This document shows, in pieces, positions 1 to 64,000 of a stretch of DNA of 64,000 nt; the first letter of the stretch is position 1; every line of letters begins with the position of its first letter. Under the pieces are notes generated by a model. That model searched no databases. It was not told where the DNA came from and worked only from the letters and a program-made list of their open reading frames with translations. Source of the DNA: Hyphomicrobiales bacterium (GTDB lineage Bacteria > Pseudomonadota > Alphaproteobacteria > Rhizobiales > Methyloligellaceae); NCBI GenBank assembly GCA_003135455.1, contig PLBV01000125.1:16458-80457 (forward strand). The letters run 5' to 3'. The translations under genes and the position numbers were made by a program.

Positions 1-2
1 TT

Positions 3-308
3 CGGCGCGCTCTACAGGCCCCCGCCCGGCAAATCGCCGAGAATGCGGGCGAGGACGGCGCCGTGGTTGTCGGCAAGATCCTCGACAATAGCGATTATGC
101 TTTCGGCTACAACGCAGCGTCCGGCGAATATGGCGACCTCGTCAAGCAGGGCGTCATCGACCCGGCCAAGGTCGTGCGCACGGCGCTGCAGGATGCCGCT
201 TCCGTGGCCGGCCTTCTCATCACCACCGAGGCGATGGTGGCCGAGAAGCCCCGAAAGAATGCCCCGCCGATGCCAGGTGGCGGCGGCATGGGCGGCATGG
301 ACTTCTAG
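3..308 (+). CDS. groEL: Chaperonin GroEL, 3' end (partial)
   Basis: Frame reads [25 protein letters not shown]...[27 protein letters not shown]...[10 protein letters not shown], the canonical GroEL C-terminus. Confidence 0.98.
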
Positions 309-344
309 GGTCCATTCGCACCAACAGTTGCTTTACCTGAATTG

Positions 345-379
345 GAGCCGCGCCGATCGAGGCGCGGCTCTTTTGTTTT
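345..379 (+). terminator. Intrinsic terminator after groEL
   Basis: Perfect 10-bp stem GAGCCGCGCC-gatcga-GGCGCGGCTC followed by TTTTGTTTT. Confidence 0.88.
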
Positions 380-412
380 GCCAAGCCCACCCGCCGGCGC
401 CACCATCTCGTC

Positions 413-560
413 ATGGCGAAGGCGCCCACCAAATCCGGACATGTGCGCGTCGGCATCGGCGGCTGGACCTATCCGCCGTGGCGGGGGACGTTCTATCCAA
501 GGGTCTCCCCCAAGCTCAAGAGCTCGGCTATGCCGGCACCAAGCTCACCTCCATTGAAAT
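413..560 (+). pseudogene. DUF72/YecE family gene, 5' fragment, split by the integrated element and carrying a 1-nt frameshift near 499
   Basis: MAKAPTKSGHVRVGIGGWTYPPWRGTFYP, then in a shifted frame KGLPQAQELGYAGTKLTSIEI; continues as LTSIEINATFYR at 16018. Confidence 0.9.
544..560 (+). repeat. attL core CTCACCTCCATTGAAAT
   Basis: 15/17 match to 16018-16034; first 11 bp identical. Confidence 0.88.
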
Positions 561-625
561 TTTTGAGGGCTCAGCGAAATGCTAACTGCCTAGACAACAA
601 GGCGTTTCCGAGTTCAGGCGCTGGA

Positions 626-647
626 CGCTTTAAAACCGCTTTAGAAA
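626..647 (+). promoter_or_regulatory. Probable integrase arm-type sites (tandem CGCTTTAAAAC / CGCTTTAGAAA)
   Basis: CTTTAAAACCGCTTTA (628-643) recurs exactly at 15881-15896 near the other end. Confidence 0.7.
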
Positions 648-791
648 CATCGCGGGTTCATTGTCCTATTTAATTGGGCCGTAGGGATTGAAAATCATTG
701 TCCGCATTTTTATAATCCTGGGGATCGCGGAAATCCGTCAGCGCACTAGCGCAGGAGACCGAAAGCGAGGTTTTGCACTCGTGGAGGTCTC

Positions 792-1079
792 ATGGCAGCG
801 AAATTCCCTTCAATCAAATTGGTGCGGCAACCCGAGGTCTGTGAGGCACTCGGCATTGTTCGCATAACGCTTGACCGCTGGGTGCGAGGTGGGGCGTTCC
901 CAGCGCCGATCCGCATCTCCGAGAAGACCTACGCTTGGCGCCTGGCCGACGTCGAGGCCTGGATCGCGCAACGCTCGCGCTCGAGGAAGAGACGCAAGCC
1001 GCGCGGTTCACTCATGCAAGGCGACGAGCTTGTAGTCATGTCCCCAAAGCTGACGAAGGGGAGGACGGCTCATGCTTGA
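792..1079 (+). CDS. AlpA-family HTH regulator/excisionase
   Basis: LVRQPEVCEALGIVRITLDRWVRGGAFPAPIRISEKTYAWRLADVEAWI; GGAGG RBS; next to att. Confidence 0.9.
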   Translation: MAAKFPSIKLVRQPEVCEALGIVRITLDRWVRGGAFPAPIRISEKTYAWRLADVEAWIAQRSRSRKRRKPRGSLMQGDELVVMSPKLTKGRTAHA

Positions 1080-1290
1080 GCGCCCGATTAGGGGGCCTCG
1101 GTCACCCGTCCGATCCGGGCTCGCTGCCCCTCGGGGCTGTTATGGGACCGGCGACGGCCTCAGCGGCTCTCCGGGCCTTGGGACGGGGCTGGAGAAAGCC
1201 CACAGCGAACATGGGAGAAGGCCCGACGATGCGGATGCCCAACAATTGTTGGGCACCCACATGGGCGTGAGCCGCTTATGTTGAGATAAG

Positions 1291-1396
1291 AAGAACCCCG
1301 CCGGTTATGGAGCGGCGGGGCCTTCAATTTGGTGCAATGGTGGTGAAACAATTGCAATGAGGCAAATAACAGCACCTCCCGACAATTGCAATCCCC
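1291..1396 (-). ncRNA. Candidate small RNA unit A (promoter-like TTGCAA-N17-TATTTG plus terminal hairpin)
   Basis: Hairpin 1296-1320; motif set shared with 4065-4201. Confidence 0.35.
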
Positions 1397-1812
1397 GTTG
1401 CGCCCTGCATCATAGCCAGCGCACTGAGCGCTCCGGGCCGAGGGGCTATCCAGGCCATCGTCGGATCCCCGGATCAACCGCCGGAGGGCACCGGCATCAG
1501 CAAAGCTGGGCGAGATCGGTCCCATCCCGACTTATAGCCCGCATGGAGAGGGTTTGGGGAGCGCGAATGCTTCATCCCTCATGGCCCGGCGATTGCCAGA
1601 AGCTTGCCGGATCACCAACCGCGACACACTCAAAGAGCGCAGGGGCAACACGGTCGCCTGTCCCACTGAGCAGCCACTAGGCTGTCATTGATCGCTCTGA
1701 CTTCTGGATGCGTGACGGCCGAGGGGTCATAGCGCTGTGGTCCTAAGCAGGACCACATGCGATCAAACCTCAGGATCATGGTTGGTTGCATAGACAATGT
1801 CATTGCAGGTCC

Positions 1813-1849
1813 TGGGCAGAGGTACAGCTAGACATGGGCAGAGGTACAG
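1813..1849 (+). repeat. Two exact 15-bp direct repeats TGGGCAGAGGTACAG at 22-bp period (iteron-like)
   Basis: Copies at 1813-1827 and 1835-1849; partial GACAGAGGT copy near 1885. Confidence 0.6.
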
Positions 1850-1926
1850 TTGGGGTAGATAGAGAGAATGGTGGTGATACGTCGGACAGAGGTGGGTTTT
1901 GAAATGACAAGTTAGGTTTGGTTGCA

Positions 1927-2283
1927 ATGACAGAGCACCGCCCTTCCACCCATAACGTAATTAGGACACTTGTGCTCCTGCATCCCACCATCTCAACGGA
2001 CGAATTGCAGCATGAGCTGCACGGTTTGGGTATCAACCTGTCCAAATTTGCGGTTGGCCAATTCAAACGCTCCTTCCTGGACGTTCTCCGTTTGCTCCGA
2101 GGATTTGACCTCCTCAGGGACAAACAGCCTCGTGTTCCCGCTTGGTTGAAGCAGCACCGACGAGAACGGCTCAAATTTGAGACAGTCCCCGAGGCACGGA
2201 GGCAACAACCGCGCGAAGAGCCACAACCAAAGCGGTTCAAGCCGTGGAAATCGACGTACAAGAAATGGCACTTTCCTGGCTAG
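1927..2283 (+). CDS. Hypothetical protein, possible HTH-like DNA-binding
   Basis: ISTDELQHELHGLGINLSKFAVGQFKR resembles an HTH pattern; basic C-terminus. Confidence 0.5.
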   Translation: MTEHRPSTHNVIRTLVLLHPTISTDELQHELHGLGINLSKFAVGQFKRSFLDVLRLLRGFDLLRDKQPRVPAWLKQHRRERLKFETVPEARRQQPREEPQPKRFKPWKSTYKKWHFPG

Positions 2284-2384
2284 ATGCCAGTTTGCTGCTC
2301 TCCCCATCCCTCGCTGCAAAATTGTTTAGTGAGACAAAAGTAGTAGGACTATGAATTCAGGTTGTTCCGTGCTTCCAGGGGCGG

Positions 2385-3326
2385 ATGTTAATGCCAGTTC
2401 CCGACTATCAATCCCTAATGCTGCCCGTCCTCAAACTTGCGGCGCAAGGCGAAACGCGCGTGCCGGACACTGAGGAGAAGCTAGCGAGTGAGTTTGGATT
2501 GACCCCGGAGGAGCGTGACCAGCTCCTGCCCAGCGGACGCCAAAGGGTGCTTCACAACCGCATCCATTGGGCAAAGTTTTACATGGTGAGGGCTGGTCTA
2601 ATTGATCAGCCTCGACGTGGGCGGTTTGTGGCAAGCCAGGAGGGGCGCGCCCTGCTCGCTCGAAATCCGGAAAAGATCAACGTCGATCTGCTGCTGGAAT
2701 ACCCTTCATTCTGCGAATGGTATCGCGGCGACAATGTCAACGACGCAGGGACAGGAGTGGCCGATCAAGAAGGAACTTCCGTTGGCCCACCGGCGCCCAA
2801 AACTCCGGAGGAACAGATAGAGAGCGCCCACTTAGCACTCCACGCGGCATTACGTGAGGAGCTCCTGCAACGCATGTTCCAGAATAGCTCCGGCTTTTTT
2901 GAGCAAGTAATCGTGGAGCTTTTAGTTGCGATGGGCTACGGCGGCTCCCTTCGCAATGCGGCGGCTCAACTTGGACGTTCAGGCGACGGCGGTGTTGATG
3001 GGGTAATCAACGAAGACCGGCTAGGCCTTGATCGCGTGTACGTGCAGGCCAAACGTTACGCGACGACACATTCGGTTGGCCGTCCGGATGTTCAGGGCTT
3101 CGTTGGCAGCCTTGTCGGGCTTGGCGCAACGAAAGGAGTGTTCGTGACAACTTCATCCTTTAGCCACCAGGCGCTTGAATTCGTGCGACACCTTTCTCAG
3201 CGCGTCATTCTGATCGATGGGCAAAGGCTTGCTGACCTCATGATCGAGCACAATGTAGGCGTGCGGCTCAATCGGGCGATTGAGTTCAAGCGTCTCGATG
3301 AGGATTTTTTTGCTCAGGACGACTGA
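2385..3326 (+). CDS. mrr: Mrr-family type IV restriction endonuclease
   Basis: N-terminal PDYQSLMLPVL...NRIHWAKFYM domain; catalytic GDGGVDG...VQAKRY...KGVFVTTS...LIDG. Confidence 0.95.
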   Translation: MLMPVPDYQSLMLPVLKLAAQGETRVPDTEEKLASEFGLTPEERDQLLPSGRQRVLHNRIHWAKFYMVRAGLIDQPRRGRFVASQEGRALLARNPEKINVDLLLEYPSFCEWYRGDNVNDAGTGVADQEGTSVGPPAPKTPEEQIESAHLALHAALREELLQRMFQNSSGFFEQVIVELLVAMGYGGSLRNAAAQLGRSGDGGVDGVINEDRLGLDRVYVQAKRYATTHSVGRPDVQGFVGSLVGLGATKGVFVTTSSFSHQALEFVRHLSQRVILIDGQRLADLMIEHNVGVRLNRAIEFKRLDEDFFAQDD

Positions 3327-3560
3327 AACATGAAGGACTTCGTCACTGCTTTACGTTCAGGAACAATAGCGCCCATCCCGGAAAGGCCCCCATCACGGGT
3401 GAGAACCTGTATTCGTTCTATTCGGACATAACGCAGATAGTACACAAAAATCCCAAGTTCGCTTTGCCTCTCTGAAGGCCGTCTCCATCTCGAGGGATGG
3501 ACAGATTGCTGCCCAGCCGCCCATCATCCCGTGCCCGATCCCCATTCTTGGAGAGAGCAC

Positions 3561-3953
3561 ATGCAGGAAAGGGCGACGCCGGTACCGATATGCCCGCCAA
3601 GAGAAGTCATCTATCTCAATCTCAATCTCGGCCCCCACATCATCTACGTCGATGTTCGGAACGACCCCAGGCCAACCCATTTGCGTTCTATGTGCCGTCA
3701 GATCCCGAAAGGATCAGGCGCATGGCGCGTCACGGACACATTCAAGAAGCAAGGGAACGGGCACAGCTTGAACGGCTCAGCCTCACTGGCACGGCAAGAA
3801 TGGAGAAGCGCAATCGCTGAACGTCTCCGTGCCCTCGGCCTATTAGAGAGACAAGTCGCGGCGCACATCGCCAACATCCCCATCTGCAAGCCACCCAAAC
3901 GAACCTACCCGTTCGAGACTGACGCCGAGGCCGACGCCTGGCTCACATTCTGA
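3561..3953 (+). CDS. Hypothetical protein
   Basis: ORF with GGAG-type RBS before ATG 3561; no recognised motif. Confidence 0.45.
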   Translation: MQERATPVPICPPREVIYLNLNLGPHIIYVDVRNDPRPTHLRSMCRQIPKGSGAWRVTDTFKKQGNGHSLNGSASLARQEWRSAIAERLRALGLLERQVAAHIANIPICKPPKRTYPFETDAEADAWLTF

Positions 3954-4064
3954 CCGCCCGAGGCCCCCATGTCATGTCCCTGAGAGCCTCTTGTCATATC
4001 GCAGGTCCCATTACAGCCCAGGACCGTTCCCGCCCCGGAACGGACGTCCTACCGGGGCTGTGAA

Positions 4065-4102
4065 ACAACAAAAGGCCCCGCCGACTGGAACGGCAGGGCC
4101 TT
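4065..4102 (-). terminator. Intrinsic terminator on the minus strand
   Basis: AAGGCCCCGCCG-loop-CGGCAGGGCCTT preceded on + by AAACAACAAA (U-rich tail on minus). Confidence 0.7.
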
Positions 4103-4222
4103 CGGTTTGGTGAACCACGTTGTGTGTGCAATCCGAAAGCCTTGTTGGGCACGAATTGCGGAAGAGACATTTTGGAGATCACTCGGGCAATTGCAATCCC
4201 CAGCGATCAGGAGTTTCAAAGC

Positions 4223-4651
4223 TCAACGCCTCTTAGGTCCGAAGCCTCCACCAACCAACTTGTCTCTCTCAGCCTGCTTCTTGGCTGTTTCCTTTGCGGC
4301 CTTCCGAAGCCACACAGCGTCAAGCTCCTCAATCCTTTTGCGGCCAACTGGGTCCTTGACGAAGCGAATGAAATTTAGAGGCCTCGGACCAAGTTCGCGA
4401 GGCATGGTCGTCCGGAACGAAATGAAGATTTCCTTGGGCGGCTTCTTCCATTTCGGAGGACGGTTCACAAGCACCTGATCTGGGAAGTCAACTGGGAGAG
4501 CAAAGCGGCAAGTGAAGATGTCGGCCGCAAGACGCTCAGCCTGCTCAGGGTCAAGCCAAGCCTCAAATACCCTGTCCTCATTTTCGAGGGTCAGGCAAAC
4601 ACGGCCCTTGCCCTTGCCCTTCCTTACCGTCACCTGTTTGAGCCGCTTCAT
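4223..4651 (-). CDS. Hypothetical basic protein
   Basis: 142-aa ORF; ATGA overlap with the upstream 46-aa ORF. Confidence 0.55.
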   Translation of the reverse strand: MKRLKQVTVRKGKGKGRVCLTLENEDRVFEAWLDPEQAERLAADIFTCRFALPVDFPDQVLVNRPPKWKKPPKEIFISFRTTMPRELGPRPLNFIRFVKDPVGRKRIEELDAVWLRKAAKETAKKQAERDKLVGGGFGPKRR

Positions 4652-4788
4652 AGCTGGCCCTTGCCCTCAGCCAAAAACCTATCTAGCACCTCGAGGCTGC
4701 GATGACCGGAAAGGGCATCATCGTCGAAACTAGCCACAGGCTGGCCCTCGATGTAATTCATTTCCCTTGGCCCGGCAAAGGCCTTCAT
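4648..4788 (-). CDS. Small hypothetical protein (46 aa)
   Basis: MKAFAGPREMNYIEGQPVASFDDDALSGHRSLEVLDRFLAEGKGQL; ATGA overlaps at both ends. Confidence 0.4.
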   Translation of the reverse strand: MKAFAGPREMNYIEGQPVASFDDDALSGHRSLEVLDRFLAEGKGQL

Positions 4789-5219
4789 GGACCAACGATG
4801 ACGTGCAGCGTGCAAGCTACTCCCAACATAGAGCACAAGGATCCCATTGAGGTTGTACCCGTGGCTGCATCACCCGAAAGCACTGTCCAGTGATAGAGTT
4901 TCGCCGCCGCAATAACTCGGATCTTCGACGATATGGCTTGCAGGCGATCCACGCTGGTTGGACAAAGCTCAATCAGTGCCCCAGCAACGTTCTCAAACTC
5001 ATCGTTCTCTTCGACATATTGAGGGTCAATACCGCGCAGCTGCTTGTACTCGGCGCCGTCCAGGTCTCGTAGTTCGTGGAGCGTGGCCCGAATAAACCGG
5101 AGTTGGCCAGCTGCTACTGCGGCGAAAAAGATTGGCCGAAGCGGATTTCCTGCTGGCGCGCAACAGCACAGGCAGGCTTCACAGTCAGGAACGTATACGG
5201 TCCCATTATCCAGAGGCAT
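4785..5219 (-). CDS. DUF4411-like PIN-fold protein (degenerate)
   Basis: VYVPD...GQLRFIRATLHEL...RVIAAAKLYHWTVLSGD...LCSMLGVAC pattern; overlaps the ImmA gene, the usual partner. Confidence 0.6.
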   Translation of the reverse strand: MPLDNGTVYVPDCEACLCCCAPAGNPLRPIFFAAVAAGQLRFIRATLHELRDLDGAEYKQLRGIDPQYVEENDEFENVAGALIELCPTSVDRLQAISSKIRVIAAAKLYHWTVLSGDAATGTTSMGSLCSMLGVACTLHVIVGP

Positions 5220-6363
5220 CGAGAGCCTCGGGAAAACGCTTTCTCGCAGCGATCTCTGTCTGCTCTAGCCATTTGGGTTTAAGTCGGGTGAACCGATAAA
5301 CGTCGATCTTGGAGAGCAGATTGTTTCTTACTGCCTCACCGATGACGATGGGCAAAAGATAACCGTAACGCGCTATGTGCCTTGTAACGACAGACGCACG
5401 GCGTATTTCTTGTTCGTCCTGTGGTTCATCCTCCGGGCTAGGGAGATTTCGACCCCGCATTCGGGCGAGCCAAGCTCCGTAGAAATCATTTATTAGTCCC
5501 AGCTCCGCTATTCGAATTGCCGTCGCTTGCTTGCTGATTTTGAACCTGTCGGAAAGCGAACTCACGAGAGTGAGGTAATCGTCACCAGCTTCTTGTAGTG
5601 CCTTCACAAACTCGGTTCGAAAAACGTCAGCAGGCATGATGACGTTTACTGTCACCTGATTACAAAACCGCTCGAGATTGTTTGTTAGGATGAAAGGATC
5701 CGAAACGCCCTCGGCTCTCAAGAGCGCGTGCACCAATTCATGGACCAGCGTGAAATTTTTAGTTTTGACCGTCTGTCCCCACGTGTTGATGAATATGAAA
5801 GGAGAGCTACTGCCCTTGGCTAGGCAGAAGCCCCGGAATGTCTCGTCCTTCACGCTTTCACATAGAACGGGGACGCCAAGCTGCTCTATCCTGGCCCGCA
5901 AATAGCGGAACGTCGTCAGTGGACCTTCGATGCTCTTGATCTTGGAAAAATCGAGAAGGTGGGAGACCGCGTCCGTGGCTGCCTGCACGCTGGTGTCGAG
6001 GGAAATACGAGGCGTGGCTTTCGGTTCCCTGCTGGGGGCGAGCTCAGAAAGCAAACTCCTGATCTGATGCGCTTGCTCTACGCGCCATGCTCCGCGTCTG
6101 CCGATTTTTGCCGGAGCATTGTTGGGAGTGCGAAAGTCGGGTAAGGGGACGGGAAGCGTCAGCTGCTTTGTGAAAAACACCTCCCTTGGAACGACATAGG
6201 CATCAGCGAGCTCCTTGAGCTCACCTGCCTTCGCGGGTTCACCTCCCTCTAATTCACGAAGCCTCTTTAGAGAAATTCGCGTCAGAGCAGCCGCGTCTTC
6301 GATGGTGAGTGCGCGGCTTTCCCTTGCCGATACAAGGGAACGCGGATTAGGAGTGTATTTCAT
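5206..6363 (-). CDS. XRE-HTH + ImmA/IrrE (M78) metallopeptidase
   Basis: N-terminal HTH (ARESRALTIEDAA...LRELEGG), PDFR motif, FTLVHELVH (HExxH), ERFCN. Confidence 0.9.
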   Translation of the reverse strand: MKYTPNPRSLVSARESRALTIEDAAALTRISLKRLRELEGGEPAKAGELKELADAYVVPREVFFTKQLTLPVPLPDFRTPNNAPAKIGRRGAWRVEQAHQIRSLLSELAPSREPKATPRISLDTSVQAATDAVSHLLDFSKIKSIEGPLTTFRYLRARIEQLGVPVLCESVKDETFRGFCLAKGSSSPFIFINTWGQTVKTKNFTLVHELVHALLRAEGVSDPFILTNNLERFCNQVTVNVIMPADVFRTEFVKALQEAGDDYLTLVSSLSDRFKISKQATAIRIAELGLINDFYGAWLARMRGRNLPSPEDEPQDEQEIRRASVVTRHIARYGYLLPIVIGEAVRNNLLSKIDVYRFTRLKPKWLEQTEIAARKRFPEALDASG

Positions 6364-6375
6364 GAGAAAAGCGCG

Positions 6376-6873
6376 TTGAGCTGGACTATGGACTGCCCGA
6401 AACTAGCCGATTTCAACAGTGTTATGCAGATCGGCTTTGCCATGAGTTTTGCGTTCTCAATCCTACGCGATTTTGTCTTGCGCGAGAGCAGCGAAAAGGA
6501 TCGACGTCTAGGATCCTTATTGCAGCTGGCCGTCACCATCCCTGATCCACAACGCAAACAAGAGTTCTTATCGGAGGCAAAAGGAATAAGGTCGCAAATC
6601 AGAATTGTTGATAAATCCCTGGAGCACCTCGGCACGATTTTCCTATTGCTATTAATTTCGAGTGCTTCTGCCTGCCTGCTGTTCCTCATAATTGCCGGCT
6701 TCAGCTCACGTGTTTGCGAACCTACCGTGAATATCATACTCGCCTTGGTACTATGCCTTGCACCTTCGCCTGTTCTTTTCAGCATTTTCTACATCGTGGT
6801 CACAGGCCGGTATAGGGACGTACAGGGGCGAATGGCTGCCATGGCAGCCGACTACCTCAACATCCAAATATGA
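6376..6873 (+). CDS. Hypothetical membrane protein
   Basis: About three hydrophobic segments; AT-rich; start uncertain (6376/6388/6424). Confidence 0.6.
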   Translation: MSWTMDCPKLADFNSVMQIGFAMSFAFSILRDFVLRESSEKDRRLGSLLQLAVTIPDPQRKQEFLSEAKGIRSQIRIVDKSLEHLGTIFLLLLISSASACLLFLIIAGFSSRVCEPTVNIILALVLCLAPSPVLFSIFYIVVTGRYRDVQGRMAAMAADYLNIQI

Positions 6874-7081
6874 TTTAGCGAAGTCCATCCCAAGCCCAAA
6901 GCCCAAACAAGCAGGTTTAAGTTCAGCAGGACATGCTGCGGAGATGCATGCCCCCTGCATGGCCAAATCTCGCGGTTGTTTTCACACCTAGTGAGAGACA
7001 GGCAGAGCGCAATCCCTTCCCCAGGAAGGGCAAGGCAAAACCTTCTACCTGATCCTGTAGACCTCCTGCAAATTGCAGGGG

Positions 7082-7555
7082 ATGAAAACGCACAATCAAC
7101 GCGGGCTCAAAAGGGCCAGGAACAAGGCCACTCAAAGCACCAAGCTGTACGGCAAACAGCTTTGCGGAAGGAGCAAGATCACCAACGGTAGCACGCTGTT
7201 GCCGTCAATTGATGGTCGCTCCATCTGGGCCAGGCGCCTCCGTGACCTGATCAGCCTGCACACCTCTGACCTCGGTGGCCTGGACAACCTCAGTCAGGCC
7301 GAACTCAGCCTGATCCGCAGGGCCGCAACCCTGACGGTTGAGCTTGAGCACCTCGAGATGCGGTTCGCACTGGCGGAGGACGGTGCCGAGGAGGGCCAGC
7401 TCAAGACGTACCAAATGACGGTCAACACCCTGAGGCGCACGCTTGAAGCACTGGGCTTGAAGAGACGAGCCAGAGACATCACGCCGAGCTTGGCCGAGTA
7501 CACGCGGATCAAGGCGCGTGAGAAGGCTGAGGCTGTGGAGGCAGAGGCCACATGA
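7082..7555 (+). CDS. Putative terminase small subunit-like protein
   Basis: Helical 157-aa protein (DGRSIWARR...LIRRAATL...LRRTLEALGL) upstream of terL; role inferred from position and size. Confidence 0.55.
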   Translation: MKTHNQRGLKRARNKATQSTKLYGKQLCGRSKITNGSTLLPSIDGRSIWARRLRDLISLHTSDLGGLDNLSQAELSLIRRAATLTVELEHLEMRFALAEDGAEEGQLKTYQMTVNTLRRTLEALGLKRRARDITPSLAEYTRIKAREKAEAVEAEAT

Positions 7556-7708
7556 GTACCCGGGGTATTCGACGAAGGCTGGAAATTCAGGAGAGGGTGG
7601 GGAGGCAAGCATGCACAGCAGGTTGTTGGTTGGAACGGGGGGTGGTCGATTTGGAAGGCAGGATGAGTGTTCTGAAAAATTTCTTAGAACCCAGGATGCG
7701 CAAGGGAC

Positions 7709-8017
7709 ATGAGTGCCACCGCCACTGACCTGTTGACCTTTGTCCGGGATATGGAACGTCAGCAAGTCTCTCCATTCAAATACGAGGATAAGCGTCTATG
7801 GGCTTTGGGATGCAGCATGCGGGAGGCTGCTCTTGCGGACGACGTTGTATCCGTTGCTGAGCACATCCGAGTGACACGCCTCGAACGGCTGTGGCGCATT
7901 GAGAATTGGCTGATGTTCCGCGAGCAGCGGCATCCGAAGATCGAGGCCTGGCTTCACACCCTGCTTGTTGAGATTGGGTGGCGGAGACCACTCCAAAATT
8001 CCGGAGTGGTCTCATGA
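7709..8017 (+). CDS. Hypothetical protein
   Basis: 102-aa ORF with ATGA overlap onto the terL start. Confidence 0.5.
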   Translation: MSATATDLLTFVRDMERQQVSPFKYEDKRLWALGCSMREAALADDVVSVAEHIRVTRLERLWRIENWLMFREQRHPKIEAWLHTLLVEIGWRRPLQNSGVVS

Positions 8018-9525
8018 CCACGTTCATTCCTATCGATGCCGCTTTACAGGACCCAAAGCTTTTGGGTGCTGCTCTTGGTCCCACCGAAACTTGGGGGACA
8101 TGGCTGACGGCCTTGAAGGCTGGCTTCGGCCTCCCATTGTCTCCCGACGAACGGAAGACCTTCGAGGAGATTGCCGGTTCAAGAGAGCCACCTACGCACA
8201 AGGTTGAGCAGTTGTGGGCGATTGCAGGGCGCGGTTCCGGCAAGAGCCGCATAGCCGCCGCTACCGCGGTCTATGTCGCGTGCTTTGCTCAGCACGATCT
8301 CGACCCTGGCGAAATTGGTTACGTGCTCGTGATCGCGGCATCGAGGGATCAGGCCAACGCGGTGTTTAGCTACGCCGAGGCGTTCCTTCGCTCATCCCCC
8401 ATCCTGCGAAAAATGGTTGAGGCCGAGACGGCCAACGAGATCAGGCTGACCAACGGCGTAACCATTGCGGTCCACACGAATTCGTTCAGGTTGCTCCGTG
8501 GCCGGACGTTGCTGGCTTGCATTTTTGACGAAGCCGCTTATTGGCGCGACGACACCTCGGCCAATCCCGATATAGAGGTCTACCGCGCGGTGCGGCCGTC
8601 TCTCGCCCGTACGGGTGGGATGCTGATTGGCATTAGCAGCCCCTATCGTCGCTCCGGCCTCCTCTATGCCAAGTACAAGGATTTCTACGCCGCCAGCGAT
8701 GACACGGTGCTTGTCGTTCAGGGCGCAACGGCTGTCTTCAACCCGACGATCAGCAAAGCCACCATCGCCAAAGAAATGCTGGACGATCCCGAGGCAGCCC
8801 GCTCGGAGTGGGGTGCCGAGTTTCGCACCGACGTCACGGCGCTGCTGGACGATGCGGTCATTGAAGCCGCGATCGACAATGCGCGCCCGCTTGAACTGCC
8901 CCCGCGTCCCGACCGGCGCTACTTCGCTTTCACCGATGCAAGCGCGGGACGCCACGATGCCTTCACGCTTTGCATCGGTCACCTTGAGGGCGAGAGCTGG
9001 GTTGCTGATGTTGTTCGTGGGCGGTTGGCTCCATTTGAGCCACGCTCGGTAGCGCACGAATATGCAACGCTCGCGCAGTCCTACCACTGCCGCAAAATCG
9101 TAGGCGATGCTTTTGCGGGGGAATGGGTGAGCGCCGCGTTCCGTGACGCTGGCATCCAGTACGAGACGAGCCCGCTGGTCAAGTCGCAGTTGTATTTGGA
9201 AGCGTTACCCAGCTTCAATCGTGGTGCCGTCGCGATCCCGAACCACGACAGGCTCTTGCGCGAACTACGTGGCCTGGAGCGCCGTGTCCACCGCTCGGGC
9301 AAAGATAGCGTCGATCACCCTGCACACGGTTCCGATGACTTCGCCAACGCCGTTTGCGGCGCGCTCTACATCTCGGTGCACGATCAGCGCAAGAAGAAAA
9401 TGAAAGTGGGCACCATCGATGTGCATGGCTTCGTCCATTGGCACGACGCGGAGCGAGAGCACTCGCGTGTCAGGGTGGCTCACGTAAGCGAGGCCGAGTG
9501 GCTCAAACAGAAGGAGAGCATCTGA
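8014..9525 (+). CDS. Phage terminase large subunit
   Basis: Walker A AGRGSGKS, Walker B CIFDEAA, motif III ISSP, nuclease FTDASAG...HGSDDFANA. Confidence 0.88.
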   Translation: MTTFIPIDAALQDPKLLGAALGPTETWGTWLTALKAGFGLPLSPDERKTFEEIAGSREPPTHKVEQLWAIAGRGSGKSRIAAATAVYVACFAQHDLDPGEIGYVLVIAASRDQANAVFSYAEAFLRSSPILRKMVEAETANEIRLTNGVTIAVHTNSFRLLRGRTLLACIFDEAAYWRDDTSANPDIEVYRAVRPSLARTGGMLIGISSPYRRSGLLYAKYKDFYAASDDTVLVVQGATAVFNPTISKATIAKEMLDDPEAARSEWGAEFRTDVTALLDDAVIEAAIDNARPLELPPRPDRRYFAFTDASAGRHDAFTLCIGHLEGESWVADVVRGRLAPFEPRSVAHEYATLAQSYHCRKIVGDAFAGEWVSAAFRDAGIQYETSPLVKSQLYLEALPSFNRGAVAIPNHDRLLRELRGLERRVHRSGKDSVDHPAHGSDDFANAVCGALYISVHDQRKKKMKVGTIDVHGFVHWHDAEREHSRVRVAHVSEAEWLKQKESI

Positions 9526-9526
9526 C

Positions 9527-10216
9527 ATGGACGACAAGACATTTTCCGATCTCACAATCAAGGCGATGATCTGCCCAAAGCAGGCGAGCTGGCCCGCGCC
9601 GGAACATTCGCATTGGCAACGACTGCACGAGGCCGCTGATACCGCGCGGCAGTCTGTGTCCACTGCCTACTCCCTGATGGCAACGATCGACGCCGACGCC
9701 AGCCTTTCTAAGGAGGGCAGGGCGCAGCATCGTCAGACCATTGCGAAGCAGGCGCTTGCCGAGATCGAGAAGTCGAAGGCGCTAATTAAAGCGCGTGACG
9801 CGGTGGGCGTGTGTCAACAGCAGTGGGCCAAGAAGGTTGGCGAGAGCATCAAGCCCGCCTCGGACATTCACACGGCGACCGTGGCAGCACAGATCCGCGA
9901 CCGCATAGCTGCCATGCAGGGCAGCGCTAGAATGGGCTGGCTAGAAAAGCATTCCAGCGATCCCACCATTGCCTCGGCCATTCTGACGGCACCCCTAGTA
10001 CTGTCTGGTCTCACCGATGTCGAGCTCGCATTGGTCAAGGCCAAGGCCGAGCGAGCAGCGCTTTCTCCCGAGGTTGCTGAAGCCAAGGACGCTGCTGAGA
10101 AGGCCCTCGATCAGGCTGAGCGCGGCTGGCGACAGGCAATCAATGCCATTGGCGCAAGGGCAGGGCTGAGCAAAGGCGCTGACGGTACCTGGAGCGAGGC
10201 CGCCCATTACGATTGA
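9527..10216 (+). CDS. Hypothetical all-helical protein
   Basis: 229 aa, Ala/Glu/Lys-rich; starts immediately after the terL stop; GGAG RBS. Confidence 0.75.
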   Translation: MDDKTFSDLTIKAMICPKQASWPAPEHSHWQRLHEAADTARQSVSTAYSLMATIDADASLSKEGRAQHRQTIAKQALAEIEKSKALIKARDAVGVCQQQWAKKVGESIKPASDIHTATVAAQIRDRIAAMQGSARMGWLEKHSSDPTIASAILTAPLVLSGLTDVELALVKAKAERAALSPEVAEAKDAAEKALDQAERGWRQAINAIGARAGLSKGADGTWSEAAHYD

Positions 10217-10381
10217 TTTCATTGGATTATTTCTAGCTTTTTTAGATTGACCCCCGACCTGACACCGACGATCTAGACTGCCCGCTCTCAAGCCGACCGG
10301 CAGGCGCAGCGCGGAATGATGCGGCCCGCGCGCTTGGCGATGGGTTGAGCCGCTGCAATTCCCGGCAGGTACGGCCCCCGT

Positions 10382-10735
10382 CTAGTCCACCATCAGAACT
10401 TCAGTGCCGGGGTCAGCTACTAAGGGCCCGGAGGGGTTCATGAGGTAGCCGCGCGCTCCCAAGCATGATGTAAAGACGGGGCGGCTAACGACCATTCTGC
10501 TAATGGATTGCCCTGAACCTTGATATACGGCCGCGGCTGATCGATTTTGCTGCGCTTGCTGAATGCAGGCGAACCGGTCTTGCATGAAGGTTTGTTGGTT
10601 TGCTCCCATTTTTGAAAAGCGCGCCGGAGGGGGCGGCGGGTGAGCGCAGCCGCTCAGCAGCATTGCACAAGTAGCAGTTAAGAACCCCAACGCGACGCAA
10701 AGCCCGCGCATGGCTAACTTCCCCCAAAGCCGCAA
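10382..10735 (-). CDS. Putative lipoprotein
   Basis: Lipobox LLSGC; FMQDRFAC...FTSCLGARGY Cys pair. Confidence 0.7.
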   Translation of the reverse strand: MRLWGKLAMRGLCVALGFLTATCAMLLSGCAHPPPPPARFSKMGANQQTFMQDRFACIQQAQQNRSAAAVYQGSGQSISRMVVSRPVFTSCLGARGYLMNPSGPLVADPGTEVLMVD

Positions 10736-10830
10736 ACCAACCTAGTATGCTACCATTGCGCGAGCAAGCGCGTCAGACCCCCAAGGGTTCTCCGGGGCGG
10801 ACGCCATGCGGGTTCACGAGGGGGCGAAAC

Positions 10831-11400
10831 ATGACAGGCTCCGCATCGCGCGTAAGCCGTGGCTTCCACCGGCTTGGGCTTTTATTGGCGGCTATCCCAT
10901 TGGTGGTCGGAGTGTGCTTCATCGGCTACTTGGTCTGGGACACATTTTGGAGCGCACGGGACACCTATGACAAAATGGCGGCGGAGGCCTGCGCCAAAGC
11001 AAAGTTTGCGACGATGCGGAACCTGCCTCCTCCCCAACAGGATTTAACCGACCAACTCCCGCCATATGCCAAGTCACTCTCTGATTATCTGATCAGCTAC
11101 GATCTCAAGGAGCTCGGCTGCTCCGACGTATATCGCTTGGTCTCCAAGTCCGAGATAATGACGGCAAGCGATGAAGGACACGTCGGCTCCTTTTGGGACT
11201 ACTATGCCAGCAGCCTTCCGCAACTCGTCAGCTGGGTTTTCCTAAGGGCGTTTGCAGTCAGCGTGGCCGTCTATGGCGTGGTCCGCGCGATAGGCTGGGT
11301 AGCTTTATTAGTTAGGGGCAAGCCGAGGGCGAGACCCGGTCGCCGAGAAGGCAATTCATTTTCGGTCGAGCCTCTCGACTGCCACGACCAACGCGAATAG
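10831..11400 (+). CDS. Hypothetical two-TM membrane protein
   Basis: RGFHRLGLLLAAIPLVVG...AVSVAVYGVVRAIGWV; the tail after ~11300 looks non-native. Confidence 0.65.
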   Translation: MTGSASRVSRGFHRLGLLLAAIPLVVGVCFIGYLVWDTFWSARDTYDKMAAEACAKAKFATMRNLPPPQQDLTDQLPPYAKSLSDYLISYDLKELGCSDVYRLVSKSEIMTASDEGHVGSFWDYYASSLPQLVSWVFLRAFAVSVAVYGVVRAIGWVALLVRGKPRARPGRREGNSFSVEPLDCHDQRE

Positions 11401-11457
11401 CTGAACAATTACGATGGCCAGCTCGATCTCCATTATCATCGGTCCGTCTAGCGTCAT
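11356..11457 (-). CDS. Small single-TM peptide (33 aa), below the ORF-track cutoff
   Basis: MTLDGPMIMEIELAIVIVQLFALVVAVERLDRK*, with GGAGG 9 nt upstream of the ATG. Confidence 0.5.
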   Translation of the reverse strand: MTLDGPMIMEIELAIVIVQLFALVVAVERLDRK

Positions 11458-11487
11458 CGCCGAAGCCTCCCACCCCTGATTGAAGTT

Positions 11488-12042
11488 TCAAACGCCCCAA
11501 GGAACCCGCCAAGGATCAGTCGGATCGTCACTGTCCGGGAATTGGTCCTTTCGGCGTTGTAGCTCGCGCCACACAAACTCGGGCACTATGTAAACGAAAT
11601 TCAGTAGAGTGGCGATCTGAGCTGGCCTTGCGACCAGCTGCTTGGCAATTAGAGTGTTGGCGTAGCCCCCGGTCTCAGTCGCAACGAAGCTGCGTTCGTT
11701 GGTTGCGAGCAGCCGGCCGAAGATCTCCTTCTCCTTGAGCGATAGCGTCTCAAGGTGGCGCAGAATGTAGCGGCGCTGCCTGCGGACGTTCCAGACCTCA
11801 CGCAAATACCCGGCAAGGGCCTGAAGGCCTCTGAACGTGGCCGCGATAAGGTCAAAGAGCGCTACGGCTCCGAACCCTATCGTGGCCAAGCCGGTTGCCG
11901 TGAGCAGCAGGGCTGGGATTTCGAATGGCAATAAGGCTTTGCTGCGGAGAACAAAAACCGCCACGCCTCCTGCGGCGATGGCGGCAGCACGCCAAGAGCT
12001 GACTTTGAAAGCTGACGCCAGCCAGCCCCACCACTCAGTCAT
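11488..12042 (-). CDS. Superinfection exclusion protein B (SieB)-like
   Basis: Two N-terminal TMs, then LETLSLKEKEIF...ANTLIAKQLV...YIVPEFVW, the typical SieB layout. Confidence 0.7.
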   Translation of the reverse strand: MTEWWGWLASAFKVSSWRAAAIAAGGVAVFVLRSKALLPFEIPALLLTATGLATIGFGAVALFDLIAATFRGLQALAGYLREVWNVRRQRRYILRHLETLSLKEKEIFGRLLATNERSFVATETGGYANTLIAKQLVARPAQIATLLNFVYIVPEFVWRELQRRKDQFPDSDDPTDPWRVPWGV

Positions 12043-12084
12043 CCGCTCGACCGCCTCGACTGCTGCCCCGCCCTGGCGCAAGGG

Positions 12085-12891
12085 TCACTTCGGCTTCCAC
12101 TCCCGTGCCTGCCTTTGCGCCTCGGCTAGCTGCTCTGGCGTCATCTTGGAAGCGACGAAGTCACGCGCCTTAGCCGCCCTGTCCTGGTCCTTTGCCTCTG
12201 AATACCGCGCAGCTGCAAGATTGAACCACATATGCGCCTGCACATAGTCCTGCGGGACGCCTTGGCCCATTAGGTACATGCTGCCGAGATTGACCTGGGC
12301 GTCGGCGTCGCCCTGCTCGGCGGCGAGGCGATACCACTTCACCGCCTCCGCATAGTCCTGCGGGACGCCGTGGCCAATCTCATGCATGGAGCCAAGATTG
12401 GACTGTGCAAAGGCATTGCCCTGTTCGGCAGCGAGGCGATACCACTTCACCGCCTCCGCATAGTCCTGCGGGACGCCTTCGCCATTAACGTAAGAGGCGC
12501 CGAGATCGTTTTGGGCTTGGGCATTGCCCTGCTCGGCAGCGAGGCGGTACCACTTCACCGCCTCGGCATGGTCCTGCGGGACGCCTTCGCCCTTGGCGTA
12601 CAGGAAGCCGAGATCGTGCTGGGCGGAGGCGTTGCCCTGTTCGGCAGCGAGGCGGTACCACTTCACCGCCTCGGCATGGTCCTGCGGGACGCCTTCGCCC
12701 TTGGCGTACAGGAAGCCGAGATTGAACTGGGCGTCGGCGTCGCCCTGCTCGGCCAGCGGTCGTAACAACCGCAGCGCCGCCGCATAGTCGCCGCGCTCGT
12801 GAGCGGCAGAGGCATCCTCAAATGGCCCAGCCACCGCTCCGCCCGTCAACATCAAGGCGAGAACTACACCGGCCAGGATACGCTTCAGCAT
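12085..12891 (-). CDS. Sel1-repeat protein with signal peptide
   Basis: Repeats of AQxxLGxxYxxGEGVPQDxAEAVKWYRLAAEQG; C-terminal AHMWFNLAA...MTPEQLAEAQ. Confidence 0.95.
   Translation of the reverse strand: MLKRILAGVVLALMLTGGAVAGPFEDASAAHERGDYAAALRLLRPLAEQGDADAQFNLGFLYAKGEGVPQDHAEAVKWYRLAAEQGNASAQHDLGFLYAKGEGVPQDHAEAVKWYRLAAEQGNAQAQNDLGASYVNGEGVPQDYAEAVKWYRLAAEQGNAFAQSNLGSMHEIGHGVPQDYAEAVKWYRLAAEQGDADAQVNLGSMYLMGQGVPQDYVQAHMWFNLAAARYSEAKDQDRAAKARDFVASKMTPEQLAEAQRQAREWKPK
12244..12740. repeat. 108-bp tandem coding repeats of the Sel1 units
   Basis: CACTTCACCGCCTC recurs at about 12335, 12443, 12551 and 12659. Confidence 0.85.
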
Positions 12892-13350
12892 GGCGGAGGA
12901 CCCTCTATCCCAACACCCTGCCTCTCAGAGGCCATATAGAGCAAGGGACCCTTGGGTCGTTGCCTCCACTCTTTTAAGGGAGGCGGCGATCATCTTGGTC
13001 ATCGAGGGTGCGCGGGCCTTCGCATGTGTAGATCAGCATGGGCGACATTCTAGGCGAGGTCGTCATTGGAGCAAGCGCGGCGTGCTTCGCTCTCGGCGGG
13101 TTCTTCCCCGCAGGATGTCTTTGCAGGGGCGGAAGCCTTTTAGGGGCTGTATGGGGTAGGGGTAGGACCTTAGCCCTCTCCCGGGACATGTGACAGGGCT
13201 CCCCAGGGCTCAAAAACGATTTTGACCGCCCCAGACCCCATCTCATGTCCGATCCGGCCCGTACATCGGGGGAGCCCCTGTCAGTGCCCCGAGGTGCTGA
13301 AGCGCCTCAAACGACATGTGACCGAGGCCACCACGGCTCAGGGAGGGGGG

Positions 13351-13382
13351 TTGACCCGGGACCGCATGTTCGCTATTCGTTC
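13351..13382 (+). promoter_or_regulatory. sigma70-like promoter overlapped by an alphaproteobacterial LexA box
   Basis: TTGACC (13351)-N17-TATTCG; GTTC-gctattc-GTTC at 13368-13382. Confidence 0.65.
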
Positions 13383-13407
13383 TCCATACTTTATGGAGTT
13401 CAAGACA

Positions 13408-13611
13408 ATGCCTAATGATAAGACGCGGAACGCTTTAGCAGTGGGTGGAGCACTCGCCCTTGGCCTCACCTTTGTGAGCTTGGGATCGGATGTCGCCTGC
13501 CACATGCACAGCCCGGTGTGCGACTACTCATCCCTGGGCGTCCGCATCACCGCGACGACGAGCACGGCCGTGGTGCCACAGACCCCGGCCGTCGTCACCA
13601 TGTCGAGCTAG
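13408..13611 (+). CDS. Small exported/membrane protein (67 aa)
   Basis: GGAG RBS; MPNDKTRNALAVGGALALGLTFVSLGSDVACHMHSPVC... Confidence 0.5.
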   Translation: MPNDKTRNALAVGGALALGLTFVSLGSDVACHMHSPVCDYSSLGVRITATTSTAVVPQTPAVVTMSS

Positions 13612-13622
13612 GTCATTGCCCT

Positions 13623-13644
13623 GCTGATAATCGCGATTATCAGC
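13623..13644. repeat. Perfect 22-bp palindrome GCTGATAATCGCGATTATCAGC
   Basis: Self-complementary across all 22 positions. Confidence 0.85.
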
Positions 13645-13783
13645 GCATGCCGGGAAGCGAACGACCTTCGCTTCGTCGGGGTGAAATATCCGATCAAACT
13701 CCGCCGGGGACAGCACGAGGCGACGTGATCGGGGCACATCGGCGCGGACACCACGCCGCCCCTCGATACGGCGAGTGTGCTTC

Positions 13784-14506
13784 TTATGCCAACTTCAGCC
13801 ATGCCACGATCAGACCGCCAACTACGGCCCCAATGACGCCGATGACGAAGAACTGGAAGGTCCTGTCCCGCCACTCTGCTGCCGTTTGACCAAGCTCCGC
13901 TGACTTCCCGATCTCGACAGTCAGTCGCGGGTACATCCTCTTGATGCTGTAGGTCGCTAGCCAGGCAATCGCAAGTATCTCAACACCGGCGAGACTGACC
14001 CACAGACCCTGTAACTGCTGGTTCGCGAACGGAGTGAACTCGGTTTGCAAAGTCAGCAACAAAAGGTACAGCACGAGGAGCAAGACGCCCTTGACGAATA
14101 AGAGGACCTTGGAGTCCCACAACTCCCTAACCCACGAGAATGACTGGACCTGCCCATCTATCAAGTCTTCAAGTGCGGCCCGAACTCTCACGCAGTCATC
14201 CTTCGTTCCGCTCACCCTTAGCTCAACGGCCTTGCTTGTGATCGCTAGGGTGAGTGCCTTCGTCGGATTTGTGTCCGTTTGAGCTCCCTCTATCTTGACG
14301 TCGTTGATCAGCTTGCTCTTGAGATAGATGTCATCGAGTATCTCCTGCGGGTTCGCGCCCTGGATGCTGCTGTTGTCCGTGAGCATGATGGACAGGTCGG
14401 GTCGCTTCCCCAGGAACTGCTGCGCCGCGTTCCAACACTCGAGAATGGCCTCCTTGTCGAACAAGTAGCAGCGCGATTTCTTGATTAAGGAAGAATAGCT
14501 TGCCAT
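13784..14506 (-). CDS. Hypothetical protein, soluble N-domain plus three C-terminal TMs
   Basis: 240-aa ORF directly downstream of the integrase. Confidence 0.75.
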   Translation of the reverse strand: MASYSSLIKKSRCYLFDKEAILECWNAAQQFLGKRPDLSIMLTDNSSIQGANPQEILDDIYLKSKLINDVKIEGAQTDTNPTKALTLAITSKAVELRVSGTKDDCVRVRAALEDLIDGQVQSFSWVRELWDSKVLLFVKGVLLLVLYLLLLTLQTEFTPFANQQLQGLWVSLAGVEILAIAWLATYSIKRMYPRLTVEIGKSAELGQTAAEWRDRTFQFFVIGVIGAVVGGLIVAWLKLA

Positions 14507-14581
14507 GGCATCCCCCAGGGGCCTGGCGCAACCTTTAGCGAGAAACGCTGCTCTCTGGAAGGGTGTCCCGTTATCCCCGGC

Positions 14582-15862
14582 TCATCGCAGCGCCGTCACG
14601 CCCTCGGGCACGACCAGGCCCTCGACATGACCGGCCCATTTCTCCATCGCCTCGCTCTTCTCGTCCCGGTACTCCCAGTGATCGTAGTCCTTGCCCGATC
14701 CTCGAGTTGGAGCGTGATCGAGCAATAGATCGCGCACATGCGGTGGCACTCGAAGCTCGGCGAGACGTGTCTCGACCGTGTGCCTGATTGCGTGCGGGAA
14801 GAAGTCTTCGATGCCCGTCAGCTTTTGCACCCTGCCCTGCAAGCGCGAGGCGACGTGCATGACACCATTCTTGCCGCCTTGCGGTGATGGGAACACCTGA
14901 TTGTCGGCCTTCACGTCCTTCGGCTTCAACCCGATCAAAATACGCTGCGCCAATTTCGGCAGCGGCAACGGATGCACACGCTTGTTCTTGTTGCCAGGGG
15001 GTGGCGTCCAGTCCCATGCGTCATTGATCTCACCCCATCGCATTGCGGCCAGTGCCCCTTTGCGCTTACCGGTGAGAATGAGCAGCTTGAGGAATGCGGC
15101 CTCGTTCGGCTCCAGCTTGCAATGCCACAGCTGCTTGAGTTCGTCGTCGGAGAATACGCGTGTGCGAGGCTCGGCACCTTCCCATGGCCGATCAATCGAG
15201 ACCATCGGTGATGCTGCGAGCTTCCGCTTCTTCACGCACCACCTGAACAGCGATCCGAGGTAGCCCCACAGCTTGTTCGCTAGATACGGACGGCCGCGGT
15301 GCTCCGCGTCTCCGTCTCTGATCCGCTCCAGCAGCTTCTCGATCTCGGCGGGGCGGATGGAGGCAATGGGACGTGACTTGAAGGCGGCACAATCTTTCAA
15401 TAGGGCGCGCCTGACCTCCTTCGCCGTAGCATTGCGCTTACGGCCGATCTGCTCCCGTTCGACGTACTCGTTGACGACATCCTCAAACGCATCGGACGCG
15501 ACACGCTCCTCACTCTTGGGATCAATGCCCTGCGCTGCCGCCTTTTGATCAGCGAGGCATAGCTTACGGGCCTCCTCAAGATCGAGGACGCCAACACGCC
15601 CGAGGCTGCGGCTGTGGGGCTTCGAGCTGCCAGCGTAGTACCAGAGCGAGCGATAGGTGCGCGTGCCCTTCTTGTTGACCAACACGTGCAGGCCCTTCAC
15701 GCCCTTGTCCCATACGAAGTACTGCTTGTTGCGATTGCACTCGAGGTGCTGCGCGATCTCCTCGGTGAGGAGCTTGTGTTGGCGCTTGCCGGGTGCCTTC
15801 CGCGTGGCTGTCGTGCCGTCCTGCTTTGTGTAGGTGATGCGCTTGCGCTTTGGCTCGGTCAT
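14582..15862 (-). CDS. Tyrosine recombinase/integrase with arm-binding N-domain
   Basis: VWDKGVKGLHVLV arm domain; LTGKRKG (R), HAIRHT (HxxR), LLDH, DYDH (Y); AGGAG RBS before ATG 15862. Confidence 0.95.
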   Translation of the reverse strand: MTEPKRKRITYTKQDGTTATRKAPGKRQHKLLTEEIAQHLECNRNKQYFVWDKGVKGLHVLVNKKGTRTYRSLWYYAGSSKPHSRSLGRVGVLDLEEARKLCLADQKAAAQGIDPKSEERVASDAFEDVVNEYVEREQIGRKRNATAKEVRRALLKDCAAFKSRPIASIRPAEIEKLLERIRDGDAEHRGRPYLANKLWGYLGSLFRWCVKKRKLAASPMVSIDRPWEGAEPRTRVFSDDELKQLWHCKLEPNEAAFLKLLILTGKRKGALAAMRWGEINDAWDWTPPPGNKNKRVHPLPLPKLAQRILIGLKPKDVKADNQVFPSPQGGKNGVMHVASRLQGRVQKLTGIEDFFPHAIRHTVETRLAELRVPPHVRDLLLDHAPTRGSGKDYDHWEYRDEKSEAMEKWAGHVEGLVVPEGVTALR

Positions 15863-15880
15863 CAGTGCCACTCCTAAATC

Positions 15881-15900
15881 CTTTAAAACCGCTTTAAAAT
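15881..15900 (+). promoter_or_regulatory. Probable integrase arm-type sites (CTTTAAAACCGCTTTAAAAT)
   Basis: Matches 628-643; lies next to the integrase RBS. Confidence 0.7.
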
Positions 15901-16005
15901 TAACCCCCAATATATATGTCCGCAATTGATCCGCCAAGTGCCCGCAATTGTTTATTTTCCAGTGTCAGATCAACTTCTTAACCCCCCGCAACCCCTTGCA
16001 TTCCG

Positions 16006-16704
16006 GTGGTCGGACACCTCACCTCCATCGAGATCAACGCCACCTTCTATCGGCTGCAGACGGCCGCAAGCTTCCGCAAATGGGCCGATGCGGTGCCGGA
16101 CGGCTTCGTCTTCTCCGTGAAAGCCCCGCGCCTCGTCACCCATCGCCGGGTGCTGGCCGAGAGCCTGACCGCCATGCAGCGTTTTCTCCAGTCGGGAGTG
16201 CTCGAGCTCGGGGACCGGCTGGGGCCGATCCTCTGGCAGCTCGCGGCCACCAAGCAATTCGAGGAGGCGGACTTCGGAAACTTCCTCGAACGCTTGCCGC
16301 AATGGCTCGACGGACAGCCGCTTCGCCACGTCGTCGAGGTGAGCCATGAGAGCTTCCGCGATCCGGCCTTCATTCGCCTGCTGCGGGACTTTGGCGTGGC
16401 CGCAGCGTATTTGGAAAACGATGCCTCCCCCGCAATCGCCGATCTGACCGCCGATTTCGTCTATGCGCGCTTGCAGAAGGGAAAGGACACCATCGAGACC
16501 GGCTACAGCCCGCGCGATCTCGACGCTCTCGCGGAGCGGGCGCGCATCTGGGCCGCGGGCGGCGAGCCCGATGACCTTCCCCACGTGGACGCCGCGCATA
16601 AGGCCGCTCGGCAGCCTCGCGACGTCTTCATCTATTTCATCCGCGAAGGGAAGCTGCGAGCCCCGGCAGCGGCGGCAGAGCTGATCGAGCGGCTGGAAGC
16701 CTGA
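16006..16704 (+). pseudogene. DUF72/YecE family gene, 3' part (N-terminally truncated)
   Basis: SIEINATFYR...FSVKAPRLVTH...LGPILWQL...HVVEVSHESF...FVYARL...VFIYF; the first four codons come from the element. Confidence 0.9.
16018..16034 (+). repeat. attR core CTCACCTCCATCGAGAT
   Basis: Direct repeat of 544-560. Confidence 0.88.
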
Positions 16705-16753
16705 TCCGGAAAAGTGGAAATCGGTTTTCCGATAAGATCATGCGCCAACAAAA
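16702..16753 (+). repeat. Hyphomicrobiales intergenic palindromic repeat
   Basis: TGATCCGGAAAAGTGGAAATCGGTTTTCCGATAAGATCATGC; inverted related copy at ~29184-29232. Confidence 0.8.
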
Positions 16754-16779
16754 GCCTGGTGGATGGTGGGCCGGCCTAG

Positions 16780-18048
16780 CTAGCGTTCGGACAGGCGAGC
16801 GAGCTTGGCGGCTTTGGCGAGTAGCGCTTCGCGGTCTTCTGCGAAGCCTTGCGCGATCCAATCCTGCTCCAGCCGGCGCAGGATGGCGCCAATCTCGGGC
16901 CCTTTAAGATCGCCAAGCGCCATGATGTCGGCGCCACGCAAGGGGAAGACCGGCGCCTGCCAGCGCTCCGGCAGCGCCAGAGCCAGGCGCCATCGAGGAT
17001 CGTCAGCGCAAGCGCCGGAACGAGCCCAGGCGATCCGAAGGGTGGATCGGTAAGCGCTCGCTCCCAATCGATAAAGCGCTGCTTGCGCGCTCCCCTCCTC
17101 CGGCAAGCCCCGATCGAGCGCATCGTCCGCAGCAAGCGCGAGCACCGCCTGCTCGGCATTGGCAAGCCTAAGACGCTCGCCAAGCCGCGCCCCGTCCTCC
17201 CGCACAAAGACCGCCAGGCTCGCGAGCCTCAGGGCAGCATCGGGTGCCAGCCCAAGTGCTGTATCGATCTCAATAAGCCGCGCGAAATCCGCCAACCGCG
17301 GCACGCCGCCGAGCAGGCTCGTCAGCAGCCCATAATCGTAAAGTGCGGCGATCGCGCCCGCCGCTTGCGGAGCGACGAGAATGCGCCGGAGCTCGGCCCC
17401 GACCCTTTCGGCTGAGAGGTGCGCCAGCCCCTCCCGCAGCCTGACCGAAGCCGCGAGCCCCGCGGGGTCCAGCGGACCCTTGCCGTAATAGGCGTTGAAG
17501 CGGAAGAAGCGCAGGATGCGTAAATAGTCTTCCTTGATGCGCTCCTCGGGAGCGCCGATGAAGCGCACGCGGCCGGCCTTAAGATCGGCAAAGCCGCCGA
17601 GCGGATCGAACACCGTGCCATGGCGGTCGGCATAGAGCGCGTTCAGAGTAAAGTCCCGCCTCCGTGCATCCTCCTCCCAATCCTCGGTGAAGGCGATGCG
17701 CGCATGGCGGCCGAAGGTCTCCACGTCGCGCCTGAGCGTGGTGACCTCGAAAGGAACGCCAGAGGCGATAACGGTGACCGTCCCGTGGTCAATGCCGGTC
17801 GGCACCGCCTTCAGCCCGGCCTTGGCGGCAAGCGCCATCACCGTCGGAGGCACAACCGTGGTGGCGAGATCGACCTCTACCACCGGTAGCTTGAGCAGGC
17901 TGTTGCGCACGGCGCCTCCGACCGCGCGGGTCTCGACGCCCTCGCCGGCCAAGGCGTCGAACACGGCGCTCGTCTCCGCCCGCTCCAGCCATTCAGCGCC
18001 TTGGAGCGACGGAGGTTCGAGCGGCAGCTCGCGATCATGCTCGGCCAT
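16780..18048 (-). CDS. cca: CCA tRNA nucleotidyltransferase
   Basis: VGGAVRN...EVDLAT, EVTTLRRD, DARRRDFTLNAL, EDYLRILRFFRF. Confidence 0.93.
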   Translation of the reverse strand: MAEHDRELPLEPPSLQGAEWLERAETSAVFDALAGEGVETRAVGGAVRNSLLKLPVVEVDLATTVVPPTVMALAAKAGLKAVPTGIDHGTVTVIASGVPFEVTTLRRDVETFGRHARIAFTEDWEEDARRRDFTLNALYADRHGTVFDPLGGFADLKAGRVRFIGAPEERIKEDYLRILRFFRFNAYYGKGPLDPAGLAASVRLREGLAHLSAERVGAELRRILVAPQAAGAIAALYDYGLLTSLLGGVPRLADFARLIEIDTALGLAPDAALRLASLAVFVREDGARLGERLRLANAEQAVLALAADDALDRGLPEEGSAQAALYRLGASAYRSTLRIAWARSGACADDPRWRLALALPERWQAPVFPLRGADIMALGDLKGPEIGAILRRLEQDWIAQGFAEDREALLAKAAKLARLSER

Positions 18049-18060
18049 GGGGGCTCGCCG

Positions 18061-18321
18061 TCAGTCGATCTCGCCGGGCTTGACCACTCCGTCTTGCAGG
18101 ATCGGGGGATGATAGGTGCCGCCGGGCCTGCCGCCCGAAAACGAGATCAGCGTTGCCATGGTGATGAGCAGCAGCGTCGCTCCTGCGGCGAGCAGCCAGA
18201 CGACCGGCGCGCCTTGCCAGAGGCCTGCGGGCGAAGCACTTCTTGTGGCAAGCATATAGGCCCCATAGAGGAGGAACGGCAGCGCGAACATGAAGACGTC
18301 GATCAGGGCGATGCGCAGCAT
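18061..18321 (-). CDS. Small membrane protein (DUF6111-like)
   Basis: FALPFLLY...TYHPPILQDGVVKPG; usual neighbour of cca. Confidence 0.75.
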   Translation of the reverse strand: MLRIALIDVFMFALPFLLYGAYMLATRSASPAGLWQGAPVVWLLAAGATLLLITMATLISFSGGRPGGTYHPPILQDGVVKPGEID

Positions 18322-18397
18322 CGATATGGCGGCCTTGTGGAGAGCGGCGTTGCCGAGACCATAGCGACGGTCGGTTCACAAAGCGAGCGCCACCCCG

Positions 18398-18982
18398 TCA
18401 GCCCTCGGGTGCCGTCGCGGGGAAAGGGAAGAAGCTGCCTCCGCTCCATACCCCAAGCGCCTCGCCCTCAACGCCGCCGTCCGTCACCGCCGCCGCCACC
18501 AGCTCGTAATAGACAGGGCGGGCAAGCCGCGCCTCGAGCCCATCGCGCAAGCTGATGAAGGGGGTGAAGCTCCCGTCCCTCTCGTTGCGGAAGCGGAAAG
18601 GGTGGGCCGCATCGGCGGTCACCACCTCGTCGAGGCTGGTGCGGAAGCTGAGACGCTGGTCCTTGCCGCTGCCCGCGACCGTCATCTCCACCGCGAGGAA
18701 GGGCGCGTCCTCGACCGCGATCGGCACCTTCTCCACCGGGGTTACGAGAAAATAATGTTGGTCGTCCTCCTTGCGCAGCACCGAGGCGAACAGCTTGACG
18801 AGCGGCTTACGCTGAATGGCGCTGCCTTGATAATACCAGGTGCCGTCGCGGCCGATCTTGAGCCCGATATCCCCGCAAACCCCGCTTGCGGGCGGCACGC
18901 CCCCGGCAGGTTTGCGGCGGATGTCGCCAAGTGCTACGACAGCCTCCTGTTGATCCTGTTGCTTTTTGTCCTGTTCAGGCAT
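18398..18982 (-). CDS. DUF1285 domain protein
   Basis: IGRDGTWYYQGSAIQRKPLVKLFASVL...LVTPVEK...VEDAPF...GVWSGG. Confidence 0.88.
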   Translation of the reverse strand: MPEQDKKQQDQQEAVVALGDIRRKPAGGVPPASGVCGDIGLKIGRDGTWYYQGSAIQRKPLVKLFASVLRKEDDQHYFLVTPVEKVPIAVEDAPFLAVEMTVAGSGKDQRLSFRTSLDEVVTADAAHPFRFRNERDGSFTPFISLRDGLEARLARPVYYELVAAAVTDGGVEGEALGVWSGGSFFPFPATAPEG

Positions 18983-19166
18983 CTTTCGCCGCTTCTGACC
19001 AATCCCTATCTCTGCTTTGCTGCCTTGACCTGGCCGGAGCCCTTGGGAACCATCACGATTGTGACGAAATTGCTGCCCAGAGTGTTTCCGTATCCGCTAG
19101 GCGTTTATCGCCTATAGTCCTCCACGATCCCTTTTTGAGCCCCCTCTGTTGAGCCAAACTGACACC

Positions 19167-20165
19167 ATGACAACACTCGCCCCCACGGAAGCACAGCTTC
19201 TCGACCGTATCGAAGAGGTCGGCGCCAAGATCAAGAAGGTGCGCGACGCTACCAGCTCCGTGATCTTCGGTCAGGAGCGCGTCATCGAGCTTGCGCTGAT
19301 CACGCTCCTGTCCGGCGGTCATGCGCTCTTGATCGGCGTGCCCGGCCTCGCCAAGACGAGCCTGGTGGAGACGCTGGGCGCCGTGCTCGGCCTGGCCAAC
19401 AAGCGCATCCAGTTCACCCCCGATCTGATGCCGTCGGACATCGTCGGCTCCGAGGTGCTGGAAGAGACGACCCAAGGACGGCGGAGCTTCCGCTTCGTCC
19501 AGGGTCCGGTCTTTACCCAGCTCCTGATGGCCGACGAGATCAACCGCGCAAGCCCAAAGACCCAGTCGGCGCTGTTGCAGGCCATGCAGGAGCATCACGT
19601 CACCGTGGCCGGCGTCCGCCACAACGTGCCGCAGCCCTTCCACGTGCTGGCAACGCAGAACCCGTTGGAGCAGGAAGGAACCTATCCCCTGCCCGAAGCG
19701 CAGTTGGACCGGTTCCTGCTGCAGATCGACGTCTCCTATCCCGACGAGGCGGCCGAGCGCCGCATGCTGTTCGCCACCACCGGCGTCGAGCAGCGGGAGC
19801 TGAAGACCATCCTGTCGGCCGAGGAGCTGATGGTGGCGCAGCGGCTGGTGCGCCAGCTGCCCGTAGGCGACCAGGTGGTCGACGCCATCCTCAAGCTCGT
19901 GCGCTCGGCGCGCCCCGGCACCGGCATCGATTCCGAGCTCGAGGACATGATCGCCTGGGGCCCCGGCCCCCGTGCGAGCCAGGCGCTGATGCTCGCCGTC
20001 CGCGCCAAGGCGCTGATGGATGGCAGGCTCGCGCCGTCCGTGGACGACGTGGTCGAGCTCGCCGAGCCCGTGCTCAAGCACCGCATGGCGCTCACCTTCG
20101 CCGCCCGCGCCCAGCGCGTGCAGATGAGCGACATGGTCTCGCGGCTGGTTCAGCCGCTGGGGTAA
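19167..20165 (+). CDS. MoxR-family AAA+ ATPase
   Basis: GVPGLAKT, RIQFTPDLMPSDI, DEINRASPKTQSALL, ATQNPLEQEGTYPLPEAQLDRF. Confidence 0.96.
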   Translation: MTTLAPTEAQLLDRIEEVGAKIKKVRDATSSVIFGQERVIELALITLLSGGHALLIGVPGLAKTSLVETLGAVLGLANKRIQFTPDLMPSDIVGSEVLEETTQGRRSFRFVQGPVFTQLLMADEINRASPKTQSALLQAMQEHHVTVAGVRHNVPQPFHVLATQNPLEQEGTYPLPEAQLDRFLLQIDVSYPDEAAERRMLFATTGVEQRELKTILSAEELMVAQRLVRQLPVGDQVVDAILKLVRSARPGTGIDSELEDMIAWGPGPRASQALMLAVRAKALMDGRLAPSVDDVVELAEPVLKHRMALTFAARAQRVQMSDMVSRLVQPLG

Positions 20166-20173
20166 CGGAAGCA

Positions 20174-21130
20174 TTGGCCAAATCACCCGAGAGACTGCTG
20201 GAGCCATTTCCCGACGAGGAGCCTGAAGCCCACGCCTTGGCGGCGCGCATGCCCGCGCTCTTGGTCGAGGCCCAGCGCGTCGCTCATACCGTCACCCACG
20301 GCATTCATGGACGGCGCCGCTCAGGGCCGGGCGAGACCTTCTGGCAGTTCCGCCATTTCGACACGAACGACTCTCTCGCCGGCGTCGATTGGCGCCGCTC
20401 GGCAAGCTCCGACCATCTGTTCGTGCGCGAGCGGGAGTGGGAGGCCGCGCACACGGTGTGGCTCTGGGTGGATCTGTCGCCCTCGATGCAATTCCGCTCC
20501 GACCTGTCGACGACGCCGAAAGATAGCCGCGCCGTGGTGCTGGCGCTGGCGCTGGCCGAGCTGCTCGCCCGCGGTGGCGAGCGGGTTGGCATTCTCGGCG
20601 GCACGCCCTTTACCGGCCGCAACGGCAGCCGCCGCGTCGCCGAGGTCTTGGCACGGGATGCCGACAGGACTTCGAGCCTGCCGCCACCGGCGCACCTCAA
20701 CCGCTTCTCCGAATGTCTCCTGTTCAGCGATTTCCTCGAGCCCGTGGAAGAGACGGCCGTGCGCCTGGAGGCCATCGCAGCGCAAGAGGTGCGCGGCCAT
20801 CTCGTCCAGATCCTGGACCCCGCCGAGGAGACGTTTCCCTATCAGGGCCGCACCGAGTTCGTGGCGAGCGAAGGCAATGACCGGGTGATCGCCGGCCGCG
20901 CCGAGCTGCTGCGCGACCGCTATCGGGCCCGCCTTGAGGCTCATCGCGCCGCGATTGCACAGGCCGCCACGCGCCTCAGCTGGTCCTTCCTGGTCCACCA
21001 CACCGACCGCCCGGCGGAGGAAGTTGTGCTTGTCGTCCATAACCGCCTCGCCGGGCTGGAGCGCGACTACCGCTACCGCCCCCCGCGTCCAGTTGCCGAC
21101 AGCCCGAGAGCCTCAGGGCCGCGACCATGA
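20174..21130 (+). CDS. DUF58 (VWA-like) protein
   Basis: GETFWQFR, DWRRSA, VREREWE, DLSPSM, LFSDF. Confidence 0.92.
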   Translation: MAKSPERLLEPFPDEEPEAHALAARMPALLVEAQRVAHTVTHGIHGRRRSGPGETFWQFRHFDTNDSLAGVDWRRSASSDHLFVREREWEAAHTVWLWVDLSPSMQFRSDLSTTPKDSRAVVLALALAELLARGGERVGILGGTPFTGRNGSRRVAEVLARDADRTSSLPPPAHLNRFSECLLFSDFLEPVEETAVRLEAIAAQEVRGHLVQILDPAEETFPYQGRTEFVASEGNDRVIAGRAELLRDRYRARLEAHRAAIAQAATRLSWSFLVHHTDRPAEEVVLVVHNRLAGLERDYRYRPPRPVADSPRASGPRP

Positions 21131-23985
21131 TCGCGCTCGGCACCCTGGGCTTCCTCTCGCCTTGGCTGCTGGCGGCTCTCGCAGCACTTCCCGCCATCTG
21201 GTGGTTGCTGCGGCTGACGCCGCCAACCCCGCACCGGGTCGTGTTCCCACCGACGCGGCTCGCCAAGGACCCGGAGACGACACAGACCCCGGCCCATAGC
21301 CCCTGGTGGCTCACGGCGCTGCGCATGCTGCTTGCGGCACTGATCGTGCTGGCGCTGGCGCGGCCCGTGCTCAACCCCGACCGGCAGAGCTTTGCCGGCT
21401 CGGGCCCCCTCGTCCTCGTCATCGACAATGGCTGGGCGTCGGCCGCCCATTGGCCGGAGCGCCGCGAGGCCATCGAGGCGGCCATCGACCGCGCCGGGCG
21501 CGACGGCAAGACGGTGGTGCTCGCACCCACCGCACCCGGCGAGCCCGTGAGCGGCCCGATCGCGGCCGGCCAGGCACGGGAGAGCGCCGCTGGGTTGACA
21601 CCAGCCCCTTACGCGCCGGACCGCGCCGGCCTCGCCAAGATGCTTGAGAGCCAACTCGCCAATGCCACCGATTACAGCGTGTACTGGCTTTCCGACGGGC
21701 TGGACTATGGCGACGGGCAAGCCTTCGCGGAGCGCCTTGCCAAGCTCGCCGGCGCTACCGGCAGTCTCACCATCCTCCGCCCTGAGGGCGACGACGCGGC
21801 ACTGGCCGTCGATCAGGCCGACGGCGAGGGGAGCGAGCTCGCTGCGCGGGTGTTGAGCGCGAGCGGTGGTCCGCATTCCGGCGTGGTCAGGGCGCTGACA
21901 GGCAGGGGCGAGCCTCTGGGCGAGGCGTCCTTCACCATCCCGCCAGGTGCGCGTGAAGGCAAAGCGGGCTTCGAGCTGCCGCTCGAGATCCGCAATCAAG
22001 TGGCCCGGCTGGAGATCGCGGGCGAGCCTTCTGCCGGCGCCGTGCATTTGTTGGACGGCCAGTCGGAGTGGCACCGGGTCGGCATCGTCTCAGGCGAATC
22101 CCAAGAGGCGGCCCAGCCCCTGCTCTCGCCGCTCTATTACGTGCAGCGCGCGCTGTCCCCTTACGCCGACGTGGTTACCCCCAGCGAAGGCAATGTCGCC
22201 ACCGCCGTGCACGAGCTCGTGGATCAGAAGGTCTCGACCATCGTGCTCGCCGATATTGGCAAGCTCGTCGCCGGCACCGAGCAGGAGCTCGACGAATGGC
22301 TGAAATCGGGCGGCGTGCTGATCCGCTTCGCCGGCCCAAGGCTCGAGCAGGGCGGCGACGAACTGCTGCCGGTGGCCTTGCGCCGCGGCGGCCGCTCACT
22401 TGGCGGGTCCTTATCCTGGAGCACGCCGCAGCCGCTTGCCCCCTTCGAGGAAGCGAGCCCCTTCCGGGGGCTTGTCGTCCCTGAGGACGTCAAGGTGAGC
22501 CGGCAGGTGCTAGCCGACCCGACCGTGGCCATGGACGCGCAGGTCTGGGCGCGGCTTGCCGATGGCACGCCCTTGGTCACGGCGGCCAAGCAAGGTAACG
22601 GCTGGATCGTGCTCTTCCACGTGACCGCCAATTCCGACTGGTCGAACCTGCCCCTTTCCGGCCTGTTCGTGGAGATGCTTCGCCGCGTGGTGACCCTTGG
22701 GCCAAGCAAGGTCGGGGCACCTTCGGGTGAGCAAGCAACAACCGCCGTGGACGCTAGCCACCCTGCCGCGCCCAGCGCTGCGCCCGCCTCGTCGACGGCG
22801 CTGCCGCCGATCCGGACGCTGGACGGATTCGGCCAGCTCACCCCGCCCCCACCCCGCGCCGCCGCAATTGCGCCCGACAAGCTCGACACCACCGTGCCTG
22901 GCCCTGACCACCCGCCCGGCTATTACGGGCCCGCCGGCGCGTCCCGGGCCTTCAACCTCATCACCGCCAAGACAGTGCTCACGCCACTCGACCGCATCGA
23001 AGGCGCAAGCCAGATGAGCGGCTACACCATGCGGCACCCGGTACCGCTGGAGCCCTGGCTCTACCTCGCCGCTCTCGCGCTCTTCACCATGGACGTGCTC
23101 GCCATGCTGGTGCTGAGCGGAGGCCTGCGGCTGCGAAGCCGCGCAACCGCCGCCGCCGCGGCGCTGCTGCTCAGCCTTGCCGTGCTGCCGCTCCAGGGCG
23201 GGCCGGCTAGCGCGCAGGCCCCGGCCAACACGACAAGTGCCGCGGACGAATTTGCGCTGAAGGCGTCGCTCAAGACGCACCTCGCCTATGTCGTCACCGG
23301 CGACCCCCAGATCGACCAGGCGAGCGAGCAGGGCCTTGCGGGTTTGAGCAAGGTGCTGACGGCGCGCACCGCGCTCGAGCCGGCCGAGCCCATGGGCGTC
23401 GACATCGACAAGGACGAGCTCGCCTTCTTCCCGGTTCTATACTGGCCCGTTCGCCAGGACGCCGAGCCGCTCTCCGACGCGACGCTCGCCAAGGTCGACG
23501 CCTTCATGAAGCAGGGCGGCCTGATCATCTTCGACACGCGCGACCAGGGGACTTCCATTCCCGGGGCCAACTCCCAGAACAAGGGCCTCGGCCGGCTGAT
23601 CGGCCAGCTCGACATCCCGCAGCTGGAGCCGGTGCCGGAGAACCACGTGCTGACCAAATCGTTCTATCTGATGCGGAGCTTTCCGGGCCGTTATGACGGC
23701 GGCACCCTTTGGGTCGAGGCCGAGCCCGAAAACGACGCCGACCGCTCCGAGCGCTCCCGCCACACCGACGGGGTGAGCTCGATCGTCGTCACCTCCAACG
23801 ACATGGCCAGCGCCTGGGCGCTGGATGCATCGGACCGGCCGATCTATCCGGTGGTGCCAGGCGGCGAGCTGCAGCGAGAGATGGCGTTCCGCGCCGGGGT
23901 CAACATCGTCATGTATGCGCTCACCGGCAACTACAAGGCCGACCAGGTGCATCTCCCCGCGCTCCTTGAGCGCCTCGGTCAGTAA
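21127..23985 (+). CDS. BatA N-terminal / DUF4159 membrane protein
   Basis: PAIWWLLRLTPP...FPP, LARP, IDNGWASA; C-terminal GVNIVMYALTGNYKADQVH. Confidence 0.88.
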   Translation: MIALGTLGFLSPWLLAALAALPAIWWLLRLTPPTPHRVVFPPTRLAKDPETTQTPAHSPWWLTALRMLLAALIVLALARPVLNPDRQSFAGSGPLVLVIDNGWASAAHWPERREAIEAAIDRAGRDGKTVVLAPTAPGEPVSGPIAAGQARESAAGLTPAPYAPDRAGLAKMLESQLANATDYSVYWLSDGLDYGDGQAFAERLAKLAGATGSLTILRPEGDDAALAVDQADGEGSELAARVLSASGGPHSGVVRALTGRGEPLGEASFTIPPGAREGKAGFELPLEIRNQVARLEIAGEPSAGAVHLLDGQSEWHRVGIVSGESQEAAQPLLSPLYYVQRALSPYADVVTPSEGNVATAVHELVDQKVSTIVLADIGKLVAGTEQELDEWLKSGGVLIRFAGPRLEQGGDELLPVALRRGGRSLGGSLSWSTPQPLAPFEEASPFRGLVVPEDVKVSRQVLADPTVAMDAQVWARLADGTPLVTAAKQGNGWIVLFHVTANSDWSNLPLSGLFVEMLRRVVTLGPSKVGAPSGEQATTAVDASHPAAPSAAPASSTALPPIRTLDGFGQLTPPPPRAAAIAPDKLDTTVPGPDHPPGYYGPAGASRAFNLITAKTVLTPLDRIEGASQMSGYTMRHPVPLEPWLYLAALALFTMDVLAMLVLSGGLRLRSRATAAAAALLLSLAVLPLQGGPASAQAPANTTSAADEFALKASLKTHLAYVVTGDPQIDQASEQGLAGLSKVLTARTALEPAEPMGVDIDKDELAFFPVLYWPVRQDAEPLSDATLAKVDAFMKQGGLIIFDTRDQGTSIPGANSQNKGLGRLIGQLDIPQLEPVPENHVLTKSFYLMRSFPGRYDGGTLWVEAEPENDADRSERSRHTDGVSSIVVTSNDMASAWALDASDRPIYPVVPGGELQREMAFRAGVNIVMYALTGNYKADQVHLPALLERLGQ

Positions 23986-23991
23986 CGCGCC

Positions 23992-26073
23992 ATGACCTGG
24001 TCGCTGGAGTTCGTCCCCTTCGTCCCCTGGCCAGTGCTCTGGGCGCTCGCCGCATTTGGCCTCGTGCTGGTCGCGGCCCTGTTCTGGCGCGCGCGCCGGG
24101 GTGCGGTGTTGCGCGCGCTGAGCTATGCGCTTCTGCTGCTCGCCATCGCCAACCCTCACCTCAAGCAGGAGGACCGCGAGCCGCTCAACGACATCCTTGC
24201 CGTGGTGGTCGACGACAGCCAGAGCCAGACCATCGCCGGGCGCAACGAGCGCACCGAAGCCATCCGCAAGACGCTGGAGGAGCGGCTTAAGAGCTTCCCC
24301 AATCTCGACCTCCGTTTCGTGCATTCCTCCTCGACCGCAAGCGACGGCGAGCGCGACGGCACCATGCTCTTCACCGACCTCGGCAAGGCACTCGCCGACG
24401 TGCCGCCCGACCGGCTCGCGGGCGTCGTCATGATCACCGACGGCGAGGTGCATGACGTGCCGGGAAGCGCCACGGCACTCGGCTTCAATGCGCCGGTGCA
24501 TGCGCTTATCACCGGCAAGCCTGGCGAGTTCGACCGGAGGCTCGAAATCTTGCGCGCGCCACGCTTTGGCCTCGTCGGCGGCGAGCAGACCGTCGAGGTC
24601 AAGGTCAGCGAGACGGCGCCGAGCAACGCCTCGCAGGTCAAGCTCACCATCACCCACCAAGGCGAGGCGCCGACCAGCGAGACCGTCCGCATCGGCGAGA
24701 AGGTGGCTATCCCCGTCAAGATCGACCATGCCGGCGCCAACATCGTCGAGATCGAGGCCGAAGCCGCCCCGAACGAGCTCACCCCCATCAACAACCGCGC
24801 CGTCCTGACCATCGAAGGCGTGCGCGAGAATTTGCGTGTGCTGCTGGTGTCGGGCGAGCCCCATGCCGGCGAGCGCACCTGGCGCAACATGCTGAAGTCC
24901 GACGCCTCGGTCGACCTCGTGCATTTCACCATTCTGCGGCCGCCCGAGAAGCAGGACGGCACGCCCATCAATCAGCTCTCGCTGATCGCCTTCCCCACCC
25001 GCGAGCTGTTCCAGGAGAAGCTCGATCAGTTCGACCTGATCATCTTCGACCGCTATCAGCGCCGTGGCGTGCTGCCGATGCTCTATCTGGAGAACGTCGC
25101 CCATTATGTGGAGCGCGGCGGCGCCGTGCTCGTCTCCGCCGGCGACGACTACGCCTCCCCGCTCAGCCTTTACCGGACCCCGCTCGGCCAGGTGCTGCCT
25201 GCCGTGCCCACCGGGCGCGTGGTCGAGGAGCCGTTCAAGCCGAAGCTCACCGAACTCGGGCAGAAGCATCCCGTCACCGCCGATCTTCCAGGCTCAGCGG
25301 GCGATGAGCCGTCCTGGGGACGTTGGTTCCGCACGGTCGATGCCGATCCGCGCGACGCCGAGGTGCTGATGAAGGGCGGCGAAGGCAAGCCTCTCTTGGT
25401 AATTGGCCAGCGCGGCAAGGGACGCGTGGCGCTTTTGCTGTCGGACCACATTTGGCTCTGGGCGCGTGGCTATGAAGGCGGCGGACCCTATACCGATCTG
25501 CTGCGCCGGCTCGCCCACTGGCTGATGAAGGAGCCGGACCTGGAGGAGGAGACGCTTAAAGCGCAGAGCCGCGGCCAGACCCTCACCATCGACCGCCGCT
25601 CGATCAAGGACGAGGTGGGGCAAGTGACCGTGACGGCGCCCTCAGGCAAGGAGCAGACCCTCACGCTCGACAAGAGCGCGCCCGGACTGTGGCGCAAGGC
25701 GATCACCGCCGACGAGCAGGGCGTCTATCGCGTGGCCGCGGACAAGCTCGCCAGCGTCGTCACCGTGGGCAACGCCAATGCCAAGGAGCTGGCCGCCGTG
25801 ACCGCGACCGACACGGTGCTCAATCCACTGCTCGCCGAGACCGGGGGCGGAAGCTTCTGGCTCGGGCGGACGGCCGAGGATGCCGCGCCCTTGCCGCGTA
25901 TCGTCATGTTGCGTGGTGGGCACATGATGCATGGCGCCGATTGGCTGGGCTTGCACAAGCGCGATGCCTATCACGTGAAGGGCGTGCGCCTGTTCCCGCT
26001 GTTCACCGGCTTCCTGGCGCTTGGGCTGCTGCTCGGCATGATCGCCATCACCTGGTTCCGCGAAGGGCACTAG
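23992..26073 (+). CDS. Conserved membrane protein (VWA/glutamine-amidotransferase-like domains) of the MoxR operon
   Basis: VVDDSQSQ, ITDGEVHD, VSGEPHAGERTWRN, LVHFTILRPPEKQD. Confidence 0.85.
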   Translation: MTWSLEFVPFVPWPVLWALAAFGLVLVAALFWRARRGAVLRALSYALLLLAIANPHLKQEDREPLNDILAVVVDDSQSQTIAGRNERTEAIRKTLEERLKSFPNLDLRFVHSSSTASDGERDGTMLFTDLGKALADVPPDRLAGVVMITDGEVHDVPGSATALGFNAPVHALITGKPGEFDRRLEILRAPRFGLVGGEQTVEVKVSETAPSNASQVKLTITHQGEAPTSETVRIGEKVAIPVKIDHAGANIVEIEAEAAPNELTPINNRAVLTIEGVRENLRVLLVSGEPHAGERTWRNMLKSDASVDLVHFTILRPPEKQDGTPINQLSLIAFPTRELFQEKLDQFDLIIFDRYQRRGVLPMLYLENVAHYVERGGAVLVSAGDDYASPLSLYRTPLGQVLPAVPTGRVVEEPFKPKLTELGQKHPVTADLPGSAGDEPSWGRWFRTVDADPRDAEVLMKGGEGKPLLVIGQRGKGRVALLLSDHIWLWARGYEGGGPYTDLLRRLAHWLMKEPDLEEETLKAQSRGQTLTIDRRSIKDEVGQVTVTAPSGKEQTLTLDKSAPGLWRKAITADEQGVYRVAADKLASVVTVGNANAKELAAVTATDTVLNPLLAETGGGSFWLGRTAEDAAPLPRIVMLRGGHMMHGADWLGLHKRDAYHVKGVRLFPLFTGFLALGLLLGMIAITWFREGH

Positions 26074-26112
26074 CGCTCCGTCGCGTGAGGTCCAATCGCG
26101 ATGGCGCTCTAG
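26070..26112. repeat. Inverted repeat between convergent genes that contains both TAG stops
   Basis: CTAGCGCTCCGTCGCG...CGCGATGGCGCTCTAG. Confidence 0.65.
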
Positions 26113-26627
26113 TTTTTGTTTGAGCGCGCCGTCGAGCGCACCATTCCGGTCGTGGCGGCGAGCGCACCGGGGACAAGCTCGAGCGCCAGCAGCCGCGCCG
26201 GATCGACGGGTCCCGGCAGCGTGATCTGTCCGGGCGGGACGGGCTTGAAGCCGAAGCGGCCGTAATAGGGCATGTCGCCGACGAGCAGCACCAAGGTGAA
26301 GCCTTCCGTCCGCGCCCGCGCCAAGCCCTCCTTTATCAGCGCGCTGCCATAGCCATTGCCGGTTTGCCCAGGATCGACGACGAGCGGCCCAAGCAGCAGC
26401 GCGTTTGCCTCCTCCCCCACCCGCACCGCCGTGAAGCGGATGCCGCCAACCAGCCGGTCGCCGATAACGGCCGTGAGGCTAAGCGAGGCGACGGGCGGCA
26501 CGCCCTCGCGTATGCGGTAGGCGGTACGGGCGAAACGCCCGGGACCGAAGGCTTGGGCGGAGAGAGCGGACAGCGCTTGCGCGTCGCTCTCCTCTTCATG
26601 GCGGATGTGAAAATTTGCGGGCTGCAT
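26109..26627 (-). CDS. GNAT family N-acetyltransferase
   Basis: [48 protein letters not shown]. Confidence 0.92.
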
Positions 26628-26727
26628 CACGTCGAATAATCCCGGAAAGGCCGAGGGAGAAGTTCCCTTCAGCCGCGACGCGGGGCCAGCACCAGACTTG
26701 AACGTCTTACGTGGAGATGGTGGGGCG

Positions 26728-26808
26728 TCAGCGACGAAGGGCCACGGCTTTTCGAAGCCGCGCGCCCTGTCGTCGCAAGATCGTCTGCCGTTCAACGCCT
26801 GTACCCAT
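26728..26808 (-). CDS. Candidate Arg-rich leader peptide (26 aa)
   Basis: [26 protein letters not shown] overlapping a long hairpin at 26731-26776. Confidence 0.3.
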
Positions 26809-26871
26809 GGCGGCGCTGATATCACGGGGCCGGGCGGCGGGTCCAGCCCATTGACAAGGCTGCCCCATTTT

Positions 26872-26897
26872 GGAACGAGCAAGGCATCTCTGTTGTT
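26872..26897 (+). promoter_or_regulatory. EcfG-type promoter for wrbA
   Basis: GGAAC-N17-TGTT. Confidence 0.55.
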
Positions 26898-26991
26898 AAT
26901 CGCCTCTCGACACACATTCACAACTGCTCAATTATCGAGCGGCGGAGAAGGGGGCTTAAGAGCATCGCCCCTTCAAGGGGGGGCAAACGAC

Positions 26992-27606
26992 ATGGCTGAC
27001 ACGGCGCGATTGCTCGTTCTCTATCACAGCGCTTATGGGCACGTTGAAACTCTGGCCTATGCGGTGGCGCATGGCGCGCGCGCCGTGGACGGCGTGCAGG
27101 TGAGCGTCAAGCGCGTACCCGAGCTGATGCCGGAGGACGTGATGCGCAACGCCGGCATGAAGGTGGATCAGCCGGCGCCGATCGCCGACCCGCAAGAGCT
27201 CGCCAGCTACGACGCCATCATCTTCGGCACGCCGACGCGCTTCGGCAACATGACATCGCAGATGCGGAACTTTCTCGACCAGACCGGCCCTCTCTGGGTG
27301 GAAGGTGGGCTGATCGGCAAGGTGGGCAGCGTCTTCACCTCGACCTCGACCGGCGGCGGCAACGAGACGACAATCGTCTCCTTCCATTGGACGCTTCTGC
27401 ATCACGGCATGATCATCGTCGGCCTGCCTTACTCGGCGCCGGACCTGGCCGACATCAGCGAGGTGAAGGGCGGCTCGCCTTACGGCGCGGGCACCATTGC
27501 CGCGCCCGACGGATCGCGCCTGCCCTCGCAGAAGGAGCTCAACCTCGCAAGCTTCCAGGGCCATCACGTGGGCAAGATCGCCAAGCGCCTCGCCGCGACC
27601 GCCTAA
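26992..27606 (+). CDS. wrbA: NAD(P)H:quinone oxidoreductase WrbA
   Basis: [31 protein letters not shown]. Confidence 0.95.
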
Positions 27607-27611
27607 AGCCC

Positions 27612-28097
27612 TCACCACAGAGTACGCCTTGGAGCCTGGTCGAAGATCTCGGCGAGCCGCGCCTCCGTGCCGGGATTGACCAATTGGGGCAGGCTCGCCC
27701 GCTCGAAGAATGAGGCTTCGGCGATCTCGCCCCGCTTGTAATAGTCCCCCCGGCGCTCGAACTGGCGCACGACGAAGACGGCGATGTGGTCGCCGGGGAA
27801 GCTCGCGAAATTGCCGAACACCCCGTGCAGCAACGGAGGCCCGGTCAAGCGCACGCCCACCTCCTCTTCGAGCTCGCGCTCGAGCGCCGTCTCGATCGTC
27901 TCGCCCCATTCGACGCCACCGCCGGGAAACCACCAACCCGGCCGATAGCCATGGCGCACCAAAAGGACGCGACCGTCGCCATCGATGACCACCCCTTGCG
28001 CGCCAAGCGTCAGCCCCCGCCGCATGCGCCAGATCGGGCGGAGCAGCGCGTTGAGCGCGCGGAACCCCAAGGCGGTTCGTTTCCTCGCTTGCTTCAG
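27612..28097 (-). CDS. NUDIX hydrolase (start uncertain)
   Basis: PGGGVEWGETIETALERELEEEVG Nudix box; GGAGG precedes CTG at 28097. Confidence 0.88.
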   Translation of the reverse strand: MKQARKRTALGFRALNALLRPIWRMRRGLTLGAQGVVIDGDGRVLLVRHGYRPGWWFPGGGVEWGETIETALERELEEEVGVRLTGPPLLHGVFGNFASFPGDHIAVFVVRQFERRGDYYKRGEIAEASFFERASLPQLVNPGTEARLAEIFDQAPRRTLW

Positions 28098-28157
28098 CCT
28101 TGCCTCCTTGCGCTGGCCCACGCTAAGGAACCCATGTTTCCCGCAATTTGTTAATCC

Positions 28158-29120
28158 GTGGCTCCTAGCGTATGGGCCGCGCCTAAGCTGAACGACTGGC
28201 CCTCCTTGTTCAAGCTCGCTCATCTCTCCGATATCCATTTGAGCCCGATGCCGCGGGCCCGCCGCCGCGACCTGCTCGGTAAGCGCGTGTTCGGCTACGT
28301 CAATTGGCACCGCGGGCGCAAGCTCGTGCACCGCCGCGACATGCTCGACCTCATCACAGCCGATCTCATCGAGCAGAAGCCCGACCACATCGCGGTGACC
28401 GGCGATCTCGTCAATCTCGGGCTGCCTGAGGAATTCGTGCGCGCCGCGGCGTGGCTGCATCATTTGGGTCCTCCCGAAGATGTCACCGCGATCCCCGGCA
28501 ATCACGACGCCTACGTGCGGCTGCACCCAGAGCGCGGCACGGGACTTTGGCGGCCCTACATGCAGGCGAACGCCGATGGCGAGGCACTCTTCCCCACGCC
28601 GACGGCGGGCTTTCCGTTCGTCCGCCGTTTCGGCGACGTAGGTATAGTGGCGCTGTCATCGGCCATCCCGACAATGGCCTTCATGGCCGCCGGGCGGCTT
28701 GGTTCGACGCAGCGCGCGCTCCTCAGCGATGCCTTGGATGTGCTGGGCGGGAAGGGCCTCTTCCGGGTCGTGCTCATCCACCACCCTCCCCTCCCCGGCC
28801 AATCCGGCTGGCGCCGTGGCTTGCGCGACGCGGCCAAGCTTCGCCGCATCCTGGAGGACAAGGGCGCTGAGCTCGTGCTGCACGGACACAATCACGAGCA
28901 GACCGTGGTCGAGCTCAATACCGCGACCGGGCCCTGCATCGTCGTCGGCGTTCCTTCCGCGTCCGAGGCGGTCGAGGGCCGCATCCCCGCCGCCCGCTAT
29001 AACGAATATGCCATCGCCCGGACGAATAGCGGCTGGCGCTGCGAGATGGTCGGACGCGCGCTCGCGAGCAGCCCGGAGCATGTGTGGGAGTGCGAGCGCC
29101 GCGTTCTCAGGAGCACCTGA
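28158..29120 (+). CDS. Metallophosphoesterase (calcineurin-like)
   Basis: SDIH, TGDLVN, PGNHD, HHPP, LHGHNH; start may be TTG 28206. Confidence 0.93.
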   Translation: MAPSVWAAPKLNDWPSLFKLAHLSDIHLSPMPRARRRDLLGKRVFGYVNWHRGRKLVHRRDMLDLITADLIEQKPDHIAVTGDLVNLGLPEEFVRAAAWLHHLGPPEDVTAIPGNHDAYVRLHPERGTGLWRPYMQANADGEALFPTPTAGFPFVRRFGDVGIVALSSAIPTMAFMAAGRLGSTQRALLSDALDVLGGKGLFRVVLIHHPPLPGQSGWRRGLRDAAKLRRILEDKGAELVLHGHNHEQTVVELNTATGPCIVVGVPSASEAVEGRIPAARYNEYAIARTNSGWRCEMVGRALASSPEHVWECERRVLRST

Positions 29121-29128
29121 AGAGGCTC

Positions 29129-29232
29129 AGAGCACTATCGCGTCAGGTTGAAATCACGACAGCACGTCTCACTTTTTATTGACGCATGATCTTTTCGGAA
29201 AACCGGTTTCCACTTTTCTAAGATCATGCTCA
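29129..29232 (-). repeat. Hyphomicrobiales intergenic palindromic repeat, longer copy
   Basis: GCATGATCTTTTCGGAAAACCGGTTTCCACTTTTCTAAGATCATGC, reverse complement of the 16702 copy. Confidence 0.8.
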
Positions 29233-29796
29233 GGGGACAGTGAGCCACACCGCCGCGAACAGGCCGGCGGCGCCGGTCAACAGACCGATCACGAAGGCCG
29301 CGATGACGACGCCCGCGCCGGCACCGGCAGACCCCTCCTCAGCCACGAGCTTCTCTTCCCGGCGACTGGGCTCGAGCAGCGCCGCCTCTTGGCGCTCGCG
29401 GCGGACGATCTCGCGCGCCATATGGCTCGTGATCCGGTCCGCCACCTCGCCGACATTGGTCGAGCTGAATAGGGTGCGCCTACCGTTCTCGCTGTTGCGG
29501 ACGAAAAGATAGGCCCCGCTCGAATCATCGATGGCGGCATAGGTGAAGAGGTCGATCCACAGCCGCGCCGGACGGCTCGGCACCAGCGCGAGCTGGAAGC
29601 GGTCGTCCTGAGCGGGCAGATCGGCGAACACGGATTCGAGCTCGCCCTTGAGCAGCTCGAGCCGCGCCATCTCGCTGTCGCGCAAGTCCGCGGTCTGGTC
29701 GAGGCGGCCGGCTTCCTCCAGGCGAGCCTGGCGGATCGCCTCCCGCAGCGAACGCGTGGCGGCGGGCCGCGCTATGGCCTTGACCTTGTCATCCAT
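29230..29796 (-). CDS. Conserved hypothetical protein with C-terminal TM
   Basis: DLRDSEMARLELLK...PARLWID; hydrophobic tail. Confidence 0.78.
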   Translation of the reverse strand: MDDKVKAIARPAATRSLREAIRQARLEEAGRLDQTADLRDSEMARLELLKGELESVFADLPAQDDRFQLALVPSRPARLWIDLFTYAAIDDSSGAYLFVRNSENGRRTLFSSTNVGEVADRITSHMAREIVRRERQEAALLEPSRREEKLVAEEGSAGAGAGVVIAAFVIGLLTGAAGLFAAVWLTVP

Positions 29797-29833
29797 CCCC
29801 GAAGCCTTTCGGCCTTTGGGGGCAAGCATACAG

Positions 29834-31225
29834 CTATTTTCCGGCGAGCACGACGCTCGATCTTGCGTCGTCGAACCATTTGTCGATGGCCGTATCCATG
29901 CTGGCCTCCAGGTTCGACTTCCAGGCGGCGATGGTGGCGTCCAGCGCCTGGTTGTTGGCCACCACGAAGGCGTCGCGGTTGAAGGCTTCGTTTGCCGCGT
30001 TGCTGAGGTAATCGACAGCCGCACCGATCGCCACGCCGATGGCAGCACCGATCACTTGTCCGCCCATGGGTTGCACGAAGGTGCCCGCGACCGCCCCCTG
30101 CTCGGCAAGCGCAAGCCGGGTCCCGAGCGAGGTGACGAAGCGCCGCGACAGCTGCCCGAAACTTTGCGCCAGCACGCTGTTGAGCGCTGGTCCAAGCGCG
30201 AGTGCGCCCACGGTGCCACCGGCGGCAGCGGCGCCGATGCCGGCGATGCCGTCGAAGGCGCGATCCTGCATCAGATAGACCGGGGCCTTCCACTTCTGGG
30301 CGTCCCAATCGAGCTTGACGCTGGTCGCCGGAGTCGAGGCCGGGAGATCCTCAAGATGGCTCGTATGCTTGGCCAGAAACAACTGCAGGCGCATGTCGCC
30401 ATTGGCGATCACCCGCCGGTAGCTGTCATGGGCGTGCCGCACCGCCTGCTCCACCCCTTGCGTGATGAGGGGATCGCGCAGCTCGGGCTTCAGCACCTGC
30501 TCCTTGTAGTTCGTCAGGAAATAGTCCTCCACGTCGGCCTCGACGGCTTCGGTGAGCGACTGGTATTTGCCGACCTCGAAGAAGCGGGTGATGGCCGAGG
30601 TGATCGATTCCTTCAACACCACATAGGAGCGCTTCCACTCGAAGAACCAATCGGCGTAAGCGCCGATCGACTGCGCCCGGTCCTGGAAGGCAAGCGCGAA
30701 GCTGCGATCCAGATCCTCGTGCGCCGCCTGCTTGATGCGCGCCCGCTCGTCGTCGAGCATCAGGATGGTGTCGTTGACGAAGCTGTCGGTCTCGGACTTG
30801 CTCGCCACCACCTTGTGCAGGCTGCCGTCCACATCCTTGACCACGAGGTCGACGGCGTCGGGGGGCAGGCTCTGATCGCCGAAAAAGATGTCGAGGATGC
30901 TCTTGTCGGCATGCACCGGGCCGGTGTGATCGAGATGGCTCTGGTAGCTTCGATAAAAGGTCGTGCCGAGCGACAGCAGCGCATAGGCCGAAAGCACCAG
31001 GGCCAGAGACACGCCGATCGGCTGCAACAGCATGCCGAGCGCGCTTTGCTTCACCACCTTTTCACGGCGCCAGCCCCGCTTGGGCCTCGCCTCGGCCGTC
31101 GTAAGGTCCGCCGCAGCAAGCACCTTCTTGGCGAGCTTCTTCTTGCGCGGCACGTGCACGCTAAGTGCGTCCTCCGGGCGGGCGACCAGCACGGCACTAT
31201 GGCTTTTCGGCATGTCGTCGAGCAT
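29834..31225 (-). CDS. Hypothetical membrane-anchored protein with C-terminal Gly-zipper-like segments
   Basis: 463-aa ORF with host-like codon usage, N-terminal TM, GxxxG-rich region. Confidence 0.8.
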   Translation of the reverse strand: MLDDMPKSHSAVLVARPEDALSVHVPRKKKLAKKVLAAADLTTAEARPKRGWRREKVVKQSALGMLLQPIGVSLALVLSAYALLSLGTTFYRSYQSHLDHTGPVHADKSILDIFFGDQSLPPDAVDLVVKDVDGSLHKVVASKSETDSFVNDTILMLDDERARIKQAAHEDLDRSFALAFQDRAQSIGAYADWFFEWKRSYVVLKESITSAITRFFEVGKYQSLTEAVEADVEDYFLTNYKEQVLKPELRDPLITQGVEQAVRHAHDSYRRVIANGDMRLQLFLAKHTSHLEDLPASTPATSVKLDWDAQKWKAPVYLMQDRAFDGIAGIGAAAAGGTVGALALGPALNSVLAQSFGQLSRRFVTSLGTRLALAEQGAVAGTFVQPMGGQVIGAAIGVAIGAAVDYLSNAANEAFNRDAFVVANNQALDATIAAWKSNLEASMDTAIDKWFDDARSSVVLAGK

Positions 31226-31364
31226 GGCTCTAGAGACTCTTGAGGCTCATCCTAACAGGTCTTCGGCCCGCCTCCATATAGGATCGGGCAACCAGCCTTG
31301 TAAGCACTGGCGGACGGCCGTTACCGTCTTGGCCGCAACAGGGTTAGCGGGCAAAGTTGGCCGG

Positions 31365-31390
31365 GGAACTCCTGACGTAGCTCGAAGGTT
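31365..31390 (+). promoter_or_regulatory. EcfG-type promoter for udgX
   Basis: GGAAC-N17-GGTT, 19 nt upstream of the ATG. Confidence 0.6.
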
Positions 31391-31409
31391 GTGGCACGGA
31401 GGTAGCTTA

Positions 31410-32075
31410 ATGGCGGCGAGATGGCCGGAGGCTGAGCTCCCGCTCTTTGCGGACGGGAAGCGGGTCAACGATCCCGAGAGGGCGTTGCAGCTCGTTGCGA
31501 CCGAAGCGCGGGGCTGCACCCGCTGCGACCTCTATAAGCATGCCATCCAGACCGTGTTCGGCGAAGGCCCCGCCAATGCCTCGCTGATGCTGGTCGGCGA
31601 GCAGCCGGGCGACCAGGAGGACTTGGCCGGACGCCCCTTTGTCGGCCCGGCCGGCAGCGTGCTCGATCAGGCGCTGCATACCGCCGGCATCGACCGCAGC
31701 CAGGTCTATGTCACCAATGCGGTGAAGCACTTCAAGACCGAGCCGCGCGGCAAGCGCCGCATCCACAAAAAGCCCGACACCAGCGAGATCGACATCTGCC
31801 GCTGGTGGCTCGACCATGAGCTTGAGATCGTGCAGCCCGCCATCGTGGTGGCGCTCGGGGCCACGGCGGCCCGTGCGCTCACGCGGAGGCCGCTTACCAT
31901 CAATGCCAATCGCGGGAGGCTGATCGAGCTTCCGGGAAGGCGGCAAGGCGTCATCACCGTCCACCCCTCTTATCTGCTGAGACTTCAGGACGAGCGCGAC
32001 AAGCGGAGAGAGTTCGACCTTCTGGTCAAGGACCTGCGCTTCGCTGCATCGGCTGCGGCGGAAGCACGCGCCTAG
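31410..32075 (+). CDS. udgX: UdgX-family uracil-DNA binding protein
   Basis: CTRCDLY, GEQPGDQED, TNAVKHFK, R-loop RGKRRIH, VHPSYLLR. Confidence 0.93.
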   Translation: MAARWPEAELPLFADGKRVNDPERALQLVATEARGCTRCDLYKHAIQTVFGEGPANASLMLVGEQPGDQEDLAGRPFVGPAGSVLDQALHTAGIDRSQVYVTNAVKHFKTEPRGKRRIHKKPDTSEIDICRWWLDHELEIVQPAIVVALGATAARALTRRPLTINANRGRLIELPGRRQGVITVHPSYLLRLQDERDKRREFDLLVKDLRFAASAAAEARA

Positions 32076-32860
32076 CCGCTGCCGGGCGCCTCGGCAAGCG
32101 AGCGGCCCTCGACTTGCGCCTCGCACCAGGCGAGCAAGTCCTCCCGCTCGCCACGATATTTCGCGACCGTGTCGCCCGGGCCCACCTTGATGGAGATGCC
32201 GCCCGCCCGGTTGACGGCGGCGAAGGCATATTCGTCGGTCAGATCGTCGCCGGCGTAGACCGGCACGCGCCCACAGAATGGCTCCTCGGCGAGAAAGGCC
32301 TCCACCGCCGTGCCCTTAGTGGCGCCCTTGGGCCGCACCTCATAGACCATCTTGCCCGGCAGCAGGGTGAGCTCCGGCATGTGGGAGATGGCGGCTTGGG
32401 CAGCGAGCGCGCAAATCTCGGCAAGCTCGGGCCGCTGGCGATAATGGAGCGCGACCGACGCCGTCTTGCGCTCGAGCAGCAACCCGTGATGGGCCTCAAC
32501 CAGGGGCTCGAGCCCGGCGGTGGCCGCGGCCACGCATCCAGCGCCCCTAAGGTCCCGATGCACCACGCCCGCCGCATCGCGCCGGACCGAGCCATGCTCG
32601 GCGGCGACAGGCAGCAGGAGCGGCGCGAGCAAGGCATCGACGGCGGCCAAAGGACGGCCCGTGACCACCGCAAGGGCGCCACCTGATCGCTGGGCGAGCC
32701 GCTTGAGCAGGGCGCTCACCCGCTTCTCGACCACGACAAGGTCGGGCCGGTCGGCGATCGCCGCGAGCGTTCCATCAAAATCGATGAAAAAGGCGGCATT
32801 CGCCGCAAGAGGCGGCAAAGACCTTAAGGGTAAAGGCTCTATCGGGTCGCTGTCAGACAT
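32072..32860 (-). CDS. otsB: Trehalose-6-phosphate phosphatase
   Basis: FIDFDGTL, VVTGR, AEHG, GKMVYE, GDDLTDE. Confidence 0.94.
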   Translation of the reverse strand: MSDSDPIEPLPLRSLPPLAANAAFFIDFDGTLAAIADRPDLVVVEKRVSALLKRLAQRSGGALAVVTGRPLAAVDALLAPLLLPVAAEHGSVRRDAAGVVHRDLRGAGCVAAATAGLEPLVEAHHGLLLERKTASVALHYRQRPELAEICALAAQAAISHMPELTLLPGKMVYEVRPKGATKGTAVEAFLAEEPFCGRVPVYAGDDLTDEYAFAAVNRAGGISIKVGPGDTVAKYRGEREDLLAWCEAQVEGRSLAEAPGSG

Positions 32861-32972
32861 CGCATCTCGTCTTAGCATCAAAGGATTCCAAGCACTTGCC
32901 GCACCATTGGTCGACGAAAACTGAGTGGACCGAAAGTTGCAATATCCGGACCAGGGATCTCCGCTTCTAGAA

Positions 32973-32997
32973 GGAACGCTTTAGCGCCTCTTCCGTT
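32973..32997 (+). promoter_or_regulatory. EcfG-type promoter for otsA
   Basis: Exact GGAAC-N16-CGTT. Confidence 0.75.
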
Positions 32998-33067
32998 TAA
33001 CCATCGGAGCGTCATCGAGAGAGGTTAGGGTCCCGTGCAGTCGAGCCTCATATCCGTGCAATTGGGC

Positions 33068-34537
33068 ATGCCTGACAAGCCTATGCCACCGGCCAATTTT
33101 GGAGGCCTTGAGCCCGGCACTACCAAGGCCGGGCGGTTGGTCGTGGTTTCCAACCGTGTGGCGAACCTGTCGGCCAAGTGCCAGTCCGGCGGCCTCGCGG
33201 TCGCGCTTGGCGATGCGATGAAGGCTTCGCGCGGGCTGTGGTTCGGCTGGAGCGGCGAGACCAGCGAAGACGCGCTCAGCGCCGATCCCAAGATCGAGAC
33301 CATTGGCAATCTCACGGTGGCGACCATCGGCCTCACCCCCGAGGAAGAGGAAGGATATTATTTCGGCTACGCCAATCGCTGCCTGTGGCCGTCGCTGCAC
33401 TACCGCCTCGACCTCGCCCAGTGCCGCGAGGCGGATAGCGAAATTTATTTCGCCGTCAATGCGCGCTTCGCCGACACGCTGCTCCCGCTGCTCGCCCCCG
33501 ACGACATGATCTGGGTGCATGACTACCATCTCATTCCTCTGGCCGAGGAGTTGCGCCGCCGCGGCTGCACCTCCCGCATCGGCTTCTTCTTGCACACGCC
33601 CTTCCCCTCGCCCGAGATCTTCGCCGCCGTGCCGCATCAGAAGCGACTCGGCAACGCGCTGATGACCTACGACGTGGTGGGCTTTCAGACCCGCTCCGAC
33701 CGCGAGAACTTCGCCCGCTACGTTGCCTCGTTCCTCGATGGGGAGCGGATGCGTGGCGACCTGCTCACGGCGCAAGGCCAGACCACCCAGGCCTCGGTCT
33801 TCCCCATCGGCATCGATGCGCAAGGCTTTATGCGCCTGGCCGAGGAGGAGAGCCTCAAGGGACCGCTTCTGCCCTTCCAAGGCGACGACATGAAGACGAT
33901 TATCGGCGTCGACCGGCTCGATTACACTAAAGGCCTGCCCGAGCGCCTGCGCGCCTTCGAATGCTTGCTTGAGACCTGGCCGCATTACCGGCACCATGTG
34001 CGCTTCGTGCAGATCGCCTCGCCCACGCGCGAGACCCTCCCCGTCTATCAGGAGATCCGCGAGCAGGTCGAGGGACTGGTGGGCCGCATCAACGGCCGCT
34101 TCGGCGACCTCAACTGGACGCCGGTCACCTATGTGCACCGTCCGGTGCCGCAAGACATCCTCGCTAGGCTCTACCGCGAAAGCGCCGTCGGGCTCGTCAC
34201 CCCACTCCGCGACGGCATGAACCTCGTTGCCAAGGAATATGTCGCGGCCCAGCCGAGCGAGGATCCGGGGGTGCTGGTCCTGTCGCGCTTCGCCGGCGCC
34301 GCCGAGCAGCTGCGCGAGGCTCTGCTCATCAACCCGCACGACATCACCGAGATGGCGCGCACGCTGGACCGCGCCCTGAGCATGCCGCGGCAGGAGCGAT
34401 GGGCGCGCCACAACCGGCTGATGCAGCGGATCGAGACCTACGACGTCGCCAATTGGCGCGACAGCTTCTTGCAGACCTTTGCCCCGTCGGACGCAAAGCC
34501 AATCAACCTCTTCGCCAAGGCGCGCGGCGCCGCTTGA
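33068..34537 (+). CDS. otsA: Trehalose-6-phosphate synthase
   Basis: LVVVSNRV, GGLAVAL, WVHDYHL, FFLHTPFP, GVDRLDYTKG, RDGMNLVAKEY. Confidence 0.96.
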   Translation: MPDKPMPPANFGGLEPGTTKAGRLVVVSNRVANLSAKCQSGGLAVALGDAMKASRGLWFGWSGETSEDALSADPKIETIGNLTVATIGLTPEEEEGYYFGYANRCLWPSLHYRLDLAQCREADSEIYFAVNARFADTLLPLLAPDDMIWVHDYHLIPLAEELRRRGCTSRIGFFLHTPFPSPEIFAAVPHQKRLGNALMTYDVVGFQTRSDRENFARYVASFLDGERMRGDLLTAQGQTTQASVFPIGIDAQGFMRLAEEESLKGPLLPFQGDDMKTIIGVDRLDYTKGLPERLRAFECLLETWPHYRHHVRFVQIASPTRETLPVYQEIREQVEGLVGRINGRFGDLNWTPVTYVHRPVPQDILARLYRESAVGLVTPLRDGMNLVAKEYVAAQPSEDPGVLVLSRFAGAAEQLREALLINPHDITEMARTLDRALSMPRQERWARHNRLMQRIETYDVANWRDSFLQTFAPSDAKPINLFAKARGAA

Positions 34538-34736
34538 AGCGGAAGCGGGCCGCAAGCGTAGCTTCGATGCCGGCAGGAATGGCGGTTGACAGCGAGCCTG
34601 GCCATGGCCTCTCTTGCAGAGGGCAAAGCCCGAAGAGCGGTTCCGATGCCCAGGATCGTCCTTTAGCTTTAGGGCGTTCCGACCCGCCGCCGAGCCCAAG
34701 GACCAAAGTCCCCGCAAGCCGTCTGCTTCCTCTGCC

Positions 34737-37700
34737 ATGATCGATCGCAACGACCGGCTCTGGTACAAGAACGCCGTCATCTACGAGCTTCACATCAAAG
34801 CTTTTTTTGATGCGAACAATGACGGTGTCGGCGATATCGCCGGCCTCATCCAGAAGCTCGACTATCTACAGGAGCTCGGCGTCACCGCCGTCTGGCTGCT
34901 CCCCTTCTATCCCTCGCCCTTGCGCGATGACGGCTACGACATCGCCGATTACACCGCGATCAACCCCACTTTCGGCACCATGCGCGACTTCCGCCAGTTC
35001 GTGGCGGCGGCGCATGCCCGCGACATCCGGGTGATCACCGAGCTCGTCGTCAACCACACCTCCGACCAGCACCCCTGGTTCCAGCGAGCGAGGGCTGCGC
35101 GGCCCGGCTCGAAATGGCGCGACTATTATGTGTGGAGCGATACCAACCAGAAATATCAGGGCACGCGCATCATCTTCCTCGACACCGAGACGTCGAACTG
35201 GACCTGGGACCCGGTGGCCAAGGCCTATTTCTGGCACCGCTTCTATTCGCACCAGCCCGACCTCAACTACGACAACCCCCGCGTCCTCGTCGATATCTTG
35301 CGTCTCATGCGCTTCTGGCTCGACATGGGCGTCGACGGCCTCAGGCTCGACGCCGTGCCCTATCTGGTCGAGCGCGAAGGCACCAACAACGAAAATCTCG
35401 CCGAGACCCATGTCATCCTGAAGCGCTTCCGCTCGGAGATCGACGCGCGCTACCCCGACCGCATGCTGCTTGCCGAGGCCAATCAGTGGCCGGAAGACAC
35501 GCGGCCCTATTTCGGCGAGGGCGACGAATGCCATATGGGCTTCCACTTCCCGCTGATGCCGCGCATCTATATGAGCCTCGCCCGCGAGGACCGTTATCCG
35601 ATCACCGACATCATCGCCCAGACGCCGGCCATTCCCGACAACTGCCAATGGGCGATCTTCCTGCGCAATCACGACGAGCTGACGCTGGAGATGGTGACCG
35701 ATTCTGAGCGCGACTATCTCTGGCAGACCTATGCCACCGACCACCGGGCGCGGCTCAATCTCGGGATAAGGCGGCGGCTCGCGCCGCTCCTGGACAACGA
35801 CCGCCGCAAGATCGAGCTCCTGACCGGGCTGCTCCTGTCCATGCCCGGCACGCCGGTCATCTATTACGGCGACGAGATCGGCATGGGCGACAATTTCTAT
35901 CTCGGCGACCGCGACGGCGTACGCACGCCCATGCAGTGGTCGGCCGACCGCAACGGCGGCTTCTCGCGCGCCGACCCGCAGCGGCTGTTCCTGCCGCCGA
36001 TCATGGACCCGATCTACGGCTACGAGATTGTCAATGTCGAGGCGCAGCAGAAGCACGCCAACTCACTTCTGAACTGGACCAAGCGCATGATCGCCGTGCG
36101 CCAGTCGCACAAGGCCTTCGGCCACGGCAGCCTCACCTTCCTGCGTCCGCACAACCGCAAGGTGCTCGCCTATTTGCGCGAATTTGAGGCCGAGGTGATG
36201 CTCTGCGTGTTCAATCTCTCGCGTTCGGCTCAGGCCGTTGAGCTTGATCTTGAGCCGATGAAGGGCCGCGTGCCGATCGAGCTCACCGGCCGCTCCGCTT
36301 TTCCGCCGGTCGGCAACCTCCCCTACCTGCTCACGCTGCCCGCTTATGGCTTCTACTGGTTCGCGCTGTCGGAGGCCGCGAGCTTGTCGACGCCGCAGGA
36401 GCCCGTGCCGGAACCGTTGCCGGAGCTGGAGACGCTCGTGCTGGCCCATGGCTGGACCATGGTGGAGAGCCTGCGCGAGGACCAGCGCCGCCTAGACCGC
36501 TTCGTCAGGGTGCTGCTACCGGCCTATCTGAAGAACCAGCGCTGGTTCGCCGCCAAGGACAGCGCCATCGTCGGCGCCAAGCCGCTGCGTCTGGCCGAGC
36601 TTTCGCGCGACCGGGCCGACACCTTCTTGCTGCTCGCTCTCGACGTCGAGCTCGCCGGCGGCGCCGAGCAGCGCTACTTCCTGCCGCTCGCCCTTGAATG
36701 GGGCGAGCAGAGCCTCAAACCCGACAGCCCGCTCTTGCCCCATGTGCTGGCAAGGGTGCGCCGGGGGCCGCGTGCAGGCGTGGTGCAGGAAGCGGCGATG
36801 ACGCCGGACTTTCCCAAGGCCCTACTCACCGCCATGCGCGAGGGCCGCCGCATCGAGACCGACGACGGCGAGATCAGCTTTACCGGGAGCGAAGCGCTTG
36901 GCGAGATCGCGCTCGACGCCGACGCACCCGTGCGCCGGATGTCGACCGAGCCCGGAGGCACCTCGGCAATGATCGGGTCGACCGCCGTGGTGAAGATCTA
37001 CCGCCGGCTTCGCTGCGGGGTGCAGCCGGAGATCGAGATCGGCCGCTTTCTCGGCCGGACGGGCTTCAAGAACAGTCCGCCCTTGCTCGGCTCTGCCGAA
37101 TATGTCGACAAGCACGGCGAACGCATGGCCTTGGCTGCCGCATTCGCCAACGTGCCGAACCAAGGCGATGGCTGGACCGTTGTCGTCAATGCGCTTGACC
37201 GCGAGCTGGAGGAGGCGAGCCTTGCCCGCCAGCCGAGCGGAGAGGCCCAGAGCGACGTGGCCTATTCGCTTGCGCTCATCGAGGTGATCGGCCGGCGGAC
37301 GGCCGAGCTCCACCGCGCCTTTGCCAGCGGCCGCGGCGATCCCGACTTCGCGCCCGAGCCCGTGACCCGCAACGATCTCAAGGCCTGGCGCGAGCGCCTG
37401 CGAGCCCGCGCCGAGGAGGCGCTGGCGCTGCTGTCTCGCGGCGACACGGCGCTCGATGCGGAGACGGCCGGCTGTGCCGAGGCGCTGATCGAGGCCCGCG
37501 AGGCGCTCCTCGCCAAGCTCGACCGCCTCGCCCCGAAAGCCGCAAAGGGGCAGAAGATGCGCCTGCATAACGCCTATCATCTCGGCCAGGTCCTGGTCGT
37601 CGAGAACGACGTCTTCATCGTCGATTTCGAAGGCGATCCGGGAAGGCCGGTGGCGGACCGCAGGCTGAAGGCGCCGCCCGTGCGTGACATTGCAAGCATG

Positions 37701-38039
37701 CTCAGCTCCTTCGACTATGCCGCGCGCACCGCCATCGACCGCCAGCGGCAGCGGGGCGGAGGCGATCTCGCCGAGATCGAGGCCCTGGCCCTTACCTGGC
37801 GCGCAGCCGCCGAGCGCACCCTGCTCGCCGCCTATGAAGCAGTCCTTGGCGACGGTTCCGGTGGCCTCGATGCCGACGGTGCCGGGCTCCCGCTGCTGCC
37901 GCTCTTCCGAGCCGACAAGCTTCTCGACGACATCGTCTATGAGGCAGAGAACCGGCAGCTGTTGCTGTCCATCCCCCTCAAATCGGCGCTGGAGCTTGTC
38001 GAGCCTGCCGCCGTCCGCGCCGAGGAGACGGTCGCATGA
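34737..38039 (+). CDS. treS: Trehalose synthase TreS fused to a maltokinase-like domain
   Basis: [42 protein letters not shown]; C-terminal QRWFAAK...HLGQVL...DFEG. Confidence 0.95.
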
Positions 38040-40255
38040 CGGCGATGATCGGAGCCTCCCCCGAGCGCCTCTTGCGTCCAGAGCAGCGCCAGATCGAAGC
38101 GATCGTGCGCGCTACGCATGGCGATCCCTTCGCCATCCTCGGTCTGCATGGGGGCTGCGGACGCCCGCTCTCCTTGCGTGTCTTCGCGCCCGAGGCCGAC
38201 GCGGTCGAGGCGGTCACCACCGCGGGCGAGAGGGTCGCAACGCTGGCTCGCATCCATGCGGAGGGCTTCTTCTTGGCCCCCATTCCGGGCGAGCGGCGGT
38301 TCCCCTACCGCCTCCGCCTCCGCCGCGGGCAGAGCCAGTGGGAAGCCGACGACCCCTATCGTTTCCCGCCAATTCTCGCCGAGATCGATCTTGAGCTGCT
38401 GGCCGAAGGCAATCACCTCAAGCTTTACGAGATCCTCGGAGCGCAGCCGCGCGTGCTCGAAGGCGTCGACGGCGTGGCCTTCGCCCTATGGGCGCCAAGC
38501 GCCGCCCGCGTCAGCGTCGTCGGCGATTTCAATGGCTGGGACGGGAGGCGCCACCCCATGCGCCACCGCCACCGCGCGGGCGTGTGGGAGATCTTCATTC
38601 CGGGCGTGCGCAGAGGCGCCCCATACAAATTCGAGCTGCTCGGGGCGGACGGCAAGCTCCTGCCGCAAAAGGCCGACCCCCTCGCGTTCCGCCAGGAAAA
38701 GCCGCCGGCCACCGCCTCCATCGTCCACGGCCCCGCCGACCGGGACGCCCATCTGGAGGGCTGGACCGAGCGGCGCAAAGCCGCCAACGCGCTGGATGCG
38801 CCGATCAGCATCTATGAGATGCATCTCGGCTCCTGGATGCGCGGGGCCGATGGCGCGTTCCTGAGCTATGACGCAATCGCCGACCTGCTGATCCCTTACC
38901 TGAAGGACATGGGCTTCACCCATGTCGAGCTGATGCCGGTGAGCGAGTTTCCGTTCGACGGCTCCTGGGGCTACCAGCCGCTCGGCCTCTATGCCCCCAC
39001 CTCGCGTTTCGGCACACCTGAGGACTTCGCCCGTTTCGTGCGCCGTCTGCATGAGGAGGGTCTTCTCGTGCTCATCGATTGGGTCGCCGCCCATTTTCCC
39101 AGCGACCCGCACGGGCTCGGCCAGTTCGACGGCACCGCCATCTACGAGCACGCCGATCCCCGAAGCGGCTTCCACCACGACTGGAACACGCTCATCTACA
39201 ATTATGGACGCAAGGAGGTGGCCAACTACCTCTTCGCCAACGCGCTCTATTGGTTCGACCATTTCGACATCGACGGCCTGCGCGCCGACGCCGTGGCCTC
39301 GATGCTCTATCTCGATTACAGCCGGAAAGCCGGCGAATGGCTGCCGAACGAGTTCGGTGGCAACGAGAACCTCGCGGCCATCGCCTTCCTGAAGCGCCTG
39401 AACGAGCTCGCCTATGGCGCCTTCCCCGGCATCGCTACGATCGCCGAGGAATCGACCGCCTGGCCCGGCGTGTCGCGGCCCACCTATCTCGGCGGCCTGG
39501 GCTTCGGCTACAAATGGAACATGGGCTGGATGCACGACACGCTGAGCTATATGAGCCACGAGCCGATCCACCGCAAATATCACCACGACCAGCTCACCTT
39601 CGGCCTGCTCTACGCCTTCTCCGAGAATTTCATCCTGCCGCTCAGCCATGACGAGGTGGTGCATGGCAAGGGCTCGCTGCTCGCCAAGATGCCGGGCGAC
39701 CGCTGGCAGAAATTTGCAAACTTGCGCGCCTATCTCGGCTTCATGTGGGGGCACCCGGGTAAAAAGCTTCTGTTCATGGGCGGCGAGTTTGCCCAAACCC
39801 GCGAGTGGAACCACGACCGGGCGCTCGACTGGCACGAGCTCGACGACCCAGGGCACCGTGGCGTGCAGAGCCTGGTGCGCGATCTGAACGCGCTCTATCG
39901 GGGGACGCCGGCGCTCTACCAGAAGGACGGCGATCTGTCAGGCTTCGAATGGGTGGAGGCCAATGACGGCGAGAACAGCGTGCTCGCCTTTCTGCGTCAT
40001 GCCGACGGCGCCCCGCCGGCACTCGTCGTCTGCAACTTCACCCCGGTGGTTCGCTATGGCTATCGGCTCGGCGTGCCGCGCGGAGGCCAGTGGCGAGAGC
40101 GCCTCAACACCGACGCAACGGCTTACGGCGGAAGCGGCGTCGGCAATCTCGAGCTGGTCAAGGCCGAACCGGTCCCCTCGCATGGGCGCCCCTGTTCGCT
40201 GAGCCTGACGCTGCCGCCGCTTGCCACCCTGATCCTCGAGCCCCAGGAGCTGTAA
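38036..40255 (+). CDS. glgB: 1,4-alpha-glucan branching enzyme
   Basis: [47 protein letters not shown]. Confidence 0.97.
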
Positions 40256-40259
40256 AGGC

Positions 40260-42335
40260 ATGGATCTGCGCCTTGGGCCCGGCGCGCCTTGGTCGCTCGG
40301 CGCGAGCTTCGACGGCCGTGGCGTGAACTTTGCGCTGTTCTCGGCCAACGCGACGCGCGTCGAGCTGTGTCTGTTCGACGAGGCCCACGGCCGCGAGACG
40401 ATGCGGCTGACGCTGCCCGAATATACCAACGAGGTCTGGCACGGCTATGTCTCCGGTCTGGAGCCTGGCCAGCTCTATGGCTATCGCGTGCACGGGCCCT
40501 ACGACCCGCGCGCCGGCCACCGGTTCAACCCTCACAAGCTCCTGCTCGACCCTTATGCGCGGCTCCATAAGGGGCAGCTCCGCTGGGACGACGCGCTGTT
40601 CGGCTACCAGATCGGGTCGAAGCGCGCTGCCGACCTCGCGGTGGACGAGCGGGACAGCGCCCCCTACATGCCGAAATGTGTGGTGGTGGGCGAGAGCGCC
40701 GGGCTAAAACGGGCGCGCCCCAACGTGCCGTGGCATCGAACTGTCATCTATGAGGCGCATGTGAAGGGGCTGACCGCCCTCCACCCCGAGGTGCCCGAGC
40801 CCCTGCGCGGCACCTTTGGCGGCATCGGCAACCCCGCGATGATCGAGCATCTGGTCAAGCTCGGCGTCACCGCCATCGAGCTCCTGCCCGTGCACGCCTT
40901 TATCGACGACCGCCATTTGGTGGAGCAGGGTCTCAGCAACTATTGGGGCTACAACAGCGTTGGCTTCTTTGCGGCCGCGCAGCGCTATCTGTCTCAAGGC
41001 TCCGGCGTCGAGGAGTTCAAAGAGATGGTGGACGCGTTGCATAATGCCGGCATCGAGGTTCTGCTCGATGTGGTCTACAACCACACTGCCGAGGGCAACG
41101 AACTGGGCCCTACACTCTCCTTCCGCGGCATCGACAACGCATCCTATTACAAGCTTGATGAGGATCCACGGCGCTATTACGACGCGACCGGCTGCGGCAA
41201 CACGCTCAATATCGGCCATCCCCGCGTGCTGCAGCTCGTGATGGATTCCCTCCGATACTGGGTTGAGGCTTGCGGCGTCGACGGCTTTAGATTCGACCTC
41301 GCCACCACGCTCGCCCGCGACACTACCGCCTTCGACCCGAGCTCGTCCTTCCTCGACGCGATCGGCCAGGATCCGGTTTTGAGTAAGATCAAGCTCATCG
41401 CCGAACCTTGGGACCTGGGCGAGGACGGTTACCAGGTCGGCGGCTTCCCGCCCGGCTGGGCGGAATGGAATGATCGGTTTCGCGACGATCTCCGCTCCTA
41501 TTGGAAGGTCGATATGGGGATGTTGCCGGCCCTGGGCCGGCGCGTGTCTGGCTCTGCCGACATCTACGACAATCGCGGCCGGCGGCCGTGGACGAGCATC
41601 AACTTCATCGCGGCCCATGATGGTTTTACGCTGCGCGACCTCGTCTCCTATAACGACAAGCACAACGAGGCCAATAAAGAGGACAATCAGGACGGTCACG
41701 ACGACAATCGCAGCTGGAATTGCGGCGTCGAAGGGCCCACCGACGACCCCGCCGTCCTTGACCTTCGCGATCGCTTGGGCCGCGCTTTTGTGGCGAGCCT
41801 TCTGTTCAGCCAAGGCACGCCGATGCTGCAAATGGGCGACGAGCTCGGGCGGACCCAAGGCGGCAACAATAACGCCTTCTGCCAAGACAACGAGATCTCT
41901 TGGATGCGTTGGACCGATCTGGGCGACCGCGACGCCGCCTTCCTCGAATTCGTGCACGGCGTTACCAAGTTGAGAGCAGAGCTGCCGCTCTTGCGCTGTT
42001 CGCGCTTCTTGCACGGGGAGCCAATCGCGCCCCGACTCAAGAACGTGGCGTGGTTCAAGCCCGACGGCGAGGAGAAGCGCGCCGAGCATTGGGAGGACCC
42101 GGTCGCCAAATGCGTTGGCCTCTCACTGGCCGGGGATCGGAAGATTCTGCTCCTCTTATTCAACAGCGACGCCGAACCGATTGAGTTTATCTTCCCTTTC
42201 TTCGGCAGGCGGCATTTGCGGTGGCGGCTTCTCTGCGATTCTGCGAACGGCCTAGTGCGGCCGGAGGCGCCGATTGCCATTGGCAAGGCCACGATCCCAG
42301 GACGCGGGCTCCTGCTGCTCGAGCGGACCGATTGA
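40260..42335 (+). CDS. glgX: Glycogen debranching enzyme
   Basis: GVNFALFS, NYWGYN, DVVYNHTAEG, DGFRFDLA, AEPWD, HDGFTL. Confidence 0.96.
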   Translation: MDLRLGPGAPWSLGASFDGRGVNFALFSANATRVELCLFDEAHGRETMRLTLPEYTNEVWHGYVSGLEPGQLYGYRVHGPYDPRAGHRFNPHKLLLDPYARLHKGQLRWDDALFGYQIGSKRAADLAVDERDSAPYMPKCVVVGESAGLKRARPNVPWHRTVIYEAHVKGLTALHPEVPEPLRGTFGGIGNPAMIEHLVKLGVTAIELLPVHAFIDDRHLVEQGLSNYWGYNSVGFFAAAQRYLSQGSGVEEFKEMVDALHNAGIEVLLDVVYNHTAEGNELGPTLSFRGIDNASYYKLDEDPRRYYDATGCGNTLNIGHPRVLQLVMDSLRYWVEACGVDGFRFDLATTLARDTTAFDPSSSFLDAIGQDPVLSKIKLIAEPWDLGEDGYQVGGFPPGWAEWNDRFRDDLRSYWKVDMGMLPALGRRVSGSADIYDNRGRRPWTSINFIAAHDGFTLRDLVSYNDKHNEANKEDNQDGHDDNRSWNCGVEGPTDDPAVLDLRDRLGRAFVASLLFSQGTPMLQMGDELGRTQGGNNNAFCQDNEISWMRWTDLGDRDAAFLEFVHGVTKLRAELPLLRCSRFLHGEPIAPRLKNVAWFKPDGEEKRAEHWEDPVAKCVGLSLAGDRKILLLLFNSDAEPIEFIFPFFGRRHLRWRLLCDSANGLVRPEAPIAIGKATIPGRGLLLLERTD

Positions 42336-44171
42336 TGCGCTCCCGCTTCGCCCATCAGATGCCGTTCGGCGCCGAGGTCGGGAACGGCGGCGCCCGCTTC
42401 CGACTATGGGCGCCGACGCAAACCAGCGTCGCGCTGGCGGTTGCACAAACGGGCGCGACGCTGCCCATGCAGAAGGTGGGCGACGGCTGGTTCGAACTCC
42501 TGACCGACGCCGTCGCGATTGGCCAAGGCTATCGCTTCGTGCTCGCCGACGGCATGTGCGTGCCCGACCCGGCAGCCCGCGCGCAACTGGGCGACGTGCA
42601 CGGGCCGAGCCGGCTGGTCGATCCGCGCGGATTTGCCTGGCAGACGCCCGGCTGGACGGGCCGGCCTTGGCACGAGGCGGTCATCTACGAGCTGCACCCG
42701 GGCACCTTCTCTGGCGACGGCACCTTCGACGGCATTGCCCGAGAGCTCGATCGCCTCGCCGACCTCGGCATCACCGCCATCGAGCTGATGCCGGTGGCGC
42801 AGTTCGCGGGCAATCGCGGTTGGGGCTATGACGGGGTGCTCATGTTTGCGCCACACATCGCCTATGGCGGACCCGAGGGACTGAAGAGCCTGATCGATGC
42901 GGCGCATGCACGCGGGCTGATGGTGCTGCTCGACGTGGTCTATAATCATTTCGGCCCCGATGGGAATTATCTGCCACTCATCGCGCCGCAGTTCTTCGAC
43001 GCCCGGCGCAACACCCCCTGGGGTGCGGCCATCGCCTTTATGCAGAGGCCGGTGCGCGACTTCTTCCTGCACAACGTGCTTTATTGGCTGAAGGAGTTCC
43101 GCTTCGACGGCCTACGCTTCGACGCCATCGACCACATCGAGGATGGGTCCGAGGAGCCGATCTTGGCCGAGATCGCGCGGCAGGTGCGTGACCGCTTCCC
43201 GGACCGCCATGTGCATCTCACCAGCGAAGACGACTACAATTCGACGAGCCTGCTCGAATTTGACGAGAAAGGCCGGCCGCTTCTCTTCACCGCCGAATGG
43301 AACGACGACTGGCACCACGCCGTGCACGCGCTCATCACCGGCGAGTGCGATGGCTATTATCAGGACTATGCCGACGTGCCGGCAAAGCGCGTGGCCGACA
43401 CGCTTGCCACGGGCTTCGGCTATCAGGGCGAGCCTTCGGCCTATCGGGGTGGACGCAACCGCGGCGATCCCTCGGCTCACCTGCCGCCCACAGCCTTCAT
43501 CAACTTCCTGCAGAACCACGACCAGGCCGGCAACCGCGCCTTCGGCGAGCGAATCGCGAGCCTGACCCGGCCCGAGGCCAACGAAGCGGCGCTCGCCCTT
43601 CTCCTGCTCTCCCCGCAAATCCCTCTGTTGTTCATGGGGGAAGAATATGGCGAGCGGGGGCCGTTCCAGTTCTTCACCGACTTCGAGACCGAGCTCGCCG
43701 AGGCCGTGCGCACGGGACGGAGGGAAGAGTTTCGTCGCTCGAAAGTCTTTGCCGAGGCTTTCGCGCACGATGCCATTCCCGACCCGAACAGCCTTGCGAC
43801 CTTCGCCGCCTCGCGCCTCGATCTCGATGGCGCCGACCCGGCCGAGCGCGCGGCCCGCCTCTCCCTGATCAAGCGCCTGCTCGCGGCGCGGCGAGAACAC
43901 ATCGTGCCCCAGCTTGGCAGCCTCGGCGGCCATGCGGGCAAGGTCGAGGCTCTGAATGGCGGGGCCTTCAGCGTGAGCTGGCAGCTAAGGGACAGCGGGT
44001 CGCTTGCGGTCGCGGCCAATCTCGCCGGCAGCGAGGCATCCCTCCCAGCACACAAGGACGGAACCCTCGTCTTCGAGCACCCAGACGGTGCCGCCTCTGC
44101 TCTCGCACAGGCGACATTGCCGCCCTGGTCCGTCGTTTGCCGCCTTACCCTCGAAAGCCGAGGAGTAGCCC

Positions 44172-44182
<11 letters not shown>
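42335..44182 (+). CDS. treZ: Malto-oligosyltrehalose trehalohydrolase
   Basis: FRLWAP, IYELHPGTF, RGWGYDG, DVVYNHFGPDGNYL, LQNHDQAGNR. Confidence 0.94.
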
Positions 44183-46785
<2,603 letters not shown>

Positions 46786-46995
46786 TTACATATTGTCGCC
46801 GCGCTCGCCGTGGATCCTGAGATCGAGGCCTTGCTCCTCGGTCGCGGGCAGCCGACCTTAAGACCCGTGACCGCCCGCACCTGCTTGGCGAGGACGAAGC
46901 TCACCGCCGCCGACCATAGCAAAACCACGATGAGACCGGTGAGCTGAATCGCAAGCTGCGCCTCCATGCTGCGGCCTTCGGCGAGCCCCAGCTGG
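46786..46995 (-). pseudogene. amtB: Ammonium transporter AmtB, 3' remnant
   Basis: QLAIQLTGLIVVLLWSAAVSFVL...TGLKV, then frameshifted EEQGLDLRIHGERGDNM*; directly upstream of glnK. Confidence 0.78.
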
Positions 46996-47076
46996 GCCCA
47001 CTTTAGCCCGAGGCCGGCGTGACGCCTCACGCGACACGGCCCACAATCTAGGGTTCGGCCGTGCTATATTCAGAAG

Positions 47077-47541
47077 ATGAGCAAGGCCTTCACCAAGGAG
47101 ACCGATGCGGGCGAGGTCTATGACGACCTGCCCGACCGGCCGGTGTCGCCGCATAACCTCGTCACGCCCAAAGGGCTTGAGCTGATCGAGGCCGAATTGG
47201 CACGCGTGCACCAAGAGCACGCGGCAGCGCATGAGGCCGAGGACCGGCCAAAGCTCGCCAAGATCAACCGGGATCTGCGCTATTGGATCTCGCGCCGAGC
47301 AACCGCCCAAGTCATGGAGCCGCCGAGCGACGCCGTGGAAGTGCATTTCGGCTCGACGGTGACGATCCTGCGCGAGGACGGCCGCCGCCAGACCTACCGC
47401 ATCGTCGGCGAGGACGAGGCGGAACCCTCGCAAGGCACCCTGTCTTATGTGTCGCCCGTGGCCCAGGCGCTGATGGGCAAGCAGGTCGGCGACACGGTAC
47501 AGGCCGGCACCGCCGATGCGGAGATCGTCGAGATCAGCTAA
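47077..47541 (+). CDS. GreA/GreB-family elongation factor-like protein
   Basis: MSKAFTKE, VTPKG, VHFGSTV, IVGEDEA, SYVSPVAQALMGK. Confidence 0.88.
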   Translation: MSKAFTKETDAGEVYDDLPDRPVSPHNLVTPKGLELIEAELARVHQEHAAAHEAEDRPKLAKINRDLRYWISRRATAQVMEPPSDAVEVHFGSTVTILREDGRRQTYRIVGEDEAEPSQGTLSYVSPVAQALMGKQVGDTVQAGTADAEIVEIS

Positions 47542-47548
47542 TAGGACT

Positions 47549-47599
47549 TGTCATCCAGAGGCGCGAGGCGCCATCGCCGCCGAGTCTCGAAGGATGACG
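47549..47599. repeat. Rhizobial-type palindromic intergenic element
   Basis: GTCATCC...CTCGAAGGATGAC inverted ends between convergent genes. Confidence 0.55.
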
Positions 47600-47601
47600 G
47601 A

Positions 47602-47934
47602 TTACGCCGGCCTCGAGGGCTTCGTCGGCTTCTCCAGCATGAGCTTGCCCTGCTTCTGCACCAGCGCCTTGGCCTTGTTGGCGAACATGGCCAGCATCCA
47701 GGGCAGCTGCACCTCGAGCCGCACATGGTCCTCGGCCACGTCCACCGTGCCGGTGGTACTTTGGCCGAGCAGGCTCGCCTGGAAATCGAGGTGGTCGCCC
47801 GCCCATTCGTCCTTCAGCACCACGAATTTCTCGCCGAAGGTTGAGCGGACATTGCCGAAGCCCGCTCGCAGGCGGCGGATGGCCTCCTGCTTGCCAAGCC
47901 GATGGGGGATGTTGACGACGACGGGCTCAGCCAT
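47602..47934 (-). CDS. Polyhydroxyalkanoic acid system family protein
   Basis: IPHRLGKQEAIRRL...EWAGD...VRLEVQLPWML. Confidence 0.82.
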   Translation of the reverse strand: MAEPVVVNIPHRLGKQEAIRRLRAGFGNVRSTFGEKFVVLKDEWAGDHLDFQASLLGQSTTGTVDVAEDHVRLEVQLPWMLAMFANKAKALVQKQGKLMLEKPTKPSRPA

Positions 47935-48036
47935 GTGCTTGCTTTTCCTTCGCTTTCCTGACGACCGGTGTCAGCACATGTATCTGCATATGTAAGAGAG
48001 CCGGCCCTTCCCTACCAGGGGCATCCGCAATGAAGC

Positions 48037-48327
48037 CTAGCCCGCGGGCTTGGCGTCGCTATGGCCGAGGTCCCGCTCGGGCGCGATCTCGTCTCTCACG
48101 ATCTGCTTCAGCTCCTTGATGTCGGGGAAGCGGCCGTGCTCCTTGCGCGACCAGAGAAGCTTGTCGTCCAGCCGCACCTCGAACACGCCGCCGGTCTTGT
48201 CTGGCACCAGCGTGACCGAGCCGAGCTCATCGGCGAAAGTGGTGAGCAGCTCCTGCGCCATCCAGCTGGCCCTGAGCAGCCACCCGCACAGCCAGCAATA
48301 GGTGATGGAGACGTTGGGCCGAAGCAC
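48037..48327 (-). CDS. SelT/SelW/SelH (Rdx) family protein
   Basis: ITYCWLCGWLLRASWMAQELL, GGVFEV, LWSRK, FPDIKELKQ. Confidence 0.9.
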   Translation of the reverse strand: MLRPNVSITYCWLCGWLLRASWMAQELLTTFADELGSVTLVPDKTGGVFEVRLDDKLLWSRKEHGRFPDIKELKQIVRDEIAPERDLGHSDAKPAG

Positions 48328-48621
48328 CCTCTATGAATGACTCGCAAACGGCGCCGCCGCAATGGCCTATCCGCAACGACCCCGCCCGAAGCGCCCTCGT
48401 GCCGCCCTCCCATCGCTGAGGCCCGCACTGCGACAACGCATCCGCAAGCTCGGCCTCAAATTTATGATTGCGCCAACGTCCCTTGGTGTGAAGTATCGAC
48501 CACGGGCTTTTCGGCGCACTGTCGCTGAATGTTTGGCGCCCGCCCCCGATTCGTACGCCAGCGTGCAAATCGCGTCGCAAAACGTGACGTCCCCTCTGCT
48601 CTTCGCGTGAAGGATGAAGAC

Positions 48622-49257
48622 ATGGCTGAAGCCAGTAGAGCGGTGCGGCTAGCGGGATCGGTCCTGGATTGCCGGTGTCATGTCTGCGCCTTTTTCAACA
48701 ACCGCGACGACGAGTATGACGTCATGGTCCCCTTCATCAAGGAGGGCCTCGACGCGGGCGATCGTGCTGTTGAGATCATCGACAAGCACCAACGCGCCGA
48801 GCGCATGCAACGGCTAGTGGCAAGCGGCATCAATACCGCTGCCGCCATGCAGAGCGGTCAGCTCGATGTGCGGACGTGGGAAAGCACGCATTTGCGGCCT
48901 GGGCACTTCGATCAATACGCCATGATCGGCCTGCTCGAGGAGATCGCCACCGCCGGCGCTCGGCGCGGGACCGGCGTGACCCGCCTGTGGGCGAATATGG
49001 AATGGGCGCTCGAGGATACTCCCGGCGTGCACGACCTCGTCGAATATGAGTCGCGCCTGAACTACATCCTGCCGAACTACGACGCCGCCGCCGTTTGCGC
49101 CTACGATGTGACGCGGTTCAGCGGCTCCGTGATCACGGATATTTTGCGCACGCATCCGCAGGTGATCGTCGGAGGTCTCATGCGCGAGAACCCGTTCTAT
49201 GTTCCCCCGGACGAGTTCCTGCTGGAGCTGCGTGGCCGTGAGGCCCACGCCCACTAG
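48622..49257 (+). CDS. Stand-alone MEDS domain protein
   Basis: HVCAFF, PFIKEGL, EYESRLN, CAYD, LRTHP. Confidence 0.85.
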   Translation: MAEASRAVRLAGSVLDCRCHVCAFFNNRDDEYDVMVPFIKEGLDAGDRAVEIIDKHQRAERMQRLVASGINTAAAMQSGQLDVRTWESTHLRPGHFDQYAMIGLLEEIATAGARRGTGVTRLWANMEWALEDTPGVHDLVEYESRLNYILPNYDAAAVCAYDVTRFSGSVITDILRTHPQVIVGGLMRENPFYVPPDEFLLELRGREAHAH

Positions 49258-49290
49258 CGACGGCGCGCCGGCAGCATAGTCGACGTCGCC

Positions 49291-64000: not shown

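Follow-up and report, generated by a model that had tools for sequence, protein, structure and literature searches.

The 64,000-nucleotide stretch of DNA analysed here (the window), from the genome of a peat bacterium, holds a mobile island of 15.5 kb at positions 544-16034 that sits inside a DUF72 gene and encodes a large terminase subunit next to a predicted small one. We hold it rather probable that the island belongs to a family of phage satellites that fill helper proheads by means of a TerS-TerL motor of their own; the replication gene has probably been lost from this copy. Described satellites borrow the TerL of their helper (PICI, P4, PLE and PICMI) or build a whole head (cf-PICI); a motor of their own combined with a borrowed head is the missing case among them.

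Both ends of the element are defined. The window contains two copies of the 17-bp att sequence CTCACCTCCATYGARAT and no more: attL at 544-560 and attR at 16018-16034, both on the plus strand. Two matches were seen in 0 of 100 shuffles, a control that shows only the absence of a third copy, since the pattern was derived from both copies. At attL, an 11-bp identical core is followed by agreement at four of the next six bases. The 5′ part of the split host gene (413-554, plus strand) is frameshifted by 1 nt near 498 as assembled here, and an additional base at 498 in run X2 preserves the DUF72 frame; the 3′ part (Pfam match 2.6e-52) lies next to attR. Contigs branch at 525 and 554 on the left and at 16018 and 16047 on the right, branch points for the empty site are present in contigs of runs X2, X3 and X4, and the DUF72 site is uninterrupted in a genome of the same genus (L184). 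It is likely that genomes with an empty site coexist with element carriers in peat metagenomes. A 16-bp direct repeat at 628-643 (plus strand), with a twin at 15881-15896 and these two copies in the whole genome, is a candidate arm site for the integrase. The GC content is 0.58 in the element versus 0.66 in the right flank. No attP joint was seen in the contigs of four runs, contigs being prone to drop rare forms, no circular relatives were found (a terminal repeat was absent from nine contigs checked), and the window holds no tRNA gene.

The tyrosine integrase, of the arm-binding type (14582-15862, minus strand), matches phrog_1 at 1e-47 and retains the catalytic residues R267, H357-x-x-R360, H383 and Y393. 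AlpA/excisionase (792-1079, plus strand) matches PF05930 at 1.2e-8 and phrog_66, and 5′ of it lies a sigma-70-like promoter (688-716, plus strand; TTGAAA-17-TATAAT), which is a consensus match only, at 11 of 12 positions. The att repeats, intact integrase and AlpA named in the sequence-only reading were all found again. Anti-phage cargo, also claimed there, stands for one gene: the Mrr type IV restriction endonuclease (2385-3326, plus strand; PF04471 4e-34, PADLOC mREase_IV 1e-103) is the only cargo well supported as defence, and the rest is not clearly so. That remainder comprises an RmrA-like regulator with HTH and ImmA/IrrE metallopeptidase domains (5206-6363, minus strand; PF06114 3e-13, PADLOC RmrA 7e-15), for which no partner toxin was identified, a 161-aa membrane protein with no Pfam or PHROG family (6388-6873, plus strand), and a variable stretch at 10382-14506 with a lipoprotein-like ORF, three membrane proteins, a Sel1-repeat protein (12085-12891) and others with no family.

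The large terminase subunit (8014-9525, plus strand; phrog_2 7e-28) has intact ATPase and nuclease motifs, including Walker A GRGSGKSR, Walker B DE and nuclease Asp residues. Its relatives are numerous, with 1245 of 7997 scored candidates at E<=1e-20, and only four of 50,697 phage records match it, all weakly; by sequence matching, this TerL is nearly absent from cultured phages. The catalytic residues are retained in 93-98 of 98 full-length TerL proteins from loci with no portal seen. Judging from dN/dS values of 0.11-0.32 in 13 pairs from such loci, TerL is under purifying selection; the ratio in two phage pairs used for comparison was lower, at 0.06-0.08, and that of TerS was 0.18-0.32 in five of seven measurable pairs.

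The ORF at 7082-7555 (plus strand) is predicted to be the small subunit, with an HK97/P27-like helical core. It has zero Pfam or PHROG matches, 41 members of its family scanned against PHROG were assigned to no family, and its profile found nothing significant among PDB sequences. At the level of structure, the model aligns with the HK97 small terminase 8pop over 82 residues (Z 8.6, rmsd 2.6), which ranks second among the fold matches, tied with unrelated helical hairpins. The BFVD matches are mostly P27-type TerS (E 0.05-0.6), and the best ESM Atlas match is a TerS cluster (0.96). These weak structural scores point to a TerS, and 75 of 83 loci have a homologue upstream of TerL, at a distance of at most 2.5 kb. 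A 102-aa ORF (7709-8017, plus strand) shares an ATGA overlap with terL and has 16 homologues at 48-67% identity; it is missing from the clustered related loci and forms a small family outside the conserved core.

TerL is followed by HEL, a 229-aa all-helical protein (9527-10216, plus strand) modelled as a three-helix bundle with an inserted helical domain (all-alpha, pLDDT 94). The cassette of a TerS-like protein, the 102-aa ORF, an intact TerL and a helical protein thus holds up as first read, through the HK97-like model, the ATGA overlap, the motifs and the all-alpha fold. HEL is a large family with no assigned function (4530 clusters at E<=0.001; dN/dS 0.26-0.51) and marks capsid-less islands. 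A HEL-anchored search found matches in 19 of 401 genomes. There HEL stands behind the TerL family of the window (L211, L212, L215, L218), behind two unrelated TerL types (L219/L224 and L216), or in loci with no TerL (L213, L214, L217, L220-L222), and none of 79 scanned neighbours is a portal or capsid. The HEL model does not match an HK97 capsid or portal fold. Fold searches returned generic helical bundles only, Sid and Psu not being among the top matches listed, and hhalign found no match to P4 Sid or Psu. The HEL profile gave nothing significant among PDB sequences, and a single HEL protein searched against viral contigs found nothing. A complex prediction of TerL(1-475) with HEL scored 0.01. 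A second group of proteins behind TerL, coiled coils, could not be aligned as one family.

None of the 27 ORFs scanned matches a portal, capsid, tail or primase family in Pfam or PHROG, as the sequence-only reading had noted. The same scans found no head, tail or lysis module of an intact prophage and no HNH gene, protease or head-tail connector of cf-PICI type. The absence of a primase does not extend to the class: a replication gene (primase, helicase or Rep) is present in 15 of 20 att-bounded relatives and in L074, the closest TerL neighbour. In this copy, no primase remnant was detected by tblastn with the proteins of 146 related loci or by six-frame phmmer. The gene-poor stretch at 1080-1917 has no convincing ORF, and two loci of the same layout, L171 and L177, carry a gene of 289 and 304 aa there; the 121-aa ORF that follows (1918-2283, plus strand) has a homologue at the equivalent place in L171 (tblastn E 1e-10). 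This stretch is likely the site of a lost replication gene, and this copy is probably replication-defective. No helper phage was identified, and no helper capsid or portal was found in the host assembly (G000), which is 84% complete and in which the phrog_146 control likewise matched nowhere.

Relatives were counted as bounded when a direct repeat encloses int and terL, which holds for 20 of 52 GTDB loci. They come from Alpha- and Gammaproteobacteria and Myxococcota, measure 7.9-17.7 kb (median 10.5 kb) and lie at tRNA ends in 17 cases. TerS is found in all 20 and full-length TerL in 18. None has a PHROG match to a portal or major capsid, in a scan of proteins of at least 85 aa with two IS transposases left out. 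The int, alpA, terS, terL and, in part, helical-protein layout without a capsid therefore recurs, as had been proposed; homologous elements do not consistently carry portal and capsid genes, and no capsid or portal fold is hidden in HEL. The proposed restriction to Alphaproteobacteria fell, since the family also occurs in Gammaproteobacteria, Myxococcota, Planctomycetota and Acidobacteriota. At 80 metagenome loci, 113 of the 127 proteins downstream of TerL were scanned and gave no capsid and one portal. The TerL clade of the window comprises 39 rows with support 100, in FastTree trees with local support only and a clade tree made without metagenome rows L099-L146 and two long outgroups.

Several known satellites resemble the element in part. 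According to the accessible text on Gram-negative PICIs, they share the integrase, AlpA, a small terminase, a size of about 10 kb, att sites at tRNAs or genes and defence cargo, as well as a primase-replicase that is present in relatives of the window only and not in this copy. By the same text they use the helper TerL, whereas this family has its own TerL plus HEL and no capsid-morphogenesis homologue. Compared with a PICI, the element has the integrase with att sites, AlpA and, at structure level only, a small terminase; it lacks a primase-replicase, reliance on helper TerL and a capsid-morphogenesis gene, the last being optional outside Enterobacteria. The accessible part of PMC10085698 lists terL in the SatelliteFinder model as a component separating cf-PICI from PICI. 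The cf-PICI EcCIEDL933, in the portion available of bioRxiv 10.1101/2022.09.08.507074, is alike in combining int-alpA-rep with its own TerS and TerL and in its size of about 15 kb, but the major capsid and portal of a cf-PICI are absent from the element and from the 20 bounded relatives. Mycolicibacterium EPIPs, small satellites with TerS, scaffold and tape-measure genes like some of the relatives, differ in their serine integrase, their actinobacterial host and the lack of a listed TerL, as far as the accessible text goes (PMC12822802). Marine VEIMEs and PICI-like tycheposons share an integrase, AlpA, a primase, in some cases TerS and in some cases alphaproteobacterial hosts, but what is accessible of PMC9618062 and 10.1101/2020.12.28.424599 credits them with TerS or a capsid gene and presumes a helper-derived TerL. 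PICMI, described as without packaging genes in the part of PMC11389934 that was available, differ from an element with TerS and TerL. P4-like elements (Sid/Psu) and PLE are alike in a conserved all-helical protein possibly acting on the helper head; P4 differs in having no terminase genes, neither Sid nor Psu of P4 gave a profile match with HEL, and no delta, alpha primase or Sid/Psu PHROG matches were found in the element. No described satellite with TerS and TerL but without capsid and portal was found in the literature outside subscription papers and bioRxiv supplements.

In the reading that we favor, helper infection would derepress alpA, and Int and AlpA would then excise the element. Typical members would rely on a primase-helicase or Rep to form concatemers. 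A packaging site on the element would be recognised by the element's TerS, and the element's TerL, docked on the helper portal, would cut the DNA and pump it in, so that neither helper terminase subunit would be needed. HEL may act on the helper head as scaffold, size control or portal-side adaptor, a role suggested by its retention across exchanges of the terminase pair; in other members, this slot would be taken by genes resembling those for a scaffold, protease, neck or tape measure. For this copy, replication would have to come in trans, or the copy would now persist mainly as an Mrr cargo island. TerL-portal docking is normally cognate-specific, which counts against an own motor on a foreign head. 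A motor of this kind would make the strictness of TerL-portal matching testable.

Alternatively, the islands could be prophages or cf-PICI-like elements in decay, stripped piecemeal of their head and tail genes, with the terminase pair as a leftover and this copy inert. A reductive series from phages exists: within the TerL clade of the window, L228 has an HK97 capsid and protease but no portal and L004 a portal but no capsid, and distant TerL relatives (36-44%) adjoin portals on phage-like contigs (L057-L063, L065, L066, L229), lone ones in L063 and L229. Isolated genes for virion assembly (scaffold/protease, tape measure, neck and tail parts) recur, one or two per relative, many TerL copies within the genus are fragments, and this copy lacks a replication gene. 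Decay is nevertheless unlikely in our estimate, given compact att-bounded units of 8-18 kb whose gene order is constant across phyla, no capsid in any of the 20 bounded relatives, a TerL that is intact in 18 of them and constrained, and HEL beside unrelated terminases. The Mesorhizobium pair L021/L022, diverged to dS 0.48 and inserted at different tRNA genes, has kept the same capsid-less content.

TerS and TerL, perhaps with HEL, might also serve mainly as weapons that shield the host by jamming helper proheads or cutting the concatemers of incoming phages, the element moving otherwise or by the helper terminase. Satellites do target packaging, as with PLE Gpi, which inhibits helper TerL in the accessible text of PMC11417361, and Mrr and the conserved nuclease residues would suit such a role. 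We think this improbable: the ATPase motifs are conserved equally to the nuclease and TerS is co-inherited with TerL, which fits a working motor, and typical members resemble satellites in having int and replication genes. Least probable, to our mind, is that the motor fills a container other than a tailed phage, such as host gene-transfer-agent heads, encapsulin-like shells or vesicles. Viral databases gave 11 members plus 6 new loci versus 312 loci in whole metagenomes, and no capsid or portal family was found in the host assembly at its 84% completeness, yet the recurring tape-measure, neck and scaffold genes suggest tailed phages. IMG/VR selects against contigs without a capsid. Known alphaproteobacterial gene-transfer-agent heads hold about 4-5 kb, below the 8-18 kb of the elements, and were rejected as carriers on that size.

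More broadly, and tentatively, the satellite reading may extend to a very large new class in which a swappable TerS-TerL pair replaces the helper terminase and HEL, with its thousands of relatives, remodels or couples to foreign proheads, so that one satellite could dock on portals with which it has not co-evolved; such elements might rank with the most common satellites of bacteria in soil and peat. Detectors that take terL as a cf-PICI marker would miss them or class them as defective prophages. Within the genus of the window, 21 of 90 genomes have a TerL match, near full-length and open in about seven and fragmentary in the others, so that about a quarter of genomes hold traces. Cultured carriers with intact copies are Mesorhizobium (L021, L006), Phenylobacterium (L019), Marinobacter (L030), Aquibium (L013) and Wenzhouxiangella (L035).

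The element at 544-16034 is genuine and mobile, and it belongs to a widespread family of satellite-like islands. Two copies of the att core CTCACCTCCATYGARAT (544-560 and 16018-16034) flank it, with no third in the window, and it splits a host DUF72 gene immediately downstream of groEL: the 5′ part stops at ...GTKLTSI and the 3′ part picks up at ...LTSIEINATFY. A same-genus genome (L184) carries the unbroken gene. GC content is 0.58 in the element versus 0.66 in the flank. Four peat metagenome assemblies (X1-X4) were aligned on window positions 1-17500; X1 and X2 are possible sources of the assembly and X3 comes from a second study. Contigs of X2, X3 and X4 begin or end at 525/554 and at 16018/16047, as they should if occupied and empty alleles diverge at the 11-bp core; X1 passes both ends unbroken. 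In X2, depth is 11-17 in the flanks and 7-8 on most element contigs. The boundaries proposed in the sequence-only reading are confirmed. The attP joint, right end back to left end, is not listed in the contigs of X1-X4, a form of data that drops rare forms. The 5′ part of DUF72 has a 1-nt frameshift at 498, the extra base being present in X2 and not shown by X1, X3 or X4. In each of the four runs the short stretch 16698-16753, downstream of DUF72, has numerous loose ends, and its summed depth is very high; it is a multi-copy, REP-like repeat common to many contigs.

Family matches identify AlpA (792-1079), Mrr (2385-3326), an HTH-ImmA/IrrE regulator (5206-6363), a Sel1 protein within the element and a tyrosine integrase (14582-15862) that retains its R-H-R-H-Y residues. 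TerL (8014-9525) has a phrog_2 match at 7e-28 and a weak match to a terminase nuclease domain of known structure. The 157-aa ORF upstream of it (7082-7555) had no match in HMM scans and is predicted to be TerS: its model (pLDDT 85) aligns with HK97 TerS 8pop (Z 8.6, rmsd 2.6 over 82 residues, rank 2 among tied helical hairpins), P27-type TerS tops its viral fold list with weak E-values, and its best Atlas match is a TerS cluster. The intervening 102-aa ORF (7709-8017) has 16 homologues and lies outside the conserved core. In its predicted model (pLDDT 94), the 229-aa helical protein after TerL (HEL, 9527-10216) forms a three-helix bundle into which a helical domain is inserted; fold searches show neither a capsid nor a portal fold. 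None of the 27 element ORFs matches a portal, capsid, tail or primase family. The gene content first proposed, namely an intact integrase with AlpA, a terminase pair and a helical protein with no recognizable head, tail or primase gene, stands, with TerS as a prediction.

This layout recurs. TerL relatives at E<=1e-20 numbered 1245 among 7997 scored candidates, with 4 weak matches in 50,697 phage records; 5 plasmid records also matched. We fetched 52 genome loci, 80 of 312 metagenome loci, 17 IMG/VR loci and 14 same-genus regions (3 of them duplicates, removed); genes were called by a purpose-made hexamer model. Of the 83 loci with sufficient sequence, 75 have a TerS homologue at most 2.5 kb upstream of TerL. 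Integrase and terL are bracketed by a direct repeat in 20 of the 52 genome loci, 17 of them at tRNA ends; three of these repeats are short (17-20 bp). The bounded relatives span 7.9-17.7 kb (median 10.5), most commonly in the order int, alpA, primase/helicase or Rep, terS, terL, one to four variable genes, cargo. All 20 carry TerS, 18 a full-length TerL, 15 a PHROG replication protein and 8 HEL; none has a PHROG match to portal or major capsid in proteins of at least 85 aa, two IS transposases left out. Of the 127 proteins encoded after TerL in the metagenome loci, 113 were scanned, yielding no capsid and one portal. More bounded elements are present in the same genus and order. The class had been proposed as alphaproteobacterial, which proved too narrow: hosts include Alphaproteobacteria, Gammaproteobacteria and Myxococcota, and unbounded loci extend to Planctomycetota and Acidobacteriota. 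Methylobacterium and Komagataeibacter plasmids (L001, L002) carry primase, serine recombinase, TerS and TerL, then HEL or DUF2213, with capsid absent from the annotation. A single-subunit (T7/N4-like) RNA polymerase gene lies immediately 5′ of terS-terL on one capsid-less contig (L231:6234-8600), and tail-tip or baseplate-hub-like genes occur in two capsid-less members (L006:12644-15909, L031:3944-8281).

The family fits no described class. In the published models, terL separates cf-PICI from PICI (SatelliteFinder, PMC10085698), and cf-PICIs also encode capsid and portal (bioRxiv 10.1101/2022.09.08.507074), whereas the 20 bounded relatives have their own TerS-TerL and neither gene. VEIMEs and tycheposons have been described with TerS or a capsid gene (PMC9618062, 10.1101/2020.12.28.424599), and TerS, scaffold and tape measure are listed for EPIPs (PMC12822802). 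The consulted parts of a review (PMC11389934), a haloarchaeal satellite preprint and PMC13669383 describe no class with its own TerS-TerL and neither capsid nor portal, and our literature search, supplements aside, found no description of one.

HEL belongs to a large family. Its profile matches 4530 clusters at E<=0.001 (2103 at 1e-10), and no Pfam name was found for it. Among the 57 loci that extend 2.5 kb beyond TerL, 17 have HEL after it. A HEL-only search of 401 genomes of the order gave 19 matches, the window's own genome included. Seventeen HEL regions were fetched and 13 used, after exclusion of L226 and L227, which were weak, and of L223 and L225, in which the HEL gene was uncalled. 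HEL follows this TerL family in four, two unrelated TerL types in others (L219 and L224, paired with phrog_309 TerS; L216), and stands without TerL in six. From the persistence of HEL across a change of terminase, with three lineages in all, we infer that it acts on a borrowed head, not on one particular TerL. No portal or capsid was found among 79 scanned of 134 listed neighbours. Elsewhere the post-TerL slot holds scaffold- or protease-like genes (phrog_6216/DUF2213, phrog_24785, phrog_206) or tape-measure, neck or tail pieces, only one or two together. The islands with HEL after an unrelated terminase pair (L219:5556-8122, L224:9678-12316, L216:7640-10420) are tRNA-integrated or tRNA-adjacent, and L216 also has a tail-fibre gene. 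Two int-alpA-primase-HEL elements lack TerL (L217:8739-12920, L222:8610-12835); L217 may encode a TerS after HEL, and L222 spans 6.2 kb between repeats.

We think it probable that helper infection triggers excision of these elements, which would then replicate and use their own TerS-TerL to package their DNA into helper proheads; HEL or its substitutes would tune the head. Neither a circle nor a particle nor a helper was observed. That the islands are instead decayed prophages seems unlikely. Decay is common in the genus, since only about 7 of the 21 genomes with TerL matches (90 searched) hold a near full-length open frame, and TerL relatives at 36-44% identity adjoin portals on phage-like contigs. 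The window's own TerL clade (39 rows, support 100) includes an IMG/VR contig (L228, 1-16179) with int, TerS, TerL, HK97 protease, major capsid, neck and tape measure and no portal, possibly a portal-borrowing variant, and a locus (L004:11443-15285) where TerL-HEL precedes a phrog_145 portal and a short gene resembling a tape measure, with no capsid. With the L228 capsid as seed, no second one turned up among 3021 locus proteins. On the other side, of 98 full-length TerL rows from loci with no portal seen, many of them short contigs, 93-98 retain the Walker A lysine, the DE pair of Walker B and the four nuclease aspartates. TerL dN/dS is 0.11-0.32 in 13 pairs versus 0.06-0.08 in two phage pairs. 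Two elements in different tRNA genes (L021, L022; dS 0.48) have the same capsid-less content and dN/dS of 0.14 for TerL, 0.25 for TerS and 0.26 for HEL; two TerS pairs of low identity have high values (0.51, 0.91).

A terminase serving as a weapon of interference is comparably doubtful; in its favour, PLE inhibits helper TerL, which it also uses (PMC11417361), and the nuclease residues are retained here; against it, the ATPase motifs are retained equally well and TerS accompanies TerL, as a working motor would require. A non-phage carrier is less probable still: few members come from viral databases (17 IMG/VR loci next to 312 metagenome loci), but the recurring tape-measure, neck and scaffold genes speak for tailed phages. 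Four TerL (L036, L038, L042, L052) reach 640-700 aa through C-terminal extensions of 200-250 residues, some resembling a second nuclease-like domain.

The lack of a primase had been taken as a trait of the class, a view that the replication proteins of 15 of the 20 bounded relatives do not uphold. The window's element has the rarer layout shared with L009, L171 and L177, alpA left and a convergent integrase right. After alpA, L171 and L177 carry a gene of 289 and 304 aa (L171:6429-7298, L177:6134-7048), and the nearest TerL neighbour, L074, carries a primase/helicase, so loss most likely explains the absence here. The two proteins are related (34% identical), match no known family and, in the replication-gene slot, are a candidate new Rep. 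At the corresponding site the window has about 840 bp with no convincing ORF, then a 121-aa ORF with a homologue at the same place in L171. Because four other intact bounded elements also have no recognizable replication gene, a Rep may have escaped recognition, or replication may be supplied in trans. Positions 1805-1890 are rich in purines and contain two copies of the 14-bp direct repeat GGGCAGAGGTACAG, possibly an origin remnant.
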